Below are positions 1 to 64,000 of a stretch of 64,000 bases of DNA, one piece after another. The stretch lies in assembly GCA_012646185.1 (NCBI GenBank), contig GCA_012646185.1_4706.1; one strand, written 5' to 3'. Both the position numbers and the translations under genes were made by a program. The notes under the pieces are model-generated. The model was not told where the DNA came from. It ran no database searches and was given only the letters and a program-made list of their open reading frames with translations. This DNA comes from a phage. Numbering within the stretch: position 1 is the stretch's first letter; the number at the start of each line of letters is the position of its first letter.

Positions 1-1857
1 ACCACCGTAAGCTTCCAGAAGCTGGTTGACTGTTAGCTTATTAGTGTTGATTGAACCATTGACACCATCGATACCGATGCCTGCACCTGTGATGGATGTC
101 GCCGAAAGATCGATTGGTCCGGTTAACTTACCCCCGTTGATCGGTAACGCACCAACTTGCTCTGCGGTGTGTGTATGGTCAGCTAACGCCGCAAACGCCG
201 TGATAGACTTATATGTCGAATACGGCGTCATATACGCTGATTGGTTGGTGTTGTCAGCCGCTTCAGTATCGGTAGCGACATTAAAGTTCTGCACGTTGCT
301 GAGACCGACCTGCACCTTCGTTACTTCATGCGGGTTGTTCTTATTGACAACGTGTGCTGCAAAACCGTCACCGGCTAAAGCAGTGATTGCCGCTTTTGTC
401 GCAGCCGGTGTCATATAGCGGTTGGTTGCTTCACCCGTTTGCGCCTCTTCGTCGGAAGCAACAGGATAGTTCTCAACGCTCCCCAACCCAACCTGAGATT
501 TTGTTACTTGGTGTGGGTTTTCGGTATTCGCAATATGACTACTGAACCCTTGACCCGCCAGTTGCTCGATTGCGTAACGAACAAGTATTGGCGTCATGTA
601 CTTGTTGTTAACCTGACCATCGATAGCTTCTTGGGTGGTGGCAACCCCGAAGTTTTGCACGCTCCCCAACCCAACTTGCGCTTTCGTAACAGCGTGAGGG
701 TTATTGGTGTTACCGATGTGATCGGTAACCGTTGGGGTGATTAATCCTGCGATAGCGGCTGCCGTGGTCGCAGGGGTCATGTATTTATCGTTAGCAACAC
801 CCGCAGCAGCTTCTACGTTAGATGCTACACCGTAGTTCAATACATTTCCTAACCCAACTTGAGCCTTGGTTACCCCGTGGGGGTTGTTCCTGTCTCCGGT
901 ATGGGTTGTCAACGTAGCGTTGACATGATCGATACGCGTACTTAAGCCGTCGGTGATTGCTTTGATTGCGGCTCGTACACCCGCTGGTGTTGTGTACAGA
1001 TTGGTGGCCGTACCGGTAATGGTTGCATTACTATCGGCTGTACCGTAGTTCTCAACGTTTCCGAGTCCCACCTGGGCTTTCGTTACCTTGTGTGGGTTGT
1101 TATAGTTGCTGATGTGTGCAGCAGCACTATCACCACTCAGGTTAGCGATCATCTTACGCGTCATCGCCAACGTCATGTACAGATTTTCACCGATGGTTTC
1201 CAGATCGCTCTCGGTCGCCGTTGTGAAGTTCTGAACATTCCCCAAACCAACTTGTGCCTTGGTTACGCCATGTGGGTTATCGCGACGATTCTCGTGCTGC
1301 AGCAATGCGGTCATTGCTTTATTGAACCCTTCTTCAAGCGGTTCTTTCAATGATTCGATTGCAGCCACCACATCGTCCCACGTCATTGTGTCGGTTTCGA
1401 CATTATGTTGGTGGTTGATTGGCGGGAATACGGAAGGAACGTCAGCAACCTTTTCCCAGAACGTAACGCGGGGATCGTAAAGGTTGTTGGCTAAAACGTT
1501 AAGAATTTGTTGTTGATCAAGTGTAAACTCACCCCCCAGTGAATAGTAGTTCAGTTGCAACTGTCCACTGAATGCGGTGTCCAACAGCATGATGGAACCG
1601 TATAATTCCAGGCCGGTCAGCGCAGCCATGGCACGGAAGGGGTGAGTGCATAAAAAGTCAACGCCTTCTTCCAGATACGCGTTTGTTTCAGGGTTGTAGA
1701 TCTTTAACCCATTACGAAAATAGGGTGCGTATTTAGGAACGAGAAAGTTAAATCCGGTCCCCGTGGAAGGACGGACAGTGACGAGTTCTTCTGGAACCCA
1801 TGCGCCATCCAAATTCCCCTGCGGGTTATACGGAAGGCGTTTAATTTCATCTGTCAT
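1..1857 (-). CDS. tail fibre-like protein, partial (N-terminal ~619 aa; gene continues past window start)
   Basis: Hand translation of reverse strand from ATG at 1855-1857 gives MTDEIKRLPYNPQGNLDGAWVPEE...; frame checked open over several stretches toward position 1. Absent from ORF track because it runs off the edge. Six repeats of NNPHxVTKAQVGLGNVxN...YMTPA resemble the phage tail fibre repeat; HTHTAEQVG motif near the window edge. Confidence 0.75.
   Translation of the reverse strand, partial: MTDEIKRLPYNPQGNLDGAWVPEELVTVRPSTGTGFNFLVPKYAPYFRNGLKIYNPETNAYLEEGVDFLCTHPFRAMAALTGLELYGSIMLLDTAFSGQLQLNYYSLGGEFTLDQQQILNVLANNLYDPRVTFWEKVADVPSVFPPINHQHNVETDTMTWDDVVAAIESLKEPLEEGFNKAMTALLQHENRRDNPHGVTKAQVGLGNVQNFTTATESDLETIGENLYMTLAMTRKMIANLSGDSAAAHISNYNNPHKVTKAQVGLGNVENYGTADSNATITGTATNLYTTPAGVRAAIKAITDGLSTRIDHVNATLTTHTGDRNNPHGVTKAQVGLGNVLNYGVASNVEAAAGVANDKYMTPATTAAAIAGLITPTVTDHIGNTNNPHAVTKAQVGLGSVQNFGVATTQEAIDGQVNNKYMTPILVRYAIEQLAGQGFSSHIANTENPHQVTKSQVGLGSVENYPVASDEEAQTGEATNRYMTPAATKAAITALAGDGFAAHVVNKNNPHEVTKVQVGLSNVQNFNVATDTEAADNTNQSAYMTPYSTYKSITAFAALADHTHTAEQVGALPINGGKLTGPIDLSATSITGAGIGIDGVNGSINTNKLTVNQLLEAYGG
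286..1330 (-). repeat. six tandem in-frame repeats, period ~183 bp (213 bp for one unit), inside tail fibre gene
   Basis: Conserved cores start near 286, 469, 652, 835, 1048 and 1228 on the plus strand (gttctSMacg...ccMaacYtg...gttac...tgggtt). Confidence 0.8.
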
Positions 1858-1889
1858 GATGCGCCCTTTACAAGTTGTTAGTAAGTATG

Positions 1890-1907
1890 GGATACCCTGG
1901 GGTATCC
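1890..1907. promoter_or_regulatory. perfect inverted repeat GGATACCC-tg-GGGTATCC in divergent intergenic region
   Basis: Lies between the tail fibre start (1857) and the 1962 gene start; an ATATTAC motif sits about 30 nt upstream of the 1962 ATG. Regulatory role is inferred. Confidence 0.3.
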
Positions 1908-1961
1908 TGTGTTAACAGCGGTAAAATATTACTGTAACTATAAAATAAGGGGGCCTCTCCC

Positions 1962-3242
1962 ATGTATACATTGGTAAAAACTTACGGGTTACCCGTAGGT
2001 TCTGGCACGGCCTGGACAGCGCTTGAGGCGGGTGAAAGTGTCCTGAGTACGTTGTTCTCAACGTATCAAAAACTCAAGATCCAGGTCCATGAAAGCTATG
2101 CTGACCAGCAACAAGTTATTGATCTGTACGCGTTCCAATCCGAGCTTCAAAACAGTAGAGATACGCTTAATGCGTGGCTGAAGGCGAAATCGGATGCGCA
2201 TACCAACCTTCGAGGACAGCCTGGTGAACTGTCGATTAAAACCCACAAGCTTTATTGTCATGACGTTGTTACTGTAGGCTTTCTCCCTAAAGTCGGTAAT
2301 AGCGGTTATCATCCGAGCAACGCGATCCCTGAGTCGGAACGCACCGATATCCTGTTGACGAAAGCGAATACGAATTACGAAAATATCGGCAAACACTGCC
2401 TGTTCACCGTAGGTGGTTATGTTCATCCTCACGTCTACGGTAAAGACGTTGGTGTCTATATCCAGGGCGGGTTCAAGACGGCACAGCGTAGCCAAGAAAA
2501 CGATATCGGCATGATTGATTTTAGCCGTATCGGGAGTTTGGAAATCCATGCTATCACAGAAGAGATGATTGCTGATTCCACGAAGCTCTTGCCGTATAAG
2601 GACGAGATGTACTTGCGGTTACCGCGCAAGGTCGCCGAAGATGAAACCGTCGCGCTGGTGTTCGGGGGATATTTACATCTTCTTGACGATTGTTACACGA
2701 TCGTTAGTGACACGACAGCGAAAATAAACTGCATTAACATGTTTCTTTATGAAAGATACTTCCGTTCCCGCAAATACCTTGATCTAACATCTCTTGGTAT
2801 TCTGTTGAACGAAGAAGACCCACAGTCTGACATTGTTGCCAATCGTTTATTGTCGGATAAAGCATTAAAAGCGTGGGTGACGCATCCTTGCAGTTTCTGG
2901 GTGTATATCAAAGCAACATCGATTCAGGTTACGCAAGAACCCTTACCACGAAGTGGTGTACCAGGACAATATTTCTTAGGTAAGAAACCGGAAGGATTGA
3001 TTCGAGCTGATCTCGGCGAGTTACCGGCTTACGTGCAGACCTATGAAAAACCGTTATGGGTACTTCACTCGCGCTGGGGACTTCGTAAGAATATGTTGTT
3101 TGAAAATACGTTGTACAAACATACCCGCGTTAAGCGACTTAACGATACGCCTTATCTTCACCAGGTTTGGTTGGAAACGCATGCAACGTTGCAGACAGTA
3201 CACAAGCTCGAATTGATCGATTCCAGTCAGAAAAACAAATAA
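1962..3242 (+). CDS. hypothetical protein (426 aa)
   Basis: ATG start with GGGGG ribosome-binding site ~9 nt upstream; ends just before terminator hairpin. Confidence 0.85.
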   Translation: MYTLVKTYGLPVGSGTAWTALEAGESVLSTLFSTYQKLKIQVHESYADQQQVIDLYAFQSELQNSRDTLNAWLKAKSDAHTNLRGQPGELSIKTHKLYCHDVVTVGFLPKVGNSGYHPSNAIPESERTDILLTKANTNYENIGKHCLFTVGGYVHPHVYGKDVGVYIQGGFKTAQRSQENDIGMIDFSRIGSLEIHAITEEMIADSTKLLPYKDEMYLRLPRKVAEDETVALVFGGYLHLLDDCYTIVSDTTAKINCINMFLYERYFRSRKYLDLTSLGILLNEEDPQSDIVANRLLSDKALKAWVTHPCSFWVYIKATSIQVTQEPLPRSGVPGQYFLGKKPEGLIRADLGELPAYVQTYEKPLWVLHSRWGLRKNMLFENTLYKHTRVKRLNDTPYLHQVWLETHATLQTVHKLELIDSSQKNK

Positions 3243-3252
3243 CCAAACATAA

Positions 3253-3284
3253 CCCTCCTCCTTCCCTTACGGGTTGGAGGAGGG
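3253..3284. terminator. conserved terminator hairpin between convergent genes
   Basis: CCCTCCTCC-TT-CCC-TTAC-GGG-TT-GGAGGAGGG; U-rich tract follows on the minus-strand transcript. Confidence 0.7.
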
Positions 3285-3293
3285 CATATGCTG

Positions 3294-4199
3294 TTATGCT
3301 ACATATAACGTTAGATAACCATCGATGAGCGTATTCATCACACTGAGTTGGAGTACGACAGCTTTACTAACATCCGTACGTACACCGAACGGTAGTGTTT
3401 TGAATTGCTCTGGATCGGCTATTACTCTCGCGTTCTGCAAGTTGAGTGGTCCAGGCATTGACGACAATACCCAGCGATCGTTGACCATAAGGCCGTCGAT
3501 CTCTTCAGAGAGACCCAATTGCAGTGTGTTCATTTCTGCGATTAGTGCCTCCGATTGCGTATCGCCTGAGGTTAATGTGTACCCATCGGTAAGTGATGCC
3601 AGAACACCAGCAGATACGAACCAGTTGTACGAAACAATAGCGCCTGGGAGTTTACTGCTATCTCGATCGATGATATAATTCAACCCAGCCAACATATTGT
3701 TGCGAACGAGGTTGTTGAGGTCGTTATGTCCTGAGGTTAACTCAACAAGTAACTGACCAACCCATACTTGGTTACCAGGTTTAGGTGTTATCACAACCTG
3801 TATCGGTGACTTGGACTTATCCAGATCCGCGTCGACAATCTCGGTTTTGTTGAGAAGGATACCGTACGTCGATGCTAAGACAGGTAGGATCTCAGAGACC
3901 TTGGTTAATGCATCTAAGGTTTCGATCTCGATGGGCCAGTGGTGCTGTCCGCCAGGCCAAGTACCCAGTTTACCAAGATCGATGCGGTTATAATAGATGT
4001 CGACAGAGTTCACCAGCCCTGAACCCGGTTGGGGATGCACGGTTAACTTGCTGTTACGCTTGTACCCTGTGCTTTCAGAAGCCTCACCGATAACCAGTTT
4101 ATCCAGCGTTACGCCTCGAGCATCGAAATCGCTATGCTTTCGAATCAGCCGAAAGAGGATTTCTTTCGATTCTAACCCCAGGATTTCACTGTACTCCAT
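3294..4199 (-). CDS. hypothetical protein, paralog family A (301 aa)
   Basis: ATG at 4197-4199; shares IYYNRID, STYGILL and DRWVL motifs with the 5116 and 5978 genes. Confidence 0.85.
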   Translation of the reverse strand: MEYSEILGLESKEILFRLIRKHSDFDARGVTLDKLVIGEASESTGYKRNSKLTVHPQPGSGLVNSVDIYYNRIDLGKLGTWPGGQHHWPIEIETLDALTKVSEILPVLASTYGILLNKTEIVDADLDKSKSPIQVVITPKPGNQVWVGQLLVELTSGHNDLNNLVRNNMLAGLNYIIDRDSSKLPGAIVSYNWFVSAGVLASLTDGYTLTSGDTQSEALIAEMNTLQLGLSEEIDGLMVNDRWVLSSMPGPLNLQNARVIADPEQFKTLPFGVRTDVSKAVVLQLSVMNTLIDGYLTLYVA

Positions 4200-4214
4200 T
4201 TAACACCCCTTAGG

Positions 4215-5099
4215 TTACGGTAGGATTTCTGCGCCCGTCGGGCCTGCCTTACGAGCTTCCAACGCACCAAGGTCGTATTTCAGCGTCAGCGTATCGTTGG
4301 TGGTATAAAGGTTGTGGTAAGTCGAAATCAGATCGGTAACCTGCGCGCCGACGATTTCGTTCATGTCGAAGGCTGAACCTTGACCATCATCAGCACGAAC
4401 GATTTTATCGCCAGCAGAGACCATCCCAATTTCAGAAATAACCGCGTACTCTTCACCACCTTCGGTGAGTTTAGCTACATTGAGATATTCGTTAATATCC
4501 CACGGCGTCCAAACCAAAGAGACTTTACAGCTGTAGTCGTAGTACTCTCCGGTTGCTACCAGAATTCCGGTTGTTGGGATATCCGGTCGGGCAGGGTTGA
4601 GGTTCGCGTCGGTTGGGTGCCATTCGATGGTCTGAGCGACGCCGTCGACGTATTTGGTATAACGCATGGAGCGGACAACGTTATCGAAATCGATCCGGCG
4701 ACCGTAATAACAGATATACTTTTTACCGCTTTCCAGTGTCTCAATACGACGTAACCCAAATTTAGCGCGTTCGTCTGTGGTCAAATCGTTACCAACTTCA
4801 CGCATTACGAAAGGCTTGATTTTCCACGGTGAAAGATCGCTTGCTTCGTGAGCGATCGGCATCGAGGAAGGGATACCGTTAGCGTTGCGGATGAATTCAT
4901 GACCTTGGTTGCCGATACAGAAGTAACGTACAGCAGGATTACCCTCGGGGTAAACCTTTGATTGAATCTGAAGTTTTTCATTCAAGGTGCTGTGTTCTTC
5001 CCATGCATGAGGAAGACCGAGCGTAAGGTTAGTTTGTACTTGACCGCCGATAATCGTACGGACGATACGATCGGTAGCACGGATTTGTGTAGAAGCCAT
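4215..5099 (-). CDS. hypothetical protein (294 aa), possible distant member of paralog family A
   Basis: ATG at 5097-5099; contains YYGRRIDFD resembling the family YYxRI motif. Confidence 0.8.
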   Translation of the reverse strand: MASTQIRATDRIVRTIIGGQVQTNLTLGLPHAWEEHSTLNEKLQIQSKVYPEGNPAVRYFCIGNQGHEFIRNANGIPSSMPIAHEASDLSPWKIKPFVMREVGNDLTTDERAKFGLRRIETLESGKKYICYYGRRIDFDNVVRSMRYTKYVDGVAQTIEWHPTDANLNPARPDIPTTGILVATGEYYDYSCKVSLVWTPWDINEYLNVAKLTEGGEEYAVISEIGMVSAGDKIVRADDGQGSAFDMNEIVGAQVTDLISTYHNLYTTNDTLTLKYDLGALEARKAGPTGAEILP

Positions 5100-5115
5100 G
5101 TCTTTTCCTATTTAA

Positions 5116-5967
5116 TCAGTTATATTGCATCAACAGGATACCGCCGTAGTTCGTGCAGTAATCTTGGCTAAGCGTAACGATAACAGCGTTAGCGAACGCA
5201 GGGTTAACCGGATAACCCTGTGCGATAAGTTCTGTTGTTTTACCGGTTGCAAGCACGGTGGCTCCGTAAAGGTTGTTTTCGTCTTCACGGCCGTTATAAA
5301 CCCATGGGGTTGGCGCAACGTTGTTGAATAAGCTAACCATTGCGCTTAAATTACCGCCAACTTTTAACCCGGCGAGATCGGAACGGATAGCCGTACAGTC
5401 TATAGCGTAACTGTAGACCAGTGCCTGGATACGATTTGCGGTGTAGTACGGGAAATTGAGGCCGGTCATCACCGTGGACTTCATCATCCCCGCAACATCG
5501 TGGGCACTATCGAGGAGATAGAACGTAACACTTCCCGTCCAAGCCAATCCGGTTGTTTTCAACTCTACGGTGTGAGGGAACGGATATTCATCACCTCGTA
5601 CAATCGGAGAATCGACGCAGCTATCCTGATCGATAACGATTCCGTACGTTGATTGAATCAGAGGGATAAGATCGTGCGTCGTTTTAACCCCAGCATCGAT
5701 AGCAAGCTTCGGTTCCATTCCCAAGAAGAAGTCTTGGATAGGGATACGATCGTACCACACGTAGCTGCTTTCACGGTATTGTGCTGGTGTTACTGTTGCC
5801 GAAGGTGATACCTTAGCGCGTGTGTTCCGTTTATACGCGTGGTTTCCGTTTTCAGCAACATCCGTGATATCAAGTGCATCGAAGTTAAAGTCGAAGTCAG
5901 GATTGGCTGCCTGAATAAGTTCAGCGACCAGTACTTTAGGACTTTTGTTTAACAATTTCTGACTCAT
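5116..5967 (-). CDS. hypothetical protein, paralog family A (283 aa)
   Basis: ATG at 5965-5967 with AAGGAA ribosome-binding site; motifs VWYDRIP, STYGIVID, LAWTGSV, DYCTNYGGILLMQYN. Confidence 0.85.
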   Translation of the reverse strand: MSQKLLNKSPKVLVAELIQAANPDFDFNFDALDITDVAENGNHAYKRNTRAKVSPSATVTPAQYRESSYVWYDRIPIQDFFLGMEPKLAIDAGVKTTHDLIPLIQSTYGIVIDQDSCVDSPIVRGDEYPFPHTVELKTTGLAWTGSVTFYLLDSAHDVAGMMKSTVMTGLNFPYYTANRIQALVYSYAIDCTAIRSDLAGLKVGGNLSAMVSLFNNVAPTPWVYNGREDENNLYGATVLATGKTTELIAQGYPVNPAFANAVIVTLSQDYCTNYGGILLMQYN

Positions 5968-5977
5968 TGTTTATTCC

Positions 5978-6913
5978 TTAGCCTTGTTCTTCTGGAGAAC
6001 GACCCTGGAGGCTTGCGGTATGTCCGTCGACGTTGTAATAGAAAATCAATGGACCGCCGACGGCAGTACAGTAGTTTTCATCCAGACCGATCTCGATACC
6101 GTATTGGTAACCTGCTCGTGCTGGAATACGTCCGCCTAACTCGCCGTTGAAAGCCACTTTAGCGTTATACAGGTTATACGGTGCGATGTTGTCGTCTAAC
6201 ACCCAACGATCGGCGGTCATTTCAGCCAGAAGATCGGCGACCACCACATCGCTAATGACCGTACCTGTTACCAGCGAAGCTAGCAACTCACCGTAATCAG
6301 AAGTATCACGACTGTAACTGTAGATCTCACCGCTAGCGCGTACGCCCTGTCCGAAGAACTTAAGACCATCAAGCTCTTTGATCGCGATAATATCATCAAG
6401 ATTCGGTACACGCGACTTCATCAAGATACGAACACTTCCCGTCCAAGCCAGGCAGTTAGATGCGACACGAAGCAATTGTCCGTTAACGGTATCCCAGTTA
6501 AGTTCGTCGTTGACGATTTCCTCCGCGGTAAGGCCAAGACCGAAACGTTCTTTGATGATAGGCCAGATATCACGCATCTTGGTGGCGTCTGGCGCATCGA
6601 TAAGAATAGGCGCTACGTTACGCAGATACGCACCGATATTGATACGATCGTAATACAGCGTCGTCGAACCTTCGTAATCGTCTAACTCAGTAAGCTTAGC
6701 GGTTGCTGTCGCCGTAATCTGGGTGTCGCGCTCATAGGCGCTTTGGTTGGTGGTTGGTGTTCCTAAAACCAATAATTCAGGGGTTAGGATATGCTCTCCG
6801 TTCTGAGGTGGGTTATCGTGGTTGATAAGACCATACACGAGATCGGATGAGGGTAAAGAGACGTCGACCGGGTAAAGTTCGGTGTCGTCAATAGTTGTTA
6901 CCGTATCACTCAC
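5978..6913 (-). CDS. hypothetical protein, paralog family A (311 aa), GTG start
   Basis: GTG at 6911-6913 preceded by GAGGAGG with 5-nt spacer; motifs LYYDRIN, LAWTGSV, ADRWVL, ENYCTAVGGPLIFYYN. Confidence 0.85.
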   Translation of the reverse strand: MSDTVTTIDDTELYPVDVSLPSSDLVYGLINHDNPPQNGEHILTPELLVLGTPTTNQSAYERDTQITATATAKLTELDDYEGSTTLYYDRINIGAYLRNVAPILIDAPDATKMRDIWPIIKERFGLGLTAEEIVNDELNWDTVNGQLLRVASNCLAWTGSVRILMKSRVPNLDDIIAIKELDGLKFFGQGVRASGEIYSYSRDTSDYGELLASLVTGTVISDVVVADLLAEMTADRWVLDDNIAPYNLYNAKVAFNGELGGRIPARAGYQYGIEIGLDENYCTAVGGPLIFYYNVDGHTASLQGRSPEEQG

Positions 6914-6972
6914 GGTGACCTCCTCGCCGGGAATTAGATAAAAAAGACTTTACGATTTGCTGCGCTATCACG

Positions 6973-9384
6973 TTAAACGTCCTCGATAGGCAAAGGTTTA
7001 ACAATCAAACGATTGAGCGGATTCGATAGACGCATACTGATAGGCTTATACGCAGCATGATTCGTCTCACTTAGAGCCACTGATCTGAAACGACCGTTCA
7101 ACTGTTTGTAAATCGGTTCTATCCAGAGACCTCGAAGATCACGTTTACGGAAACGTTGTTCGAACGGTTTGATTGGGGTTACGGTTAACCCACGCAACGA
7201 CTCTGACGGCAGACGCTCACGAAGGTCGCGTGGTGCCCGACCTGGGAACGGTGCAAGCCACAACCCGTCAAGCGGATTTTTACGGAAACGTAACGAGACA
7301 GGATCACTAATGACTTGTGCCCAATATTGCGTACTGAATCGAACGGTTTGGGTATTCTCGTAACCGCTACAGTCACACCAGGTTGGTTTCGGAGGTGCTT
7401 CCAAACTTTCAACCGCTGATTCACGCCAGTTCGTCATCGGGTTGTTATCATGTACGAATTTGATAACTTCCGTAGCCTGGTTATCCGTATCATGAACGTT
7501 TGCCTGTGCCCAGTCTTCCCACAGTTCTTCACTACCACTTACTAAACTCGAACCAAGACGAACGGCGATTTTGTTTAGTGGTTTGATTGGATCACTGTTG
7601 ATTGTCTGGATAAAATGGATGGTGTAACTGCTCAATGTCTTAAGCAGCTGCAGCATTCCGTATTGAATATCCTTAAGACTGGTGACATCTTCCAAATCTT
7701 GACCGGTGGCCTTTGTGAAGATATCGAGAGCCAGAATTCCCGCCTCTTCTTGACTGATTGCGTCAAGCTCCCAATCCATCGCTAAGAACCATTCCTTGTA
7801 AAGCTGCCCAATACCGAAGTCGACACCAACATCCATGTAAAAGTTTTCAACGATTGCTTCAGCCATACCTCGAGCTTGATAATGCTCTTGGAGCTGGTAC
7901 ATGAACTGATGACGACGCCAGCCCTGGTAGATCTCGGTAACGGCGGTCAGAAACTCTTCAGTACTGACGACCGGACGCAATGTTACTTGCTTATCCAAAC
8001 ACCACCAGATCAGTTTATCGGGAATGATAGCAGGATCGGTAATGCTACGGAGATGGTCGAATGTCGGTAGCGTTAACACCCTGACGTGGTTAGCATGGAT
8101 CTTAGGTACTTCAATCAGCGTCATGCCCATCGAATAGTTCAGCAAATACAAGAACAGCTTGTAGGCATCTTTCATCGACATCGTCATGGTATCACCCGTC
8201 ACCGGGTTGGTTGTCGTTAACCGTGACTGATACATGCCTATCGCGCTAAGATGAATCCATTCGTTCAGCAGGAAATCATACTTAGGATACAGTTCACTGT
8301 CTGTAAGGTCTTCGGCTTCACTTTCCAACACCTTGGTCGTTAAGGTATTGTTGTCGTGCATCGACATCTTCTCTATCGTGCGGTTAAGCTCGGTATAATA
8401 CTCCGCTTCGTTATCCCGCGCTAGAGGGAACTGTTGTTGCATCACGGTAGTGACCTTACGTCTTACCGTGCCATTACCGACGATCTCTTGAAGGTTAAGC
8501 GGTTTACGCTCCATGTAAACAGCAGGTTTTAACGTCTGGGGTATCTCGGAAGCGTCTTGTTTGATCGAGAACGCACCGATTGGAATCCCACGATCGGTTA
8601 ATACCTTTTGAATGAGCTTATCGTAGTTTTCCGTTCTGCCCATGTTTCTTTCAACGTAAGCGATGTTACGATAGAACCAGAGCATTTGGGATTCGGTCAT
8701 GTATCGCTTGAATCGATCAAGACCTTGATGACTTGCCAGATAACTCCAGATATGGAAGCTATGGGCATAATGGGTATGACAGTTTTCCCAACGAATACCT
8801 TTTATCATCTCAGGTATTTGTGTGAATAGGATGGCGTATAGCGCAGGCCAATGAAGCATATCGACGCTCTCGTATGCCGGATGTTCCCAGCGTCTGAAGT
8901 AATCGTCGATTTCTTGCTGTAAACGTGGAATAAGATTGGCCTCGCGCGACTCAACCTCTTGTGTATCGTACCAGAGAATCTCATGATTGCGTGCCGCAAT
9001 TGCTTTCTCGATATCGATGGGGTTAAGGATACCCAAGATCAACATACGTTGTTCCGGGTACCGCGCAATTAAACGATTGAAATAATCTCCACCATACGCG
9101 TATTCCCTTGCCGTCATGCGATGCCGTAACATGTTTTCCTTAGTGAACTCGATCTCTTCGAGCGTATCCAGGGAATTTACGGTCATCATTGTCTGACAAG
9201 GATGATACTCGCCAGCGAGATTCATGTAGTATAACCACGTGCGTGGGTCGTCCCCGACGGCCATCTGGTAGACTTCGGAAACCTTGAGGTTTAACCGTTC
9301 TGCCGTGATGTCGCTTTTAATAATCAGGGTGTCCGTTAGACGCTGCACGCTTTCCGAATAAAGCTGATAGTCAGTGTTGGACAC
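6973..9384 (-). CDS. hypothetical large protein (~803 aa), start moved to GTG at 9382-9384
   Basis: Track start is TTG at 9453; the in-frame GTG at 9384 has a GGAGGA ribosome-binding site 7 nt upstream and avoids overlap with the divergent 9412 gene. C-terminus carries three short RFRKxxLxGLWxxP repeats. Confidence 0.75.
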   Translation of the reverse strand: MSNTDYQLYSESVQRLTDTLIIKSDITAERLNLKVSEVYQMAVGDDPRTWLYYMNLAGEYHPCQTMMTVNSLDTLEEIEFTKENMLRHRMTAREYAYGGDYFNRLIARYPEQRMLILGILNPIDIEKAIAARNHEILWYDTQEVESREANLIPRLQQEIDDYFRRWEHPAYESVDMLHWPALYAILFTQIPEMIKGIRWENCHTHYAHSFHIWSYLASHQGLDRFKRYMTESQMLWFYRNIAYVERNMGRTENYDKLIQKVLTDRGIPIGAFSIKQDASEIPQTLKPAVYMERKPLNLQEIVGNGTVRRKVTTVMQQQFPLARDNEAEYYTELNRTIEKMSMHDNNTLTTKVLESEAEDLTDSELYPKYDFLLNEWIHLSAIGMYQSRLTTTNPVTGDTMTMSMKDAYKLFLYLLNYSMGMTLIEVPKIHANHVRVLTLPTFDHLRSITDPAIIPDKLIWWCLDKQVTLRPVVSTEEFLTAVTEIYQGWRRHQFMYQLQEHYQARGMAEAIVENFYMDVGVDFGIGQLYKEWFLAMDWELDAISQEEAGILALDIFTKATGQDLEDVTSLKDIQYGMLQLLKTLSSYTIHFIQTINSDPIKPLNKIAVRLGSSLVSGSEELWEDWAQANVHDTDNQATEVIKFVHDNNPMTNWRESAVESLEAPPKPTWCDCSGYENTQTVRFSTQYWAQVISDPVSLRFRKNPLDGLWLAPFPGRAPRDLRERLPSESLRGLTVTPIKPFEQRFRKRDLRGLWIEPIYKQLNGRFRSVALSETNHAAYKPISMRLSNPLNRLIVKPLPIEDV

Positions 9385-9411
9385 GATCGGTCCTCCAAGG
9401 AGCCAGTGTAA

Positions 9412-12321
9412 ATGAACGATATAAATAAAGGGCGCGTCGCCCTCGAACGTCAAATGAGCAATAATGACGTTGCGAAGGCACTCATGAACAAATTTGTCGC
9501 TCCTGCTCCGCAGTCACGTCTTTATAATACACGTGATGCGGAAGGAGCGAACGGTCGTTTCGGGTTAGTTGTTCCCGACCAAATGACGATGAACACGGTT
9601 ACGCGTGCGACCGCGACAAACATCGAGGATAATAAAAACATCCTCGAGTTGTTCCCTGAACTTAAACGCGTGATGCAGATCTATGTTGCCGCGTTGACGA
9701 ACCCTAACGATCTTAAGACGGTCGAGATGTTTATCGACAGCGAAGATTTCCCCGGCAGAGTCGCAGAAATCGTTCAGCCGATGATCGATACCATCGACAC
9801 GCATTTTAAGAATATCTATAAAATAAAGACGCTTATCCCTCGTATCATCGAAGACGTCTTCTTTATCAAGGGCAGTTATAACTTCGTTGTTCTGCCAGAA
9901 AGCACGCTCGACCGCGCGATTAATGGTAACGGTCAACTGAAACTTGAAGAATACGGATTTAAAGACAACCATTTTGCAAGTTGGGGGCTTCTAGGTAACG
10001 ACAGTCGCAAACGCCACGAAAATCAATTACCCGCGACGGTTTCGATGGAAGATTATTTCTCGGGTGTTAATGAAACCATACCGTACGATCCTGTTGTTCG
10101 CATAGACAGCATTAAGTTTACCAATACCCTGCTTCGCGATAAGGACGGTAAATTCATTGAAGCGAAGATCGATATTCCGGATATGGTTACGGTTGTCGAT
10201 AACCCAGACATCCTCCGCATGCCCATTCTGCATCAACGTCGAGCAGCGACAGCAGTGCAGCGTGCGTTACGCGCAAACACGTTAGGAGGTAGTGGTTTGG
10301 TAACGCTGTCAGGCGATCCGACCCTAACCGCTAACCGACGCGAGCTAACGCAAGAACAGGTTAACGAGATCTGGAATAAGCTCAACATCCAACGTCACAC
10401 TAAGGTATCTCCCGTTTACGCGTTGGCGACTCCAGATACGCTTGATCGTCAAAGCGTCGGTCATCCTGGTGTGATGCACGTACCACCTGAGGCATTAGAA
10501 CCCGTACATGCGCCCGGTGATCCTGAGAACCATATCGGGTATTTGGTTCAGTTGGATGAGTTTGGTTATCCGGTGCGTTTGGTTGAAGATGCTGCATATT
10601 ACAAGCAGTTGGAAGGTCGGTTGTCGAAGATCACTGCAGATATCGCAGGCACGTCAAGCAACGGCATGGCGAGCGAGATGATTGGTGCGGCCAAGAACAT
10701 GATCCAAGGTACGTCATGTAATCAGGTAGACATGTCGGCCTTCGTATCGTCGTACGAATCGCTGATGCAACGTTACATCGTTGAACGTATTGTCAACGGT
10801 TATCTTGGCAGTGCGGTGGAGATCGGTGCGACATCATCGTTTTACCTATCGATGCTTGCCCGTAGCCTCGCTCACAAGCAGACCCGTGTTTTGTTTATTC
10901 CTCGAGAGATGGTGACTTACATCGCCTATGAATACAACAAATACGGTATCGGTCGTTCGCTGCTTGAAAGTACGAAGATGATCTCGTCGCAACGAGCCAT
11001 GCTCATGGTTCAAGAACTAATGGCGAAAATCAAAAGTTCGTTGAACTATACGACGTTAAGCGTAATGCTTGAAGACACCGACAGAAACCCGGTCGATACC
11101 GTCGAACAAGCACTGCATAGTTTCGCTCGTGTCTACCAGTCTGGTTTCCCGTTGGGTGAAACTAACCCGATGGATATCATCAACGCGTACGAACGAAGCT
11201 CGATTCGATTGAAGGTTGAGGGGAATAACCCACGCTTCCCGAAATTGAATACAGACGTCAGCGTTGAGCAGCGTAACTATCAGTCTCCTGATAATGAGCT
11301 GATGGATCGTTACCGTCGTGACCATTTCATGGGCTTGGGTGTGTCTCCGGAGATTATCGATACTTCCTACCAATCTGAATTCGCAGCTTCTGTGATTACA
11401 GCTAACGCGATGCAAGAGAAACAGTTCACGGTTTGTCGTGAGGTGATCACGAATGGATTATCGGACCACATCAAGAAATATACGGCATACAGTCCCGTGT
11501 TGTTGACGTCGTTACGAAACACGGTTCGTGCGAACATGTCTAAGCTCTCCCAGGCACAATTGAAGCAGCTTTTTGGTAGCGATTTCGAAAACGGTGTTAT
11601 CCGTAACGTTAACGCCTATCAGGAGATTGACGACCAATCAGCAACAATGGATCTGGATTACACTAAACCAGAAGTCCAGGAAGTTATTGCCGATGCTTAT
11701 GTGTCCATGTTCTTAAACAGCCTGCGTGTGCGTTTACCAGATAGCAATGCTCGTCGCCTTGAAGATCAGGTACGTGAATATAATCAGTACAAGGAAGCGA
11801 TTACTGCGCAACTTGATGATTATTTAACGCCTGATTACGTCATGGGTCTGGGTGGGGTTGATGAAACAACGCTGCAGATGATCCGCGCATGCATTATTGG
11901 TACCGCGATGCGTACGTGGGCAAAAGAGAACAACTTCAATCAGGAGCTGGCTGATCTCTTCAGTCTTGACGATAAGAAGAATGCCGTGCAAGATTGGAAA
12001 CGTATGTCCATGGAACATATTGAAGTCATGGGTAAATGCATGGGTGATTTTGCATTGTATATTCAGAATCTGACGAAGAAGATTGAAGAGAAGATGGGAG
12101 CTCAAGCACAGGACGGCAGCGTTTCATCTGACGGTTCGTGGTCATCCGATTCAAGTAGCGATACCGGTTCTTCTGATGACTTCGGTGGCGGTGACGATTT
12201 CGGAGATACTGATTTCGATACCGAAACGATGGAGGAAACCTCAACAGAAGAAACAACCACATCTGAGGATACGACGACCGACACAACGTCAGAAGACGAT
12301 ACTTCAGGTGGCGTTGTCTAA
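9412..12321 (+). CDS. large virion-type protein (969 aa) with acidic S/T/D-rich C-terminal tail; possibly portal (weak guess)
   Basis: ATG with AAGGAG ribosome-binding site 9 nt upstream; C-terminal ~70 aa low-complexity acidic tail; A-run and terminator hairpin downstream. Confidence 0.8.
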   Translation: MNDINKGRVALERQMSNNDVAKALMNKFVAPAPQSRLYNTRDAEGANGRFGLVVPDQMTMNTVTRATATNIEDNKNILELFPELKRVMQIYVAALTNPNDLKTVEMFIDSEDFPGRVAEIVQPMIDTIDTHFKNIYKIKTLIPRIIEDVFFIKGSYNFVVLPESTLDRAINGNGQLKLEEYGFKDNHFASWGLLGNDSRKRHENQLPATVSMEDYFSGVNETIPYDPVVRIDSIKFTNTLLRDKDGKFIEAKIDIPDMVTVVDNPDILRMPILHQRRAATAVQRALRANTLGGSGLVTLSGDPTLTANRRELTQEQVNEIWNKLNIQRHTKVSPVYALATPDTLDRQSVGHPGVMHVPPEALEPVHAPGDPENHIGYLVQLDEFGYPVRLVEDAAYYKQLEGRLSKITADIAGTSSNGMASEMIGAAKNMIQGTSCNQVDMSAFVSSYESLMQRYIVERIVNGYLGSAVEIGATSSFYLSMLARSLAHKQTRVLFIPREMVTYIAYEYNKYGIGRSLLESTKMISSQRAMLMVQELMAKIKSSLNYTTLSVMLEDTDRNPVDTVEQALHSFARVYQSGFPLGETNPMDIINAYERSSIRLKVEGNNPRFPKLNTDVSVEQRNYQSPDNELMDRYRRDHFMGLGVSPEIIDTSYQSEFAASVITANAMQEKQFTVCREVITNGLSDHIKKYTAYSPVLLTSLRNTVRANMSKLSQAQLKQLFGSDFENGVIRNVNAYQEIDDQSATMDLDYTKPEVQEVIADAYVSMFLNSLRVRLPDSNARRLEDQVREYNQYKEAITAQLDDYLTPDYVMGLGGVDETTLQMIRACIIGTAMRTWAKENNFNQELADLFSLDDKKNAVQDWKRMSMEHIEVMGKCMGDFALYIQNLTKKIEEKMGAQAQDGSVSSDGSWSSDSSSDTGSSDDFGGGDDFGDTDFDTETMEETSTEETTTSEDTTTDTTSEDDTSGGVV

Positions 12322-12355
12322 ACGGACGTAAAAAAAAAAAATAACACATAGTTAA

Positions 12356-12389
12356 CCTTCTCCCCTTCCCTTACGGGTTGGGGAGAAGG
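12356..12389. terminator. conserved terminator hairpin
   Basis: CCTTCTCCCC-TT-CCC-TTAC-GGG-TT-GGGGAGAAGG; A12 run at ~12330-12341 gives a U-run after the hairpin on minus-strand transcripts. Confidence 0.75.
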
Positions 12390-12406
12390 GCTATGCGCTA
12401 TTTAAC

Positions 12407-12682
12407 TTATCTCGAGGTTAACCACGATTCAATTGTGGTGAGGTTGCTTCGCAATACGCGCCAACTAGGGTGTGGTGGGATCACAGCACCTTGGTCGATT
12501 ACGGTTAGCTGAGCCTGGTACTTCTGTTTCATACGGGCTACCGTAGCGTTTACCGAAAGGAAAAGCTGGTAACGTTCGTACGCCGTCAGTACAGCATCCA
12601 TTTGGATTGCTTCGGTTGCTAAAACGATTTCGCGTAAGTCCTTTGCGTCCATCGGGACAGTAATGAGTTTATAATGACTCAT
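12407..12682 (-). CDS. hypothetical small protein (91 aa)
   Basis: ATG at 12680-12682 with AAGGAA ribosome-binding site; terminator immediately downstream. Confidence 0.7.
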   Translation of the reverse strand: MSHYKLITVPMDAKDLREIVLATEAIQMDAVLTAYERYQLFLSVNATVARMKQKYQAQLTVIDQGAVIPPHPSWRVLRSNLTTIESWLTSR

Positions 12683-12731
12683 AGGGTTTCCTTATCAACC
12701 AGGGTATCGCGTTAACAATACCCATCGTCAA

Positions 12732-15269
12732 TTACTGCTCTTCACGTTCCAGCAGATACTCGGAAGCGGTAATACCGTTTACCGTACGTACTGCTTTCAG
12801 ACGAGTATCATCGCTCAGAATTACAGTAACAGATTGCAGACCTTTTACTTTGGTTTCGAAGGTCTTGAACACCTGATCCAGCATACGAGCAATGCTTGGG
12901 TTGGTTGCAGCAGATGCGTGAGTGTAACCGCTCTGGTTCAGCTTCAGAATCTTGGCGTTGGTCGGTACGCGAACAACAACATGCGGACGCATCGCGAACA
13001 CGCTGTGATTGAACCAGTAAGCATCGTTGCTATCTTCGTCGGTAACGATGTCTGGATTAACACGCATATCCTCGATAGCCGCATCCGCCAAACGACGTTC
13101 GATTTCGTCAGCATCCAGAGAACCATCTTTCTCCAGTTCTGCACGATACTCACTCATGGCAACCAGATGACGTTCACGATTCGCTGCGGATTTTTCGTGA
13201 GCGGCTTTCAGGTAGTCATGCATGTTGTACAGTTCTGCCATGGAAAGACGAATGTTCCACTGACCTTCGCCGTCACGATTGCAGTAGAGACACTTCAGCA
13301 TGTTGACCCAGGTATAGTAGCAATTGGAGAATTCATCTTCAATGAACTTCTGGTCCATTTTAAGATCGTGAATCAGCCAACCGGACAGTTCTCCGATATC
13401 ATCAACGAAGCTAGAGATGGTGGTTTCAGAGAAGTTCTTCGGTACGATACGTTTGATCAGCTTGTTAACGTCTTTGGTCATGCTATCATTCAGGAAATGC
13501 CAGATACGCAGAGGAATGACATCTCGATACTGTTGCATGATCTGACGATAAGCTTTGATATCGTCGCTACGACCTTTATCAATAGACAACGCATCCAGGA
13601 ATTCATGGATTGCATCCAGCTCTTTGTCGGTATAGGTTCCCAGATAGGAATTGACGGTGGCCAGGAATGCTAATGCGTCGTTTTGGTTGACGTCGGTGTT
13701 GGTCTGCTGAATGATCGCTACTGAAGCTTTGGTTTCAGCATCCTCAACGCTTGACGCTGCGATCGCGTCGGTGACGGTAAACAGTTTCATTTCGCGCTGC
13801 TCACCGACAACGATTGGCTCACGCTGAACCGGCTTGTTAAGACTAACACGAACAACTTCTGCTTGCGCGATACGATCCAGTTTTGCCATTTCCTGCTCTG
13901 CCATACGACGAGCGGTTGGATCTGATTCAAGTTCGATGTATTCCACTTCTTCCTCCGTGAGGGATGTAATGTCAACAATGGTTTCATGAAGAATTCCGTT
14001 TTCGTCGATACGTGCTCGACGAGCGAAGTGCCTGAAGTCATACAACGTCGGCCAACGACTATTAGGTGCAAAGTCTTTGGCTTTCAGACGCATCTGCATA
14101 AATTCTTCATGTTGAACAACACGACCGTAACGCTTAGCATCTTCGGTCGCATCAATTGGATTAACGGTCTTTGTTGCCGTAGCGGAACGAGCCGTACGAA
14201 CCGGTTCAGGTTGAACGGGTTTCTGCTGCCCAGCCTTAACATGCCATTCTGGCTCTTCGTACTGCTCAGCAAATTGCTCAGCGGCTGCAAAGATATCGTT
14301 GATACCACCAATATCTCCTTCAGGATTTGTCGAGTAAATCCGTGGTTGTGGTGCCTCGTAACGCGGCGCTGTAGCAGCAGGTGCGTCATCAACGATAGGA
14401 TCGTCATCACCAACATCATACAAACGGTTGAACGCACAATCCTTCGAATCAATGTACGATGGCGTTTGTGGTTGGACAACCGTCGGCCGAGGTTGTGTGC
14501 CGTATCCTGGTGTTGTTGGAGCCATACCACGCATAACTGCTGGGTTAGGTTGGTATTGTGGTTGCGGGTAGGTTCCACCATACATGGCGTACGCAGGCTG
14601 TTGCGGTTGACCATACCCGTTGCTAACCATCGCACTTGCTTGCGGACCACGATAAGTCATCCCCATCTGCATCACCTGCTGCTTCAAACCACGTGACTTC
14701 TGAGCGATTTGCGCTAGGCTTCCGCTTTTATTCAGCTGCGTGTACTTGTTCGCGGCTTCCGGGTTAATGCGTGATAATTCAATCGCGCGATAATATTCCG
14801 GGTACTGATTCGGTTCAAAGAGCCACGTTACAAGATGATACAGCGCAACTGTGCTCACAGCAGCAGAGACGATCTGGTCGTCGGACGCGTTCTGTGGCAT
14901 CGGGTTGATGTAAGAGAACACGTTCCAACAACAGTCTTCAACAAGCGATTCCATCATCATATCGTTATTGGTATAACGTGCGACGAACTCGGTTTGTATT
15001 TTGTCTTGCTGAGCGAAGTCTTTCAGGACATTAAAGATGGCTTGACGGATTTTGACGATCGTCGCTTCTTGGGTGATGAAGTTATAGTTCTGCTGATATG
15101 AGGGTTGTTGGTATTGTGGTGGTTGATAGGCGTTATTCGGGTATGCGCCGTACGGCGATTGCTGATACTGTTGCTGACGAACCCGTTCAGCCGCATAATT
15201 AACCGTGCTCGTATAGGGGTTTTCGCTATAGCCCATTTGTTGATACATGTTGTTACTGCCATTATACAT
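12732..15269 (-). CDS. hypothetical protein (845 aa) with two Q/Y/P-rich low-complexity regions
   Basis: ATG at 15267-15269 with AAAGGA ribosome-binding site; N-terminal ~65 aa and residues ~190-270 are Q/Y/P/G-rich. Confidence 0.85.
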   Translation of the reverse strand: MYNGSNNMYQQMGYSENPYTSTVNYAAERVRQQQYQQSPYGAYPNNAYQPPQYQQPSYQQNYNFITQEATIVKIRQAIFNVLKDFAQQDKIQTEFVARYTNNDMMMESLVEDCCWNVFSYINPMPQNASDDQIVSAAVSTVALYHLVTWLFEPNQYPEYYRAIELSRINPEAANKYTQLNKSGSLAQIAQKSRGLKQQVMQMGMTYRGPQASAMVSNGYGQPQQPAYAMYGGTYPQPQYQPNPAVMRGMAPTTPGYGTQPRPTVVQPQTPSYIDSKDCAFNRLYDVGDDDPIVDDAPAATAPRYEAPQPRIYSTNPEGDIGGINDIFAAAEQFAEQYEEPEWHVKAGQQKPVQPEPVRTARSATATKTVNPIDATEDAKRYGRVVQHEEFMQMRLKAKDFAPNSRWPTLYDFRHFARRARIDENGILHETIVDITSLTEEEVEYIELESDPTARRMAEQEMAKLDRIAQAEVVRVSLNKPVQREPIVVGEQREMKLFTVTDAIAASSVEDAETKASVAIIQQTNTDVNQNDALAFLATVNSYLGTYTDKELDAIHEFLDALSIDKGRSDDIKAYRQIMQQYRDVIPLRIWHFLNDSMTKDVNKLIKRIVPKNFSETTISSFVDDIGELSGWLIHDLKMDQKFIEDEFSNCYYTWVNMLKCLYCNRDGEGQWNIRLSMAELYNMHDYLKAAHEKSAANRERHLVAMSEYRAELEKDGSLDADEIERRLADAAIEDMRVNPDIVTDEDSNDAYWFNHSVFAMRPHVVVRVPTNAKILKLNQSGYTHASAATNPSIARMLDQVFKTFETKVKGLQSVTVILSDDTRLKAVRTVNGITASEYLLEREEQ

Positions 15270-15303
15270 TTCTTACGATCCTTTTTATTTATTCGGTTAT
15301 GTG

Positions 15304-17100
15304 TCAATCGATTATGTCGTGATCGTTAATTTCTACAATTTCTTCATCGAATCGACCGACGTCTTTCTTCAAGCCTGCATTGGTTGCTGCAACGTCATTT
15401 GCAATTTGTGGGGTAATGATTAACCGACCGCGCTCATCGATAGGTGCGTACATACTGAACTTCTGACGTCCGGTTGGTTCGGAGTGTGGAAGATTCAGAT
15501 AGCTTGCACAGAACGGGATGGAACCACTAACCAAACGACTCTCGTCAGCCAATGCAGCACCGCCTGCGTTTTGGCTCTGGAGAACAACATGCGTGCTCAC
15601 TTTGAACAGCATGCAATCACCAGGTGACTGAATCGATGTTGCCACTTTCTCACGTTTATCACGATTGCTCTGGATATTGAGAATCGCTTCCGTTGCAACT
15701 TGATTTCGCAACGCCTTCTGTACATCGCGATTGGTCATCTCTTTACGGTTGTTCTGTCGTTTACCACGTTCTGTGGTTTTAAGATGGAACCCCAGTTTAA
15801 AGATGCTCTTACGCACATCCTCCATGACATATTCCAACACCATCAATTCCTTACCGAACATCGTCGTGGTGTCAACACGACTCATTTCGATAGTGACATT
15901 GTCAATCAGATACGCCATAAATTCATAGAAGTCGTCGCAAGGAATATTTTCCTGTTTGAACTTCTTCTGCTGAATTTCGTCAACGTAAAGATCGAGACTG
16001 TCGATGTGGTGGTTTACATCACGCAACAAACGCGCATCCGCATTGTTGTTATTAAAGATAATCAAACCGAGTAATGTACGCCAATGGTCTGGCGCATTCG
16101 CGAACTCTTCAACCGGATAGTCTTCCGGAAAACGATCGTAATAACGGTCGATGAGATACAAGAATGCACCGACAAGGCCAAGAACAATACGTTCCGTGCC
16201 TCCACGTCTTACAGCAATTTGAATATCAGGATGTTTGTAACGTACAGCGCTAGCGCTACGGCTTTTACCGCTTTTGCTGATACTAAAGCCTTTAGGAATA
16301 ACCCCCATGGTGCGATAGATTACCCATTGGTCACGCGGAAAATCACGTTCAGCAAGGTTCCGTCCGGTTACGGCTTCGACACCTGCAAAACGTCGGAAAC
16401 ACTCACCCACCCCGTACTTCGCAAAGAGATAGTGACCCAGTGTGGTTACGCTGGTGTGGTTGATGTTGTCACCGTTCACTTTACTTTGTTTAGTAAGATG
16501 ATAGATTTGCGACCAGGGTAATGACAGGTAATGACGATAATCGATACCGGTCGGTGTATCGTTGCTCAGGAACTGATACGGTGTACGTTTAACCGTGATT
16601 TTGTCACGCGGAAGCATGATGAACGCCATGTCTTTCGTGTAACTGATTACGGGGTCAGCGAGTACCGCACTGAGAATGAAGTTCGCACCACGTAGACGCA
16701 TTTTACCACCCTGACCTACCGCGGGTAATAGGAGAGGATGTCGGATAATGCAGTAGTCCTTTCCGGGTTCACGACGGTCACCTGATTCCATCGCGCCGTA
16801 CCAGCGGAATTCTAGCATCACCATAAACACATCGGAAGGCGCAAGGTCGAAGGTCAGCTTACCGCTATCCTTCCCTTTGGTTTTCTTTCCTCCGCTTAAG
16901 TAGTGGAACTGTTCGCGGGCCATACAGCGACGCAGGCCATGATACACCAGATCCTTAGGTAAACTATCTTTGCTGTTCCGCCAAAGACGATCAACATAGG
17001 ACTCAACATCTTGCATCTTATCGACGACGATGTTGCGTGCTATCTTCTCGTTCATCTTCGGTGCAAGCTCAGCGACAGCTTTGCAGAATCTAGGATCCAT
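15304..17100 (-). CDS. hypothetical protein (~598 aa), start moved to ATG at 17098-17100
   Basis: Track start GTG at 17103; adjacent ATG has AAAGGAG ribosome-binding site 6 nt upstream. Confidence 0.8.
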   Translation of the reverse strand: MDPRFCKAVAELAPKMNEKIARNIVVDKMQDVESYVDRLWRNSKDSLPKDLVYHGLRRCMAREQFHYLSGGKKTKGKDSGKLTFDLAPSDVFMVMLEFRWYGAMESGDRREPGKDYCIIRHPLLLPAVGQGGKMRLRGANFILSAVLADPVISYTKDMAFIMLPRDKITVKRTPYQFLSNDTPTGIDYRHYLSLPWSQIYHLTKQSKVNGDNINHTSVTTLGHYLFAKYGVGECFRRFAGVEAVTGRNLAERDFPRDQWVIYRTMGVIPKGFSISKSGKSRSASAVRYKHPDIQIAVRRGGTERIVLGLVGAFLYLIDRYYDRFPEDYPVEEFANAPDHWRTLLGLIIFNNNNADARLLRDVNHHIDSLDLYVDEIQQKKFKQENIPCDDFYEFMAYLIDNVTIEMSRVDTTTMFGKELMVLEYVMEDVRKSIFKLGFHLKTTERGKRQNNRKEMTNRDVQKALRNQVATEAILNIQSNRDKREKVATSIQSPGDCMLFKVSTHVVLQSQNAGGAALADESRLVSGSIPFCASYLNLPHSEPTGRQKFSMYAPIDERGRLIITPQIANDVAATNAGLKKDVGRFDEEIVEINDHDIID

Positions 17101-17139
17101 CACACACTCCTTTCAGAAAGTTGCTTAAGCAGATTAAAG

Positions 17140-18576
17140 TTACTTTTTCGATGACGCCTTTTCAAGAATCTTGAAAAAGGTCATACCTATACCGACAACG
17201 GCCGCGGTTATGCTCGCAGCGGCTTTCCAAACATCGACGTTACGTTGACGTCGCGCTTCTTCCGCTTCACGTTGTCTTTTTGCCTCTTCATCACGTCGAC
17301 GTATCTCAGCAGCAAACTCGTCGTGCTTACGTTTGGCTTCTTCGTCTCGACGACGAAGTTCAGCGACGAATTCTTCATGTTTGCGTTTAGCCTCGTCATC
17401 ACGACGTTTTAAATCAGCTTGATAATCTTCGTGTATTTGTTTACGTAGATCATCTTGACGCTTCATTTCGGCTTGGTGTTGTTCCATCCTACGTTTTTGT
17501 TCGTCTTTAAGCTGATCGAGTTCGGCTTTATGTTGTTCATCGCGCAGCTTTGCGTCGGCGCGATGCGCCTCATGCATCTGTGCGATAACTGCCTTGTGTT
17601 CATCCGCCATACGCCGCATTTCAGCCATCACCCCTTTAAGGGTTTCTTCTGATGCCTTACGTTCGTAGCTACGCTGGTCGAAATCATTTTTGTAGGCTTC
17701 TTTTTGGATGGGGTCGCGCCAATGCAATGCCGATTCACGTGTCGGAAAAACATTGTACTTCCACATCTCTTTTTCCAAATCTTCGACCGGTACGAAGATG
17801 GAGTCATTATTCCCGAAGGTAACCAACATACCTGGCGCGCCTGCTCCATTCGTTGGTTTTATTTCGAACGCTTTCCCCAGCACGTTAACCCATAAGCTAT
17901 ACGGATTATGAAAGTCGGGTGGCGTCCAATGGATAGTGAGTTGCGTTCCGAGAATCCGGAAACCCTCTGTTTTTCCCGTCAAGCTCCGCGCGCACGTTGC
18001 GATGTAGGGGTGATCAATCCCTTTCGTAACGTGGTCTGCGCTTTTGTATTCTCCTTTAACTTTTACGATTGCCACGTTGATTTGCGCGACATAAGCAGGT
18101 TGATTAAAGTTCAGCGTGTTGAGGTCAATTTGACATATTTCATCCAGCGTATCGTACCAGTCTTGCTGGTCTAATAGACGCGGCATTTTCTCAGCGTTAA
18201 CAATACGACGGATATGCGGTTTCCTTATCGCGTAACCTGTGCCGTTTTTAACACGGAGTATATCCCGACGTCTACCCGCGTAGACGAAGTTTCTGAATGC
18301 ACCATTCGCATTAGATACGTCATGGCTGTCAACTATTACAGGACTACGAAATTTTGAACGTCGTACGATCCTGAATGTATTGCCGTCCTCAACCCTACCA
18401 GGAATGTACTGGAACATATTGTCGGAGGTGATAACCAACACGGTATGGCCAGATTCATTAATACATGCCCATCCTAATTCCAGGTCATATAACGGTTCAG
18501 CATAACCGTCAATGCGATAAGCGTGCGTACCATCCCACGGTTCGAACGCGGTATCACATATTGGCATGGAGGGCAT
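17140..18576 (-). CDS. hypothetical protein (~478 aa): globular N-domain, E/R/K-rich repeat helix, C-terminal transmembrane anchor
   Basis: Start moved to ATG at 18574-18576 (GGAGG, 6-nt spacer); three 19-aa repeats LRRRDEEAKRKHEEFVAE; hydrophobic AAASITAAVVGIGMTFF followed by KILEKASSKK at the C-terminus. Confidence 0.8.
   Translation of the reverse strand: MPSMPICDTAFEPWDGTHAYRIDGYAEPLYDLELGWACINESGHTVLVITSDNMFQYIPGRVEDGNTFRIVRRSKFRSPVIVDSHDVSNANGAFRNFVYAGRRRDILRVKNGTGYAIRKPHIRRIVNAEKMPRLLDQQDWYDTLDEICQIDLNTLNFNQPAYVAQINVAIVKVKGEYKSADHVTKGIDHPYIATCARSLTGKTEGFRILGTQLTIHWTPPDFHNPYSLWVNVLGKAFEIKPTNGAGAPGMLVTFGNNDSIFVPVEDLEKEMWKYNVFPTRESALHWRDPIQKEAYKNDFDQRSYERKASEETLKGVMAEMRRMADEHKAVIAQMHEAHRADAKLRDEQHKAELDQLKDEQKRRMEQHQAEMKRQDDLRKQIHEDYQADLKRRDDEAKRKHEEFVAELRRRDEEAKRKHDEFAAEIRRRDEEAKRQREAEEARRQRNVDVWKAAASITAAVVGIGMTFFKILEKASSKK
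17255..17425 (-). repeat. tandem ~57-bp in-frame repeats encoding the E/R/K-rich helix
   Basis: Repeated cgacg...gcgac...ttcttc...tttgcgttt units visible on the plus strand; bounds approximate. Confidence 0.5.
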
Positions 18577-18726
18577 CGTCAACCTCCATCTGATTGAAAA
18601 CTATCACGCATAATGCATTTCCCTTTTCTTGTTCTTATCGAGCCGACAGCCGACGGTTTCAGCATCGTTCCTAGCGCGAGAACGACCTTACGTGTTGTCT
18701 ATGCCTTATTCATCGCAGGCGTCTGT

Positions 18727-18746
18727 CACCTAGGTAATGTAAGCGT
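18727..18746 (-). promoter_or_regulatory. conserved motif CACCTAGGTAATGTA (plus strand), candidate promoter element
   Basis: Same core as elements at 25205-25267 and 63861-63924; lies after a terminator and ~150 nt upstream of the 18576 start. Confidence 0.3.
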
Positions 18747-18784
18747 CAAATTTTTTCTATTCGCAACAATAAACGGCATAGAAA

Positions 18785-18814
18785 CCTCCCCCAACCCTTA
18801 CGGGCTGAGGGAGG
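18785..18814 (-). terminator. terminator hairpin downstream of major capsid gene
   Basis: CCTCCC...CCC-TTAC-GGG...GGGAGG; U-rich run follows on minus-strand RNA (plus 18750-18765). Confidence 0.65.
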
Positions 18815-18913
18815 CTGACTTATGTATCACGGTGCCGGATGAATGTCCGGTGCAATGAAACCATCCGCAACGTTGTCGTCAAGAATATCGTCCAACGAAG
18901 CAGCTACGGTAGT

Positions 18914-21136
18914 TCAGTTAGTCTGAACCGGCAGCTTGATGTTTTCAGTGTAGACCTTACGCAGGTTCACAACGTTAATCAGACCCAGCAGCGGGCAGTT
19001 GTTAACGAAGCGGCAGCGCGGCTGAACCATGGTTTCTTTAGAAACCTGACCGTTACGGGTAACCTGAGCAACAGATACCAGTTCCGGTACATACAGGAAC
19101 ATACCGAAGGTCAGCGGATCCGGAGAACCCTGGATACCACGAGACAGGGTCACGAAGATCTTATCGCGCAGCATGACGTTCGGGTTATCTACAACCACGA
19201 AGTTGAAGCTTACACCAACGGTACGGAAATCGCCATCGGTCTGCAGGAACTGCGGGATGTAGTTGTCAGTTGCTACTACGCAACGCGGTTTCTCATCAGC
19301 GTTGGAAGACAGCAGCTGCAGAGCTGGCTGATAACCAGACTCGGAGTACATGCGGTATGCCATCTCACGAATCACGTTCATGATCGCAGCAGACACTTCA
19401 GCACGACGTTCTGCAGTGGTGGTACCCTGAACAGATTTCTCCAGGTCCAGATTGATTTCTTCGAACCACGGACGGATCAGGTAACGACCGAAACCTTCGA
19501 TCTGGATGTCGCCGAACTGACGGAAGCGAGAGGTCGCAACCGCTTTCAGTGCGTCTTTGTAGCTGAACAGTTTCTCAACCATCAGGTTGTCGAAACGTGC
19601 GTTAGCAGCTTGGATCAGAACGTCCAGGTCAGCAGCGTTTTCTTCCCAATCCAGCGGACGAGGAATGGAGAACGGAGCCAGCAGGCCGATTGCGTAACGT
19701 TCTTGCTTCATGTTGAAGTCAAGGTGCTTACCGCGCTCACGACGGTTGCTGTTGTTACGGCGGATACGCAGTTCGTAACCAACCAGTTTGAAGCTCAGGT
19801 CTTCAGCCAGCTGTTTGAACTCTTCGCCCTTACGCGGTTGTTCGATGTTGTCACGATCGACCAGACGATACAGTTCAGCGTTAGCGCCGTTAACACGCAG
19901 ACCGGCTTTCTCTACGTTGGAAGAACCGTAAACTTCGATTGCCAGCTGAGCAGCGGATTTCGAATCGATGATGTCCTGCAGCGCTTCAGCTCGTGCACCT
20001 TTAACGTCAACGGTGTTCTCATCAACGAAGATGGAGTGGGTGTCGAACGCCAGGGTCATTTTGCGGAAGTCGCCTTCCAGGGATTTCTGGAAACCGTTGG
20101 TGATCAGACCAGATACGTCGAACGGTACGTAAGAGGTTTTGCTGTGCTTGGTAGATTTGATTTCCACCAGGATTTTGGTCAGCGTGATCTGGGCGTCCAG
20201 CGCGTCGGTGTTGTCGCTGTAACCGTTAGCCAGGATGCTATCGTCTTCAGCGATACCGATCATGTCGATCAGTTTATCAACAGCCAGGTAAGACGTTTTA
20301 TAAGTTACGCCTTTAATTTCGATGTCGCGCGGAGCAACGATAGCTTTGTCAACGAAGTACTGTGCGTTAGCATCGTCAGCACGATAGATCGGATGCAGAT
20401 CGGTCACGTCGTTGGACAGAACGTCGTTGTACATGAACGCATCCAGCAGCGGACGACGTACCCAATCAGCCGGAGTACCGTCAGCGTTACGACGCAGGTG
20501 GTTGAACACCAGCGGACGACGGAAAGATACGTCGTAACCGATCTGGTTCGGAGCCAGAACGATGGTGTTGTACAGTTCGTTACCCATGCGGCTCAGACGA
20601 GAAGCCTTCACGTTGAACACAACGGAGTACGGCATCATGTCACGCAGTTCTTTCTGGTCGTAGGACAGCTGAACCAGTTCTTCAGATTCGCAACCGCAGG
20701 AATCAGCAGCCATCATGACGAAGTTAGAGCTGTCAACTTCACGGCCAGACGGAGTGGTGCTGATGTTCATGGAACGTGCTTGTTTAGCATATTCCACCGG
20801 GTTACCATGAGCCAGCATGATCAGTGCTGCTGCACGAGCCTGCTGTGCGTTCATGGTGAACAGCTGTTCTTCAATACGCTGCTTCTCTTCCGGAGTGGTG
20901 GTTTCGAAGCCCAGCATGGACAGAACCGGTTCTTCGGCTTTACGGATGTCGCTGCTGAAGCTCTTAACATCCATTTCGTTAACCAGTTTGTCCATGGATT
21001 TGAAATCAACCTTAGAAGCAGATTCCATAGACAGGAAGGTGTTCTCCAGACCTTTGTCTGCTGGTTTGCTACCATTAGCGGTCAGGAACTGGCGAGTGGC
21101 CGCGACCTGTTGGCTAAGAAGGGTTTTATCATTCAT
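18914..21136 (-). CDS. putative major capsid protein (740 aa)
   Basis: ATG at 21134-21136 with AAAGGA ribosome-binding site; length close to the ~750-aa capsid proteins of phiKZ-like phages (recollection, not verified); strong host-like codon bias; own terminator. Confidence 0.55.
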   Translation of the reverse strand: MNDKTLLSQQVAATRQFLTANGSKPADKGLENTFLSMESASKVDFKSMDKLVNEMDVKSFSSDIRKAEEPVLSMLGFETTTPEEKQRIEEQLFTMNAQQARAAALIMLAHGNPVEYAKQARSMNISTTPSGREVDSSNFVMMAADSCGCESEELVQLSYDQKELRDMMPYSVVFNVKASRLSRMGNELYNTIVLAPNQIGYDVSFRRPLVFNHLRRNADGTPADWVRRPLLDAFMYNDVLSNDVTDLHPIYRADDANAQYFVDKAIVAPRDIEIKGVTYKTSYLAVDKLIDMIGIAEDDSILANGYSDNTDALDAQITLTKILVEIKSTKHSKTSYVPFDVSGLITNGFQKSLEGDFRKMTLAFDTHSIFVDENTVDVKGARAEALQDIIDSKSAAQLAIEVYGSSNVEKAGLRVNGANAELYRLVDRDNIEQPRKGEEFKQLAEDLSFKLVGYELRIRRNNSNRRERGKHLDFNMKQERYAIGLLAPFSIPRPLDWEENAADLDVLIQAANARFDNLMVEKLFSYKDALKAVATSRFRQFGDIQIEGFGRYLIRPWFEEINLDLEKSVQGTTTAERRAEVSAAIMNVIREMAYRMYSESGYQPALQLLSSNADEKPRCVVATDNYIPQFLQTDGDFRTVGVSFNFVVVDNPNVMLRDKIFVTLSRGIQGSPDPLTFGMFLYVPELVSVAQVTRNGQVSKETMVQPRCRFVNNCPLLGLINVVNLRKVYTENIKLPVQTN

Positions 21137-21285
21137 TGAAAGTATCCTTTACAGAATTAACTTATATAAGTCGGTCGATAGACCATAGCGTACACGCGTG
21201 CATGCGCCACTATAGTATCAGTAAACACTTACCGTTATTGAGGTCGTGATACAACACTAAAAATGCCGCATAACTTTTCCCTACG

Positions 21286-21906
21286 TCACAAACGACGCAG
21301 GCGATAATGGATGGAACGATTGGTGCAATATGAACGGAACAGCGGCAATTGCGCAACTTCCGCAAGACTCATATTAATTCGCAGGTGTTCAATAACGGCG
21401 CTGTAGTTATCAGCAATACGATCGCTCAATAACTCTTCTGCCAATAAAGGAAGACAATCGACAACAATCGCGATCACATCCTCATTAACATAACGCACCC
21501 GAACACTCAGCGGACGTTTGTCTGGGCTGTAAGTTGGATCCGCCAAACGACGTTCAATATCACGCGGATAGCTCGTCAGTAAATGGTAATAACCATTGTC
21601 ATAACGATTGATGTACTCACACAGCACATCAACATTCTTCTCTGGCGGCAAACCTGTTTCGTCATAGTGATACGCAAACATACCACCAAGCAGGTTGTTA
21701 AGATGAACCGCAGGGTTCGCTTGTTCGTGTTCTTTCGTGATGAAGAAAGGCACGTTCTGGGCTGCGAAATAAAAACCTACATCATTGGGCGATAGTATGC
21801 CGAAAAGACTTTTAGGGTCTAATAACACCTGTAAGTCATCACGCGCATTTCGAATAATCGCGTGTTCTACCCAATTCGGAACGACGAGATATCGGAGTTC
21901 CTTCAT
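21286..21906 (-). CDS. hypothetical protein (206 aa)
   Basis: ATG at 21904-21906 with AAGAGG ribosome-binding site. Confidence 0.8.
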   Translation of the reverse strand: MKELRYLVVPNWVEHAIIRNARDDLQVLLDPKSLFGILSPNDVGFYFAAQNVPFFITKEHEQANPAVHLNNLLGGMFAYHYDETGLPPEKNVDVLCEYINRYDNGYYHLLTSYPRDIERRLADPTYSPDKRPLSVRVRYVNEDVIAIVVDCLPLLAEELLSDRIADNYSAVIEHLRINMSLAEVAQLPLFRSYCTNRSIHYRLRRL

Positions 21907-21945
21907 TATGATTACCTCTTTGCAAGTATCGAAAGGATTGAGTCG

Positions 21946-23556
21946 ATGGACCCAAAACAGATAGCCATTAAGATTATTACGTTACTGTTTCGTAATGCAC
22001 AATTGAACCATCCCGATCCCAGTACGATCGAACATGTTAAATCCGTCTTAGATAAAGTCGAACCCCCGAAAAACCATCTCGCTACAGACGTAGATAGAGA
22101 GGTTTTCAACAACCTGATGAATACCATTCATTGGATGTTGGAACAACCATTATCGGAACCTTTCGATAAACAACAGTTGTTACAAAGGATACGTTTGGAT
22201 TGCCTTGAACAAAGCAATCTTTACGAGATTCTTGCCGACGGACTGTACGATATCGAAGACGACGCTCATATCAGTAAGGTCTGTTCGCTCTATTACAATG
22301 AATTACGTAATCTGATTACCCGGCGTCGTGTTTTCGAAACCTTTAAAAACACGTACATGGATATCAGTAACGGGCGACTTGGGGATAAAGAATTTTTCGA
22401 TGCGATGGCGAATCTGAAATTATCGCTAGACAGTATCGAAATGGATACCGAAAATCCCGAAGAGATGTCGTGTATGATTGACGGCTTTATCGCTGACAGC
22501 GAAGACGATATCGAGAAAGTTGAACGTATGTTCGTCAAAGCGATGGAACGTAACAGTCCTGAAGGTGGATTTGTAACCGGCTGGCAAGGCTTTAATAAAA
22601 TGTTGGGGTCGGTCGGCGTTTTACGTCGCGGTACCTTAGGACTGATTGGTGCAATGCAGCACCGGAACAAGTCAGGCGTGTTGTTAAAACTGTTCACACA
22701 TCTGGCATTGTACAACAAACCCCATTTCTTTTTCCCAGAGCGAGCAAAGAAAGCATTACTGATTCATTTGTCGACAGAAAACGAAGTGGAAGAAAACACG
22801 CTTCAGATATACAAGAACATGCGAGAACAGGAAACGGGCGAATATGTCGATATTCGTAAGATTGACCCTCGCGAGGCATCACGTTATGTGTTGAAGGTGT
22901 TCAACGATGCGGGTTTCTCTGTTTGTATGCGTCGTGTTGATGGGATGAGTTATAAACAACTCGCTAATCTCATCGACCATTTCGAACGCATGGGTTATGA
23001 AGTCATGGCGTTGTTCATTGACTATCTGAAAATGTTCTCATCGGAAGGGTTGGATAGAAATGGACCGACCGGCGCATGGCTCCAAGAACTCTTCAACAAA
23101 GTCCGTAACCTCTGCAGCGTTAAACGTATTTTAGGTATGACGGTACACCAGCTGTCATCCGATGCGAAGATGCGTGCGCGTGATGGTAACGATGAAGAGT
23201 TTGTTGACCAGGTCGCAGGTTTAAGTTACTGGGATGGTTGTAAAGGGATCGACCGTGAGATTGACCTTGAGGTGATTGTTGATATCGTTAAGGAGCCGGG
23301 CAAACGTCAAAGTTGGCAGGTCTTTGCGTTAGGGAAAGACCGTCAACCGGATAACGGTTCAACGAAACCTGAAGACAAACATTTCGCGATGCCATTCCAA
23401 ACCATCGGGATGCTTCCTGATGATTACGGTAAGAAAGCAGTATACTGCCGCAAGGTTGGCGGACAACCTGTCTCCGAGGGAGGTAAAGGTCCGTGGAACA
23501 AGTTCGATGAAAACGCAGCACCGAGTAATGAATTACAATTTGATTTAGAATTTTAA
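21946..23556 (+). CDS. putative DnaB-like helicase (~536 aa) with atypical P-loop
   Basis: Start moved from GTG 21862 to ATG 21946 (AAAGGA, 8-nt spacer). GWQGFNKMLGSVGVLRRGTLGLIGAMQHRNKSG parallels the DnaB Walker A region; ALFIDYL resembles DnaB Walker B IDYLQL; QLSSD follows. Confidence 0.5.
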   Translation: MDPKQIAIKIITLLFRNAQLNHPDPSTIEHVKSVLDKVEPPKNHLATDVDREVFNNLMNTIHWMLEQPLSEPFDKQQLLQRIRLDCLEQSNLYEILADGLYDIEDDAHISKVCSLYYNELRNLITRRRVFETFKNTYMDISNGRLGDKEFFDAMANLKLSLDSIEMDTENPEEMSCMIDGFIADSEDDIEKVERMFVKAMERNSPEGGFVTGWQGFNKMLGSVGVLRRGTLGLIGAMQHRNKSGVLLKLFTHLALYNKPHFFFPERAKKALLIHLSTENEVEENTLQIYKNMREQETGEYVDIRKIDPREASRYVLKVFNDAGFSVCMRRVDGMSYKQLANLIDHFERMGYEVMALFIDYLKMFSSEGLDRNGPTGAWLQELFNKVRNLCSVKRILGMTVHQLSSDAKMRARDGNDEEFVDQVAGLSYWDGCKGIDREIDLEVIVDIVKEPGKRQSWQVFALGKDRQPDNGSTKPEDKHFAMPFQTIGMLPDDYGKKAVYCRKVGGQPVSEGGKGPWNKFDENAAPSNELQFDLEF

Positions 23557-23582
23557 ACGCAAAAAAAAAAGATTGTGCGGTT

Positions 23583-23614
23583 CCCTCCTCCAACCCGTAA
23601 GGGAAGGAGGAGGG
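23583..23614. terminator. conserved terminator hairpin between convergent genes
   Basis: CCCTCCTCC-AA-CCC-GTAA-GGG-AA-GGAGGAGGG preceded by A10 (U10 after hairpin on minus strand). Confidence 0.8.
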
Positions 23615-23630
23615 GTTATGACCGCTTTGA

Positions 23631-23957
23631 TTAACTTATTGTCATGAATTCATTAGGTGAAAATTTCCAGCCGTTCTCAGTGAGAAGCGTGTTGAGTTTC
23701 GCTGCAACGATAAGCCATGCATGCATGGCTGTTACATCGTATTGGCGATTCACTCGACGTTGGTTTTCGATATTGATTTGCTCCTGTTCAGTGATGTTTG
23801 GATAAAGTGCGATAGCGCTAGGTTTACCCAGCGCGCTAGTCATCACCGCCGTACATTCACTGATAATGTTGTTTAAGTGGTAGTTATACACCGTTCCACG
23901 CATGACGCGATGACGGCATTCGATAATAGCGTCGTAAATGATTTCTCGAGTAATCAT
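23631..23957 (-). CDS. hypothetical small protein (108 aa)
   Basis: ATG at 23955-23957; terminator downstream. Confidence 0.75.
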   Translation of the reverse strand: MITREIIYDAIIECRHRVMRGTVYNYHLNNIISECTAVMTSALGKPSAIALYPNITEQEQINIENQRRVNRQYDVTAMHAWLIVAAKLNTLLTENGWKFSPNEFMTIS

Positions 23958-23963
23958 GATAAT

Positions 23964-24365
23964 TTAAAACATACGGTCGTTTTTAGCACGGGCGTCCATT
24001 ACCAGATCGTAGATGCCTGCGGTTCGTAAGCACTCTTCGTAGTAACGATGTGTGCCTTCCTCAGCCATCCACGATAACCCACGGCTATCCGCAACAATAA
24101 CCAGTTTGTTATTGTTGAACGCACACACCACACGGTAGGTCGCGTTGTTATTCGGATCGCGAGTGATAAGTTCGTAAACGCCGTTAACAGGTTTACTGAA
24201 TTCACCGTTTAACGGAACGAGTTCGGTAGTACCTTCAGCAAACGTTACGTTGATCGGTGATGGGTCTTTAGCGATAACAGTATATTCCACATTGTGTTCT
24301 TTACTGGTCATAATACCGAAGTAAGAACTCACAGGGGAACGTGGTACACTAAGAATATTAAACAT
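23964..24365 (-). CDS. hypothetical protein (133 aa)
   Basis: ATG at 24363-24365 with AAGAGGA ribosome-binding site. Confidence 0.8.
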   Translation of the reverse strand: MFNILSVPRSPVSSYFGIMTSKEHNVEYTVIAKDPSPINVTFAEGTTELVPLNGEFSKPVNGVYELITRDPNNNATYRVVCAFNNNKLVIVADSRGLSWMAEEGTHRYYEECLRTAGIYDLVMDARAKNDRMF

Positions 24366-24435
24366 AGATGTTGTCCTCTTAATTGGATTTAGATTGTTGG
24401 GTGTGTTATTGGGAAATGAAAACGTTGTTTCGGTT

Positions 24436-25005
24436 TTAGACGATGAGTGACCAGGTGGTAAGCACCCCGCTTGCGAATTCGAGCTTAAGACGTTTACCGA
24501 TAAGTTGTTGTTGGATCATCTTCTCGGTGATACGTCGATCATGCTGAACCGCTTTATCAAACGCTTCTTTCGCTTCAGCTTGGTAGAAGTTCGTTTCTTC
24601 GTTTTCGTCGATCTCTTCGAGAGCATCGTCGTCGATGTCAGCAAGTTTCACTCGACCGTTTTCATCAGGTTGTTCTGCAGGTTCATTGTCATACGGCGTG
24701 TCTTTTGTTGGTGCGACACGATGTTGCAACTCGACCTGCGTTAACATGATCTCCATCTCACCATCGATAGGAATGATTTCATCGGCGCTGCCGTTTTCGG
24801 TCAGCTCTCGACTTTCCAGTAATGTCGTCGTAACAGAGAACACCTCTTCAACAGGAACCTCATCATCGTCGATGGTGTTAACCGTATTGCTGGTAACTTC
24901 GGCAACAACCATCAAATCAAATGCGTGAGGGTCACCTGGCATTTTGATTCCTGGAAGTTTGTTGAGGTACCAAGGATCAAGAATCATGATTTCTGGATTA
25001 AACAT
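24436..25005 (-). CDS. hypothetical acidic protein (189 aa)
   Basis: ATG at 25003-25005 with GAAAGG ribosome-binding site; ~200-nt leader after the conserved element. Confidence 0.8.
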   Translation of the reverse strand: MFNPEIMILDPWYLNKLPGIKMPGDPHAFDLMVVAEVTSNTVNTIDDDEVPVEEVFSVTTTLLESRELTENGSADEIIPIDGEMEIMLTQVELQHRVAPTKDTPYDNEPAEQPDENGRVKLADIDDDALEEIDENEETNFYQAEAKEAFDKAVQHDRRITEKMIQQQLIGKRLKLEFASGVLTTWSLIV

Positions 25006-25204
25006 CGTATTTTACCTTTCTATGTTAGGTGGATTGCGGATAGAAGAATCAATGCATAGATTGATAGTTCTTTGTTAGAAATTATTGCCGAACCGGTTAT
25101 GGTTATAACGCGTGTTTTCGTATTCTGACGGGTCGCGTATTAATAAGGCCATGACTGTATCCTCGATTATTAAGAGAAATTTACAACGATAACAGTAACC
25201 GCTG

Positions 25205-25267
25205 TTATCACCTAGGTAATGTAGTCGCGAAATAAACTGGAGTAATGCGAAATAAGACAGCATAGAA
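25205..25267 (-). promoter_or_regulatory. conserved ~60-nt element, candidate phage promoter
   Basis: About 85% identical to 63861-63924; plus strand reads CACCTAGGTAATGTAGTCGCGAAATAAACTG...CGAAATAAGACAGCATAGAA. Confidence 0.35.
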
Positions 25268-25299
25268 CCCTCTCCCAACCCATCAGGGAAGGGAGAGGG
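25268..25299 (-). terminator. conserved terminator hairpin
   Basis: CCCTCTCCC-AA-CCC-ATCA-GGG-AA-GGGAGAGGG directly after the stop of the 25304 gene. Confidence 0.7.
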
Positions 25300-25303
25300 A
25301 ATA

Positions 25304-26671
25304 TTAAACGGTTGGGCGAACGGTGTTGTCTTTTTCTGGTGCAAGCCATAACGTGACCGTACCATGGCATGTCCACTGTGGTTCACGTACAGAAGAACCT
25401 GCCATCGTAACAGCACAATCGGTACGCATGATAACCCCGTATGCTTCGCAGAGATTGTTATCCTGCATCCACACAACTTTAGCAGGCATGCCAGGATACA
25501 ACAAATCCATGTTTGCGTATTCCCACACCAACTGCATTGTTCTGCCGCGTAATCCAGCAGTATTACTTAATTCACGCCATCGGTTATCGGTTACGCGCCC
25601 CATCCCTTTCGCCACCTTCACGTTATCGCTACGTTCTTCAGTTACGTACTCGCTAACGTTTACGGTACGACTGATTATCGTATCACCCCCTTTTGATAAT
25701 GTCATTCCCTGACTCATCTGACTTGCCGAAACAAAACGCCCGCCCGCATTACCTAACAACGAAGCCGCGTTATTGATGTCGCTTACCGACGCCCCTCTCG
25801 TACATGCAATTTCCACGTATTTGTCACGATTGATCCAGGTCTTGTCCATGCCCGGAAACATATCGGCAGGATAGTTGTAAAAGATAGCCGTACGGCGGCC
25901 ATCAGAGAAACGGGTTTCGTCATAGAGAGGATAAATATACAGATACGGGGATTGATAATAACAACCGACATCCGCTGAATAAATACCGACCTGGTTCTGG
26001 ATTTTGTCTACGAGATCCATTGCGTTGGTACCGTGTGGAAGAATAAGCAACTTGAACAGGTTGTCGTTATTCGGTGCAACAATATCCACACCCTGCATTT
26101 TGAACCCGGTATCGGCTTCAACCGCAGAAAGTATCTTGCTGAATTCGAGCCGTAACACATCCAGCACTTTCGACCCGGTATAGTTTTCACCGGTTTCTGA
26201 TTGCATGAAGCTTTCAAGAACAGGATCGAACAGTTGAAATTGAAGATCGACCATTTGTTCGTAGTCTTTCTTCGAAGAATCGGTTGCGGTACGTTCGTCG
26301 TTAGCAGACATACGACTGTCTACGGTTGTTAAACAAACCGCCCGGTAGACGTAAGCTTGCGCAGCATCGTCTACGGTTTGGCGTTGTCCGCGCATCAGGC
26401 TGTACGCCTGCACGATGATGCGCATTTTAAGTTGTTGTTGGTATGGTAGAATGTATTTTCCGTAACTGCCCGGTGGGAACTTTACAGAAATATAAAGTTC
26501 ATCCCCTGCGTTACGTTCATAGTCTCGATACGTGTGGACTTGAGTCACTAAAGGAACAGACACCGTCATTGACGGCGTGATTAATTCCGCGGTGACTTTA
26601 TACGCAACAGCAACTGCTTCCTGCGCAAATGTACCGATATACCGTCCTAACGGCGTCTGTTTGTAATCCAT
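25304..26671 (-). CDS. hypothetical protein (455 aa)
   Basis: ATG at 26669-26671; long ORF; upstream gene stops 2 nt before its start. Confidence 0.85.
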   Translation of the reverse strand: MDYKQTPLGRYIGTFAQEAVAVAYKVTAELITPSMTVSVPLVTQVHTYRDYERNAGDELYISVKFPPGSYGKYILPYQQQLKMRIIVQAYSLMRGQRQTVDDAAQAYVYRAVCLTTVDSRMSANDERTATDSSKKDYEQMVDLQFQLFDPVLESFMQSETGENYTGSKVLDVLRLEFSKILSAVEADTGFKMQGVDIVAPNNDNLFKLLILPHGTNAMDLVDKIQNQVGIYSADVGCYYQSPYLYIYPLYDETRFSDGRRTAIFYNYPADMFPGMDKTWINRDKYVEIACTRGASVSDINNAASLLGNAGGRFVSASQMSQGMTLSKGGDTIISRTVNVSEYVTEERSDNVKVAKGMGRVTDNRWRELSNTAGLRGRTMQLVWEYANMDLLYPGMPAKVVWMQDNNLCEAYGVIMRTDCAVTMAGSSVREPQWTCHGTVTLWLAPEKDNTVRPTV

Positions 26672-26673
26672 GT

Positions 26674-27279
26674 TTAACGACCCCGTTGCTGTTGTTGAAT
26701 GATGAATTCTTCGATCTTCGTACCACGGAATTCGCTGTGACGAACCGCTTGCAGTTGCTCTTCAACGGTTGGGCCTGCGTTGAGACCGCCACGACGTGCG
26801 CGGTTGATGCCGATTTTACGACGCTGACCGATTTCACGTAAACGTGAAGATAATCCGCTCATTTCGGTTGGGTCTTTAATACGACCGCGTGCAACGTTCC
26901 ACAGACCACCCATGAACTCTTCGAGGATACGGCTGGCTTCGAGAGACGGTACGCGTGCGTTGGGATCGTTTTCGAGATTGTATTTAACGTATTCCGTGTG
27001 TTCCAGAAGAAGCATGAACATCTTCATGGCGTTCACGTCAGGATTTGCAATACGCATAGGGACACCACGAGAATGTTTTTCAGCAGCCTGCGGTACAGTG
27101 AGCTGTGCGGGCACCTCTTCGTTCATGGCCATATCGTCGATTTCTGCAACCCCTGAAGAGTAGACACCGCTGACTTCGTTGGTGTAGTTATCCACCATGA
27201 ATTTACGGGGAATCCAGAATTCGAATTTACGTTCAAATAGACGTTTGGTTGGGGTATCTTTAACGTGTTGTAGACTCAT
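26674..27279 (-). CDS. hypothetical protein (201 aa)
   Basis: ATG at 27277-27279 overlapping the upstream TGA (ATGA coupling). Confidence 0.8.
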   Translation of the reverse strand: MSLQHVKDTPTKRLFERKFEFWIPRKFMVDNYTNEVSGVYSSGVAEIDDMAMNEEVPAQLTVPQAAEKHSRGVPMRIANPDVNAMKMFMLLLEHTEYVKYNLENDPNARVPSLEASRILEEFMGGLWNVARGRIKDPTEMSGLSSRLREIGQRRKIGINRARRGGLNAGPTVEEQLQAVRHSEFRGTKIEEFIIQQQQRGR

Positions 27280-28592
27280 GGTTCAATAGCTCCTGCTCGT
27301 AACAGCATAATAACGAACGGTGTGAAATAATAACGATCTAGCGGAGAAAGCAACGGTATTGCGTCAACCATCTGTTTCAGTGCCGGATGGCTGATCGCTT
27401 TCTCATCGACCATATCACGTACCATACTCTCAATAATCGTCATTGGGGCTTGATTGCGGTAGAAAGCCTCTGTGAAAACATAGTACGGATCGTCCGCTAC
27501 CGATGGAAACAACGGAACGCCGTCATACTCCATCGATGTAAGGTTGGTCACCAACGGATTTGTCGGTGGTGTGTTTTCAGGTACAGCCAACTCTTTACCT
27601 ACGTCTTCACCGAGCGACGTGGTCGCAGGCCACATACAGAACCGCGCACCACTAAAACGAATCCCACCTGCAGCCGGGTACTGATAGAAACGCTTTGTTG
27701 ACAACAGTGTGAATTTCACCGTCAACCGTGCTTCGTCTTCCCGACGTCCGTCCATGACCCATTCAAAGACAGAAATCGCGTTCGCTTCCTGGCTGTCGTC
27801 TACGTTAAGGCGTCCGAAGTTCCATGAAGGTTTTCCTTCAAGCGACGACCATAATTTCGTAAACGCGTTAACGCACCAGGGATCGTAGGTTGCAGCATCT
27901 TGACCAGGAACAAGCAATGTGTTTAATTCACGGCTGTAGAATTCATGGTAGTACGCGTGACAAAGTCCCAGTGCACGACGGAGATAATCGTACTTACGAT
28001 TGTATTTCTCCGTTGCCATTACGGGATGTTTTCCGTGCTTTAACTGGTCTTGGTCGTACAGCGTATCCTCAACGATTTTCGCTTCCAGTTCGATAAGCTG
28101 TTTTTCGTCAAGAATACGTTGGAAGGAAATATCACATTCGTAAGCCGGTGCTAAGCTGATGTTCTTCGGCGTGATTCGGGTGATCGTGTACACCGCGATA
28201 CGATGATCGAGACCGGAGATTAACAGCATGTTACCTAAAAGAGGAACCGATACCGCCGGAAGTATACACGTACCCTCGGATTGAAAACGTGCGGTCCCGT
28301 TGTCGTACGACGGCGTCAATGACGACATTAACTTGATAGGGTAATGTCTGATGCGACGGTACTGCTGCTCGGCAATATCACGGTTAGCTTGAAAACTGCT
28401 TTGTTCATCATCACGACCGAGAATCTGTTCGTAATAATCACATTCTACGGAATAACCGGATGCGTAATTCACTAACCCGATTTGACTATTGTATTGCTCA
28501 TCCACCACTGCAGAACGATAAACATCGTCGCGAGCCTTCGCGGGTTGTTGGGGGTTGATGATGGGTTTCGCGGGCTTCTTAGCGAGCGCCAT
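27276..28592 (-). CDS. hypothetical protein (438 aa)
   Basis: ATG at 28590-28592; overlaps end of upstream gene. Confidence 0.85.
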   Translation of the reverse strand: MALAKKPAKPIINPQQPAKARDDVYRSAVVDEQYNSQIGLVNYASGYSVECDYYEQILGRDDEQSSFQANRDIAEQQYRRIRHYPIKLMSSLTPSYDNGTARFQSEGTCILPAVSVPLLGNMLLISGLDHRIAVYTITRITPKNISLAPAYECDISFQRILDEKQLIELEAKIVEDTLYDQDQLKHGKHPVMATEKYNRKYDYLRRALGLCHAYYHEFYSRELNTLLVPGQDAATYDPWCVNAFTKLWSSLEGKPSWNFGRLNVDDSQEANAISVFEWVMDGRREDEARLTVKFTLLSTKRFYQYPAAGGIRFSGARFCMWPATTSLGEDVGKELAVPENTPPTNPLVTNLTSMEYDGVPLFPSVADDPYYVFTEAFYRNQAPMTIIESMVRDMVDEKAISHPALKQMVDAIPLLSPLDRYYFTPFVIMLLRAGAIEP

Positions 28593-30144
28593 AGCGTTTC
28601 ACTCCTACGATGGTACCGACAAGAATTCTCGGTACGAATAAACTACGATGTTTGAACCATGAAGCGGTTGTTGGGATACGTTTGATGGCTTCGATAAGCC
28701 CGATTAGCGTATAGCATCCCCGACTGTTCTTCCTAGGCCAGTACTTTTTATCTAGACCTAATACTGCAAACAGTTCATCCACCAGATTGGGATAACAACA
28801 CAACGCTTCAAGTGTTTCAACCTGTAACTGACTTAAATCTAACAGTATCGCTAGACGAACGTGGTAATCACTCCGTAAGTCTAACGGATCTTTCGCTTCA
28901 AGATCACCAACGTCGGTTAATGTCCACGCGTCTCTTGCGTAGCGGTATTTGCCCTTCCAAACCTCAAGGAAAAAAGGAGATTGGTAGTGGCATTTTGACC
29001 ATTCTGGGTACTCACGGAACCACCGAACAAGATCGGGATGGAATTCACCTTCTTCGGCTAACGAGTCCAACGTCACCAATAGGTTAGGTTGTTCAGGATC
29101 GATGGCAAGCAGCGCGGTGAAAAGCGTGCTTGATGGAAGTTCGGTTTCCACGCTCGATGGCGGTAGCCATTCATCCAAATCAGGATACCGATACGCTTGA
29201 ATCGATGCGCCCTGTTCAGGCAAGAACGAATCACGAAGAATGTCCTGATACTGCACCACCATACCACCACGACGCGCACGGGATTTATCACGCACCGAAA
29301 GGCTCGGTTTGTAAAGGTACTCTTCGGGGAGTATCTGTTGGTGTACTTGAACCGGATACCGTGCTACGATGTGTGTTGGCGTGTCGTACGTGTAACGGTA
29401 AGAGAAGGTTGCGTTGTACGAAGAACTGTTCTCATTCTTCTCGGGTTTCGGAGCGTCGGTGAAATCAAATTGACCAGAGATCTCTTCTTGCATTTCCCTG
29501 ATAACCAATTTAACGCTCTTACCGTCACCGGCAACTGTCGTCATGGTGGTTGCACGGTTGTCGAACCCATCCCTAAGGTATTCGCTGAACTTATCCCCGT
29601 AACCCGCTATTGCTTCTCGGTGTGTATGAATAACTTTTAACAACATGAGAAACTGTGTTGGGATCGCATAGCTGTATTCGGCGCTAAGAAAGGCGGCAAC
29701 ATGCTGACTTGTGAGCAACCGTTTCATGTCGTACCACCAACGTTCGGCAGTGACCTGATCTTCGAACCGTTTGGTGATCTGCATGGTTGCAACCATCGTA
29801 CTGTAAACAGGTACCAGCGATACACCAAGGTTACGGTCTTCAAATACGGGAAGACTGTTTCGTTTGTAAACAGTATCGTACATAGAGGCCTGTTCTTCAG
29901 GGACAATGTTAAGCTCAATTTGGATAAACCCGTCAGCAGGCCCCTTTACATCCTGATCAACAACTTGCGGCGGTTGCTCGTTCGCAGCACTCATTTTAGC
30001 GTGAAGCGCTTCCCCTCGAAAAAGAATGTTCTCCCGACTATAATCCCACCCGCAAAGCTCGCTGATCTGCCGTAACACCGCGATTGCAACCGGACGTGTT
30101 ACCGTCGCGTATACGTCATTGATTTTTCGATCAAGTTTAGGCAT
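28579..30144 (-). CDS. hypothetical protein (~521 aa), start moved to ATG at 30142-30144
   Basis: Track start GTG at 30171; ATG at 30144 has GAGGA ribosome-binding site 8 nt upstream and lies 2 nt after the upstream stop. Confidence 0.8.
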   Translation of the reverse strand: MPKLDRKINDVYATVTRPVAIAVLRQISELCGWDYSRENILFRGEALHAKMSAANEQPPQVVDQDVKGPADGFIQIELNIVPEEQASMYDTVYKRNSLPVFEDRNLGVSLVPVYSTMVATMQITKRFEDQVTAERWWYDMKRLLTSQHVAAFLSAEYSYAIPTQFLMLLKVIHTHREAIAGYGDKFSEYLRDGFDNRATTMTTVAGDGKSVKLVIREMQEEISGQFDFTDAPKPEKNENSSSYNATFSYRYTYDTPTHIVARYPVQVHQQILPEEYLYKPSLSVRDKSRARRGGMVVQYQDILRDSFLPEQGASIQAYRYPDLDEWLPPSSVETELPSSTLFTALLAIDPEQPNLLVTLDSLAEEGEFHPDLVRWFREYPEWSKCHYQSPFFLEVWKGKYRYARDAWTLTDVGDLEAKDPLDLRSDYHVRLAILLDLSQLQVETLEALCCYPNLVDELFAVLGLDKKYWPRKNSRGCYTLIGLIEAIKRIPTTASWFKHRSLFVPRILVGTIVGVKRYGAR

Positions 30145-30520
30145 CGATGTCGTCCTCGCTAATTTCCTCACCTCCTTGTTGTCGATATCCGGTATAATGA
30201 ATCAGACTGCTCTGTAGAAGCTCTTTAACGAGCCCTAGACGCGTTTTATCTGTTTCATTGGACGTTTCCATTAATGTTTCTATTTCGTTGTTTAAAACAG
30301 CGTATAGCGCTTCTAACGGCAATCCTTGGATGATTGGTTTGATGGTACCTTCCGGTAGTGCCGCAACAGGAATCTGCACGACGGTTTCATGTGAGGTATG
30401 TGGGTTAATACGGCAAATATACATACCGGGTACTGAATGTCGCGGGCACGCCGCTACCAAGCATGTCTGTTGCTGCGCACCGTTAAGTGCGAGTGAGAGA
30501 AATTTTGCTTCACGTGTCAT
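30137..30520 (-). CDS. hypothetical protein (127 aa)
   Basis: ATG at 30518-30520. Confidence 0.75.
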   Translation of the reverse strand: MTREAKFLSLALNGAQQQTCLVAACPRHSVPGMYICRINPHTSHETVVQIPVAALPEGTIKPIIQGLPLEALYAVLNNEIETLMETSNETDKTRLGLVKELLQSSLIHYTGYRQQGGEEISEDDIDA

Positions 30521-30571
30521 CGCAGATTCCTGTTTGAAAGATAAGATATCACATGATGGTCGACAGCATAA

Positions 30572-30593
30572 AGCCCACCCCGAAGGGCGGGCT
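30572..30593 (-). terminator. hairpin AGCCCACCC-CGAA-GGGCGGGCT with GCATAAA/TTTATGC flanks
   Basis: Sits between the stop of the 1128-aa gene and the next start. Confidence 0.5.
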
Positions 30594-30608
30594 GTTTATG
30601 CGTACGGA

Positions 30609-33600
30609 TTACTTGTAGGCACCGCAATGGGCTTTGATGAGGAAAAGCACCGCTTGCATCGGTTTATTGAACTGTTGCCATAACGTCAATGCCGGATGGA
30701 ACAACCAATCTTCCAGACCAAGAACGATACCGTAGTTAACGACATTATTAACATCGTTCTCAACGTTGAGTTCGCTATCCAGGAATTTATCGATTGAACG
30801 CAGGGTCTGCATGGCGTTGTCAGCAATAAGCCAAGCTTCATGTGCTTCACGAGCCGCACGCAGCACTGCCTCCAGTTCGCTGATAGTAGCTACCGGTAAT
30901 TCCTCACTGGTGAGGTCGTCAGAAACCGTAAACTGGCGATTGATACCGGTGTAGATCCACTGCATCAGTTTCGCTGCTTCCTCGTTCGGGTTGTTACGCG
31001 TTGTCGCATAAGTCGCGCTCACCTTCACGATATGCGTTTCACCAAGATACGCTTTGGAACCAACACCTTTACGATCGCTGTCTTTCCACGGTTGTACGGT
31101 AGCGACCATGAGCTTATCCCATTTCTGAATAGGAATACGCTTCAGACCAACAACCGATCCAGCGGATGTTTCGGACTGGTTGCTCTTCCGCACGTCGCTG
31201 AGCTCACGATCGATAGCAACGATTAATTCACGCGTCATGTTACCAAGCATTTTGATTTCACCCAACGCAGCGATGAGCTTCTTCACGTCAGTAACAGGTT
31301 CACCACCGATGGTAAGATGACGGATGAAACGTTTCAGAATAATCCGTTCTGCTGCTGGGTTACCACGACGCGCTTTAGCCAACGCTTGCTGTGTTTCGGC
31401 GAACAGCTTATCCCATGGAGCCGTAGCGGCGGTATAGTAACGATGGTTGGTTTCGATCCAGTTACCGATACGGTTGACCGCGCTCTTAACGGTATCCATG
31501 AATCCTTCCATCGCAATTTCGGTAGCTTCGACGTTACCCTGGAAGTTATCAGGACCGATTTCGCGTGCCGCTACCAGAATACCTTCCACCGCACTCACCG
31601 CATGACGACCGATAGCCAGATTTCGCTGTGCTTCTTCAGCACGCTCAACGAATTCCACTACCGCAGGATCGTCAACGATTTCCGCCTCGGCAACAGCACG
31701 CGTACCCGCATCACCTTCCAGCGTTTCGATAGTGACAACCGGATCGTTTTCACCGGCAACATCCTGATACTCTTCCTGTTTGAGATCGCCGTTATCAGCC
31801 GCTGCGACAGCGGTGAGTATACGGACGGTAACATCACCGAGTTCTTTTGCAGCGAATCCGTAAACGGTGCATGCTGTTTTTGCAAAGTTCATTAGAATGC
31901 GTGTACGTTTAACGATGTAACCAACGCCGTAGTCACTACCGCTATTATCGATGTCACGGATTAACTGCTCAGCCGTTTCTTGAAGGATAGATACTGACTT
32001 CAAGAGATCGTCTTCAAACAGTTTCTTCGACACCTCAACCAACATATCAGCATTGATGTTGGGTGGGGTTTTGTCGCCCTGTTGTTTCATCTCGCTTAAT
32101 TCATCGCGGAACTTACTGATTCCATCCAAAGCGGCACTGGCGGTATGTCCGAACGCGGCAACTCCTGGCATTGTTGTTGCTGACAACATATCCGAATCGG
32201 CGTTTGGACTTTCGCCTTCTTTAAGATCCTTCAGCTGGTCGAAGAACTTGCGAGATGCTTCAGCGATACGTTTGCTGTCTTTCACCGCGTTTACGATTTT
32301 ATCGACGGATTTAGCGTCGTTTGCAAGCAGCGTATCGAGTTTGTTCCATTCGACACCGACTTTCGTCGCATCCTTAGTATCGCTTGGCGGAGGAAGCAGT
32401 TTTGTCACCGGAGTCGTGCGTTGTTCTTTGGTCAGCTTGTTGGCCTTCTCTTCGATTTTTTTCTTGTTAACACCAAAGAGATTTTTCAAACGCGCCACGA
32501 GGGCTTTTAAGAACTTCGCGACCGCTTCGTAAACCGATTTCAGAATCTGTTTAAAGCGACCCGGCTGCTTTTCCCCGTCTTCCAGATTGAGATCGCTGTT
32601 CAGTGCGACATCAAGCTGTTTGTACGATTCCATGATGTATTCGTCTTTGATTTCAGGACGAATCTCGAAGCTTTCCATCGGACCTTCAGCCGGACGGAAT
32701 TCCATTTTCAGTTCGCCTTGCAGGGTAGGGTCGACAATAGCGATAGCTTCACCCTGACCATCAGCGTTAAAGCGTTCAGCGTAACGAGTACGGCGAACAA
32801 TAACGCTCTTATCCCCATCAAGACGACGCACCACCATGGTGCCAGGAATGTACGGTTGTTCTGTTTCAATGACGGTTACATCTGTTTCACCCTCACCGAG
32901 AATAACAGATGCACGCTGTTCGACAACAGGAACATCTAATACACCACGGGCTTCCAGCTCTTGATGGATTTCGAACGACTCTTGTTTCAGATCTTCATCT
33001 TCTTCGTTTTCGTCGTCTTCATCATCGTCACCTTTGGTGTTTTCATCATCCTTGGTGGTTGTGTCGTCGGTGGCACCAGCGTCAGCGTCGGTGTTAGCAG
33101 GTTCTTCGGACGCAGGTTCGGTGGTGTTGTCCTCCGTGGACGACCCGTCAGTGTTATCGACATCAACATCACCTTGCAGTTCTGTTTCCTGAGCAACTGC
33201 TTCGGCTTTCTGCTCGCCGGTATTACCATCATTAGCGTCGACAACAGGTTGTTCGTCAGCGACGGTATCTTCAACCTTTTCTACTTTCTCCACGACACGT
33301 TTAATCACGGTGACTTTGATGGGTTCTTCCGTTGTTTTGGTTTCTGACGTCACCTCGGCTGCCGCAGCCGCTGTTTCAGCAACAGGTTCTGCTTTTTCCG
33401 GTTCGACGACATTACCTTTAACACCTTCGGTGGTTTCTGCAGGTTGCGCTGCCTGTTCGATTTGCGCCGGATTGGTTGGATCGATGGCGTTAGCCGCATC
33501 CTGAATCTTGTTCTTCAGGTTGTCGCGGTCAGCGTTAACGGTCGGGTCGTTGGTCACTTTCGGTGCCGGTGTTTCGGTCGGTGCGTTTGCCGGATACGGG

Positions 33601-33995
33601 TTCTTCGGCTCTTCGCCAGGTGCGGTCGGTACCGCGATCAGAACGAACGGTTGAACATCGTTACCGTCTTCCATGGTTACGCCACCGTTGCTCGGTGTGA
33701 AACGAATTCGTAAACTACCATCAATAGGACGGGTCACAATAACAGCACGTACGACATCCTCACCGTTCTCATCCGTGCTACGAATCACACGAACAGCGTC
33801 ATCAACGGTAGCCCCTTCCTCGAGCGTATCTGATTCGATCGTCGCTTCGATGCTGTCTGGCCGTGCCGCTGTAGGTAATGCGATCACTTGCTCTTCTTTA
33901 TCAGTAGAAAGCGTTGCTTTGACTTCGATAGGTGTATCGCCGCTTTCCAGGTTAAGATGCGACTTACGCATCAGATCAGCTAACGATTTTTTCAT
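30609..33995 (-). CDS. large protein (1128 aa) with acidic low-complexity region; shares a motif with the tandem paralog family 34011-40592
   Basis: ATG at 33993-33995 with AAGAGGAA ribosome-binding site; D/E/T-rich stretch (…KDDENTKGDDDEDDENEEDEDL…). Confidence 0.85.
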   Translation of the reverse strand: MKKSLADLMRKSHLNLESGDTPIEVKATLSTDKEEQVIALPTAARPDSIEATIESDTLEEGATVDDAVRVIRSTDENGEDVVRAVIVTRPIDGSLRIRFTPSNGGVTMEDGNDVQPFVLIAVPTAPGEEPKNPYPANAPTETPAPKVTNDPTVNADRDNLKNKIQDAANAIDPTNPAQIEQAAQPAETTEGVKGNVVEPEKAEPVAETAAAAAEVTSETKTTEEPIKVTVIKRVVEKVEKVEDTVADEQPVVDANDGNTGEQKAEAVAQETELQGDVDVDNTDGSSTEDNTTEPASEEPANTDADAGATDDTTTKDDENTKGDDDEDDENEEDEDLKQESFEIHQELEARGVLDVPVVEQRASVILGEGETDVTVIETEQPYIPGTMVVRRLDGDKSVIVRRTRYAERFNADGQGEAIAIVDPTLQGELKMEFRPAEGPMESFEIRPEIKDEYIMESYKQLDVALNSDLNLEDGEKQPGRFKQILKSVYEAVAKFLKALVARLKNLFGVNKKKIEEKANKLTKEQRTTPVTKLLPPPSDTKDATKVGVEWNKLDTLLANDAKSVDKIVNAVKDSKRIAEASRKFFDQLKDLKEGESPNADSDMLSATTMPGVAAFGHTASAALDGISKFRDELSEMKQQGDKTPPNINADMLVEVSKKLFEDDLLKSVSILQETAEQLIRDIDNSGSDYGVGYIVKRTRILMNFAKTACTVYGFAAKELGDVTVRILTAVAAADNGDLKQEEYQDVAGENDPVVTIETLEGDAGTRAVAEAEIVDDPAVVEFVERAEEAQRNLAIGRHAVSAVEGILVAAREIGPDNFQGNVEATEIAMEGFMDTVKSAVNRIGNWIETNHRYYTAATAPWDKLFAETQQALAKARRGNPAAERIILKRFIRHLTIGGEPVTDVKKLIAALGEIKMLGNMTRELIVAIDRELSDVRKSNQSETSAGSVVGLKRIPIQKWDKLMVATVQPWKDSDRKGVGSKAYLGETHIVKVSATYATTRNNPNEEAAKLMQWIYTGINRQFTVSDDLTSEELPVATISELEAVLRAAREAHEAWLIADNAMQTLRSIDKFLDSELNVENDVNNVVNYGIVLGLEDWLFHPALTLWQQFNKPMQAVLFLIKAHCGAYK

Positions 33996-34010
33996 AAAGC
34001 GTTATTCCTC

Positions 34011-35117
34011 TTAAAAGTAATATTTCAGCGCCTCGCGAGAGACATCAAGCATAGCCGCTGTTGAATTCGTAAAGAACTCGGCATAGCCCACAAGCGGCAC
34101 CTTGATCCACGCGGTATACGCTGTAAGGTATCGAGAAAGGGCTACCATAGCATCATCAGAAGCAGTAGTAACTGACAACTGACCTTGTTGACGATAAACG
34201 TCGTTAAGTTTTGCTTGTAGATTCCCTGCGATTTCGAGTAACTCGTTGGCGTACTTTTTGCGATGGTAACTAACCAGTAAATCAACACCCGTATTTACCG
34301 ACTCGAGTAGCACACCAACTTGTTCTAATGTTGGCATTGTAACCACCATATCCCGTTCAACGGACGGTACATCCTGGACTTCAAACCGTGCGGATTGAAT
34401 GGCGAGGGACTGTTGAATTGAACCAGAACCTGAGGCGGTAACCTGATCGAGTCGTAGCGTACGGTTACCCAGTAACGTTACGTTGACGAGTCTCGATTCG
34501 TTCAGCGTACTGTAGACTTTGTGCAATAACGTATACGCGTCACGGTTAATCACATCGATTAATGCGGTATCCGTCTGTTTTAAGATAATGTCGAGCGCTC
34601 TATCTAACGTATTAGCGAACTGCTTGAAATCATCACGGAACGACGAAGACAAGAGATATTCAGCGATTGCCAAATTCTGTTTGTATAACGTATTCCCAGT
34701 TGTGAAGTCGAATCCAAAACTGTTCCCATACCGTAGGTGCGGTGCCAGCGTTGACGAAGCTTCGAAGCTTTGCGCGATGGGTTTACGACCAACGGCTTTT
34801 GTGTAGTGACGGCGGATGTTGCTGAGTTCGAGCTGTAGTGCACGACTACGATCGATAAACCGGGCGATAAAAGCAGTGATGTTCCGCAACGTTGTCCAGA
34901 TCGCATCGATGATGGCTTTGATGATTTTCATCGCAAGCTGATTGTACGATTCCATCGTGAGGAGATCAGCACTTTCTGTGGTATAACCGGTTGCCGGAAT
35001 ACCGCCTGCTTGCTGATAAATAAGCTGGTGAATTTGTCGTTGCGTTGCTGTCTCTGGCACAGGTAATGTTTTTAACAAGCTTAACGCTTGAATCTGTCCG
35101 TCATAGGTCTGCAGCAT
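34011..35117 (-). CDS. hypothetical protein, paralog family B (possible head internal protein); start uncertain (35117 or 35159)
   Basis: ATG at 35115-35117 has GAGGAAA ribosome-binding site; the track ATG at 35159 lacks one and overlaps the upstream gene by 59 nt. Confidence 0.7.
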   Translation of the reverse strand: MLQTYDGQIQALSLLKTLPVPETATQRQIHQLIYQQAGGIPATGYTTESADLLTMESYNQLAMKIIKAIIDAIWTTLRNITAFIARFIDRSRALQLELSNIRRHYTKAVGRKPIAQSFEASSTLAPHLRYGNSFGFDFTTGNTLYKQNLAIAEYLLSSSFRDDFKQFANTLDRALDIILKQTDTALIDVINRDAYTLLHKVYSTLNESRLVNVTLLGNRTLRLDQVTASGSGSIQQSLAIQSARFEVQDVPSVERDMVVTMPTLEQVGVLLESVNTGVDLLVSYHRKKYANELLEIAGNLQAKLNDVYRQQGQLSVTTASDDAMVALSRYLTAYTAWIKVPLVGYAEFFTNSTAAMLDVSREALKYYF

Positions 35118-36402
35118 TGCTGGTTTCCTCAAGTTCGAGATGCGCGTCAAGATAATCATTAAGACCGTCGATGACGTCGCAGACAGTTAACAGGAATCGG
35201 GCAAAAGCAACCGCTTGGAAACCGACGACGTTACGCGCGATACCCACACGTTGAACGATAGCGGATGCGGTGGTATCGTCGTTGTCCATCTGTTGTAGCA
35301 AACGCTCGTAAGGTTGAATCCATTCGTCCTGGTCGGCAAGGCTTGCTTCAAGACAACGTTTAAATTCCAACTGGCGTAGCGTAGACCATAACGTACTTAA
35401 TGCGTTGATGATCGCGTTGGTTCCGTCGATAACGTCGTTTAACGGTAAGAAACGGAATCCGTCTTTTGCTGATTGGAAAGATACGGCTTCCCACACAACG
35501 CTGAATTGCGTTCCTGTTGCGTCTTCGATGTTGTGTACTTTAAGATAGGAAGCACCAACAGGTACGTCAACGACCAGATCGTCTGTTCCGGTAGGCGTTA
35601 ACGGCTTCTCGCATAACGCCTCGTTAATGACCTCGAGGATATTCTCCCAACAGGCTTCGTTTTCTGCAGCGATACCTTCTTTGTTATCCGCAGATGGTGC
35701 TTTTAGTAGCTGCATTAATAACGGATCGAGTTGACGATGCCATGCTGCGAGGATTCCTGTGTTCGTCACGATGTTTTCTGCGGTTTGTCGTAAATCAGCA
35801 ATACTGCTTACGGCACCACCTTTCGGATGAAGATATCGCCAGTTGTAGGGAAAGTTCTCCCAGAATGCGTTATCTTCATTAACATCGTATTCGGAAATAG
35901 TTTTCAACGCAGCCGCTTTCTTTAATAACGGCTTCACCTGACGAACGAATCGACGATAACAACGATTGCAGATATCGATCGCGTAGCGGTATAACTCGTT
36001 CATGTAAAGCCATAACGCTCGGGTTGCTTCTTTTGCGGTCTTGTCAAAACTTTCCATGTTCAAGCTCATCCCGCTGGAAGTTTCCTCTTCCAGACCATCG
36101 ATGATGTGGTTTGGGTCCATTCCCATTCCGGCTGCTGCGGTTGTTGCGATATGTTTGATGGTGCTGATATCGCGTTCCTCGACTGCAGCCATGTTTGGGA
36201 CAATATCCAGCCTGAGTTTATTTAATGTTTGAAGGTGTTGTTCACCTTCTTTCATCATCGTGTTTGTTTCGTCGATTGAGTGAAACTGATTCTCAATATT
36301 ACTGGCATCGAGAATGTTGCCAGCGATACCGAACGATTCTACAGGTTCATCATCAATCCCTTGAAACAACGATGTCATGGGTTGTTGTAACACGTTTTCC
36401 AT
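35101..36402 (-). CDS. hypothetical protein, paralog family B (433 aa)
   Basis: ATG at 36400-36402 with GGAG ribosome-binding site. Confidence 0.85.
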   Translation of the reverse strand: MENVLQQPMTSLFQGIDDEPVESFGIAGNILDASNIENQFHSIDETNTMMKEGEQHLQTLNKLRLDIVPNMAAVEERDISTIKHIATTAAAGMGMDPNHIIDGLEEETSSGMSLNMESFDKTAKEATRALWLYMNELYRYAIDICNRCYRRFVRQVKPLLKKAAALKTISEYDVNEDNAFWENFPYNWRYLHPKGGAVSSIADLRQTAENIVTNTGILAAWHRQLDPLLMQLLKAPSADNKEGIAAENEACWENILEVINEALCEKPLTPTGTDDLVVDVPVGASYLKVHNIEDATGTQFSVVWEAVSFQSAKDGFRFLPLNDVIDGTNAIINALSTLWSTLRQLEFKRCLEASLADQDEWIQPYERLLQQMDNDDTTASAIVQRVGIARNVVGFQAVAFARFLLTVCDVIDGLNDYLDAHLELEETSNAADL

Positions 36403-36509
36403 TTGGGACTCCTACGTAGGAAAATCTTGGCGGGTGATCATGTCCGCCATTTACCTTCTGAACCGTTGATTCAGAAGTCAAAAGATAACCGGATACCAAC
36501 GTCATAAAA

Positions 36510-36541
36510 CCTTCCTCCAACCCAACAGGGAAGGAGGAAGG
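36510..36541 (-). terminator. conserved terminator hairpin
   Basis: CCTTCCTCC-AA-CCC-AACA-GGG-AA-GGAGGAAGG. Confidence 0.7.
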
Positions 36542-36551
36542 GATATAGTGG

Positions 36552-37841
36552 TTATGCTTTTTCGGTTACAGCGTCGAAGTATTTCGCTGCAGCAAATACA
36601 GCATCTGCATATTGACGGTTAGCAACACGGAGGATCTTAGCTGCTAATACCGCGCTCAAGCGCGCCATTTCAGAAATGGCGCTTATATAAGGACGAACGG
36701 TTTCACGATCTGCTTCCGGTAGATTGTCGAGCATACCGTCCCATTTAGTTTTAATTTTCATGCCGTTGAGTTTAGCAGTACGTTCGACAGTACTTGTTAA
36801 ACTTTCTGTCTGGTGAAAATACACGGGGTCAACAACACGAAACGCGTTAAGATACGAAGTCAGTGCGGCTTTCAATTCGTCGTCGTTATTGAAAATGTTC
36901 GCGTTTTCAATACTACCGGTCGCGGTTTCTTCAACTTCGATCTGAATATTCTTCACGAGCGCGCAGGCCTTAATGGTATCTTTCTCAGCCATAAGAGCGT
37001 CAAGACCTTTAACAACATATCGTTTCCCACCACTTTCTGGTATTTTGAGTCCTTTTAACGCAGGCTTGATGGCGTAAATATAATCGTCCAGAATATCGGC
37101 AAGTGTCGTCAAATCGGTTAGTTTATTAACTTTCTTGTTAATGTCGTCAGTTTGGAGTAGTAAAAAAGTGGATGCTTGTGTGGATGCCGCTAACTGCTCA
37201 ATATGTTTACGAATCTCCAACGCGTTAACCGTTTTTGCGTTAGGGAACATGCTAATCATATTCCCGGTCGGTTTATTTAGTTGTTTGATGTGACGCTCGC
37301 CTTTATTTACAGCGGTTGCAACATCGGTAATTTTTTTATACGCTACCGCAAGGTTTTTGAAAAGCAGCTGAATCAGCTTACATAACTGTTCAGCCATGTT
37401 CGCAATGATTACCCAGACTGCGTATAACGCTTGTGCTGCGCGTTCTTTAAAGCCTTCCAGTACAATAGCTTGCCCTTCCACCAAACGATCGTCGGCTTGG
37501 AACATGTCTTCATCAGACATCCCCAGGTTAGCCGCTGACGTCGAAGCAATCTGACGGATAAGGGCGACGTCACTAGCACGTGCTTCCGTGATCGTTGGTG
37601 CGATCATGTACGCGGTATCTTCCAGCGTTGCTGAGGTACGCACCGCGATTTCAGCCAGTTCGCTGGATTCATCGATTGTCTCGTCGGTACGTCGAATCAC
37701 CAACTCAACTTCGTCCTCTTCGATTTCCGCGTTAGGATCATTTTGCTCCGTCGGAATTGCCGCAAGAAGATCTTCGGCGCTGAGCAATGCGAGTTCGAAT
37801 GCGTTTTTATTGACGTTATCAAAAAGAGAGATGCGGGCCAT
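36552..37841 (-). CDS. hypothetical protein, paralog family B (429 aa)
   Basis: ATG at 37839-37841; N-terminus MARISLFDN resembles the other paralogs. Confidence 0.85.
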   Translation of the reverse strand: MARISLFDNVNKNAFELALLSAEDLLAAIPTEQNDPNAEIEEDEVELVIRRTDETIDESSELAEIAVRTSATLEDTAYMIAPTITEARASDVALIRQIASTSAANLGMSDEDMFQADDRLVEGQAIVLEGFKERAAQALYAVWVIIANMAEQLCKLIQLLFKNLAVAYKKITDVATAVNKGERHIKQLNKPTGNMISMFPNAKTVNALEIRKHIEQLAASTQASTFLLLQTDDINKKVNKLTDLTTLADILDDYIYAIKPALKGLKIPESGGKRYVVKGLDALMAEKDTIKACALVKNIQIEVEETATGSIENANIFNNDDELKAALTSYLNAFRVVDPVYFHQTESLTSTVERTAKLNGMKIKTKWDGMLDNLPEADRETVRPYISAISEMARLSAVLAAKILRVANRQYADAVFAAAKYFDAVTEKA

Positions 37842-37850
37842 GTTAGTTCC

Positions 37851-39167
37851 TTAACCTTTTGTATAAGCTTTAACGAGAGTGTTGATAAATGAGGTCAATG
37901 CACGAAGATATTGGTAAGCGAATTGGTTTTCAATACGGTTCTCTTTACCGCAAAGCAGAATCGCACGCTTAACGAGCTTAGGATAGATCTCAACGTACGG
38001 TTGGTAGCTCGCATCAAAATTCTGCTCGTTGAAGCGTTTCATGGTGATTTCCTGGATGCGCTCCATGGTGCGAATTTTATTACGAGAGAAGATCTCAGAG
38101 AAAGCGCGTCCGCGTTTTGTTACCATCAACAGATCTTTCGCGAACGTCAGTTGTCGAACGCTACGCAAATCGTCAGGTGTCGGCAGGACGTACGTTTCCG
38201 GATCACTATCCCATTCAACATCTTCAACGACAATATCCAAGTCGAGGTAACGTTTAACCGCATCGATGATATTGTCTTTTGACGCATCGAATTCTTTCAA
38301 GAAGACTGCGCCGTTGATGTAACGAATGCGTTTTCCGGAAACCGTTGGGGTGATAACGTCAGTACCTTCCACGGAACCGCGATTTTCCAGCGTCGATTTG
38401 ACAGCGTTCAAGAAAGTCAGATAATCAACGGGAAGTTTTTCAACCTTATCTAAATGGAAGTCGATGATGTTTAACCCCAACCCATCAATAACTGAATAAC
38501 CGTCCGATTTAAGGAACATCTGATTGAAGGTATCGATGTTGCTTTTCAGCGCGTCTACACCACCAACGTTGTTACGGTTAGGGAAAAGTGTCCGCCACTC
38601 CGCTTTAAATGCAACTTCTTTATTTTCCTCGTATTTGCCTTTAGGCATTTGTTCGAGGGCTGCAACGGCTTTCTGAAAATTGCGCGTCTCGTCGTAAACA
38701 AGACGGGTAAGCTTCTCGAAGGCTGCTGCCAGGGTCAGGGCAATATCAACAATGATATCCCAGATCTTTTTCATGGCTTTTACAACGGTGTCCTTAAACC
38801 CTTCAACAACCAAAGCTTCTCCAACCTCAACACGATCGGTTGGCGTCAGCAATGCTTCGGAGGGTAGACCCAGAGCAATCGATGCGGATTCTTGCACGTT
38901 ACGAACCAACGCAACATCACTGTAGTTAGCCGATTCGATAGTCGGAGCAACATCAAAACTGATTTCCCGTAATGCAGCAACAGCAGGGAAAGCACGATCA
39001 AGTGCATCTTCATGTTCGTCGATTGTCGCCAAACGTAATTCAACGCCATCGGCATCGATGACATCGGCTGTAGGCTCCACAGCAAGCGCCTCAGCAACAA
39101 TAGGATCTTTTTCAAACGCCTCAAGGCTGATATCGCCTTGGGTCGCAAATAGCGGTATGTGTACCAT
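37851..39167 (-). CDS. hypothetical protein, paralog family B (~438 aa), start moved to ATG at 39165-39167
   Basis: Track start TTG at 39191; ATG at 39167 has GGAG ribosome-binding site 7 nt upstream; N-terminus MVHIPLFATQ fits the family M-x-x-I-x-LF pattern. Confidence 0.8.
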   Translation of the reverse strand: MVHIPLFATQGDISLEAFEKDPIVAEALAVEPTADVIDADGVELRLATIDEHEDALDRAFPAVAALREISFDVAPTIESANYSDVALVRNVQESASIALGLPSEALLTPTDRVEVGEALVVEGFKDTVVKAMKKIWDIIVDIALTLAAAFEKLTRLVYDETRNFQKAVAALEQMPKGKYEENKEVAFKAEWRTLFPNRNNVGGVDALKSNIDTFNQMFLKSDGYSVIDGLGLNIIDFHLDKVEKLPVDYLTFLNAVKSTLENRGSVEGTDVITPTVSGKRIRYINGAVFLKEFDASKDNIIDAVKRYLDLDIVVEDVEWDSDPETYVLPTPDDLRSVRQLTFAKDLLMVTKRGRAFSEIFSRNKIRTMERIQEITMKRFNEQNFDASYQPYVEIYPKLVKRAILLCGKENRIENQFAYQYLRALTSFINTLVKAYTKG

Positions 39168-39215
39168 GTGTTGTCTCCAGTAATGATTCAAAAGATAAAC
39201 CTGAGCGGCATAGAA

Positions 39216-39247
39216 CCCTCTCCCAACCCGTTAGGGAAGGGAGAGGG
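39216..39247 (-). terminator. conserved terminator hairpin
   Basis: CCCTCTCCC-AA-CCC-GTTA-GGG-AA-GGGAGAGGG. Confidence 0.7.
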
Positions 39248-39269
39248 GATATGTCAGTTTATTAACTGA

Positions 39270-40592
39270 TTACTGCTGTGCTGCGTCAGCCGGTTTCTCA
39301 GCCGCCTGGCCGCCGTACTCTTTCAGCATTTTAGCAACGCCATCCAGGACAGCGTTACCTGCCTGAACACCGTATTTCATCAGACCGGTCTGCGGGTTCA
39401 CATAGCAGGAACGTGCGTCTTTCAGCGCAGACAGTACAGCTTGAACACGCTGTTTTTCCTGAGCGGAAACTTCGCCTTTCTTAGACAGATCGGCTTCCAT
39501 ATCGTCACCGAATTTAACAGCGTCTTTGAAGCCCTGGGATTTCTTACCGATGTTGCCTTTCAGCGCCAGCAGTTTGTCAGCCAGTGCTTCAACACCGCTA
39601 ACCGCAGCAGCCAGCTGGTTCAGGGACAGGACGGTAGCTTCAACTTCTTTTGCTTCGCCGGAGCGTTCCCAGGTTACTTTACCATCATTGGCTTTGAAAC
39701 CCCAACCTGCCGGGCCAGCAACGTCAGCAATCGCCGGAGCGTTCAGTTTATCAGCGTACTCGGTGTGAGACTTAGCAATAACGGTACCAACGAATTTATC
39801 AGCACGATCGTCAGCAGCCTTCATTGCTTTCTCGAAGGTGTCGGCGATTTTGGTCGCGCTGGTAACCAGATCGTCGCCACCGGTGTAGCCTGAAACACCG
39901 CTACCCAGTTTAACTTTGGTATTTTTAGCAGTGCCTTTACGCTTGGCGATCATTTCTTTCAGTTTAGCAGCACGCGCTTTCAGTTTGGTCGCGCCGTCGA
40001 AGATGCGATCCATGAACTTCACGAAGGTTTCCCAGGAAGTCTTCAGGAAGTTCTTGATGGTTGCCCACAGTTTCTGCCACCATTTTTGTTCTTCCAGGAA
40101 GATCATGTTGGTTGCATCGTAGCGGGAAGCGGAACCACCGAAGCTTTCGAAGGACGGCATGGTTTCCGGCATTTTGAAACCGATAGTACCACACAGACGT
40201 TTCAGATTACGCATGTGTTCCTGAGCGGTCTGTGCAGACATACCACCGTCTTTCAGGTAGCTTTCGGTTGCAACAACGGTTTCCGTCAGTTCATCCATGG
40301 CATCATCCATGGCTTCTGCGGTTTCGTCGTCTTTTGCAATTTCGATAACAACAGAATCAACCTGCTCGATATCACCACGAACTTCGATAGCCAGTTCGGT
40401 TTCAGCTGCGGTATCTTCAGCGATTTCAGCACGTTCGGTCAGTTCAGCCACAACGTTTTCATCCGCTGCTGCAGCATCAGCTGCCGGTTCTGCTTCAACG
40501 GTTGCCGCTGCATCCGGATCGATCTCAGCAGCCAGTTGAACCAGCTGTGCGTTAGATGGATTTGCGACAAGACGATCAAAAATAGAAGGCAT
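39270..40592 (-). CDS. hypothetical protein, paralog family B (440 aa), Ala-rich, strong codon bias
   Basis: ATG at 40590-40592 with AAAGGAAA ribosome-binding site; codon usage resembles highly expressed host genes. Confidence 0.85.
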   Translation of the reverse strand: MPSIFDRLVANPSNAQLVQLAAEIDPDAAATVEAEPAADAAAADENVVAELTERAEIAEDTAAETELAIEVRGDIEQVDSVVIEIAKDDETAEAMDDAMDELTETVVATESYLKDGGMSAQTAQEHMRNLKRLCGTIGFKMPETMPSFESFGGSASRYDATNMIFLEEQKWWQKLWATIKNFLKTSWETFVKFMDRIFDGATKLKARAAKLKEMIAKRKGTAKNTKVKLGSGVSGYTGGDDLVTSATKIADTFEKAMKAADDRADKFVGTVIAKSHTEYADKLNAPAIADVAGPAGWGFKANDGKVTWERSGEAKEVEATVLSLNQLAAAVSGVEALADKLLALKGNIGKKSQGFKDAVKFGDDMEADLSKKGEVSAQEKQRVQAVLSALKDARSCYVNPQTGLMKYGVQAGNAVLDGVAKMLKEYGGQAAEKPADAAQQ

Positions 40593-40656
40593 AATTTGTT
40601 TCCTTTACAATAAATTGCACATTAGCTAATGTGGCTTAAGTGAACCGTCAGCTCAC

Positions 40657-41187
40657 TTAAAAGCCCTTAAAACCCGGTGCCATAGGTTGCCCAAACACCG
40701 CATTCAAAGTACATATGATGTCCTGGATGCCATTGTCCCAATGGAGCCAAGTACGCACCATCTCTTCGTCTGACAACGTGATATAACTCATAAGTTTACC
40801 GCTGCTTTCCAGACGTTGGTGTGAACTTAACGACTGACGATCTGACCAGTTATCAATCAATTGTCCAGCAATCTGTACGTTCGTGTCTCGTCTACCCGTA
40901 TGAATAAACCGTAGCGTATCACGGATAAACTCCAGACTGGTGAAGTTCAGATTTGGGTTATGGCTGTTCATTTCCACCCAATCGGTGATGGGGTACATCA
41001 AACGATAAAGGGTAGAAAGAACCTGACGTTCATATTTCCAGTCATCGAGAGGAGTACCATCGACCAGACGCTGATACAAACTAACAACGTCGCGATCGTA
41101 GTTCTCCTGGCGTTTTACACCGTTAACCGGAAATCCGAAGAACCCGGTACCGTATAACGTTAAAGGGACGTCACGAAGTGCATTCAT
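40657..41187 (-). CDS. hypothetical protein (176 aa)
   Basis: ATG at 41185-41187 overlapping the upstream TGA. Confidence 0.8.
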   Translation of the reverse strand: MNALRDVPLTLYGTGFFGFPVNGVKRQENYDRDVVSLYQRLVDGTPLDDWKYERQVLSTLYRLMYPITDWVEMNSHNPNLNFTSLEFIRDTLRFIHTGRRDTNVQIAGQLIDNWSDRQSLSSHQRLESSGKLMSYITLSDEEMVRTWLHWDNGIQDIICTLNAVFGQPMAPGFKGF

Positions 41188-42086
41188 ACAGCTGCCTCTT
41201 CTTTTCGTTTAATATCATAACGAAGTTTCTTCAGTCGCTCTTCGTGATATTCGATCTGCTGCTGGATTTTTGGATCGTTGCCCGCATTCTGCTGTTTTTG
41301 CTTCAGTGACAAAATCCAATACTCCAGCGCTTGGGCTTCTTCTTTGGCTGCTTGCAATGACGCTTCTTCACGTTCGCTGCGCCAGATGCGATAACGGTAA
41401 ATAAGCGTGTTGGTCATTTGAGTGTCGGACCATGAGCCCATACGCATCGGGTCAGTATTACCTGCGTTGTACAATCCATTACCAACACCGTCTTCATCAG
41501 AAACCACAACATCCGGGATTTTATCCAACCCAGCAAGGATCTGTTGTTTCTGTCCACATAGCACCTCGGTGGCGATGGCGAAACCGTACATGTTGGCGGT
41601 CAGGTAAGCAATCTCGTTTTTGGTGAAGAACTCACCAAGTGCCTTATCACCACCCGGCATGCTTTCGCAGATGACCGTTGCACGAAGCAGCGTACGGGCG
41701 TAGCTAACGTAGAAGCCCAGGGATTCAACAAGACGTACCAGAGCGGCTTCTTTGAAACTTAGACCGTCAGCAGCAACATCGATTTCCAGGTTTTTGTTAA
41801 CACGTTTAACGATTTCTGGAATCAGGTCGACAGCGTTGCGTAGCGCTAAGTGAACGTTTTCTACCCAGCTTCCAGAGCGAACGCGGGTTAAACGCTGGTG
41901 CAGATCCTTGTCAGCGAGTTTCCATAAGGCGCTTTCCCCTTTTTGGAGAAGCGAAGCGGATGTCTCGTAGTAAGGAATCGCGGTGTTGTTGATTTCGTCA
42001 CGGATCGATTCAAGTGCGTCAGCAACACCGGTGCGTTTAAAAAGCGGCTTCAAACCGCGAATGAATTCTTTAAAATCAATTGCCAT
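41184..42086 (-). CDS. hypothetical protein (300 aa)
   Basis: ATG at 42084-42086. Confidence 0.8.
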   Translation of the reverse strand: MAIDFKEFIRGLKPLFKRTGVADALESIRDEINNTAIPYYETSASLLQKGESALWKLADKDLHQRLTRVRSGSWVENVHLALRNAVDLIPEIVKRVNKNLEIDVAADGLSFKEAALVRLVESLGFYVSYARTLLRATVICESMPGGDKALGEFFTKNEIAYLTANMYGFAIATEVLCGQKQQILAGLDKIPDVVVSDEDGVGNGLYNAGNTDPMRMGSWSDTQMTNTLIYRYRIWRSEREEASLQAAKEEAQALEYWILSLKQKQQNAGNDPKIQQQIEYHEERLKKLRYDIKRKEEAAV

Positions 42087-42125
42087 GAGTGAGCACCTAT
42101 GCTATTTCGAAACAGGTTACGTGTA

Positions 42126-43232
42126 TTAACGAATCTGTGGGACGTTTCCGGTACGGAGCGCCTGGAGGATCGTCAGAAGATCGGAACCCGAGGTTGACGA
42201 ACTGTTGGATTTTTCCAGTTGCTTGAAGCTTACGGTGGTCCCTTGATCCAAGCTGTGGAAATAGAAGGTCACCATCTCTTCAGCTTCGTCGATGATGATC
42301 AACTGCATTGCGAGGGCTTCAGCCATGACTTTCTGACGTGTGGTATAGTCAGATAAACGACGTCCGATCTTACGCTCGATGGCTTCCTGGTTAGCCTTAG
42401 AGATGATATAGGTGGAGGCGATTGCTCCAGAAGAAGGGATCTTTGTGCTCGCTGCAGCTTTTGCGGCATTGATGCGCGCAGCGTTAACAGCCTTACGGAT
42501 ACCCTCTTTATCCATGCGTGAGATTCGTTTATGCTCACGAACCAGATCGCTAAGCAGGATCATATCGCTCCAGAAAGATAGCTCACCGGCCATCATGCGA
42601 TGCCAACGTGCTCGCCAGGTGTTCTGTGGACCGCCAATCGCTAAAATCGACGCAAGCACTTCCGCTGGCGAACTCGCGATACGCATGCTGATGTTCAACG
42701 GCATTTTCATCGTTGCCTGACCATCGGTCAGCGTCACGGTTAAGAACTTGCCGGTGACCGCGTTCGCATCTTTGTTCAGCAATTCGATCGCTGCGTCGCT
42801 GGCTCCAACATCGAGGCTATTTTTTTGTTTCCCTTGCAGGTTGAATCCTTTGTCATCAAGGAAAACAAGGCTTTTGCTATCCGCACTTTCCAGCGCTAAT
42901 TTAATAGCCTTATCCGTCAGGTTAGCGTTACGATTTGGGTTAACACGACCCAGCGTTTTATCGACACTGATGTTACCCACCTGCATGATGGTATTCAACG
43001 CCAGTAAATAGAACCCGGTATACATGTTTTCAGCGGTGCGCATGCAGTTGCCTAACGCATTGCGTGCGTCGCTATAATACAACTCACGTTCAAAGATCAA
43101 CGGCGCGATAACGCGTGAAGGTTGTGAGAGTTCAACCAACGAACCTGGCTGGATAAGTTTATTAACTTCGTAGACTTTAGCGATACCGGACGCAACAACG
43201 TTAACAGCGTCGGCAATTTCTGATGCTACCAT
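42126..43232 (-). CDS. hypothetical protein (368 aa)
   Basis: ATG at 43230-43232; divergent from the 43267 gene. Confidence 0.8.
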   Translation of the reverse strand: MVASEIADAVNVVASGIAKVYEVNKLIQPGSLVELSQPSRVIAPLIFERELYYSDARNALGNCMRTAENMYTGFYLLALNTIMQVGNISVDKTLGRVNPNRNANLTDKAIKLALESADSKSLVFLDDKGFNLQGKQKNSLDVGASDAAIELLNKDANAVTGKFLTVTLTDGQATMKMPLNISMRIASSPAEVLASILAIGGPQNTWRARWHRMMAGELSFWSDMILLSDLVREHKRISRMDKEGIRKAVNAARINAAKAAASTKIPSSGAIASTYIISKANQEAIERKIGRRLSDYTTRQKVMAEALAMQLIIIDEAEEMVTFYFHSLDQGTTVSFKQLEKSNSSSTSGSDLLTILQALRTGNVPQIR

Positions 43233-43266
43233 ATTGAAATCCTTATTTACAAATAAAGGAAAGAAA

Positions 43267-44472
43267 ATGTCTAATTACTACGACCAAGCTATTCAAACCA
43301 TTCAGGAGAATAATGCGTCGTTAACACCCGAAGCTGTGGAGGCAGCGGGCAATGCGGTGTTATTCACTGATTCGGATTGGGCAATAGCGCGGAAGAATAT
43401 TCGTACCAGTGTCGGTCAAGGGACATACGAGGACAGTATCGCCAGACGGTATCGGAATGTGTCACCTATTCCGGGTAACAGTCCGATTCCGATTAACCGC
43501 GATCATGCCGGTATTACCTTCTTCACACGACCTAATTTACATCTTACCGACGCGAACTTAAAACGAGATCGACGTTTGTGGTCGTTACGTACGGATAACC
43601 CTAACAGTATTCAGGCTGTTGTCCGTGACTACTTGGACCCTGTGGGTGCCAGAAAGCGGAACCATCGAGGACGTGCCATCGTCGATGAGCGCAATCCATT
43701 CATAAGTATACTGACGGACAACCTGACGGATATCAGCGGTTTCAATGACATGGAAATGCAGGTCTATCAGGGCAAACCGGGATTACGCCAAGAAACCGTT
43801 GTGATGGCTGACGGTTCGGTGGATATGTTCCAGCCTTATAACCTGAACGCGACATTCAAGAACATCATGGGTAACCCCATCATGTTCCTTCATTATATTT
43901 GGTTGATTTACATCGCTGGTGTGCATAATGGCGAACTGACGCCAAGCCCTCAGGCCATCATTGATAATGAAATGGATTACTGGACAAGATGTTATCGTAT
44001 CATCCTGGATCCGACTGGGATGTATGTTCGTTATATCTTCGCACCGACCGCGATGTTTCCTGTCGGACTACCGATTGGTAATATGGCTAACTACAGCATC
44101 GATAAACCCTTCACGCAAGATAACGAACGTATCACTATCCCATACCAAGCGGTTGGTAACAACGCATTCGATGAAATTCTGAAGGATGAATTCAATCGCC
44201 TTGTCCTGATGTTCTATTACGGTGAGAACGATACCCGTACGTTCCTTGAAGATGAGGAGTTGGTACCTATCTCACCCTACGAGCGTCGAATCATGTCGTA
44301 TCGTGTCGATATGTATCCATTTATTCATCCGTTGACCTCAGAGCTTCTTTGGTTCGTACCCGCCGATGATTACAACGAATTCTATCTGGATCTTGAGCCG
44401 TCGGCGTTACCACCGGATACGTTCAGTCGCGATCTTGTCCGTACCACCATTCCGCAAAATTACGAGGGATAA
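43267..44472 (+). CDS. hypothetical protein (~401 aa), start moved from TTG 43234 to ATG 43267
   Basis: ATG at 43267 has AAAGGAAAG ribosome-binding site; the track TTG start would overlap the divergent gene. Confidence 0.8.
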   Translation: MSNYYDQAIQTIQENNASLTPEAVEAAGNAVLFTDSDWAIARKNIRTSVGQGTYEDSIARRYRNVSPIPGNSPIPINRDHAGITFFTRPNLHLTDANLKRDRRLWSLRTDNPNSIQAVVRDYLDPVGARKRNHRGRAIVDERNPFISILTDNLTDISGFNDMEMQVYQGKPGLRQETVVMADGSVDMFQPYNLNATFKNIMGNPIMFLHYIWLIYIAGVHNGELTPSPQAIIDNEMDYWTRCYRIILDPTGMYVRYIFAPTAMFPVGLPIGNMANYSIDKPFTQDNERITIPYQAVGNNAFDEILKDEFNRLVLMFYYGENDTRTFLEDEELVPISPYERRIMSYRVDMYPFIHPLTSELLWFVPADDYNEFYLDLEPSALPPDTFSRDLVRTTIPQNYEG

Positions 44473-44475
44473 TAA

Positions 44476-47469
44476 ATGAGCGTAACCAACAAAGATCTTG
44501 CTGAACAGCTCAATCGTTATATGCTTTCACCTATTGAAATGCAGGCTGTTGCAAGCGATATGATCCGTTTGGCCTCTGATGGTGAATTAACCCTGGTTGA
44601 TCCCAGCTGTCCGTTTGTTTATCTGCTGGAGGTTGCAACGGCAACGGCTGCGAACCAGAACGCGCGGGATGAGTCCCGTGTTCGCGAACTGTATCCAAAA
44701 CTTGCAACCAACTGGAACCAGCTCTATCGTTGGATGTATGATGAGTCGTACGTCGGACGTTTCGCGATGCCGGGTAAAACGGAAATCATTTATTCGTTAG
44801 GGTATCAGGAAATCCTCGATCGGGCTGTAGAGATTCCCAACACCATTGCCTCCGATGATTTAAGCCGTTCTTACAGCCGTAAGTTAGTGATACCACGTAC
44901 GACGGCGTTTACGGTGGCCGGAATGGATTTCGGGTTACATTATCCCATCGAAATCCAAGTACAAGCGCATGATCAGATCCGCGTCGTTTATAACACCGAT
45001 AACATCAGCCCATTGCAAACCTTGGAGAGTAACCAAGTTGAGTACGGGGTTGTTCGTGTAAAAGCGGGTAAAGTGTTGGTGATGCGTATCCCGCTGTTCC
45101 AGTTTAAAACACTGGTAAAAGATGTGCCGTTTAACAGCGTTCACGGGATGAACAGCAGCATTACCTTCGAAGATCAGTTTTACCATTGTCGTGCGTACAT
45201 GTCGTCGGATAACGATACCTGGACGGAGATAGCGACAACGCACAGTCAACAGATCTACGATCCGTTAACACCAACCATCGCGTTACAAGTAGAAGGGAAC
45301 AAACTTAACTGGCGTGTTCCTGAAATCTATTTGTCTCAAGGTACGATGGATAAAAGCACCATTCGACTTGAGGTGTTGACGACGAAAGGGAAAATCAGCG
45401 TCGACCCGTCTGATTACGATGTGACCGACTGGAAAGATAATTACATCGATTTGTCGCCAAAAGCCGAACAGAAATACAGTGCGCCGCTAAGTGCATTCAA
45501 CATTAAAGGGATTTATAGCGAAGGGGCGTTGTCGGGCGGACGATCTGCGTTAACGTTCGAGGAACAACGTGAACGTGTTATGGCAGGTGTGAACAAAACC
45601 AAGGTGCCGATCACAGGAACGCAGGTCGAGCTGGTGCTTCAAGATGCGGGTTACGGGATGGTGACCACCATCGACAACGTAACTAATCGTTCGTTCCTGG
45701 CAACCCGAGATTTACCGCAATTGAGCGACAGCGTACCTCAAGCCGGTTCGTTGATGGGGTCTTTCTATACGTCAGCTGCAGCATTGGTGAAAAGTAAGTT
45801 TGTCGCCGATAACGGCGATCGTATTACGATTAAACCTGATTGCTTGTATCGTGACAGTAACGGAAGTATCGCACTGTTGTCAGACGATGAAATTGACCGT
45901 ATTAATGCAGGCAACTCTGATGCGAAGTTGAACGCGGTAAACAACGCCATGTTGTTCTACAGTCCGTTTCATTACGTATTAGATGCAACAAGCGATTTCG
46001 ACATCCATGCTTATTACCTGGATGCCCCTAAGATCGGCACGCAAGCATTCCTCGACGCGAACGAGACAATCCCGTTAACCGCTATGGTGACCGGATACCG
46101 TCTGGATCGTATCGCTGAAGGATATCGTCTAAGCCTCATTGTAGAAGGTAACGACGCGTGGAAGGCGCTCGACGATAAAAACGTGCACATCCAGCTGGGG
46201 TTCAATCCGCGGGGTGAGGGTGATTATGCGACGATGTTAGCATCGCCTACAACCGATGAACAAGGTCGTCGTTTGTTCACCTTCGATATCACCACGAATT
46301 ACGATTTTACACGAATCCTGGCTGATGATTCCACGGCGTATGAACCGTATATCGCATTGACCTCTTTCTCGATGTATGAATCGACACCGCGGGCTTACTG
46401 GGCATCACTGCAGCAGTATTTGGAAATCTTCCATGTGGTGACGGATTACGCGCCGGAAGATGTCGACGGTATTTTACACAGCGCTTCCGATAATTACCTG
46501 GTTAAGAAACTCACGCTTCAAAATGGGTATTGTTTCTACCGTGAACGTCTCACCGCAACCTTTGGTTATGATCTGGACGGTCTTTGGATGCGCTCACGTA
46601 CGGTGGCCTCGGAGATTACGTATAAACGTTACACCGAGAACATTCCGTGGGTGTATGACGAAGATATTCCAGCGACGGATGAGACCGGTTCGGTTATCAT
46701 TGAGCAAGGCGATGATGGTACGTTGTCGGTTAAATATCTGCATCGTAAAGGTGACCCGAAATTAAACAGTGATGGAAGCCAAGCCTATCGTTATCTGAAA
46801 GGCGACATCATGAAAGATAATTACGGTAATCCGATCCCTGTCGATGAACGTGAGGTTCTGCGTAACCTGGACATGTTCTTTATCGATGCGTCGTATCTGC
46901 TCGCGAACGATACGGACGTGATTGACTATCGTAACACGATTCCTACACAGCTTATTGAGTGGATTCAGAACGATATCAGCACGTTCAGGAATTTCTGTTA
47001 TGAGGAAACAGAGATTTCATTGTATCCTAAGCAATCGCTGGGGTATGTGGATGTGATTGTGGAAAACGGATTGGAAACAACGCTTCCTGCTGCCTTATCG
47101 TTCAACGTGACGCTTTACTTACCGGCTAAGCAATACGCTGACCTGGATTTACGTCAAGTTCTTCAAGCGATGGTATCGAAAGTCATCAACGAATGCTTAA
47201 CATCCCGTACGGTGGCTAAAGCAGAAATGATCGCGATGATTCGTGAGGAGGGCGGTGACGACATCCTTAACGTTGAAATCGATGATTTTGGGCCAGGTAA
47301 GAACCTCAGTGTTTATACCGCGAAGAACGACGGCGTTCGTTGTGCGGTGAAGAAAGAGCTTTATGTTAAAGCGGATGGTATCTTGTCCGTACGTGAAGCG
47401 ATCGATGTGAGTTTTGTGAAACACGCACAAAGCAACAGTTCAGCGCTAGCGCAAGGCCTTCGTGTCTAA
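44476..47469 (+). CDS. large hypothetical protein (997 aa)
   Basis: ATG at 44476 with GAGGGA ribosome-binding site; starts 3 nt after the upstream stop. Confidence 0.85.
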   Translation: MSVTNKDLAEQLNRYMLSPIEMQAVASDMIRLASDGELTLVDPSCPFVYLLEVATATAANQNARDESRVRELYPKLATNWNQLYRWMYDESYVGRFAMPGKTEIIYSLGYQEILDRAVEIPNTIASDDLSRSYSRKLVIPRTTAFTVAGMDFGLHYPIEIQVQAHDQIRVVYNTDNISPLQTLESNQVEYGVVRVKAGKVLVMRIPLFQFKTLVKDVPFNSVHGMNSSITFEDQFYHCRAYMSSDNDTWTEIATTHSQQIYDPLTPTIALQVEGNKLNWRVPEIYLSQGTMDKSTIRLEVLTTKGKISVDPSDYDVTDWKDNYIDLSPKAEQKYSAPLSAFNIKGIYSEGALSGGRSALTFEEQRERVMAGVNKTKVPITGTQVELVLQDAGYGMVTTIDNVTNRSFLATRDLPQLSDSVPQAGSLMGSFYTSAAALVKSKFVADNGDRITIKPDCLYRDSNGSIALLSDDEIDRINAGNSDAKLNAVNNAMLFYSPFHYVLDATSDFDIHAYYLDAPKIGTQAFLDANETIPLTAMVTGYRLDRIAEGYRLSLIVEGNDAWKALDDKNVHIQLGFNPRGEGDYATMLASPTTDEQGRRLFTFDITTNYDFTRILADDSTAYEPYIALTSFSMYESTPRAYWASLQQYLEIFHVVTDYAPEDVDGILHSASDNYLVKKLTLQNGYCFYRERLTATFGYDLDGLWMRSRTVASEITYKRYTENIPWVYDEDIPATDETGSVIIEQGDDGTLSVKYLHRKGDPKLNSDGSQAYRYLKGDIMKDNYGNPIPVDEREVLRNLDMFFIDASYLLANDTDVIDYRNTIPTQLIEWIQNDISTFRNFCYEETEISLYPKQSLGYVDVIVENGLETTLPAALSFNVTLYLPAKQYADLDLRQVLQAMVSKVINECLTSRTVAKAEMIAMIREEGGDDILNVEIDDFGPGKNLSVYTAKNDGVRCAVKKELYVKADGILSVREAIDVSFVKHAQSNSSALAQGLRV

Positions 47470-47490
47470 AACAAAATAGCATGAGCATAA

Positions 47491-47522
47491 CCCTCCTCCA
47501 ACCCGTCAGGGAAGGAGGAGGG
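47491..47522. terminator. conserved terminator hairpin between convergent genes
   Basis: CCCTCCTCC-AA-CCC-GTCA-GGG-AA-GGAGGAGGG. Confidence 0.75.
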
Positions 47523-47531
47523 AATATGCTG

Positions 47532-50500
47532 TTATCTTACGTTATTGCTGTTCTGCTGTTCGCTGAACCAACCGTACACCTTGAGATCGGTACCGTATTT
47601 CAATGCGATATACGCATTCAGTGCGGCACAGAACAAAGACGCGAATGCCCATATCAGCGAAGGATCAACATCTTCCGTTACCACCGGGAGAGTATTATCC
47701 GGTTCCCATGATGGAGAACTGTCCATGAACGTCGTGACCATTACTCGCCGTTGTTCTTCGGTGGTAAAGTCGCTATGAGGTTCCAACGCTTCTTTTGCCA
47801 GACGTCGATATTCGAACATATGCGTTGCTAAAGCCGATGAGTTACCAGATTCGCCTTCATAGTTCGGATCCACCGCATAACAGAGTTCTGTTGAATCTAA
47901 CAAAGCAACCGCCTGTGTGATGCTGTCGGCAGTGCCTGCACCATAGAGTTCGATAGACCGCGAAAGCTTCTCACAGAACGCATCCAACGCGGCAGGATTG
48001 GACACCTGAAGGTCAAGGCCTAATGTCCACGGATAGTTACTGAATACACCCGTAAACCGCGGCATAACACCCAACAGATGTTGTCCGATTACAGCACGGT
48101 TATAAACAGCCCGGTTATAGACTTGAAACGCAGCCTCCAAAGCTTGGTTATAATGACGACGAAGTTCGTCACGAGAGTTGCGGAACCTGTTTGCCGCAAG
48201 ACTCGTGGCTGCGACGCTACAAACATCGTAATTGGTGGACGAGAGCACAGTTTCGTTAAGATCGAACGCTTCCTGTTTCAACGATCCGCTAACCGCTGCT
48301 GCTTCGCTGTTTGCTTTATCGACAACAGTACTCAAAGCGTTGATGTAACGTTTAGCTCGGACTTCCAGCCATTGTGCGATGCCGAGAACATCCACAGCGG
48401 CTTTAGCAAGGTCACGCGCGTTCACGATTTCGTTCTTCAAGGCACCCAACCCTTTATTCTCAGGCGAAGAGGCTTGTTGACGAATCATGCTGTTTAACAT
48501 GGTAAGCAGATTATCCAACTCGTGCCCACTGACCTTGTTACGCGCATCGGTAATCGGCCCTTGCAGGAATTTACGGCAACCATCGTTGTATCGAATCAGT
48601 TTATCCACATCGATAGATTCGTTCGTGGATTCCTTGAACTGATCCTTCAATTCTTCACGGTAGTCATGGATTTCACTTGCGAGATTATCGATAGTGATAC
48701 CATCATGTCCAAGAAGAACTTTATTGAAGTTACCTTTCTCGAATGCCAGAGCAAGACCTTCACGAATCTTAGCGAGTTTATCCTGATCAAGTTCACGACC
48801 GTTCGATAGCTCTTTCACTTCCGAGCTGATTAATGCCGAAACGTTACCCAGATTGTCGGTAACCCCTTTGAACGCTCCCGACCAGATCGTTCCTGCTTCA
48901 GCGTATTTCGCAATGGTCTGAATACCGACGGTGTGCAGCGACGCTAAACGTTTCTTCGTGCCTTCGGTAAGCAGAGCGTCTTTAGCTCGCGTAAGCTGGC
49001 TGTTATTAGCTTCCGCCTGCTGAATCGCTGCTTTCGCACTTCCATTACGCCAGCTCTTAACCAGCCAATCAACCAAACGTTTTAGGATGTTGACGGTATA
49101 TTCCATCGTCCGCCGTAACGTTTCCCACGCGCTTTCTGCGGTATAGATGCCGTACCCTTCCATCTTCAACGCTTTCAAGCTTGTTTGACGTGCCAGCCAT
49201 TCTACCGTTGCGGAACAAACGTTTACAAAGGCTTCCAGGTAGGTGTAATAGACGTCTGTTGCCGACGTTTCGTTGAACTTTGAATGCAGATAGAACTGAT
49301 CGTAAAGTTCGTCGTCATCGCCGAAGGCATCATAGTTCCACAGTTCTGTATCACAACCTGTACCGCAGAAGACGTCAGCTGTCGTAAACTCTTTAAGCGC
49401 TTTAGCTGCATCATTCGTCAGGAATTTACCCGTTTCGACTACATCGTCGACATTAAGCTTGGGGAGTTCGTCGGTGACTGGCTCTTCCAACATCAGCATA
49501 TTGAAGAATGTGCTGTACTTGTATCCGAGCCATTTTGGATAACTGCTTTCAGGGATCGTAGACAACGGCTTGATTTTCTTGGCTTCAGCCAATGTGTCTT
49601 TTGCGACCTGATATTGGTTTTCCCCAGCCTTGACGCGACGTAATGCTTTTTCTTCCAACTGCTTAAGCTTGGCATGGCGTGCTTGTGCTGGAGCTTCAAC
49701 AAGTTTTTGTACTGACCGCATTGCAGAAATCGCTTCTTTTAATACGATCATCGGCATACGAACTTTGCCGTCGTCGAAACTAAGAGCGCGAGCGACACGT
49801 TTACTTACGACAGGCTTATCATGGATATTTCGTTCCACCCATGATTTGTTTGCGTAAGTTTGAGCGATCTGCTGTTGGATATTTTCAAGGTATTTCCAGC
49901 CGTTGGAAGCTTTGTTATCCAGAAGCGGATTCGGTCCCTTCTTATCGAAAAGTTTCAGAATCGGACCAAAGAAACCTTCCTGTACGAGTTCGATACGCGT
50001 GTATCCGTCAGCCGCTTCGATTTCTTCTTGGGTTTTGTCCCAGAGCTGTTCACTACGGACAGCAGTAGCTGTTTCAGATACCGACATAACAAGCTCGGCA
50101 ACAACTTCAGCACAGGTCAGTACGGTACGCACGCATTGCACTAGCATACGCTGGTAAACGATACGTGCGTTTTGTAGACGTGCGATAACCGCTAAATAAC
50201 CGATATTGTCAAGACGTTCGTCGGCTTGAGCAGAGTCGACACGTTCTATCAGTTGTTTAACCAGCGCGGCTGTTTCCGGATAATCGTTCACGACGTCACG
50301 CATAATTCGTGATGCGAAAACCGCGGTACCTAAAACGTTAAGAAGTGTTTTACCGTCCCATTCTTTTGGTGTCGCTACCGATTCGGTAGGGATGAGATTT
50401 CCCGCTTGATCGAAGTATGGCATAAGGACATTGATATCCGTAGACGGTACTGCGGTGATTGCGTTGTACTCTTCATCCGCACCATCGTTGCCAGACGGCT

Positions 50501-51137
50501 GTAATGCAAGTGCTTGTTCAAGGATTTTGCGGTCAACAGCATAAAGCGCCGACAGAGCCTGTGTTACCGCAACCAGATCAACGATCGGCGACCAGAGCTG
50601 TGCGAGCTTACCTTCGTATTTCTGTACAGCGATAGCAAGGTCTTCTTTTACGTCAGGATGATTGATTAAACCACCCAGCGCTTCATGGATTGCAGAAAAA
50701 CGTTCAGAATGTGCTTGAGTTAATGCAACAAAATCGTCAACGTACGATGCATTTTCTTCAAGGCGTGCAAGTTCCTGCTCCAGAAGATCTTTTACTTGCG
50801 TGGCGGATGCGTTTCTCAGCTGTTCCCCGATAATCGCGATGGCTTTATCGACAACACGACAAGCTTCATTGAAGCCTGTCGTTGAAGGTAACTCGGTCCA
50901 TAATGCCAGCGGCTTACCTTCCATTGCGTCAGGAAGGGAATATGACAACATTGCTAGTTGTTGACGTGATACCTGTTTGTCACGATGTAACGTTTCTTTC
51001 AACGCCAGAAGCTCATCAAGACCCACACTGCTAGGGATCGTGGGATGTGATACGGCGTTGATATTTTCTGTCAATGACTCAAGAACCAATAAACCATTTT
51101 CAGCGGAAGATAACCCTGCTTTAAGGTATTTGTTCAT
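47532..51137 (-). CDS. giant protein (1201 aa); shares ELVQEGF-type motif with the 930-aa and family B proteins
   Basis: ATG at 51135-51137 with ACGGAG ribosome-binding site. Confidence 0.85.
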   Translation of the reverse strand: MNKYLKAGLSSAENGLLVLESLTENINAVSHPTIPSSVGLDELLALKETLHRDKQVSRQQLAMLSYSLPDAMEGKPLALWTELPSTTGFNEACRVVDKAIAIIGEQLRNASATQVKDLLEQELARLEENASYVDDFVALTQAHSERFSAIHEALGGLINHPDVKEDLAIAVQKYEGKLAQLWSPIVDLVAVTQALSALYAVDRKILEQALALQPSGNDGADEEYNAITAVPSTDINVLMPYFDQAGNLIPTESVATPKEWDGKTLLNVLGTAVFASRIMRDVVNDYPETAALVKQLIERVDSAQADERLDNIGYLAVIARLQNARIVYQRMLVQCVRTVLTCAEVVAELVMSVSETATAVRSEQLWDKTQEEIEAADGYTRIELVQEGFFGPILKLFDKKGPNPLLDNKASNGWKYLENIQQQIAQTYANKSWVERNIHDKPVVSKRVARALSFDDGKVRMPMIVLKEAISAMRSVQKLVEAPAQARHAKLKQLEEKALRRVKAGENQYQVAKDTLAEAKKIKPLSTIPESSYPKWLGYKYSTFFNMLMLEEPVTDELPKLNVDDVVETGKFLTNDAAKALKEFTTADVFCGTGCDTELWNYDAFGDDDELYDQFYLHSKFNETSATDVYYTYLEAFVNVCSATVEWLARQTSLKALKMEGYGIYTAESAWETLRRTMEYTVNILKRLVDWLVKSWRNGSAKAAIQQAEANNSQLTRAKDALLTEGTKKRLASLHTVGIQTIAKYAEAGTIWSGAFKGVTDNLGNVSALISSEVKELSNGRELDQDKLAKIREGLALAFEKGNFNKVLLGHDGITIDNLASEIHDYREELKDQFKESTNESIDVDKLIRYNDGCRKFLQGPITDARNKVSGHELDNLLTMLNSMIRQQASSPENKGLGALKNEIVNARDLAKAAVDVLGIAQWLEVRAKRYINALSTVVDKANSEAAAVSGSLKQEAFDLNETVLSSTNYDVCSVAATSLAANRFRNSRDELRRHYNQALEAAFQVYNRAVYNRAVIGQHLLGVMPRFTGVFSNYPWTLGLDLQVSNPAALDAFCEKLSRSIELYGAGTADSITQAVALLDSTELCYAVDPNYEGESGNSSALATHMFEYRRLAKEALEPHSDFTTEEQRRVMVTTFMDSSPSWEPDNTLPVVTEDVDPSLIWAFASLFCAALNAYIALKYGTDLKVYGWFSEQQNSNNVR

Positions 51138-51152
51138 AAAACACTCCGTTGA

Positions 51153-51183
51153 CCTAGGTGGAGGCCAATAACCTCCACCTAGG
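51153..51183 (-). terminator. distinct near-perfect hairpin CCTAGGTGGAGG-ccaataa-CCTCCACCTAGG
   Basis: 12-bp stem between the stop of the 930-aa gene and the start of the 1201-aa gene; terminator, attenuator or processing site. Confidence 0.5.
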
Positions 51184-51218
51184 GTTGAACAACGCGTACG
51201 GTTATACGGTACGCACGA

Positions 51219-54011
51219 TTACGCTAATTTACCGAAACCGGCCTTCTGTAGTTTCTCGTTGATCAGTTTTGCTTCAGCGAAAACATAATCACGATACGCA
51301 GTGACTAATCCGTCCACCCGTGAACGCAAGGCTTCTTCGAAGCTATACCACGCAGCGATTTCACGAATCTGTGCGTTGATATAATCAACGGTTGAGCGAA
51401 GCTCGGTTGCGTTTTCTTGCGGAATGGCTTTCACCTGGCGAGCAACGTCATTTAAACGACGGAACTGTGTTTCGATTTCTTTAAACTTACTGTCAGCAAG
51501 TTTGCTGAATTCGTCACCGGAACGGGTAAATAACAGATAGCTGTTGCCGTCAAGTGCGGTCGCTAACTGCTGAAGTACGTTGGTGTCCGGATACACAGGA
51601 GTACCGCTTTGCAATACTTTCTCACCGAATTCCGCGAAGTCCTTCGGCGGTAAGTGTGCAGACGTTGTCAATTCGTTGAAACGGAAAGTCAGCGAACTAT
51701 CATACAACATCCGGTACGCTTCCATACCCTGTTTCATGGTACCGGCCAGGTTAGCCAGACGCGGAGCAATCTCGCCTTCTTTAGCGCGTTTCTGGTCTTC
51801 TAACGCCCCTTCGAGTTCTTTACACTGGTCGTTCAGATACACGATACGATCGGGACGCAGACGACGCATCTCACGAAGAATGGTATCCAGCTTACCTTCC
51901 TGGAAATAACCTAACGTTAAAGACGTACACGCTTGCTGAAGACGATCGAAGACCGGTAAGGTTACCATCTCCTTACGGATACCATCAACAATCGCAGAAA
52001 CAGCCGAAAGTTTCTGTTCTGTAGTCAATGGAACATCAGAGGCCGACTTGCTGGGCGCACCAACAACGTTACGCATTGCGTCGGTATCCTCGGTTTTATC
52101 AACCTCTTTACGAACATGCTCATCAGGAACATAAACGTTAGCATTACGTTTCGCCTGCTTGATAGCATCGCTGGCCGCTTTTTCGGTGGCCGCTACGCTA
52201 TCGGCACGTTTCTTCAAGAGTTCAATAATCCAGAGCACCAGACGACGAATCGCAGTGTAGGCTGTCGTGATGATGACGCCGATAACAGCCATCTTCATGA
52301 TACCGAACGATTCCATGGTCGGCTCTAACGCTTGGTCTGGCATATACCGTTCACGCAGTTCCAGATAGATCTGCTCATCTGGTTTGCTGACCTCACCACG
52401 ATGCGAAGTACGATAGATGGCTTCGTCAATCTCAACAAGATCTTTGCGGGCCTGGCGATCGGATTCTGTTAAGTAAGCACAACCGGATACATCATCTTCG
52501 AAGCTTAAGAATTTGAAAAAGTCACTGACGTCGATCTTGATCTTCTTCGCTTCATTGTCAACGTTAATGAAATCCGTTTTACGAGACTGCTGTTGAATCT
52601 TAATATCCTTTATCGGTTTAAGCGCTTTGTCTTTTAATGCCTGCATGATCTGTTTCCAGCTGGCATCGCGTTCAAGAACAAGGAAATAGTTCTTGAGTTC
52701 GAATGCGCGATAGCGGACAACAAGTTGTTCTACCTGGACATGAGCGAGTTGTACGTCCATCAGCCAACGCGACAGCGCAGAAACCAAACGGCTATACGCA
52801 AGCAGCGTCTGGTACGTCAGCTTCATGTGTTTCTCGTAGAGCTCAATGTCTCCGCCCTGGATGTCGGCTGTCGGGTTCATTTCCTTCGTTGCTTTGAAGA
52901 CTTGTTCGGCTTCATTCAGCATTTGCTCAAACTTGACTTCATTGAACGCGTTGAATGGTTCGGCCAGTTCGTTCATCCGATCGTGTAGTTCGCGAACCCA
53001 AGCTTCTTTGTGATTACGAATGACCGCATCAGCGTGGAGTTCGGTTTGATGTTTCTGTACCCATTCTTCAATGATATCCGCAGCTGCAACAACACCTGTG
53101 TTGTCAGAAATCAATGGGATGACGTTAGAGAGCGTACCCGCACATGCTGGCGTTTTCCAATGATCATTAAGTGTGTTGCGGAACGTAATGATGTCCGTCA
53201 TTGACGTAGTGATATCGAGGAACGTGTTACCGTTACGACTCATGCTTGTGATGTTTGTGGCAAACGTCTTTTGTTGTTCTACAACGAATGGAATCAACGC
53301 CATCAACCAATCAGCAATACACTGTGCTTTTTCTTTCAGGTTTTTGTCGGCGATTTCTTTGAGATTAATTGCGCCGCCGTACCCCGCAAGTTCGTTATAC
53401 ACATCGTTCAAGGTCATCTGCGCATCAAGCATTTCTTTGAAACGCGGATAATCTTCCCCTAACGCATCGATGATATCCTGGATAACGTCGTCGGTTGTAG
53501 CGATAAATTTCTTCGTGTCGACTTTAGATTTCCAGATTATTTTCACCGCTTCTTTCATAACGGTGAACATGATCTGCCAAATACGCTTAATAAGTTCCCA
53601 GACTTTCTTCGCACCATCGACAAACAGTTTAGAGATCTTGGCAACGAATCCTTCCTGCACTAACTCAACGCCGTTACGTGATGGGATTTCCGTGAAGAAA
53701 GCATCCGGCAGTTGTTTCGGGAATGCGTCACCAAGACGCATACGCAGTTCCGGTACATCAGCACGAGAAATACCGCGTGTTACTAATTGTTCGTGAAGAC
53801 GAACGTTTTCTTCACCAGCAGCCACGAATTCATTAACGTCGAAGGAGACCATTGCTTCCTGATCTTCGGTGGTAACAACGCTTGAACCGTCGCTGGTTTG
53901 GATGTCTTCGTCAGGGAACGCCATGAGCATACCGTGACGCATTTCAACCACTCCGTAATCGGTTGCTAAACCGAATTCGTTGTGGTCGGGAGTAATAACT
54001 GGGATACTCAT
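51219..54011 (-). CDS. large protein (930 aa)
   Basis: ATG at 54009-54011 overlapping the upstream TGA; contains VELVQEGFVAKISKLF. Confidence 0.85.
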   Translation of the reverse strand: MSIPVITPDHNEFGLATDYGVVEMRHGMLMAFPDEDIQTSDGSSVVTTEDQEAMVSFDVNEFVAAGEENVRLHEQLVTRGISRADVPELRMRLGDAFPKQLPDAFFTEIPSRNGVELVQEGFVAKISKLFVDGAKKVWELIKRIWQIMFTVMKEAVKIIWKSKVDTKKFIATTDDVIQDIIDALGEDYPRFKEMLDAQMTLNDVYNELAGYGGAINLKEIADKNLKEKAQCIADWLMALIPFVVEQQKTFATNITSMSRNGNTFLDITTSMTDIITFRNTLNDHWKTPACAGTLSNVIPLISDNTGVVAAADIIEEWVQKHQTELHADAVIRNHKEAWVRELHDRMNELAEPFNAFNEVKFEQMLNEAEQVFKATKEMNPTADIQGGDIELYEKHMKLTYQTLLAYSRLVSALSRWLMDVQLAHVQVEQLVVRYRAFELKNYFLVLERDASWKQIMQALKDKALKPIKDIKIQQQSRKTDFINVDNEAKKIKIDVSDFFKFLSFEDDVSGCAYLTESDRQARKDLVEIDEAIYRTSHRGEVSKPDEQIYLELRERYMPDQALEPTMESFGIMKMAVIGVIITTAYTAIRRLVLWIIELLKKRADSVAATEKAASDAIKQAKRNANVYVPDEHVRKEVDKTEDTDAMRNVVGAPSKSASDVPLTTEQKLSAVSAIVDGIRKEMVTLPVFDRLQQACTSLTLGYFQEGKLDTILREMRRLRPDRIVYLNDQCKELEGALEDQKRAKEGEIAPRLANLAGTMKQGMEAYRMLYDSSLTFRFNELTTSAHLPPKDFAEFGEKVLQSGTPVYPDTNVLQQLATALDGNSYLLFTRSGDEFSKLADSKFKEIETQFRRLNDVARQVKAIPQENATELRSTVDYINAQIREIAAWYSFEEALRSRVDGLVTAYRDYVFAEAKLINEKLQKAGFGKLA

Positions 54012-54448
54012 GCATTCTCTCCTTGCAGTGCGTTAGCGAAAGCCGTTGCAAGTTGTGCAACCAGTTTCGGATCAACGCCTTCGATAACGTCAGGCAGCCC
54101 TGCGGTTTCTTGGTCACGAACAGCGGAGGCTAATAACAGCATGGTTTCAGGTGCGGTTGGCTCATGCACCATGCGGTAACGCAGGCACCAGAAGTAGCGA
54201 GCAACGTCTAACGCATCAGCCAGCCCAATAACCAGCACCTTGTTCAGCTTATCCAACCCTTCACGGATTTTAGGGAGATGTTCACGAACGAAAATGCTAT
54301 CTGCGGTCAGATCTTCTTTTTCAGCGAATACGGGCATGCTGTAACCAGCGATATAACCTGCGGCAATACTTAGCGCACGGGTCTGTTGTTCGGCTGGGAA
54401 ATCACGTACCAGGTCTTTCAGCTGAACGGCGAAATCAGAAATATTCAT
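54008..54448 (-). CDS. hypothetical protein (146 aa)
   Basis: ATG at 54446-54448. Confidence 0.8.
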   Translation of the reverse strand: MNISDFAVQLKDLVRDFPAEQQTRALSIAAGYIAGYSMPVFAEKEDLTADSIFVREHLPKIREGLDKLNKVLVIGLADALDVARYFWCLRYRMVHEPTAPETMLLLASAVRDQETAGLPDVIEGVDPKLVAQLATAFANALQGENA

Positions 54449-54481
54449 GTTAAATTCCTTTATAGTAGAAGGTGAATTAGG

Positions 54482-55792
54482 TTACGCGACGACAGAGTCG
54501 AGTTTCGCTGACACTTTGAACAGATCGTTGTTCATTGTGGAAGAAAGGACTTGTTGAATTTCTTCCTGTTTAACGGCTTTACGAACCCCAGGACGAAGGA
54601 TAAGCGTAACCATCTGTGAAAAGGTACGATTATTGTTCATCGCACTCAGCGTTTCATCGATTGTTTTGATGGTATCCAGCGTCATGGAACGAACATCGCT
54701 TGGGATATCACGATCTTTCAAGCGTATAATTAAATCTTGTTTGATTTTACGGAATCGTTCCATGTCGTTATCGTAAATGCTGTATGTTGGATCTAACCAA
54801 ACAGAAAGCGCGGTTACGGCCACAACAACCAACACACCGATAGCGCCAACAGAAGCTAAACCTATCGCCATCATAGAGGCTATAGTAGCATCCATGATGA
54901 AGGAGAGCCAGAACATCGTTTTGGACTTCATGGAGTTGGTGCCATAAAGCCGATACATTTTAGCAAGCCCGCTAACGAGATACTCCCCACTACCGTGACG
55001 CGTAGCGAACTGATCAGCCATGAATTCGGAAGCAACGTCAGTGTATCGACCAGCATTGTTTACATTTCGTAACTGCATTGCTCTGTTAGACACGTAAACC
55101 GTGTACCAGACACTACCATCGTCTGAATCACTGATTTTGTCTACGTCAACGTTGGTATCCAACGTTTTGTTTAACGCTTTCGCCAGTTCGATACGTTTTA
55201 CCTTATCGGTTGTTCCCAACAGTTCACGCTGTACGGTCATGATCGAGGCTTCGACACGAACCGTTTCTGATAATGTTTCAAGGAAAGTAAATGCGTGCCC
55301 GATTTCATGCAGCATTATGGCTGCTTTTTCTTCCGGAAGAAAGGGTTCTGTCGCTGTTAGCAGTTCATACGTGATGGCAGAACGAATCTTCAACTCCTCA
55401 AAGATACCGTAAACACGACCTTTTTCTAAATCGACGTAACCGACAGGTGCATCTTTAATCTTCTTAAGGAGTGCGACACCATCAGCACCACGCATCCATA
55501 ACCGATGATAGTCCGCCAGGATCGTGTTGTTTGTCGAAATATCCGGTGGGTACACGTAGGCGTTCATCTGGCCCATTTTCATGTCGACCGAGAATTCGAT
55601 GTTCAACCCCGTATAGCGTTTAACCATCTCGGTTAAACGACCGTCCTTGAAAACGTTTAAAACCTCTTTTTTATCCAGTCCCTGTTTGCTTCTGAAGAAC
55701 TCGGTCATTTCCTTGAACAAGGAACCATCTTGAAACTTGATGGCTTCCATCGTTAATTCGTCATGACCATACACGCGTTGTAGTAATGACAT
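54482..55792 (-). CDS. putative zinc metallopeptidase (HExxH) with hydrophobic membrane segment (436 aa)
   Basis: MLHEIGHAF motif with Glu residues downstream; ~40-aa hydrophobic stretch FWLSFIMDATIASMMAIGLASVGAIGVLVVVAVTALSVWL. Confidence 0.8.
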   Translation of the reverse strand: MSLLQRVYGHDELTMEAIKFQDGSLFKEMTEFFRSKQGLDKKEVLNVFKDGRLTEMVKRYTGLNIEFSVDMKMGQMNAYVYPPDISTNNTILADYHRLWMRGADGVALLKKIKDAPVGYVDLEKGRVYGIFEELKIRSAITYELLTATEPFLPEEKAAIMLHEIGHAFTFLETLSETVRVEASIMTVQRELLGTTDKVKRIELAKALNKTLDTNVDVDKISDSDDGSVWYTVYVSNRAMQLRNVNNAGRYTDVASEFMADQFATRHGSGEYLVSGLAKMYRLYGTNSMKSKTMFWLSFIMDATIASMMAIGLASVGAIGVLVVVAVTALSVWLDPTYSIYDNDMERFRKIKQDLIIRLKDRDIPSDVRSMTLDTIKTIDETLSAMNNNRTFSQMVTLILRPGVRKAVKQEEIQQVLSSTMNNDLFKVSAKLDSVVA

Positions 55793-55803
55793 TGTACACT
55801 CTC

Positions 55804-55821
55804 TAAATTTACGTAAATTTA
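55804..55821. promoter_or_regulatory. perfect 18-bp palindrome TAAATTTACGTAAATTTA in divergent intergenic region
   Basis: 12 nt upstream of the metallopeptidase start codon, inside the 220-nt gap before the polymerase gene; operator or leader hairpin. Confidence 0.35.
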
Positions 55822-56013
55822 AGGGCTAATGGATCGGCTGGCCGCACCAATCACAATGTGTCCGCTGCTATGCAACGGCATTCATAGAAATACCTTTTGA
55901 CGGTAACATCACCCATCACACCCCAAGCAATAAGAGTGGTCGGTTAAAAACAACAGAACGTGGGGATGATATAGAAAATCACCTTTTAACACTTATTACG
56001 AGTTTATCAAGCC

Positions 56014-57513
56014 ATGAGCGAACAAGAACGAAAACCTAAGAAGAAACTGCTCGGTATTCAATGTCGACACATCAGCTATAACGAAGCGAACGACGGCAGC
56101 AAGAACGACCTCATGATCGCAAAAGAGATCATGTTCTTTGATGACAATACGCAAGCGACGAACCTTCGCTTCTTTGAGAATTACAAACGTCCGTTTTGGG
56201 TGACGGTAGAGAGTAAACGTAAGAACAAATATAAAAAGGAAAGCGAGAAGCTCTCGCATGTGCGTCGCTATGATGTCCGCCAAAGTGAACTGGTTGAAAA
56301 GATCAGTTCGGTGCTTTATAAAAGACGTGCTGACGATAACACCCGTTTACAGCAGCTTGCACGGAGTCCATACCTCTACGGCACGGACGTTAGCGCCAGC
56401 TGTTATTTAAAAACCCAGTACAACACAAAATGGCCGGAATACGTCGATAAATTACCCGCTTCCATTGCCTGTTTCGATATCGAAACCGACGTTGTCCATG
56501 GACATGGTAAGATCGTTTGTATGTCTATTACAATGGGATACAATGCGATACTTTGCTATACCAAGGACTTCGTTGGTCATATTCCGAATGCGATTGAGAA
56601 AACCCATGAGAAGATTCGATATTACCTGGCCGAACGTCTGAATACCAAAGAAGATCCTCATGCGTTCGAAAAATATCAGTACGATGTGCGAATCGTAGAA
56701 AGTCCGGCACAAGCAGTCATCCAATGCATGCAGAAGGTTCACGAATGGCAGCCGGATTATCTCCTTGGCTGGAATATCGCGTTCGATATTCCGCGCATGC
56801 TCCAGGCACTGAACGAGGAAGGGTATCGTCCCGAGGATGTTTTCTCCGATCCTCGTGTACCCCCTAAGTATCGTATTGCTCGCTGGGTACCACCGAAGAC
56901 CGACAAGGTATCTGCTTCAGGCCGTAAAACCAACCTTACCCTCGAGCAGACCTGGCCGATGTTTTATACGATGGCTACGTATCAGGTTATGGATGCGATG
57001 TGTGGTTATAAGTTCGTTCGTTTAGGAAGACCGGATGAGGGACGCTATTCACTCGATGCGGTGTTAGAGCGTAATAAATGCCATACGAAATTAAAAGCGA
57101 TTCCTGGTACAGAAGGGTTCACGGAGCTCGCCTGGCACGAAGAGATGCAAACGAACCATCAAATCGACTACGGCGTATATAACCTTTGGGATAACCAAGG
57201 TATTGAGGCGTTGGACCAGAAAACAAAAGACTATTCGATGACCATCCCGATTCGTTTAGCGGCGTCGGATTTGAAAGATTTCAGTTCCAACCCTAAACGT
57301 ATCTGCGATAAACTTTTCTTCGTGTATCTTAACCGTGGGGAAGTCATGGGATGCACCGCCGACGACATGACCCAGGAAGAAGATAAGTGGGTTATCTCAC
57401 GAACCGGACATATCGTCACATTACCATGCGATCTCATGGCGGACAACGGCATTCATCTCTTCTGGGATATGCCTAATTTAAGGAGCTATATTCGATTATT
57501 TGTTGCGGATTAA
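56014..57513 (+). CDS. family-B DNA polymerase, N-terminal/3'-5' exonuclease part (5' exon plus read-through to in-intron stop)
   Basis: Exo I FDIETD, Exo II GWNIAFDIP, Exo III YNLWD in T4-like order and spacing; no polymerase motifs A/B/C; ORF ends at the start of the intron region. Confidence 0.75.
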   Translation: MSEQERKPKKKLLGIQCRHISYNEANDGSKNDLMIAKEIMFFDDNTQATNLRFFENYKRPFWVTVESKRKNKYKKESEKLSHVRRYDVRQSELVEKISSVLYKRRADDNTRLQQLARSPYLYGTDVSASCYLKTQYNTKWPEYVDKLPASIACFDIETDVVHGHGKIVCMSITMGYNAILCYTKDFVGHIPNAIEKTHEKIRYYLAERLNTKEDPHAFEKYQYDVRIVESPAQAVIQCMQKVHEWQPDYLLGWNIAFDIPRMLQALNEEGYRPEDVFSDPRVPPKYRIARWVPPKTDKVSASGRKTNLTLEQTWPMFYTMATYQVMDAMCGYKFVRLGRPDEGRYSLDAVLERNKCHTKLKAIPGTEGFTELAWHEEMQTNHQIDYGVYNLWDNQGIEALDQKTKDYSMTIPIRLAASDLKDFSSNPKRICDKLFFVYLNRGEVMGCTADDMTQEEDKWVISRTGHIVTLPCDLMADNGIHLFWDMPNLRSYIRLFVAD

Positions 57514-57606
57514 CCTTCGTTCTGTAAAAACTTACCGATATATAGAAATTACTGTGAGATACCAAAGGTACTCGTAAGTTTAGTAATTTCTGAGCGGTAG
57601 GTAAAT

Positions 57607-58743
57607 ATGTTGGAACATCTTGAACATTTAGACAATGAATACTTAAATTTCACCAATCGTCGTTATCGTATCTTCGAAGACGGTACACTTTACGATTACA
57701 AAGAGAATTGTAAAGTACCTGTTATAATAGAAGATAACAACTCTTACGTTATTATCGATTGGTATCGTGGGGTTGGTAAATACGAATTGGGGATGATCAT
57801 GCTTACAGCATTTGATCGCATCCACATTCCTAACTATCTTTACGATGAAATTGAATCGTTGTTTATTGATAACGACCCGACGAACTTTTCGTATAGTAAC
57901 CACATCTATCGTTTCCGTAATGGACCGCTGGCTGTGGAAGGGTATCCGGGATATTACTACATCCCGTTTGCCACGTACTATGCGCTAAATGAACAAGGTG
58001 AATGTTTAAGTCTTTTGTCTGGGGAAGGTATAACGTGGACAATGACGCAGCAAAACGGTACGCGGCGTCCCGGCTATCGATACAGAAAGGTAACACCTGA
58101 TAGCGGTTTTACGGCTCAGCTGTATCGTCATCGAGCGATGATGTTGACGTTTCGTCGTTACGACGCAAGCGTTGTGGAAATGACCGTTAATCACAAGAAC
58201 GGTATTAAAGGCGATGATTGGCTGGATAACCTGGAATGGGCAACCTACAAGGAAAACAACAATCATGCGCGTATAAACGGTTTATGTGACGGCAAAGCGA
58301 AACCTATCAAGATCTTTGATTATAATCGTCATACCGAACGTCATTTCAAGAGCATCGCTGAGGCGGAACGTGCGTATCCACACGTAGCAAAAGGACGTTT
58401 CAAATGGTGGGTTGAAAATCCACCGAAACGTATACCTGAATGTAACCTCTACATCAAACATGCGTTCGATAATACTCCGTGGCCTGAATGGAAACTGGGT
58501 GATGAACGACGTATTGAAGATGTAGCGGGTATTCCGATTATCGCCCTTAACATGGTTACAGGCGAGAAACGAGTGTATTCATCGGTTACAGCTGCGGGTA
58601 AGGATACGAAAACAAGTTGGATAACAGTACGACGTCACTGTGATAAGCGTGTCGTTCCTGTTAAACAAGCATGGTGTTTCCGTTATGCTGACGACGTCAA
58701 AAACATGCCTGAGTTAACTTCCCTACCAACAATCGAACAGTAA
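57607..58743 (+). CDS. HNH homing endonuclease (378 aa)
   Basis: ATG start; motif VNHKNGIKGDDWLDNLEWATYKENNNHA (His-Asn-His); located inside the intron. Confidence 0.8.
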   Translation: MLEHLEHLDNEYLNFTNRRYRIFEDGTLYDYKENCKVPVIIEDNNSYVIIDWYRGVGKYELGMIMLTAFDRIHIPNYLYDEIESLFIDNDPTNFSYSNHIYRFRNGPLAVEGYPGYYYIPFATYYALNEQGECLSLLSGEGITWTMTQQNGTRRPGYRYRKVTPDSGFTAQLYRHRAMMLTFRRYDASVVEMTVNHKNGIKGDDWLDNLEWATYKENNNHARINGLCDGKAKPIKIFDYNRHTERHFKSIAEAERAYPHVAKGRFKWWVENPPKRIPECNLYIKHAFDNTPWPEWKLGDERRIEDVAGIPIIALNMVTGEKRVYSSVTAAGKDTKTSWITVRRHCDKRVVPVKQAWCFRYADDVKNMPELTSLPTIEQ

Positions 58744-59254
58744 CGATAACAGGTCCCCCTACTTGTAATGAGTGGGTGAACTCTCTTTAATTGCTGGAAA
58801 CCTTTAATGCCCCTCCACACCACAACGCAATCCGAAAGGGTAAACGTGATGGTTGTCGAAAGACAGAAAAAAGTTGGAGGGGATTACCTAAGCTGAAATA
58901 AAAGCCGTTACTTTCTGGATATGGAAAGAGTCTAACGGTGCTAAGGGTCCTGCTAGAAATAAGGTAACCGTAGCAGCGAAGACCCTACGGACTGTCGTGA
59001 CCGACTCGATGAGTTGGCGTGGTTAACACGGACAGGCTACGGGTAACGTTCAACGACCATCCGGTTGCGCGGAGTAGGAGAATTAGGATGTTCTCCGAAA
59101 AGGGAGAAGTCGGTCGAGGTGTTGTAGAAACACCGTTGCTTTGCTTCGCAAACATAAGACAGGCTAAGATATGGTCTATATTAAATGTAATACTATGATG
59201 TATAGAATTTAATGGCTCGATATTAGCAGTTCATATCCAAATGGGCAGATCCTG
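58744..59254 (+). ncRNA. group I intron catalytic core (3' portion)
   Basis: Region aligns by eye to T4 td intron: CTTGTAAT...GGGTGAACTCTCT...AATTGCTGG then R and S elements; no protein-coding capacity. Confidence 0.55.
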
Positions 59255-59470
59255 TTGAATCTATCCAGAGCATGTGTTTTTCGTGAGCTCTCACGCATTG
59301 AGGGCGTCTCTGACTACCAATTCAGGAAGCTAGGTATCAACTTTATTACCGGAGGTAAAACGAACGCTGTAGACTTCTGTAGAATCGTTTATAAAGCACC
59401 ATCGATGTTTGAGCTCTTAGAACATTTCGATGCGACGCGTCCAAAAGAGGAAGCGCGGACCATCGAATGA
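59255..59470 (+). CDS. possible 3' exon of the polymerase-exonuclease gene (frame open from 59213), or small independent ORF
   Basis: ORF follows directly after the intron core; track start is TTG; terminator hairpin downstream. Confidence 0.3.
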   Translation: MNLSRACVFRELSRIEGVSDYQFRKLGINFITGGKTNAVDFCRIVYKAPSMFELLEHFDATRPKEEARTIE

Positions 59471-59519
59471 TTCAAGTAGGTTGATCCTCGTTTAACAAAA
59501 AAGAAAACACATGCGAAGC

Positions 59520-59549
59520 TCCTCCCCCTGGCGGAAGCCGGAGGGAGGG
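59520..59549. terminator. hairpin with GGAA loop, terminator between convergent genes
   Basis: CTCCTCCCCCTGGC-GGAA-GCCGGAGGGAGGG with one mismatch; U-rich on the minus side. Confidence 0.6.
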
Positions 59550-59556
59550 GTGAGGT

Positions 59557-60042
59557 TTATGCGCGTTCGTTACCAACCGTTACTTTGTAGTCAGCGTCGG
59601 TTAAGAATATAGACAGGAATCCATGTTCTTTGCAAATCTGACTAAGGATGTCAGCAATGATTTCGTTGATCATCGGCTTGTTTGCAAGGGCATAGATGTA
59701 CCCGGGTGTAAAAGAAAGTGCGTGATTGATCATAGGCTCATGAGAAGCCAAGATAAGGATCACGTGATGCTTCCCATCGTCGGTAACGACCGCTTGCGTA
59801 GACACGAAGAAATCAGTGAAGCAGCAGCGATCACAGGCTTTAGGTATATACAAGTCACCCAGAGCTTCGTTACGTGCTTTTACGTGTGTTTCAGGGGTGA
59901 TGCTGCTAAGTTGATCTTCAGCGAGATCCAAGACATCCTCAATCGTTTTAAGAATAGCGTTGCGGAAATCCTCACGGTAGAATGGGATGATATCACGATC
60001 GTTCATGTAATCGCCGGATTCGATAGTAAAGTTGATGTTCAT
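59557..60042 (-). CDS. hypothetical protein (161 aa)
   Basis: ATG at 60040-60042. Confidence 0.8.
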   Translation of the reverse strand: MNINFTIESGDYMNDRDIIPFYREDFRNAILKTIEDVLDLAEDQLSSITPETHVKARNEALGDLYIPKACDRCCFTDFFVSTQAVVTDDGKHHVILILASHEPMINHALSFTPGYIYALANKPMINEIIADILSQICKEHGFLSIFLTDADYKVTVGNERA

Positions 60043-60152
60043 TGAATGCTCCTAGTGGTTATGTCGATTGATTGATGTATTGATTTATGTTTGATGGGGT
60101 ATACTTGAAACTACAAATAAGGCTCTTGGCGTTGCTGTTATGGTTCAGTTCT

Positions 60153-60605
60153 TTATCCCTTGTTGGATTCGTCAATATACTTGGTGTCGTAAGACAAATG
60201 CTGAATTAATTTTCTAGGTCTGATGAATATACGACATGTGATAAACACATCAGGATTGTATTGTTCCACGCAACGTCCGAAGGCTCGTTTTGCGGCGTGA
60301 CGCATCAACACTAATTCCCGATCGTTCATCTCATCATCAAATTCGATGTGTATCGTGATTTTATCGGGAAATAAATAGATAGAGTAATCGCCACCAATAC
60401 CGCCGTCGTCAAAACGATAATCGTTGTGGTAATGGTGAAGTTTACCTTCGTGTATCGTCTGGTACCACCCGACGTTACTATCAAGGCCCATACCCAGGCG
60501 TCCGAATGCCTGATTAATAATATCTTCGACGACGGATGCGGGTGTGGGGCCATTGAACAATCTATCCAGACGTTTTTTCATCGATTTGTCGTTTTTCATG
60601 TTCAT
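60153..60605 (-). CDS. hypothetical protein (150 aa)
   Basis: ATG at 60603-60605 with CAGGAAAAG ribosome-binding site. Confidence 0.8.
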   Translation of the reverse strand: MNMKNDKSMKKRLDRLFNGPTPASVVEDIINQAFGRLGMGLDSNVGWYQTIHEGKLHHYHNDYRFDDGGIGGDYSIYLFPDKITIHIEFDDEMNDRELVLMRHAAKRAFGRCVEQYNPDVFITCRIFIRPRKLIQHLSYDTKYIDESNKG

Positions 60606-60633
60606 TGTTTCTTTTCCTGTGTAGTCGGTATAC

Positions 60634-60669
60634 AGCCCTTCCCCGGCCTTGGTGGCTAGGGAAGGGGCT
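60634..60669 (-). terminator. hairpin AGCCCTTCCCC...GGGAAGGGGCT
   Basis: Between the stop of the 60681 gene and the start of the 60153 gene; one bulge. Confidence 0.5.
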
Positions 60670-60680
60670 ATGCTACGTTG

Positions 60681-61079
60681 TTATGCTTCGCAATCAGCTG
60701 AAGGCGTCGCGCCTTTCTTACCGGCGATACGCCAAATCCGACACGCTGGGTAATGGTTAACCTCTAGAGAGCAAGGAATGTTATATTTCTCTTCCAGCGC
60801 ATAAAGACATTTCGTTAGCTGCTCCAGCGCGTTCTCGTCGTGTCGTAACGCGTGGTGGCCTAATCGATGTTGGTCGTTCTTTATATACGCCTCGAAGAGA
60901 ACATGTTGGCGATGTACGCTGACGTTTACAGCCTCGAGTATAGCTTGGTCGAGCATACGACTAAAGCACATCAACGAGTCAGATACGTTTTCTCGCTTAA
61001 CCAGATCGATCATGGCGGGAATATACGAATGGTCGATGTTATCGATGACCGCTTTAGCGACGGAATCAGCAACGTTCAT
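60681..61079 (-). CDS. hypothetical protein, small paralog pair C (132 aa)
   Basis: ATG at 61077-61079; shares KAVxDNIDH, MIDxxKxE, EEKYNIPxSLEVN with the 61115 gene. Confidence 0.8.
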   Translation of the reverse strand: MNVADSVAKAVIDNIDHSYIPAMIDLVKRENVSDSLMCFSRMLDQAILEAVNVSVHRQHVLFEAYIKNDQHRLGHHALRHDENALEQLTKCLYALEEKYNIPCSLEVNHYPACRIWRIAGKKGATPSADCEA

Positions 61080-61114
61080 CTTTTAATCCCTAGTTTGTTA
61101 TTGATCACGTATAT

Positions 61115-61510
61115 TTACTCTTTGACGTCAGTTGTCGTTTCGACATGCTTCTCACTACTGACGTACCAGAGCAGGTACGCTGGGAAAAGATTGACCTCTA
61201 AGCTAAATGGGATATTGTATTTCTCTTCCATTTTACAGAGATGTTCTTTAAGTAAATTTCTCGCGTCTCTGTCACCACGAACAGAGTGCCAGTCTAGTTC
61301 TTTGTTCTCCTTTACCAGGACCTCTACGATGATACGTTGCTCGTGAACCTCGGTTTTCACAGTGAAAAGTAAATCGCTGCTATCAAAACGGGTAAAACGA
61401 ATGTATGAACCAGGTGTTTTTTCTTGTTTAATAATATCGATCATGGTAGAAATGCGCGGATGATCGATGTTGTCGTTAACAGCTTTAACGATGGATTCTA
61501 CAATGCTCAT
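61115..61510 (-). CDS. hypothetical protein, small paralog pair C (131 aa)
   Basis: ATG at 61508-61510 with AAGGA ribosome-binding site. Confidence 0.8.
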   Translation of the reverse strand: MSIVESIVKAVNDNIDHPRISTMIDIIKQEKTPGSYIRFTRFDSSDLLFTVKTEVHEQRIIVEVLVKENKELDWHSVRGDRDARNLLKEHLCKMEEKYNIPFSLEVNLFPAYLLWYVSSEKHVETTTDVKE

Positions 61511-61605
61511 TTTTTATCCTTAATGTTATCGATATTGACGAGTTCATCAATACGGCACTGTTGGTTGAATTCGATTAATCGTTGAACTTTATCTTTGATA
61601 GACAT
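61507..61605 (-). CDS. possible 32-aa ORF (MSIKDKVQRLIEFNQQCRIDELVNIDNIKDKK), translationally coupled
   Basis: ATG 2 nt after the upstream stop; its TGA overlaps the ATG of the 61115 gene; GAAGGAG upstream. Below the ORF-track size cut-off. Confidence 0.3.
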   Translation of the reverse strand: MSIKDKVQRLIEFNQQCRIDELVNIDNIKDKK

Positions 61606-61607
61606 GA

Positions 61608-62066
61608 TTACCCATTAGCTCCTTCTTCGTCTGGAGAGTACTCCATTGTGTAGAATTCATAACCATCGGAAAACTTGAGTGTTAATGTAATAGGGAAATC
61701 GCACGGCGTAGCTGATTTCGTAAATGCGTTATTAGCAACATCTGCCAACCGACGTATAGCATCAGTCCCGCTGACGCTGAATGGTAGTTGTATGTTGATA
61801 AGGATACGATGCTTGTAAACATAGAAAACAACGGTACTGTCAAGATAGACGCTATGGAACGGTATTGTTGGGATGCGTTCCACGATGGTAAAATACGTCC
61901 CGTCATTATCGCTATGTCCCACCGACCAAATATCGGATTTGCGTAGATTTTGTTTGAGAGATTCGATGCTTCGAGTGACGGTATCAGCAACAGGCGTGAC
62001 GTAAGCGTCTTTATGCGAGTCGAAAAGTTCGTTGACGTTAGATTCGAATGAAAACGTTGTTGCCAT
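61608..62066 (-). CDS. hypothetical protein, small paralog pair D (152 aa)
   Basis: ATG at 62064-62066; C-terminal region resembles the 62132 gene (PITLTLKFSDGYEFY vs PVILTINGHDGSGLFEF). Confidence 0.8.
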   Translation of the reverse strand: MATTFSFESNVNELFDSHKDAYVTPVADTVTRSIESLKQNLRKSDIWSVGHSDNDGTYFTIVERIPTIPFHSVYLDSTVVFYVYKHRILINIQLPFSVSGTDAIRRLADVANNAFTKSATPCDFPITLTLKFSDGYEFYTMEYSPDEEGANG

Positions 62067-62091
62067 TTTCTACCTCAATGGTTTAACCGAT

Positions 62092-62118
62092 ACGTGCCCC
62101 ACCTAACAAGGGACACGT
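62092..62118 (-). terminator. hairpin ACGTGCCCC-acctaacaa-GGGACACGT
   Basis: One mismatch; sits between two minus-strand genes. Confidence 0.35.
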
Positions 62119-62131
62119 TATCGTTGATTAA

Positions 62132-62626
62132 TTACTCTTCTGTGTTTTCATTGTCGGGATCGTAGTGGAATTCGAACAGCCCTGAACCGTCGTGCCCGTT
62201 GATTGTTAGTATAACGGGCATATCGAATCCTCGGACACGCGAATGAAAACACTGTGCTAATTTGAGTTTGGCGTATGCCGCTATTTCATTGACAGCAATA
62301 CACGATTCACCTGTTATACTCAGTATAACGTCGATACTAACAATGTTGTCGTGCAACGCAAAACGCCAGCGATCGATACGATTATTATCTTTATCGGTTG
62401 TCTCGTTTACGAGATAGACTTTATCGTCAACCGACAAAGCGGGACTCCAGCAACGATCGTTTATTAAATTCGCCTGGAGTTTTAGTATCGTCTGATCGAT
62501 AATATCCCAACACGTAACCAGCGTGGTGTCAGGCACTGAGTAGAGAAGGGCGTGCACTTTATCCTTTATTTTAAGTGCTTCCGCAGGACGTCCGCAAATA
62601 CCATGCATTTCAACTTTCTTATTCAT
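62132..62626 (-). CDS. hypothetical protein, small paralog pair D (~164 aa), start moved to ATG at 62624-62626
   Basis: Track start GTG at 62632; ATG two codons later follows a purine-rich AGAAAGAAG. Confidence 0.75.
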   Translation of the reverse strand: MNKKVEMHGICGRPAEALKIKDKVHALLYSVPDTTLVTCWDIIDQTILKLQANLINDRCWSPALSVDDKVYLVNETTDKDNNRIDRWRFALHDNIVSIDVILSITGESCIAVNEIAAYAKLKLAQCFHSRVRGFDMPVILTINGHDGSGLFEFHYDPDNENTEE

Positions 62627-62669
62627 ATTCACTTCTTTCTTAATCTAAATGTTAGTTGGGGTGGAATGC

Positions 62670-63272
62670 TTACATGCTTTCTAACATATCGATGATCATG
62701 GAACCCATACCGAAACTCGGTCTTTCACCGATGTACTCAGCAAGCTGGCGATGGACGTCTTTTGGATTTCCTTCTTCACCATCGGCATCGATGTAGACCG
62801 AAAAAGAAAATGAATCGGAATCCACGCTGATAACCAGACGACGTTCATTGCGTTCCTTGAGCGTGTCGACGATAGCTGCTTTCAGTACTGCGATCGCGTT
62901 CATCGCGTGCAAGATATCTCCATCGGGTTTCGGCAGATCGATCTTTTCTTTCAGGTCGATATTGATGTTGGTTACAATTGGGTTGAGGTCGACCTTGACG
63001 TAATCGTTAGGGTACATGCGAATAATCGCACGATCGATATCTGAACCGTAAAAGTCAACACGTGGCTTTAACACTTCTTTGTTTGGATCCATGTTTTCAT
63101 CCATACCCGCCTGCAAGAAACGTTCTACGTTATCCAGTTCACGATAAACTGACGCTTCGATTTCTTTCAGATAGTTGGCTGCGGTTTCATGTTCTTTACG
63201 CAGCTCGTCTTTAAGGAGCTGTACGGTGACTTCACTGGAACGAATGCTGTTCGCGAATTGGGTAATTGACAT
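62670..63272 (-). CDS. hypothetical protein (~200 aa), start moved to ATG at 63270-63272
   Basis: Track start TTG at 63302; ATG at 63272 has AAGGAA ribosome-binding site 6 nt upstream. Confidence 0.75.
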   Translation of the reverse strand: MSITQFANSIRSSEVTVQLLKDELRKEHETAANYLKEIEASVYRELDNVERFLQAGMDENMDPNKEVLKPRVDFYGSDIDRAIIRMYPNDYVKVDLNPIVTNINIDLKEKIDLPKPDGDILHAMNAIAVLKAAIVDTLKERNERRLVISVDSDSFSFSVYIDADGEEGNPKDVHRQLAEYIGERPSFGMGSMIIDMLESM

Positions 63273-63327
63273 ATCGAATTCCTTAAATTCTCTTGAGTTC
63301 AATTAATGATGAAAAGCTGTAAAAAAA

Positions 63328-63345
63328 GGTGGGGCGAACCCCACC
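63328..63345 (-). terminator. intrinsic terminator GGTGGGG-CGAA-CCCCACC with U7 tract on minus strand
   Basis: A7 on plus strand immediately 5' of the hairpin; downstream of the 63371 gene. Confidence 0.8.
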
Positions 63346-63370
63346 AAAACGTCAGACACACGCAGGAAAA

Positions 63371-63796
63371 TTAATTCAGTGACGCATATAACGCATAACG
63401 ACTGTAGATCTCAACCGCCGGTCCGTTATGCGTTAACAGACCATCCCGGTTGTAATACTGGAAAAATGAATAACGTTTGTCGAAGTGATAAACAAAAGCA
63501 ATGTCTTTGCTGCCAAGACCTGTGATGCGTGGTCTGTTTTTATCTAACAGCGCTTTGACTTTTAACAGTGTTGCCGCACGTGCTTTAACGTTAGGGATTA
63601 ATCCATCACAATCGATATAAACTGTGTAACCTGTTTCAGATGTTGCGACGGTCGTATTGCGATTGACGCGGAAGATTTTTGTTTCGTATGTACTATCTTC
63701 AAGAATTGGGTTTTGTTTTTCGTATTTTCGTTTACGCAGAAATTCTACAACGGTGATATAGTTAGCGGTAATATGCCCGGTTATAGCTTGTAACAT
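63371..63796 (-). CDS. hypothetical protein (141 aa)
   Basis: ATG at 63794-63796 with AAAGGA ribosome-binding site; conserved upstream element. Confidence 0.8.
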   Translation of the reverse strand: MLQAITGHITANYITVVEFLRKRKYEKQNPILEDSTYETKIFRVNRNTTVATSETGYTVYIDCDGLIPNVKARAATLLKVKALLDKNRPRITGLGSKDIAFVYHFDKRYSFFQYYNRDGLLTHNGPAVEIYSRYALYASLN

Positions 63797-63860
63797 CTTG
63801 ACATCCTTTTATATTGGATTGGTTGCAATTGTCTTAAATAGATGATAAGATATTTTGCTC

Positions 63861-63924
63861 TTATCACTAAGGTAATGTAGTCGTGAAATAAACTGCGTTA
63901 ACACGAAATAAAAACAGCATAGAA
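63861..63924 (-). promoter_or_regulatory. conserved ~60-nt element, candidate phage promoter
   Basis: About 85% identical to 25205-25267; about 70 nt upstream of the 63796 start. Confidence 0.35.
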
Positions 63925-63964
63925 CCCTCCTCCCACATCCTTCAAGAGGACGGTGGGAAGAGGG
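63925..63964 (-). terminator. conserved-type hairpin CCCTCCTCCCAC...GTGGGAAGAGGG
   Basis: One mismatch; the gene it terminates lies beyond the window end. Confidence 0.5.
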
Positions 63965-64000
63965 AGAGATTAAATGTCGTGGACGGCAATGCCGTTTAAC

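What the first reader, a model, noticed from the sequence alone, without database searches (positions are those of the whole stretch)
1..1857. Tail fibre gene with six 61-aa tandem repeats
The reverse-strand ORF was missed by the ORF track because it runs off the window edge. It encodes six copies of NNPHxVTKAQVGLGNVxN(F/Y)...(N/K)xYMTPAxxxxAI, similar in pattern to the phage tail fibre repeat, plus an HTHTAEQVG motif. Repeat-number variation here could change fibre length and host range.
Basis: partly seen in the sequence, partly recalled or inferred. Interest (0 to 1): 0.45.

Follow-up and report, generated by a model that had tools for sequence, protein, structure and literature searches.

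The report
Jumbo-phage tail fibre with six repeats
This is the first 619 residues of the known tail-fibre protein gp029 of a Goslar-like jumbo phage (the counterpart of phiKZ gp131): a baseplate anchor domain followed by six ancient ~61-residue shaft repeats, which makes it real and correctly spotted but ordinary.

Summary
Window 1-1857 (minus strand) is an uninterrupted 619-codon frame that starts at the ATG at 1857 and runs off the window edge. It contains six tandem units of 60, 71, 61, 61, 61 and 61 aa, each built on H-x5-NPH-x-VTK-x-QVGLGNV-x-N[YF]...YMTP...AI. A degenerate seventh half-unit, DHTHTAEQVGALP, follows.

The window is 97% identical to the E. coli jumbo phage Goslar. The ORF is the orthologue of Goslar gp029 (98.7% aa, 717 aa in full). 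A 2026 preprint found gp029 in purified virions at roughly 50-118 copies and labelled it a tail fibre.

It is also the syntenic homologue of phiKZ gp131, the anchor-and-shaft protein of phiKZ's twelve peripheral baseplate fibres. The gp130-like neighbour is conserved too.

Pfam's Phage_fiber_2 model does not match, and no Pfam or NCBIfam model does. The second half of each unit resembles the shaft repeat of the T4 short tail fibre gp12.

Copy number ranges from 3 to 12 among 120 homologues. However, the copies here share only 43-57% nucleotide identity, and three close relatives all have six, so rapid repeat-number change at this locus is unlikely.

Verdict: a known protein and an ordinary fibre gene. 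The one mildly interesting point is that this widespread repeat has no curated model and no solved structure.

The parts
1..1857 (-). 5' 1857 nt (619 of 717 codons) of the tail-fibre gene, the orthologue of Goslar gp029 and homologue of phiKZ gp131. The last 98 codons lie beyond the window edge.
   Evidence: Open frame. 97% nt and 98.7% aa identity to Goslar gp029. BLASTP E 2e-43 to phiKZ gp131. phrog_2163 at 2.5e-136 and phrog_13857 at 1.4e-121.
1468..1857 (-). N-terminal beta-rich domain (aa 1-130), gp131-N-like; the presumed baseplate anchor.
1300..1467 (-). Linker (aa 131-186) holding the W-x2-V-x3-P-x2-FPP-x2-HxH motif (aa 134-151, window 1405-1458) and a predicted 31-residue helix (aa 160-190, running into R1).
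   Evidence: A profile of 119 homologues hits PDB 9d93 'Tail collar fibers gp4' on this motif at E 1e-7. Helix H160-190 is in the AF2 model. The phiKZ fibre base shows a six-helix bundle next to the N-domains; equating it with this helix is inference.
1120..1299 (-). Repeat R1 (aa 187-246, 60 aa). A variant unit with YMTLAMT in place of YMTP.
   Evidence: R1-type units are conserved at position 1 in P0002, P0004, P0005 and P0006.
907..1119 (-). Repeat R2 (aa 247-317, 71 aa), with a 10-aa extension of the helix.
   Evidence: Helix H291-321 in the AF2 model. This unit holds 5 of the 8 aa differences from Goslar.
724..906 (-). Repeat R3 (aa 318-378, 61 aa).
   Evidence: It is the most divergent unit compared with relative P0002 (34% aa, 36% nt).
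541..723 (-). Repeat R4 (aa 379-439, 61 aa).
358..540 (-). Repeat R5 (aa 440-500, 61 aa).
175..357 (-). Repeat R6 (aa 501-561, 61 aa).
106..180 (-). Cap: a degenerate seventh half-unit, DHTHTAEQVGALPINGGKLTGPIDL (aa 560-584), with an HxH motif.
   Evidence: It aligns with the family's terminal 'NPHxxTAxQVGA' and with phiKZ gp131 'NPHVVTADQVNAY'.
1..105 (-). Start of the C-terminal region (aa 585-619), which continues off-window to aa 717. It is low-confidence and is not a beta-propeller.
   Evidence: AF2 pLDDT is below 50 over most of aa 569-682. No Pfam hit on full-length Goslar gp029.
1858..1961 (.). 104-bp divergent intergenic region holding the perfect palindrome GGATACCC-TG-GGGTATCC (1890-1907).
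   Evidence: No sigma-70-like site in it. About 99% conserved against a relative that is otherwise about 84% identical.
1962..3242 (+). Divergent neighbour gene: the Goslar gp030 orthologue and phiKZ gp130 homologue (426 aa), a peripheral-baseplate protein under which the fibres dock in phiKZ.
   Evidence: BLASTP E 2e-26 to the phiKZ gp130 orthologue. phrog_3337 at 4e-82. gp030 is detected in Goslar virions. Role of gp130 from PMC13250141.

Best explanation
The ORF encodes the proximal part of a baseplate tail fibre of a Goslar-type jumbo phage (Chimalliviridae).

The N-terminal beta-rich domain (aa 1-130), together with the HxH linker and long helix (aa 131-190), anchors the protein to the outer peripheral baseplate, next to the product of the divergent neighbour gene (the gp030/phiKZ gp130 homologue). 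phiKZ gp131 does the same.

The six ~61-aa units then form a modular shaft. Each unit is predicted to consist of a ~21-residue helix, an extended H-x5-NPH-x-VTK-x-QVGLGNV segment, and a short strand-helix-strand element. The latter part, with the motif [AS][ST]-x2-EA-x2-G-x5-YMTP, resembles the shaft repeat of the T4 short tail fibre gp12.

The shaft most likely assembles as a parallel trimer, so the number of units would set its length. The conserved histidines (position 2 and NPH in every unit, plus HxH motifs at both ends of the array) may bind metal ions on the fibre axis.

The short C-terminal part lies mostly off-window and has no recognisable receptor-binding domain. It probably joins the shaft to the products of downstream genes (gp028, gp027, gp026), which would carry host binding.

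What is shown: the sequence anatomy, the homology and synteny, and virion presence of the orthologue. What is inferred: trimerisation, the length-setting role, metal binding, and the link to gp026.
For: The frame is open and the six units are real.

The ORF is 98.7% identical to Goslar gp029. gp029 was found in purified virions with 34 peptides and 51% coverage, at an estimated 50/75/118 copies, and was labelled 'Tail fiber'.

It is homologous to phiKZ gp131 over aa 4-334 (31% identity, E 2e-43) and matches phrog_13857, the gp131 family. The divergent gp130-like neighbour is conserved.

In phiKZ, gp131-like N-domains and a six-helix bundle dock beneath gp130 and carry 12 fibres (PMC13250141). 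phiKZ gp131-135 tolerate no transposon insertions (PMC12676376).

The surrounding window genes are orthologues of the Goslar baseplate wedge and spoke proteins gp32 and gp35.

The AF2 model shows the same helix/loop/strand pattern in every unit. Its best PDB matches are T4 gp12 in 5iv5 (E 3e-6), KP1 baseplate chains, 5lye (gp12) and 5nxh (gp34). gp12 shaft repeats align in register with the units.

Homologues carry varied distal domains after the repeats: Peptidase_S74, Big_1/Invasin_D3 and Gp38 adhesin. phiKZ gp131 carries a beta-propeller, solved as 4gbf.

The profiles phrog_3573 and phrog_7449 match this ORF at their N-terminal end and gp026 over the rest.
Against: The fibres and peripheral baseplate were not resolved in the Goslar cryo-EM maps. 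The location and oligomeric state of gp029 are therefore not directly shown.

The AF2 model is a monomer with mean pLDDT 68, and confidence is low at the NPH loops.

Similarity to gp12 is weak (BLASTP E 0.005, TM-scores below 0.1).

The estimated abundance of gp026 (~13 copies) is about six times lower than that of gp029 (~75). This does not fit a simple 1:1 proximal-distal fibre.

No metal-binding evidence exists.
Confidence: 0.8

Rival explanations
1. gp029 is a structural strut or ring component of the very large peripheral baseplate, not a projecting, host-contacting fibre. On this view the repeats act as a spacer within the baseplate lattice.
For: Much peripheral-baseplate density in Goslar and phiKZ is unassigned. 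The estimated copy number (50-118) is high. The C-terminus has no recognisable receptor-binding domain. An older phiKZ annotation calls gp131-135 a 'paralogous baseplate protein family'.
Against: In phiKZ, the gp131 N-domains sit at the fibre attachment sites and the rest extends downward as the fibre. Homologues end in adhesin, Ig-like or S74-chaperone domains typical of fibres. The best structural matches are fibre shafts.
Confidence: 0.12
2. It is a neck/collar whisker-type fibre rather than a baseplate fibre.
For: The best PHROG hit (phrog_2163) is filed under 'head and packaging'. The only PDB sequence hit is called 'Tail collar fibers gp4'.
Against: The Goslar collar filaments were built as gp126 dimers. 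The gene sits among baseplate genes, and its phiKZ homologue was placed at the baseplate. The PHROG category is only a label for 'virion structural protein'.
Confidence: 0.03
3. It is a P2/lambda-type fibre built from the Pfam Phage_fiber_2 repeat.
For: An HxH-containing motif (HTHTAEQVGALP...GGKLTG) resembles motifs I recall from P2-like fibres. This is from memory and was not tested.
Against: Pfam does not list PF03406 or any other fibre repeat even at E<=10, for the fragment or for full-length Goslar gp029.
Confidence: 0.02

Closest known systems
Escherichia phage vB_EcoM_Goslar gp029 (YP_009820714.1, 717 aa)
   Same: Orthologue. 8 aa differences in 619 residues, the same start codon, six units, and the same neighbours.
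   Different: 3% nucleotide divergence. The aa changes cluster in R2 (5), R3 (1) and R6 (2). The window lacks the last 98 codons.
Pseudomonas phage phiKZ gp131 (771 aa), the basal and distal component of the 12 peripheral fibres
   Same: Homologous N-terminal domain, HxH linker and NPH units (31% identity over aa 4-334, E 2e-43). The divergent gp130-like neighbour is the same. It belongs to the same PHROG, 13857.
   Different: phiKZ gp131 has only two full units plus the cap, then a seven-bladed beta-propeller (4gbf, residues 374-771). The Goslar-type protein has six units and a short, non-propeller C-terminus. phiKZ has four N-domain paralogues downstream (gp132-135). At this locus Goslar shows only one, gp025.
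T4 gp12 short tail fibre (5iv5, 5lye)
   Same: It is the best solved-structure match of the AF2 model (Foldseek E 3e-6). The gp12 shaft motif G-h-h-x-h-[AS]T-x2-EA-x2-G-x5-[AIM]TP aligns in register with the second half of each unit.
   Different: gp12 units are about 40 aa and lack the helix and the H-x5-NPH-x-VTK-x-QVGLG half. The N-terminal anchor differs. The gp12 metal-binding head domain is absent. Sequence similarity is marginal (E 0.005).
'YomR'-named jumbo-phage proteins (e.g. Erwinia phage PhiEaH1 YomR), Felixounavirus tail fibres, and Goslar paralogue gp025
   Same: They carry the same NPH unit in tandem (37% identity over 88% of the query for PhiEaH1 YomR). They are annotated as tail fibre or virion structural proteins.
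   Different: Unit numbers and distal domains differ. gp025 ends in a Peptidase_S74 intramolecular chaperone domain. The Felix-O1-like proteins share only the repeats, not the N-domain.

Membership tests
phiKZ gp131-like fibre proteins (phrog_13857 / gp131-N domain) | Homologous N-terminal (gp131-N) domain | tested here: met
   BLASTP gives 31% identity and E 2e-43 from aa 4 onward. phrog_13857 scores 1.4e-121, and phiKZ gp131 itself covers that profile end to end.
phiKZ gp131-like fibre proteins (phrog_13857 / gp131-N domain) | Gene lies divergently next to a gp130 homologue within the baseplate gene cluster | tested here: met
   Window 1962-3242 (+) matches the phiKZ gp130 orthologue at E 2e-26. 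The layout is the same in KEN51/phiKZ. The Goslar gp32 and gp35 wedge/spoke orthologues lie nearby.
phiKZ gp131-like fibre proteins (phrog_13857 / gp131-N domain) | C-terminal seven-bladed beta-propeller (4gbf) | tested here: not met
   The alignment to gp131 ends at aa 334. Full-length Goslar gp029 has only about 150 residues after the repeats, with no Pfam hit and low-confidence, partly helical structure.
phiKZ gp131-like fibre proteins (phrog_13857 / gp131-N domain) | Incorporated in the virion at the fibre attachment sites of the outer peripheral baseplate | not testable with these tools
   Virion presence of the 98.7%-identical orthologue is reported by mass spectrometry. Its position was not resolved in Goslar.
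Pfam Phage_fiber_2 (PF03406) tail fibre repeat | Match to the Pfam HMM | tested here: not met
   hmmscan at E<=10 lists only three chance matches and no fibre family. Full-length gp029 has no matches at E<=0.01.
T4 gp12-type short tail fibre | Shaft built of [AS]T-x2-EA-x2-G-x5-h-TP repeats | tested here: inconclusive
   The motif is present in register in units R2-R6. BLASTP E is 0.005 and the Foldseek top hit is 5iv5 gp12 at E 3e-6, but TM-scores are below 0.1 because the model is a monomer.
T4 gp12-type short tail fibre | gp12 C-terminal receptor-binding head domain | tested here: not met
   Nothing aligns to the C-terminal half of gp12.
Peptidase_S74 (intramolecular chaperone) fibres and spikes | C-terminal S74 auto-cleaving chaperone domain | tested here: not met
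   Absent from gp029. Present in paralogue gp025 (PF13884, E 1.1e-5) and in some homologues.

The most novel reading that the evidence does not exclude
The 61-aa 'H-x5-NPH-x-VTK-x-QVGLGNV-x-NY...EA-x2-G...YMTP' unit is a distinct and very widespread fibre-shaft module. It has more than 4,000 database hits and about 600 phage records, from jumbo phages to Felix-O1-like and SPbeta-like phages. It has no Pfam or NCBIfam model and no solved structure.

Its two near-invariant histidines per unit, plus the flanking HxH motifs, could form a regular ladder of metal sites along a trimeric axis. That would make it a metal-stapled shaft that is extensible in fixed increments. Such a model could explain the fibre density left unresolved in the Goslar and phiKZ maps.
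Probability: 0.25. Interest if true: 0.4.

Novelty: already known. Interest (0 to 1): 0.2.

Why it matters
The finding correctly flags a gene that the ORF track missed, and it places that gene. It is the Goslar-type counterpart of phiKZ gp131, in the part of the chimallivirus virion (peripheral baseplate and fibres) that two 2026 cryo-EM studies could not model.

The practical value is modest. The unit boundaries, the anchor/shaft/cap layout and the link to gp026-like distal bodies give a concrete template for fitting the unresolved fibre density. They could also guide fibre engineering.

The repeat deserves a curated family model. Nothing here changes the understanding of phage biology.

Tried and rejected
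- Tandem Repeats Finder on the DNA found nothing relevant, because the copies are too diverged.
- Pfam and NCBIfam scans gave no family.
- A PDB sequence search with the single protein returned only chance matches to ribosomal protein L18e.
- The profile search of the PDB returned one short-motif hit, 9d93. A literature search for 9D93 found nothing useful.
- A PDB search with phiKZ gp131 showed that only its C-terminal propeller (4gbf) is deposited with sequence. The N-domain and repeats therefore could not be compared with an experimental structure.
- The sigma-70 promoter scan found nothing in the intergenic region. This is unsurprising, because these phages carry their own RNA polymerases (vRNAP subunits are listed; the promoter inference is from background knowledge).
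- I first read the 19-36% divergence of the repeats against relative P0002 as a swapped cassette. The locus-wide comparison showed the background is about 84% identity, and the anomaly is instead a ~99% conserved island over the promoter and N-domain.
- The Felix O1 genome paper was checked for a description of this repeat and has none.
- The second structure-prediction job and the representative-protein search were not used. A monomer model cannot settle the trimer question.
Full report
**1. Observation**

Reading the minus strand from 1857 gives an ATG followed by 619 sense codons that run to base 1 of the window without a stop. The ORF listing does not report ORFs that run off an end of the window, which explains why an ORF track missed it.

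NPH tripeptides occur at aa 194, 254, 325, 386, 447 and 508. Starting each unit at the conserved His seven residues upstream gives six tandem units:

| Unit | Residues (aa) | Length (aa) | Window coordinates |
|---|---|---|---|
| R1 | 187-246 | 60 | 1120-1299 |
| R2 | 247-317 | 71 | 907-1119 |
| R3 | 318-378 | 61 | 724-906 |
| R4 | 379-439 | 61 | 541-723 |
| R5 | 440-500 | 61 | 358-540 |
| R6 | 501-561 | 61 | 175-357 |

The unit consensus is .H..n.nNPH.VTKaQVGLgnV.N..vA...ea..g...n.YmTpa.t..aI.

- R1 is a variant, with YMTLAMT in place of YMTP. R2 has a 10-residue insertion.
- Units share 39-57% aa identity and 43-57% nt identity. The longest exact nucleotide match between units is 17 nt, and Tandem Repeats Finder detects nothing. 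These are old, diverged protein repeats, not a DNA tandem array.
- The motif DHTHTAEQVGALP (aa 560-572) follows R6. It aligns with the family's terminal half-unit 'NPHxxTAxQVGA'.

**2. Identity**

- The first 4 kb of the window is 97% identical to Escherichia phage vB_EcoM_Goslar, a 237-kb jumbo phage of the genus Goslarvirus.
- The ORF corresponds to Goslar gp029 (YP_009820714.1, 717 aa, 'virion structural protein, weakly similar to YomR'). The start codon is the same, and there are 8 aa differences in 619 residues. 98 codons lie beyond the window.
- Pfam gives no credible hit, and in particular no Phage_fiber_2. NCBIfam gives none.
- PHROGs matches strongly: phrog_2163 'virion structural protein' at 2.5e-136 and phrog_13857 'tail protein' at 1.4e-121. 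Many tail-fibre PHROGs match through the repeats.

**3. Published evidence on the orthologue**

The Goslar cryo-EM and mass-spectrometry preprint is bioRxiv 10.64898/2026.04.21.720040.

- Estimates for the rest of the cluster (low/median/high): gp025 at 58/87/136, gp030 at 12/18/28, gp028 at 9.5/14/22, gp027 at 9/14/22 and gp026 at 8.5/13/20.
- The fibres and peripheral ring were not resolved. gp32 and gp35, whose orthologues lie a few kb into the window, form the wedge and spokes.

**4. Link to phiKZ**

- tblastn finds the protein in PhiKZ-like phages. The hit in phage KEN51 is a 771-aa 'tail protein'.
- The KEN51 stretch holding that gene and its divergent upstream neighbour (the query) is 99.9% identical to phiKZ, where it is annotated PHIKZ131 and PHIKZ130.
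- The window ORF aligns to gp131 over aa 4-334 (31% identity, E 2e-43). This covers the N-domain, the linker and the first units.
- The divergent upstream gene (window 1962-3242, 426 aa) aligns to the gp130 orthologue (27% identity, E 2e-26).

The phiKZ structural atlas (PMC13250141) reports twelve peripheral fibres. Their attachment sites lie beneath gp130. [quoted passage not shown] phiKZ gp131-135 carry no transposon insertions in a genome-wide screen (PMC12676376).

phiKZ gp131 has only two full NPH units plus the cap (aa 184-374). The crystallised propeller, 4gbf, begins at residue 374. No deposited PDB sequence covers the N-domain or the repeats.

**5. Structure**

An AlphaFold2 monomer model was built for the 98%-identical full-length protein P0001 with 119 homologues. 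Mean pLDDT is 68.

- aa 1-125 form a confident beta-rich domain.
- A helix spans aa 160-190.
- Each unit then shows the same pattern: a helix of about 21 residues, an extended low-confidence NPH-VTK-QVGLGNV segment, and a short strand-helix-strand element.
- Residues 569-717 are mostly of low confidence.

Foldseek against the PDB ranks a 526-residue chain of the T4 baseplate entry 5iv5 first (E 3e-6). From its length I take this to be gp12 (527 aa). Next come two baseplate chains of Klebsiella phage KP1 (9f4b), then the gp12 crystal structure 5lye, then T4 gp34 (5nxh). TM-scores are low, as expected when a monomer model is compared with chains from trimers.

The gp12 shaft repeats (for example YGLTRYSTNDEAIAGVNNESSITPAKF) align in register with the second half of the units (NYGVASNVEAAAGVANDKYMTPATT), at a marginal pairwise E of 0.005.

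A profile of the family hits PDB 9d93 'Tail collar fibers gp4' on the W-x2-V-x3-P-x2-FPP-x2-HxH motif (E 1e-7).

**6. The family and copy number**

- The word-indexed protein search returned 4,022 proteins at E<=1e-5 among the 8,000 candidates scored. Many sit on 200-300 kb contigs.
- 599 phage records match, including Felixounavirus tail fibres, SPbeta-like Bacillus phages and phiEa21-4-like phages.
- Among the 120 best homologues, unit number ranges from 3 to 12 with a mode of 7. The 934 units have a modal spacing of 61 aa. His at position 2 is 95% conserved and NPH is 98% conserved.
- Close relatives (Goslar, P0001, P0002) all have six units. Relatives at 55-62% identity have 5 (P0004), 6 (P0006) or 7 (P0005) units, with patterns that indicate block duplications. 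P0004 alternates two unit types, and P0006 has a second R1-type unit.
- Distal domains differ among homologues: Big_1/Invasin_D3, Peptidase_S74, Gp38 adhesin, and the propeller in phiKZ.

Unit number and tip domains are therefore evolutionarily plastic, as is typical of fibres. Nothing suggests rapid variation at this locus.

**7. Context off-window**

In Goslar the genes downstream of gp029 are gp028, gp027, gp026 (867 aa) and gp025 (682 aa), followed by an endolysin.

- gp025 has five NPH units, a distantly related N-domain (E 4e-8) and a Peptidase_S74 chaperone domain.
- The profiles phrog_3573 (1001 positions) and phrog_7449 (1714 positions) match the window ORF at their N-terminal ends and gp026 over the rest. 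gp028 matches the C-terminal end of phrog_3573.
- This suggests that in other phages the anchor, the repeats and a gp026-like body are one polypeptide, and that Goslar splits them. The link is inferred, and the roughly 6:1 abundance ratio of gp029 to gp026 does not fit a simple 1:1 fibre.

**8. Mechanism and confidence**

The best explanation (confidence about 0.8) has four elements:

- **Anchor:** the N-domain and helix attach the protein under gp030.
- **Shaft:** the six units form a modular, probably trimeric shaft, whose unit number would set its length.
- **Cap:** the degenerate half-unit closes the array.
- **Distal end:** the short C-terminus connects to distal partners.

The regular histidines suggest axial metal sites, by analogy with the metal sites I recall in T4 gp37 and gp12 (background knowledge). 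This is speculation.

The rivals are a non-projecting baseplate strut (0.12), a collar fibre (0.03) and a Phage_fiber_2-type fibre (0.02).

**9. Novelty**

The gene is a near-identical orthologue of an annotated virion protein that has been detected by mass spectrometry and is already called a tail fibre. It is also a homologue of the studied phiKZ gp131. It is therefore already known.

I could not find three things in the papers read: an explicit description of the six-unit architecture, its gp12-like half, or a curated model or structure of the unit. These gaps are of modest interest.

Noticed in passing
window 1890-1907 (intergenic region 1858-1961): A perfect 8+8 palindrome, GGATACCC-TG-GGGTATCC, lies between the divergent fibre gene and the gp130-like gene. 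It occurs once in the 64-kb window, and no sigma-70-like promoter is nearby. It could be a regulatory site or an RNA hairpin for the divergent late genes.
   Followed up: partly
window ~1380-1990; L004 1319-1768: An island of ~99% nucleotide identity covers the intergenic region and the first ~120-160 codons of the fibre gene, in a comparison of Goslar with a relative that is otherwise ~84% identical across the locus. Between the window phage and that relative, synonymous changes affect 7 of 130 codons in the N-domain against ~25 of 60 per repeat. This suggests a recent recombination patch or nucleotide-level constraint. A similar island marks the 5' end of paralogue gp025 (L004 7169-7318).
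   Followed up: partly
L001 8030-10633 (Goslar gp026) and 11136-11645 (gp028), off-window downstream: The profiles phrog_3573 and phrog_7449 join a gp029-like N-terminal part to a gp026-like body. This implies that the Goslar fibre is split into several polypeptides that are fused in other phages. gp028 resembles the C-terminal ~85 residues of the same profile.
   Followed up: partly
L001 5968-8016 (Goslar gp025), off-window: A second fibre paralogue has five NPH units and a Peptidase_S74 chaperone domain. In virions its abundance is similar to that of gp029 (~87 against ~75 copies). This is compatible with a mixed gp029/gp025 basal complex like the phiKZ hetero-hexamer, but it was not tested.
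   Followed up: no
window 3294-9453 (minus-strand ORFs): A run of minus-strand ORFs is orthologous to Goslar gp031-gp035. These include the DUF7941 'fibre cloud' proteins gp31, gp33 and gp34, and the wedge/spoke proteins gp32 and gp35 described in the 2026 preprint. The window opens inside the baseplate and host-recognition gene block.
   Followed up: partly
window 18839-21139 (+) and 18914-21136 (-): Two long ORFs (766 aa and 740 aa) overlap almost completely on opposite strands. At most one is likely to be a real gene.
   Followed up: no

Follow-up and report, generated by a model that had tools for sequence, protein, structure and literature searches.

The window analyzed here is a 64,000-nucleotide stretch of phage DNA that shares 94% identity with Escherichia phage Goslar, a nucleus-forming jumbo phage, and its source is a close relative of Goslar. 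The genes annotated in Goslar include split homologues of RNA polymerase beta and beta-prime as well as phiKZ-like genes. Judged by this annotation, the window derives from a jumbo phage that forms a nucleus and encodes multisubunit RNA polymerases of its own. A preliminary description had listed a family of intergenic hairpins, and it was found that their coordinates are correct and that the hairpins far exceed chance. The pattern CCYTCYYCC-NN-CCC-NNNN-GGG-NN-GGRRGARGG, with one mismatch or fewer, is matched 6 times in the window and never in 100 dinucleotide shuffles, while an unbiased scan for stems of at least 8 bp revealed 37 inverted repeats, as compared with 15.4 ± 3.6 in shuffles. The elements are listed below; bit scores refer to a covariance model built from the hairpin family itself.

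3253..3284, no strand assigned: canonical two-tier palindromic hairpin at the convergent junction 1962..3242(+) / 3294..4199(-); TATG on both strands; 59.7 bits.
12356..12389, no strand assigned: canonical hairpin whose outer stem has 10 bp, at the convergent junction 9412..12321(+) / 12407..12682(-); both strands carry TATG; 59.2 bits.
18785..18814, minus strand: degenerate copy, 99 nt 3′ of the major capsid gene 18914..21136(-) and followed by TTTCTATGCCGT; 17.8 bits.
23583..23614, no strand assigned: canonical hairpin at the convergent junction 21946..23556(+) / 23631..23957(-); TATG on the plus side only; 63.8 bits.
25268..25299, minus strand: canonical hairpin 4 nt past the stop of 25304..26671(-); minus flank TTCTATGCTGTC; 65.9 bits.
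30572..30593, minus strand: simple phiKZ-type hairpin, AGCCCGCCC-UUCG-GGGUGGGCU then TTATGCTGT, 15 nt past the stop of 30609..33995(-).
36510..36541, minus strand: canonical hairpin 10 nt past the stop of 36552..37841(-); minus flank TTTTATGACG; 66.5 bits.
39216..39247, minus strand: canonical hairpin 22 nt past the stop of 39270..40592(-); minus flank TTCTATGCCG; 69.8 bits.
47491..47522, no strand assigned: canonical hairpin at the convergent junction 44476..47469(+) / 47532..51137(-); 71.5 bits.
51153..51183, minus strand: unrelated 12-bp perfect hairpin between two minus-strand genes; no TATG box.
59521..59550 (first placed at 59520), no strand assigned: variant at the convergent junction before 59557..60042(-), with C/T-rich outer arms and the inner module CTGGC-GGAA-GCCGG; on the plus strand, TTTATGCGCG lies 6 nt past the stem.
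60636..60666 (first placed at 60634), minus strand: second-subfamily variant CCCTTCCC-CGGCCTTGGTGGCTA-GGGAAGGG, 14 nt past the stop of 60681..61079(-); 20.2 bits.
63925..63964, minus strand: longer variant with C/T-rich arms, followed by TTCTATGCTGTT on the minus strand; 17.2 bits.

Seven copies (3253, 12356, 23583, 25268, 36510, 39216, and 47491) fit the canonical anatomy exactly, with a C/T-rich arm of 9-10 bp, a 2x2 AA or TT internal loop, CCC/GGG, and a tetraloop, and all score above 59 bits. The claim of at least eleven copies of nearly the same sequence holds for these seven but is overstated for the rest, since 18785, 59520, 60634, 63925, 30572, and 51153 differ from the canonical anatomy, being looser variants or, at 51153, unrelated. 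The 5′ arm is C/pyrimidine-rich and the 3′ arm G/purine-rich in the seven canonical copies as well as in 18785, 59521, 60636, and 63925. The copy at 60636 combines C/T-rich outer arms with the inner module of a second subfamily, CGGCCTTGGTGGCTA / TAGCCGTCAAGGCCG. Goslar has this module in both orientations, at 11186, 84366, and 200229. The flanking CATA and TATG exist as had been described, but their symmetry does not extend to every copy: TATG lies on the transcribed (minus) side only at 25268 (the plus side lacks it), 36510, and 63925, the element at 23583 has it on the plus side only, and 60636 has TATG only on the non-transcribed plus side.

When 21 copies were aligned, 99.2% of the cells were paired. 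Compensatory C-G to U-A changes were found in 6 of 12 pairs, with no one-sided changes and no G-U pairs, and none of 500 shuffles reached the covariation score. Throughout this covariation, the 5′ arm keeps its pyrimidines. The folding z-scores lie between -4.6 and -7.5. At 47491, the flanks GCATAA / AATATGC also pair and lengthen the stem, giving -31.9 and -33.1 kcal/mol on the two strands (z = -6.8 and -7.5).

The elements begin 4-34 nt past a stop codon (99 nt for the capsid gene), so that a GC-rich stem-loop lies just 3′ of the stop codon, as in Rho-independent terminators. All five convergent gene junctions in the window have a hairpin, and about 16 of 20 convergent junctions in Goslar have a palindromic one. 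At the one-way sites 18785 and 30572, the RNA of the transcribed strand is more stable by 10 and 5 kcal/mol, respectively, because of G-U pairs; at 18785, these pairs let the minus-strand RNA form an unbroken stem of 15 bp (-31.3 kcal/mol, versus -21.4 for the plus strand). Among 44 one-way gaps of Goslar, 29 have the more stable fold on the transcribed strand and 5 on the opposite strand. This asymmetry is partly compositional, as shuffled intergenic regions favor the transcribed strand by 1.6-2.5 kcal/mol, compared with 3.4 in the real ones.

Could the family be a repeat acting at the DNA level, either a REP/MITE-like mobile palindrome or a site for protein binding or cruciform formation, whose intergenic placement is incidental? 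There are many near-identical copies with strictly Watson-Crick palindromy (zero G-U pairs), and an indel hotspot adjoins one of them. Moreover, the palindrome center is inverted between close relatives at four sites; the center of 3253 (TT-CCC-TTAC-GGG-TT) is flipped relative to Goslar and two other relatives, and that of 12356 relative to Goslar. Thus, the arms recombine or switch template as DNA. However, the copies occupy the same orthologous positions in four genomes, and variable presence of the REP/MITE type was not found, the orthologous sites being occupied in all relatives compared. There are no target-site duplications, and similarity among the flanks ends about 10 nt outside the element. 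In addition, the positions of the copies follow the stop codons and the transcribed strand, and the degenerate copies keep their pairing via G-U on the transcribed strand only. A DNA-level repeat is a very improbable explanation.

The 3′ flank on the transcribed side reads (T)TATGC(C/T)GT. Of the 18 transcribed sides in the window, 14 have TATG within 8 nt past the stem; it is absent from the minus sides of 23583, 59521, and 60636, and the fourth side lacking it belongs to the unrelated 51153. In Goslar, where the flank consensus is (T)TATG-C-T/C-G-T, the one-way sites have a 3′ TATG in 15 of 26 cases and a 5′ CATA in 6 of 26, and 15 of the 19 intergenic TATGCYGT sequences lie directly 3′ of a hairpin. 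The flank TTATKYYGT of phiKZ-type terminators was found straight after the stem, while no run of U (T) was found there; the flanks CATATGCTG, AATATGCTG, TTCTATGC, and TTTTATGA have at most 2-4 consecutive T residues, and a bacterial-type polymerase would find a poor U tract in flanks such as AAUAUGCUG. Across genera, conservation applies to the 3′ box TATGC(C/T)GT rather than to the stem, again with no T run. Recognition by the RNA polymerase of the phage itself would fit this conservation. In phiKZ, on the other hand, a 5′ CATA is nearly as common as a 3′ TATG at one-way sites; therefore, the box may act as a lower stem and not as a single-stranded signal.

The G of TATG lies 5-7 nt past the stem at most copies in the window, and this distance is the usual RNA release register of intrinsic terminators. 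At one-way sites, the box is 0-190 nt upstream of the next gene. The box might alternatively be an initiator for the non-virion RNA polymerase, which would make the element a composite of a terminator and a late promoter, or a promoter-like pause. This possibility is compatible with termination but rather unlikely. The late promoter consensus of phiKZ is 5′-TATG-3′ with G at +1; it is needed for transcription in vitro but is insufficient for initiation by itself (PMC4666361). The non-template TATG sits in a pocket of the beta-like subunit GP123 (PMC12809450). A precedent exists in the PeSLs, composite terminator/promoter motifs of T4-like phages (PMC4122927), which are short intergenic stem-loops of conserved sequence that recur throughout a large phage genome (PMC4122927, PMC2839356), and the window copy adjoining an indel of extra genes in a relative adds to the likeness. 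PeSLs, however, have a recognizable host-type early promoter and lie in hyperplastic regions, whereas the sole promoter-like feature in the window is the 4-nt TATG and the copies lie in conserved blocks of structural genes. At convergent junctions, both boxes point antisense into the gene opposite, an arrangement that would be senseless for a promoter. In addition, no hairpin precedes the validated strong phiKZ promoter P119L, and no link between the terminator and the TATG promoter motifs was found in the papers available.

The same ATG invites a translational reading, in which the purine arm GGAGGAGGG and an ATG 4-7 nt further on would form a ribosome-binding site and a start codon masked by the anti-Shine-Dalgarno-like arm. 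The GGAGG-N4-7-ATG geometry does occur on both strands, and Goslar_00047 is annotated with a start at such an ATG. Nevertheless, the ORFs starting from hairpin ATGs are mostly 4-17 codons long, and several longer ones are antisense to real genes. Compared with Goslar, the annotated 62-codon ORF has 3 non-synonymous differences and no synonymous ones, and its reading frame is interrupted in a third genome. A translational role is very improbable.

The family closely resembles terminators known in related phages. In Pseudomonas phage phiKZ, 61 terminator regions were defined from ONT-cappable-seq 3′ ends, with the motif BCCYCCCCHWWDGGGRRGGBYTTATKYYGT (Putzeys et al. 2024, PMC10914365). Such elements in the relatives of the window phage are regarded as intrinsic terminators (PMC10914365). 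An example in phiKZ DNA is CATAGGCCCTCCCTTCGGGGAGGGCTTTATGTTGT, located 3′ of its capsid gene. The phiKZ motif has the same arm polarity (C/T-rich 5′, G/A-rich 3′), its TTATKYYGT corresponds to TTATGCTGT of the window, a 5′ CATA is often present, the sites follow stop codons or lie at convergent junctions, and the phage family encodes its own multisubunit RNA polymerases. The two designs differ in that the canonical window element is two-tiered (9-10 bp, an AA/AA or UU/UU loop, CCC/GGG, and a tetraloop; 32-34 nt), whereas that of phiKZ is a single 7-9 bp stem of about 18-22 nt. The literal 30-nt phiKZ motif (7-bp stem, 4-nt loop) was matched within 4 mismatches only by 30572 in the window and by 3 sites in Goslar.

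Terminator motifs A-E have been described in Pseudomonas phage 201phi2-1, of which motif A resembles the phiKZ motif; motifs A and B together give elongated stems, which were stronger in a reporter assay, and 15 terminators are bidirectional (PMC11512511). These elongated stems may resemble the two-tier hairpin of the window. Eight selected strong 201phi2-1 terminators were active in uninfected P. chlororaphis, that is, with the host RNA polymerase; the available text does not say which of them carry the phiKZ-like motif (PMC11512511). A hairpin followed by TATGCCGT was also found in Erwinia phage RAY and Xanthomonas phage Xoo-sp14, while the chimalliviruses SPN3US and PCH45 have ordinary T-run terminators instead. 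Bacterial bidirectional Rho-independent terminators are likewise palindromic GC-rich hairpins between convergent genes, with an A-rich 5′ flank complementing the U-rich 3′ flank, but they have a U tract, whereas the window elements have the conserved (T)TATGC(C/T)GT and no uninterrupted U tract. In the GenBank record of Goslar, several orthologous copies already carry the label "putative terminator" (e.g., 27746..27777).

Most likely, the hairpins are the Goslar-like version of the sequence-conserved terminators mapped in phiKZ and 201phi2-1. The term "terminators" in the preliminary description is well supported by position, orientation, and a design nearly identical to those mapped elements, and by analogy the hairpins are probably factor-independent terminators belonging to the conserved type of the nucleus-forming jumbo phages (Chimalliviridae). 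The finding of the hairpins is sound but largely known already, because terminators of this type have been mapped in phiKZ and 201phi2-1. As a possible mechanism, the nascent RNA would fold into a very stable hairpin (about -25 to -33 kcal/mol) in which 9-10 bp are followed by a 2x2 mismatch and then by 3 bp closed with a tetraloop, and the A/U-rich box (U)UAUGC(C/U)GU, 1-3 nt past the hairpin, would replace a long U run, with the polymerase released over the box. The polymerase for these late structural genes is presumably the phage non-virion RNA polymerase. The hairpin may stay on the RNA and protect its 3′ end. At convergent pairs, the perfect Watson-Crick palindrome would carry the box on both strands, so that one element could stop transcription from both directions.

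The preliminary description took the sequence conservation to suggest an element recognized by a protein or an RNase rather than a simple intrinsic terminator. An element of about 45 nt might indeed be a cleavage site of RNase III or a binding site of a phage protein, and thereby define or protect 3′ ends or mark RNAs for nuclear export. With paired flanks, the extended palindrome has 16 bp and two 2x2 internal loops, or about two helical turns, which is roughly the size of phage T7 RNase III sites. This extended form arises only where the flanks pair, for example at 47491 and not at 25268. The conservation covers the sequence and not the structure alone, and the mRNAs of these phages need export and are bound by the phage protein ChmC (PMC11077065). 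However, eCLIP of PhiPA3 ChmC gave no sequence motif, and its peaks lie near start codons rather than 3′ ends. The phiKZ counterparts have 7-9 bp stems, too short for RNase III, and the stem sequence varies between genera while the 3′ box is retained. Furthermore, selected 201phi2-1 terminators lower downstream expression in uninfected cells (PMC11512511). Nothing points to an RNase, and a processing or protein-bound element is an improbable explanation.

The perfect hairpin at 51153 is probably a terminator of another design, and its 7-nt loop is inverted in a relative. A true T-run terminator lies elsewhere in the window, at 63321-63345(-).

When an 8-kb sample of the window was compared with a phage collection, Escherichia phage vB_EcoM_Goslar was the sole match, with 94.2% identity over 79% of the sample. 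Goslar is a nucleus-forming jumbo phage of 237 kb, and its annotation includes structural genes like those of phiKZ and an RNA polymerase with split subunits. In the whole Goslar genome, each of the 247 coding sequences was verified to translate cleanly. The Goslar annotation was transferred to the open reading frames (ORFs) of the window. A pattern scan of IMG/VR viral contigs revealed two further Goslar-like genomes (237.5 kb and 182.9 kb), both non-identical to the window. The gene at 47532..51137 (-), which adjoins the hairpin at 47491, has 3,606 nt in the window versus 2,793 nt in Goslar_00064 (72031..74823). This variable gene, whose function is unknown, lies in a region that aligns only partly, as seen in the 79% coverage of the 8-kb sample.

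Is the hairpin family real, and how large is it? The pattern CCYTCYYCC-NN-CCC-NNNN-GGG-NN-GGRRGARGG, with one mismatch at most, has six matches in the window and none in 100 shuffles, while an unbiased scan for inverted repeats with a stem of at least 8 bp found 37 in the window versus 15.4 ± 3.6 in shuffles. Thus, the family is real, and the statistics are overwhelming. A covariance model was built on 21 aligned clean copies from the window and Goslar. In Goslar it found 15 copies above 50 bits and one more cut at the record start. In the window the hairpins, by start position, are as follows.

3253, 12356, 23583, 25268, 36510, 39216 and 47491: seven full copies, each above 59 bits
18785: weaker relative, 17.8 bits
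60634: weaker relative with a different inner module, 20.2 bits
63925: weaker and longer relative, 17.2 bits
59520: variant, without a report by the covariance model at E-values up to 10
30572: short simple hairpin
51153: unrelated hairpin

A hairpin exists at all 13 coordinates of the preliminary description, although the one at 51153 is of an unrelated design. The claim of eleven nearly identical members was right about the family, but by the covariance model near-identity is limited to the seven full copies and the rest are variants. An Rfam scan of the window returned no family at its gathering score.

The canonical hairpin is two-tiered, with a C/T-rich outer arm, a 2x2 AA or TT internal loop, an inner CCC/GGG stem and a tetraloop. 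When the centre is oriented as AA-CCC-NNNN-GGG-AA, the 15 central columns of the 21-copy alignment are invariant except for the loop. In this alignment, 99.2% of the cells of the 12 base pairs are paired. Two-sided changes were found in six pairs, always from C-G to U-A, and one-sided changes in none, so that pyrimidines are kept in the 5′ arm; no shuffle reached the observed covariation score. The RNAs fold with -24 to -33 kcal/mol (z-scores -4.6 to -7.5) from either strand, and the GCATAA...AATATGC flanks, where present, add a lower stem. There is no T run 3′ of the stem, and the flanks read CATATGCTG, AATATGCTG, TTCTATGC and TTTTATGA. A classical terminator, GGTGGGG-TTCG-CCCCACC followed by TTTTTTT, lies at 63321-63345 (-), and thus two terminator designs coexist in the same genome.

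The elements of the window start 4-34 nt past a stop codon, or 99 nt past it for the major capsid gene, and all five convergent junctions, where the end of a (+) gene faces the end of a (-) gene, have an element. In Goslar, a strong hairpin is present at 14 convergent junctions with a gap of 25-400 nt and at two more, one with a long gap and one that spans the ends of the record; the convergent junctions left over are mostly overlapping gene pairs. Nine of the 15 canonical Goslar copies are at convergent junctions. At one-way sites, where the gap is read on one strand only, degenerate copies tell the direction of transcription: the RNA of the transcribed strand is more stable than that of the opposite strand by 10 kcal/mol at 18785 and by 5 kcal/mol at 30572, because each G-U pair in one RNA corresponds to an A-C mismatch in the RNA of the opposite strand. 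In 44 one-way gaps of Goslar, the more stable strand was the transcribed one by 29 to 5, versus 4 to 5 at convergent junctions. This asymmetry must be discounted, since a bias of 1.6-2.5 kcal/mol towards the transcribed strand is also seen after shuffling of the intergenic sequence (versus 3.4 kcal/mol for real intergenic sequence), and as proof of selection at the RNA level it was only partly convincing.

It was revealed that very different stems have a 3′ sequence in common. The strong hairpins after Goslar stop codons are followed by the consensus (T)TATG-C-T/C-G-T and then by T-rich sequence. Of the window's 18 transcribed sides, 14 have a TATG that begins no more than 8 nt from the stem, as do 4 of the 8 non-transcribed sides; about 2% is expected from the density of TATG. 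At the one-way sites of Goslar, 15 of 26 hairpins have the 3′ TATG versus 6 of 26 with its mirror image, the 5′ CATA; each is frequent at convergent junctions (19/26 and 17/26, respectively). The CATA...TATG palindrome of the preliminary description thus comes down largely to a 3′ signal that is present twice, once per strand. The 3′ box TATGCYGT occurs 40 times in Goslar, 19 times in intergenic sequence (7% of the genome), and 15 of these 19 directly follow a hairpin.

The transcript ends of phiKZ have been mapped by ONT-cappable-seq, with six bidirectional terminator regions (Putzeys et al., PMC10914365). Direct reading of the phiKZ DNA gave GCCCTCCC-GCAA-TGGGAGGGC-TTATGCTGT, and CATAGGCCCTCCC-TTCG-GGGAGGGCTTTATGTTGT 3′ of the capsid gene; the arm polarity and the box are identical to those of the window hairpins. 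End mapping of 201phi2-1 yielded 132 ends. Its motif A (n = 59) is similar to that of phiKZ, the stem becomes longer where motifs co-occur, and bidirectional terminators number 15. When eight selected terminators were placed in uninfected P. chlororaphis, a two-reporter assay showed termination activity, with the longer-stemmed ones being stronger (PMC11512511). ARNold was used in the Goslar genome paper, and several copies, including the orthologue of 3253, are already a "putative transcriptional terminator" in the Goslar GenBank record. By analogy, the hairpin is a putative Goslarvirus member of a terminator type that phiKZ and 201phi2-1 have made known, with a longer two-tier stem and a pronounced two-way symmetry. 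In Erwinia phage RAY and Xanthomonas phage Xoo-sp14, a hairpin with TATGCCGT was also found close to the capsid genes, a place taken by ordinary T-run terminators in Salmonella phage SPN3US and Serratia phage PCH45. This comparison across distant genera shows the 3′ box TATGC(C/T)GT, not the stem, as the conserved part of the terminator. It is shared by Pseudomonas, Escherichia, Erwinia and Xanthomonas phages, and would make a polymerase-specific termination signal directly testable.

About 85 IMG/VR contigs (within L007-L113), many apparently marine (e.g. L011, L013, L049), have an A run followed by CCCC-AA-CCC-NNNN-GGG-AA-GGGG, which on the opposite strand is a two-tier hairpin with a UU mismatch followed by a T run. 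They were rejected as Goslar relatives, having zero proteins in common with Goslar. The two-tier design thus recurs among phages without this protein kinship, as part of ordinary T-run terminators. Four contigs without Goslar protein homology (L012, L016, L066 and L086) have GGC-CTCC-TT-CCC-N4-GGG-TT-GGAG-GCC followed by GTTTTTATGCTGC, which combines the two-tier design with a TTATGCTG-like box beyond the Goslar group.

The terminator reading is well supported by stop-codon placement, by strand logic and by a design shared with the mapped phiKZ and 201phi2-1 terminators, and by this analogy a factor-independent terminator is the best-supported interpretation. The hairpin would fold in the nascent RNA, and the polymerase would be let go over the A/U-rich box a few bases past it. 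At convergent gene pairs a strictly Watson-Crick palindrome would terminate transcription in both directions, which would explain why G-U pairs are not tolerated there. On the late structural genes, this role would fall to the phage non-virion RNA polymerase inside the phage nucleus, a compartment that Rho and other host factors are believed not to enter. The hairpins may thus serve as a putative terminator map for Goslar-like phages, the E. coli model of phage-nucleus biology, delimiting the transcription units of the structural-gene region, and the strong two-way copies may be useful as insulators in E. coli.

Intrinsic terminators release RNA about 5-7 nt past the stem, and at most window copies the G of TATG is at this same distance of 5-7 nt. 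TATG is the phiKZ late-promoter consensus with G as +1 (PMC4666361), and on the non-template strand it is bound by the non-virion RNA polymerase to start late transcription (PMC12809450). Because the box contains TATG with its G at the release position, a pause specific to this polymerase is conceivable, and so is a cassette of terminator and promoter such as the PeSLs of T4-like phages (PMC4122927). The recognition by a protein or RNase suggested in the preliminary description, in place of simple intrinsic termination, would be best framed around this conserved box. It is an improbable idea that the elongating polymerase re-captures its own initiator TATG 5-7 nt past the hairpin, in a promoter-like pause replacing the U tract, and that at one-way sites the box might in addition set off a new round of transcription, into the next gene. 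If true, a single 4-nt signal would serve both ends of the transcription cycle in several genera of nucleus-forming phages. Against a promoter role, both boxes at convergent junctions point into a gene in antisense. P119L, a strong promoter of phiKZ, lacks an upstream hairpin, for which reason the hairpin was also rejected as a late-promoter part. A purely single-stranded role of the box is disfavoured as well: even the one-way sites of phiKZ have the 5′ CATA almost as often as the 3′ TATG, and the two may simply pair.

Other roles were assessed beside that of a factor-independent terminator. A ribosome-binding site with start codon (purine arm plus ATG) was rejected, since the resulting ORFs are mostly of 4-17 codons and the sole annotated one is not conserved. 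This is Goslar_00047 (window 25075..25263 (-), 62 codons), which starts at the ATG of the TATG box; its window and Goslar versions differ at 3 non-synonymous and 0 synonymous positions, its frame is broken in a third genome, and it is probably an artefact of the terminator's ATG rather than a gene. A ChmC binding site was also rejected: in PhiPA3, eCLIP of ChmC gave no motif, and binding was near start codons (PMC11077065). This was the only dataset relevant to recognition of the element by RNase III or a protein. Mobile elements are an unlikely origin, because the sites are orthologous in all four Goslar-like genomes and share no flanks.

Among these four genomes the 24 stem bases are unchanged. 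The tetraloops are more variable: of seven orthologous sites compared between the window and Goslar, five have a different one. At 3253 and 12356 of the window, the central 14 nt are exactly reverse-complemented between close relatives with the flanks unmoved. The same exact inversion was found in the 23583 orthologue of one relative (L060, IMGVR_UViG_3300045988_173921; 8884-8943), and the 7-nt loop of 51153 is likewise exactly reverse-complemented between close relatives. Inverted centres between fixed flanks suggest that the arms recombine or template-switch as DNA, and point to such events being frequent. The orientation of the centre is free at the convergent junctions 3253, 12356 and 23583 and in the one-way gap at 51153. 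In L060, about 3 kb of extra ORFs (10424-13472, orthologous to window ~25100-25304) lie on both sides of the 25268 orthologue, comprising three paralogues of 148, 286 and 263 aa and one ORF of 243 aa. This indel hotspot at a terminator is reminiscent of PeSL-mediated shuffling in T4-like phages.

A full-length, sub-threshold match to the group I intron family RF00028 (42.5 bits versus a gathering score of 50, E = 1e-8) was found directly 3′ of an endonuclease ORF.

56014..57513: DNA polymerase exonuclease-domain ORF
57607..58743: HNH/NUMOD1-type endonuclease ORF
58705-59196 (+): RF00028 match

The match is probably an intron with a homing endonuclease that splits the polymerase gene, which would explain the 813-nt gap without a called gene at 58744-59556.

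Follow-up and report, generated by a model that had tools for sequence, protein, structure and literature searches.

Three ancient DUF7941 virion-protein paralogs in the peripheral-baseplate gene cluster of a Goslar-like jumbo phage

The window that we analysed, a stretch of 64,000 nucleotides of phage DNA (assembly GCA_012646185.1, contig GCA_012646185.1_4706.1), is collinear with the genome of the nucleus-forming jumbo phage Escherichia phage Goslar, with a nucleotide identity of 97.2-97.5% by megablast and blastn. An apparent indel of ~5.4 kb relative to Goslar was discarded as an artefact, as the megablast row had fused two pieces, and blastn returned a single collinear alignment of 13 kb; direct blastn also gave paralogous fibre-repeat matches to Goslar gp25. 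The region under study is the peripheral-baseplate cassette of a Goslar-like chimallivirus, and comprises the genes for the fibre, the fibre platform, three likely adaptors of the DUF7941 family, a DUF7208 spoke, the wedge and the portal (Table 1).

Table 1. Genes and features of the peripheral-baseplate region
Feature	Coordinates	Strand	Evidence and remarks
Tail-fibre protein, N-terminal 619 aa	1..1857	-	Goslar gp29 orthologue, phiKZ gp131-like; C-terminus beyond window
Goslar gp30 orthologue, phiKZ gp130 homologue	1962..3242	+	PDB 9xqd_L (PHIKZ130), E 1.5e-23 (phmmer)
Hairpin, 14-nt arms, 4-nt loop	3253..3284		Inverted-repeat search; between convergent gp30 and gp31 genes
DUF7941 paralog 1, Goslar gp31 orthologue, 301 aa	3294..4199	-	PF25613, E 8.5e-56
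DUF7208 baseplate spoke protein, Goslar gp32 / phiKZ gp139 homologue	4215..5099	-	PF23838, E 1.8e-96
DUF7941 paralog 2, Goslar gp33 orthologue, 283 aa	5116..5967	-	PF25613, E 5.8e-47
DUF7941 paralog 3, Goslar gp34 orthologue, 311 aa, GTG start	5978..6913	-	PF25613, E 9.7e-63
Baseplate wedge protein, Goslar gp35 / phiKZ gp128 homologue	6973..9384	-	Opens minus-strand string
Portal protein, Goslar gp36 / phiKZ gp129 homologue	9412..12321	+	Divergent from wedge gene; conserved cassette end

No Pfam family was found for the fibre fragment, and its homology to phiKZ gp131 came from BLASTP (31% identity over 339 aa, E 2e-43); it contains repeated NPHxVTKAQVGLGNV units and is collinear with Goslar gp29. 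The product of the adjacent plus-strand gene shares 99.1% amino-acid identity with Goslar gp30, and its phiKZ homologue gp130 links the star lobes, with the fibres attached underneath it (PMC13250141). The wedge protein matches PDB chains 11lx_Bh (E 0) and 9xqs_C (PHIKZ128, E 5.6e-111), with 99.4% identity to Goslar gp35, and the portal protein matches 11ed_J ('Portal Protein gp36', E 0) and 9xpe_M (PHIKZ129, E 3e-76). The hairpin is likely the terminator of the minus-strand gp35-gp31 gene string, and the Goslar annotation has a terminator at the corresponding place; a consensus terminator scan did not report it because it lacks a clean T-run. A sigma-70 promoter scan gave four sites versus 10.5 expected, which is of no diagnostic value in a phage that has RNA polymerases of its own.

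A first-pass annotation, made from the letters alone, had called an array of three minus-strand genes of 283-311 aa starting at 3294, 5116 and 5978, with coordinates that proved exact, and had placed it next to the tail-fibre gene. The latter is approximately right, but the plus-strand gene and the hairpin lie in between, and it is the wedge gene whose orientation the array shares and which it closely follows. All three genes are closely spaced on the same strand as those of the wedge (gp35) and the DUF7208 spoke (gp32).

The mutual similarity of the three genes, on which the same annotation had staked its claim of paralogy, is significant in all pairwise BLASTP comparisons, with E-values of 8e-11 (24% identity over 181 aa), 4e-13 (26% over 274 aa) and 1e-19 (26% over 247 aa). 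Each product also matches Pfam family PF25613 (DUF7941) from profile position 2-3 to 274-275 of 276, with scores of 189.9 (gp31), 160.9 (gp33) and 212.6 bits (gp34) against a gathering cut-off of 27. The motifs by which the array had been recognized, namely, YYxRI, (S)TYG(I/L), LAWxGS and DxWV, coincide with positions that rank among the most conserved of a 115-sequence family alignment (Y88, R90, G125, W157, G159 and W237 in gp34 numbering). Judged from their sequences, the three genes are thus true paralogs of the DUF7941 family. That unrelated genes merely share short motifs by chance, for which the low pairwise identity of 24-26% might speak, is practically negligible in view of the pairwise E-values down to 1e-19, the full-length Pfam matches down to 1e-63 and the same two-domain fold predicted for gp33 and gp34.

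DUF7941 is identical to 'paralog family B' of phage SPN3US, and we confirmed that SPN3US gp83 and gp138-145 belong to PF25613. Divergence within the family defeats 5-mer seeding, which explains why a word-indexed protein search returned only six matches with gp34 as the query and eight with a 16-sequence alignment, whereas an exhaustive HMM search returned 2182 representatives of 50%-identity clusters; these are metagenomic and carry no taxonomy. A tblastn search gave 124 phage records; among the matches listed, the genomes are all 197-304 kb, and the hosts are Erwinia, Salmonella, Serratia, Klebsiella, Vibrio and similar genera. One match of the word-indexed protein search is annotated in a Stenotrophomonas genome (P0076), and may be a prophage or contamination.

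On the other hand, the gene at 4215-5099, suggested earlier to be a diverged fourth member on account of its YYGRRID motif, does not belong to the array. BLASTP comparisons of its product with each of the three DUF7941 proteins gave E-values of 0.41, 11 and 1.3, and hhalign assigned a homology probability of 2.5% to a 16-sequence DUF7941 profile and a 26-sequence DUF7208 profile. Its only Pfam match is DUF7208 (323 bits), and it aligns with PDB chain 11lx_Aa over residues 1-294 (E 2.8e-201) and with 9xpg_A (PHIKZ139, E 3e-42). The product is almost the same as chain 11lx_Aa, from which it differs by two substitutions visible in the alignment. The likeness of YYGRRID to YYDRI is superficial, as the motif is conserved within DUF7208 itself. 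The gene therefore encodes a DUF7208 spoke protein that is unrelated to its neighbours, and the structure of this spoke protein has already been solved.

The AF2 models of gp34 (pLDDT 72.7) and gp33 (pLDDT 73.6) have the same two-domain fold, with an N-terminal domain (NTD; residues 13-172 in gp34 and 1-154 in gp33), a linker of low confidence (173-199, with pLDDT below 50, and 155-183, respectively) and a C-terminal domain (CTD; 200-297 and 184-283). This is the NTD-linker-CTD layout described for Goslar gp22, which gp31 probably shares in view of its full-length Pfam match. Across 115 homologues, the conservation of the linker equals that of the domains (L172, L181, Y198 and D203), with an occupancy of ~100%; such conservation despite low confidence in the monomer agrees with a segment that takes up its fold upon contact with a partner. 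The folds of both models match phiKZ gp127 specifically, their only structural match (top Foldseek match of gp33: 9xqd_0, E 1.3e-7), and the predicted NTD has the fold of the experimentally built NTD of phiKZ gp127. The independent evidence for the relation to PHIKZ127 consists of a single-sequence match (E 0.0014) and these fold matches; the profile match of E 6.6e-74 (profile A2) is not independent, because the profile contains that sequence.

The three proteins are highly similar to their Goslar counterparts, with amino-acid identities of 98.3% (gp31), 98.2% (gp33) and 98.7% (gp34). The dN/dS ratio relative to Goslar is 0.079 for gp31 and 0.087 and 0.115 for the other two paralogs, while it is 0.005-0.13 for most structural genes, 0.50 for gp64 and 0.41 for gp37. 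Identities of 65% (gp34) and 57% (gp33) are retained in a relative at greater distance, in which the portal has 67% and the wedge 63%. The genes are therefore under purifying rather than diversifying selection, contrary to what had been proposed for them. Moreover, the gene order of wedge, DUF7941, DUF7941, DUF7208 and DUF7941 is identical in Erwinia phage Deimos-Minion of another genus, where gp34 and gp33 have gp8 (133 bits) and gp9 (77 bits), respectively, as reciprocal best matches; the orthology of gp31 with Deimos-Minion gp11 (37 bits) is ambiguous. Goslar, Deimos-Minion and SPN3US (gp81-84) all have a cassette that runs from the portal gene through those of the wedge and DUF7941 to DUF7208, and phiKZ has the order gp129-126 with gp139 relocated. 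The tandem duplication inferred earlier is thus real as paralogy but not recent, the copies sharing only ~25% identity and gp33 and gp34 having position-specific orthologues in the Erwinia phage; the duplication is old, and the three paralogs are ancient and non-redundant.

The direct orthologues Goslar gp31, gp33 and gp34 (YP_009820716, YP_009820718 and YP_009820719) have the same lengths and gene order and were detected in virions; the window genes differ from them by few substitutions and come from a different isolate. In Goslar virion mass spectrometry (Table S4), gp31, gp33 and gp34 were represented by 7, 13 and 11 peptides, with widely differing estimates of ~8, ~112 and ~27 copies per virion, respectively, in line with non-redundant paralogs. 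All three are already listed as DUF7941 proteins in a Goslar preprint (bioRxiv 10.64898/2026.04.21.720040), which contains no separate analysis of them, their synteny or selection. The same module is present in Goslar gp22 and gp23 (PF25613, E 7e-20, for gp23), encoded upstream of the fibre cluster and outside the window, but these occur at ~580 and ~2140 copies per virion versus ~8-112 for the array proteins, and gp23 lacks the CTD that the full-length array proteins have. Purified gp22 forms filaments in vitro, the one member for which this has been shown, and the preprint proposes baseplate-anchored filaments making up a host-finding "fibre cloud" (bioRxiv 10.64898/2026.04.21.720040).

As to phiKZ, gp127 (with gp126; PDB 9xqd chain 0) shares 14-18% identity with the window proteins. 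Its locus has one full-length and one NTD-only copy, in contrast to three full-length copies here, and its DUF7208 gene (gp139) is ~15 kb distant, whereas that of the window lies within the array. The phiKZ gp139 band runs from the wedge gp128 to gp127, which was built at the band end in outer-baseplate density, in the fibre-carrying region (PMC13250141), and is the one family member present in a solved structure. This, together with the place of the window genes among those for the peripheral baseplate and the fibre, is in favour of the fibre-associated setting that the first-pass annotation had suggested. In the Goslar preprint, a gp126-gp127 heterodimer is fitted at the band end, and no DUF7941 density is reported in its 7.9 A map of the peripheral baseplate (bioRxiv 10.64898/2026.04.21.720040). 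None of the Goslar PDB entries, among them those of the capsid, vertex and portal, contains a DUF7941 chain. A baseplate position in the present phage is thus drawn by analogy with a single phiKZ protein. A phage TnSeq preprint reports no insertions in phiKZ gp128 and does not mention gp126 or gp127; it describes gp143, which tolerates insertions, as a lysis regulator.

The evidence from SPN3US points elsewhere. Its paralog family B (gps 83, 138-154, 160/161 and 237), of which gp83 and gp138-145 match the same Pfam family, consists of virion proteins with very unequal copy numbers, and papers of 2016, 2017 and 2023 placed it in the head (PMC5105663, PMC5694885 and PMC10052503); two further SPN3US papers (PMC7411985 and PMC7552025) contain nothing specific on it. 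In heads of a tail-tube amber mutant purified by step and buoyant-density CsCl gradients, gp83, gp138-154 and gp160 were found at 1.1-1.67 times the wild-type normalised PSMs. All detected proteins with a family B annotation were retained on these tailless heads, including the wedge-adjacent gp83, while wedge, spoke, sheath and fibre proteins were lost (≤0.06), among them the wedge protein gp82 (0.018) and gp84 of the DUF7208 family (0.056). Most members thus stay on particles without a baseplate. However, gp237, listed in family B by the 2017 paper, behaved as a tail protein (0.06), suggesting that the location may differ between members. The gp83 gene occupies the same wedge-adjacent slot as the window genes and is followed by the DUF7208 gene gp84, but most of the ~20 members form a separate tandem array, and their retention on tailless heads conflicts with a purely baseplate location.

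Taken together, we consider it probable that these ancient, non-redundant virion-protein paralogs sit at the outer tip of the gp32 spoke as structural adaptors. By analogy with phiKZ gp127, gp31, gp33 and gp34 would be low-to-medium-copy adaptors of the peripheral baseplate. [quoted passage not shown] The SPN3US assignments, the retention on tailless heads at 1.1-1.67 times wild type and the Goslar cryo-EM maps without DUF7941 density at the baseplate would instead agree with the three proteins being associated with the head, either at the surface of the capsid or the neck or as part of the packaged contents, in which case the proximity of their genes to those of the wedge and the spoke would result from shared late expression rather than contact. 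We regard this as possible, if somewhat unlikely, as gp33 and gp34 share the fold of gp127 in the phiKZ outer baseplate, gp237 is lost with the tail, the Goslar capsid, vertex and portal models are likewise without a DUF7941 chain, and the low copy numbers of gp31 (~8) and gp34 (~27) are near multiples of six. In a more specific version of the adaptor reading, which we hold to be doubtful, the three would be position-specific adaptors with a fixed stoichiometry of ~6, ~24 and ~100 per virion, capping each gp32 spoke and nucleating a mixed DUF7941 polymer composed chiefly of gp22 and gp23, and the family would have two attachment sites, one at the baseplate and one at the head or neck. The phiKZ cryo-EM finding of gp127 at the spoke tip and the SPN3US family on tailless heads would thereby be reconciled.

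Recently expanded, diversifying accessory proteins, associated with the fibre or binding receptors, or else fibre chaperones, in either case tuning the host range, were suggested by the position of the array less than 1.5 kb from a gp131-like fibre gene. Such a role would also be in line with the size of the family, which is large and fast-evolving overall (2182 cluster representatives) and ranges from three members in phiKZ to ~20 in SPN3US, and with the Goslar DUF7941 proteins gp86, gp92 and gp161, encoded outside the window, which carry carbohydrate-binding, glycosidase or LRR domains (bioRxiv 10.64898/2026.04.21.720040). For the three genes of the array, we consider it highly improbable. 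Each consists of the DUF7941 module only (profile coverage 3-275 of 276), Pfam having revealed no further domain with a binding or enzymatic function, and nothing marks them as receptor-binding proteins themselves. Their dN/dS ratios of 0.08-0.12 and amino-acid identities of 98.2-98.7% to Goslar, a divergence that matches the portal and the wedge when compared with a relative of ~65% identity, and the gene order and positional orthologues kept across genera all argue against diversification, and variable genes are located elsewhere in the genome, for instance at 47532-51137 (66% identity to Goslar gp64). Fibre chaperones and accessory proteins would be expected directly downstream of the fibre gene, co-oriented with it and usually absent from virions. 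Here, the array is upstream of the fibre gene and separated from it by the plus-strand gp30 gene and the terminator hairpin, and the three genes are on the strand of the wedge gene; in addition, as their Goslar orthologues are virion components detected with 7-13 peptides each, the proteins are hardly assembly-only chaperones.

These paralogs are therefore real but already known, as DUF7941 in the 2026 Goslar preprint and as 'paralog family B' in the SPN3US work of 2016-2023, and beyond linking the phiKZ/Goslar and SPN3US evidence the region holds no new biology. The Goslar preprint never mentions SPN3US, and the two literatures are unconnected. What is of wider interest is the site and role of DUF7941 in the virion, since the family accounts for thousands of copies per Goslar particle and ~20 SPN3US genes, and one group describes a "fibre cloud" at the baseplate while the data of another point to the head. 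Since the three low-copy members keep a conserved place between the genes of the wedge and the spoke, they are the best candidates for the anchoring members of the family.

Positions 1-12500 of the window match Escherichia phage vB_EcoM_Goslar, a nucleus-forming jumbo phage of the Chimalliviridae, at 97.5% identity (megablast), and a direct blastn comparison aligned positions 2-12998 with ~24495-37501 of the Goslar record in a single collinear alignment at 97.2% identity. A joined hit in the first megablast was misleading, as it was produced by a cross-match at the DNA level between the truncated fibre gene at the start of the window and gp25, a second Goslar fibre gene. We named the window genes after their orthologues in the Goslar RefSeq annotation. 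The five minus-strand genes from gp35 to gp31 are separated by gaps of only 59, 10, 16 and 15 nt, and downstream of them lies a hairpin (14-bp arms) that the Goslar annotation marks as a terminator. The fibre gene is phiKZ gp131-like (E 2e-43, 31% identity over 339 aa). Its repeats, at least six in tandem and each ~60 aa long, carry the motif NPHxVTKAQVGLGNVxN(Y/F); the observations on these repeats and on the gp25 cross-match refer to window positions 1-1857 and to 2372-4420 in the Goslar locus, L001.

Features of the window, with names following Goslar
Feature	Coordinates	Strand	Basis
gp29 orthologue, N-terminal 619 aa (fibre)	1-1857	-	Goslar RefSeq
gp30 orthologue	1962-3242	+	Goslar RefSeq; phiKZ gp130 homologue, E 1.5e-23
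Hairpin	3253-3284		
gp31 orthologue, DUF7941	3294-4199	-	Goslar RefSeq
gp32 orthologue, DUF7208	4215-5099	-	Goslar RefSeq
gp33 orthologue, DUF7941	5116-5967	-	Goslar RefSeq
gp34 orthologue, DUF7941	5978-6913	-	Goslar RefSeq
gp35, baseplate wedge protein	6973-9384	-	11lx_Bh; phiKZ gp128, E 5.6e-111
gp36, portal	9412-12321	+	11ed_J 'Portal Protein gp36'; phiKZ gp129
gp37 counterpart, 91 aa	12407-12682	-	
766-aa ORF	18839-21139	+	
Major capsid protein gene, 740 aa	18914-21136	-	
Hypervariable patch, gp64 counterpart	47532-51137	-	
Hypervariable patch	51219-54011	-	
Hypervariable patch	54482-55792	-	
HNH_3 + NUMOD1 homing-endonuclease gene	57607-58743	+	

The three ORFs that the first-pass annotation had described as paralogs (gp31, gp33 and gp34) are present with the coordinates and lengths claimed for them. 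BLASTP aligned gp31 with gp33 at E 8e-11 (24% identity over 181 aa), gp31 with gp34 at E 4e-13 (26% over 274 aa), and gp33 with gp34 at E 1e-19 (26% over 247 aa). All three match DUF7941 (PF25613; E 8.5e-56, 5.8e-47 and 9.7e-63 for gp31, gp33 and gp34) over essentially the entire 276-position profile, as well as PHROG 1037, 'virion structural protein'. In a 115-member alignment, the strongest conservation includes Y88, R90, G125, W157, G159, Y198, W237, G257 and G287 (gp34 numbering), and the shared motifs noticed earlier coincide with several of these top-conserved positions. The paralogy is thus real, far beyond chance. The feature is already known, because the near-identical Goslar genes have been described and the family has its own Pfam entry: the Goslar preprint names gp31, gp33, gp34, gp22, gp23, gp86, gp91-93 and gp161 as DUF7941 (10.64898/2026.04.21.720040). 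At E <=1e-3, an exhaustive HMM search recovered 2182 cluster representatives (clustering at 50% identity), mostly 270-300 aa long, some with fused long C-terminal extensions, and tblastn located the family in 124 phage records, at up to eight places per genome.

The suggestion that gp32 might be a fourth, diverged member failed every test. BLASTP against the three paralogs gave E-values of 0.41, 11 and 1.3, and its sole Pfam match is DUF7208 (PF23838, E 1.8e-96). When DUF7941 and DUF7208 alignments (16 and 26 sequences, respectively) were compared profile to profile, the probability was 2.5%, the single aligned stretch being the YYxR(I)D motif on which the suggestion had drawn. The solved Goslar structures 11lx, 11pb and 36za contain a chain nearly identical to gp32 (E 2.8e-201), and phiKZ gp139 is a homologue of gp32 (9xpg_A, E 3e-42).

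In phiKZ, five gp139 dimers form a band running from the wedge gp128 across the outer baseplate to gp127, the star lobes are linked by gp130, and gp131-type fibres attach beneath gp130 (PMC13250141); in the Goslar preprint, this spoke is likewise modelled with gp32 dimers, beside gp35 (10.64898/2026.04.21.720040). Therefore, this region of the window is a peripheral-baseplate gene cluster, and the earlier reading was correct in so far as the array lies in fibre and baseplate territory.

The same gene order is found in Erwinia phage Deimos-Minion (genus Agricanvirus), namely, gp6 (a large, divergent gene occupying the place of the portal), gp7 (wedge), gp8 and gp9 (DUF7941), gp10 (DUF7208) and gp11 (DUF7941). 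Reciprocal best hits pair gp34 with gp8 (133 bits) and gp33 with gp9 (77 bits), while the pairing of gp31 with gp11 is ambiguous (37 bits). The SPN3US cassette comprises portal gp81, wedge gp82 (29% identity, E 1e-64), a DUF7941 protein reduced to the N-terminal domain (gp83) and the DUF7208 protein gp84, and that of phiKZ comprises gp129, gp128, gp127 and gp126, with gp139 displaced. The copies are therefore older than the split of these genera, at odds with a recent duplication. Nor do the three genes diversify: they are 98.2-98.7% identical to Goslar at the protein level, with dN/dS of 0.079, 0.087 and 0.115 (gp32, 0.072; wedge, 0.028). In a metagenomic relative, identity is 65% for gp34 and 57% for gp33, against 67%, 63% and 75% for the portal, the wedge and the spoke N-terminus, respectively. 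Rates of this kind are usual among structural genes.

Higher values occur elsewhere. In a hypervariable patch, set in a genome otherwise 96-100% identical to Goslar in protein sequence, the gp64 counterpart (1201 aa, 930 aa in Goslar) is only 66% identical with dN/dS 0.50, and the gp65 and gp67 counterparts are 85% and 92% identical; neither of the gp64 and gp65 counterparts has a Pfam match. These genes are better host-range or diversifying candidates than the DUF7941 array. The gp37 counterpart, flanked by highly conserved structural genes, is only 80% identical (dN/dS 0.41) and also lacks a Pfam match.

AlphaFold2 models resting on shallow alignments of 8-9 sequences gave two domains joined by a linker, of low confidence in gp34, both in gp34 (13-172 and 200-297, linker 173-199; mean pLDDT 72.7) and in gp33 (1-154 and 184-283, linker 155-183; 73.6). 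Their only significant PDB match is 9xqd chain 0, phiKZ gp127 with its N-terminal 150 residues built (Foldseek E 7.3e-7 and 1.3e-7, probability 1.00, TM-score on the target 0.68 and 0.65, for gp34 and gp33, respectively); no DUF7208 chain is among the structural matches listed for gp34, and gp33 reaches PHIKZ127 from sequence alone (E 0.0014). Rather than a variable spacer, the linker is a conserved segment, with full column occupancy in the 115-member alignment and conservation close to that of the domains (block information 1.3-1.8 bits, versus 0.9-2.0 elsewhere). Such conservation would be expected if the segment folds against a partner, in agreement with the preprint's AlphaFold3 models, where one protomer's linker and C-terminal domain dock onto the next protomer's N-terminal domain (10.64898/2026.04.21.720040).

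The remaining interest lies in the location and function of the family. The Goslar preprint estimates >2500 DUF7941 copies per virion, mostly gp23 (~2140) and gp22 (~580), reports filaments of purified gp22, fits the phiKZ gp126-gp127 heterodimer into unassigned outer-baseplate density, and proposes host finding by a baseplate-anchored 'DUF7941 fibre cloud'; its Table S4 gives ~8 copies of gp31 (5.6-13), ~27 of gp34 (18-43), ~112 of gp33 (75-176) and ~179 of gp32 (10.64898/2026.04.21.720040). However, DUF7941 is also 'paralog family B' of Salmonella phage SPN3US (we confirmed gp83 and gp138-145 as PF25613), described long before, in 2016-2023 (PMC5105663, PMC5694885, PMC10052503), first with 17 members (gp138-154) and later with 20, and considered possibly the largest set of paralogs in any phage (PMC5105663, PMC5694885). 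In normalised PSM ratios of purified tailless heads (tail-tube amber mutant) to wild type, family B proteins gp83, gp138-154 and gp160 score 1.1-1.67, gp82 0.018, gp84 0.056, the sheath 0.027, and gp237, a member by the 2017 listing, 0.06 (PMC10052503 Table S2). Neither literature cites the other, and their conclusions on location are opposite, head for SPN3US and baseplate for Goslar; the Goslar preprint mentions neither SPN3US nor tailless particles.

Given this retention in tailless heads, direct support for a baseplate location of the family comes from a single phiKZ protein, and for most SPN3US members the data contradict it. Head association of gp31, gp33 and gp34 is a serious, though less likely, rival. 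We favour, with moderate confidence, a baseplate role at the spoke tip for these three, because their genes are tightly linked to those of the wedge and spoke, they match the fold of phiKZ gp127 specifically, and they occur in low numbers per virion that lie close to multiples of six. The receptor-binding role first proposed for them is, in our judgement, wrong.

phiKZ gp143 (27694-28227 in locus L006) matches DUF7941 weakly and over no more than the N-terminal domain (E 0.0017, below the gathering score); it adjoins endolysin gp144, as Goslar gp23 (772-1314 in L001) adjoins endolysin gp24. A phiKZ TnSeq preprint relays from another preprint that gp143 is a lysis regulator, and finds that it tolerates transposon insertions; this is hard to square with its counterpart gp23 ranking in the top two unmodelled virion proteins by abundance. 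The 766-aa ORF lies fully antisense to the major capsid protein gene and is presumably spurious, a shadow ORF; Goslar RefSeq has no plus-strand gene annotated at this position. The homing-endonuclease gene downstream of the DNA polymerase gene is only ~64% identical to Goslar gp69, in a comparison whose extrapolated frame is broken, and probably represents an alternative endonuclease allele occupying the same site.
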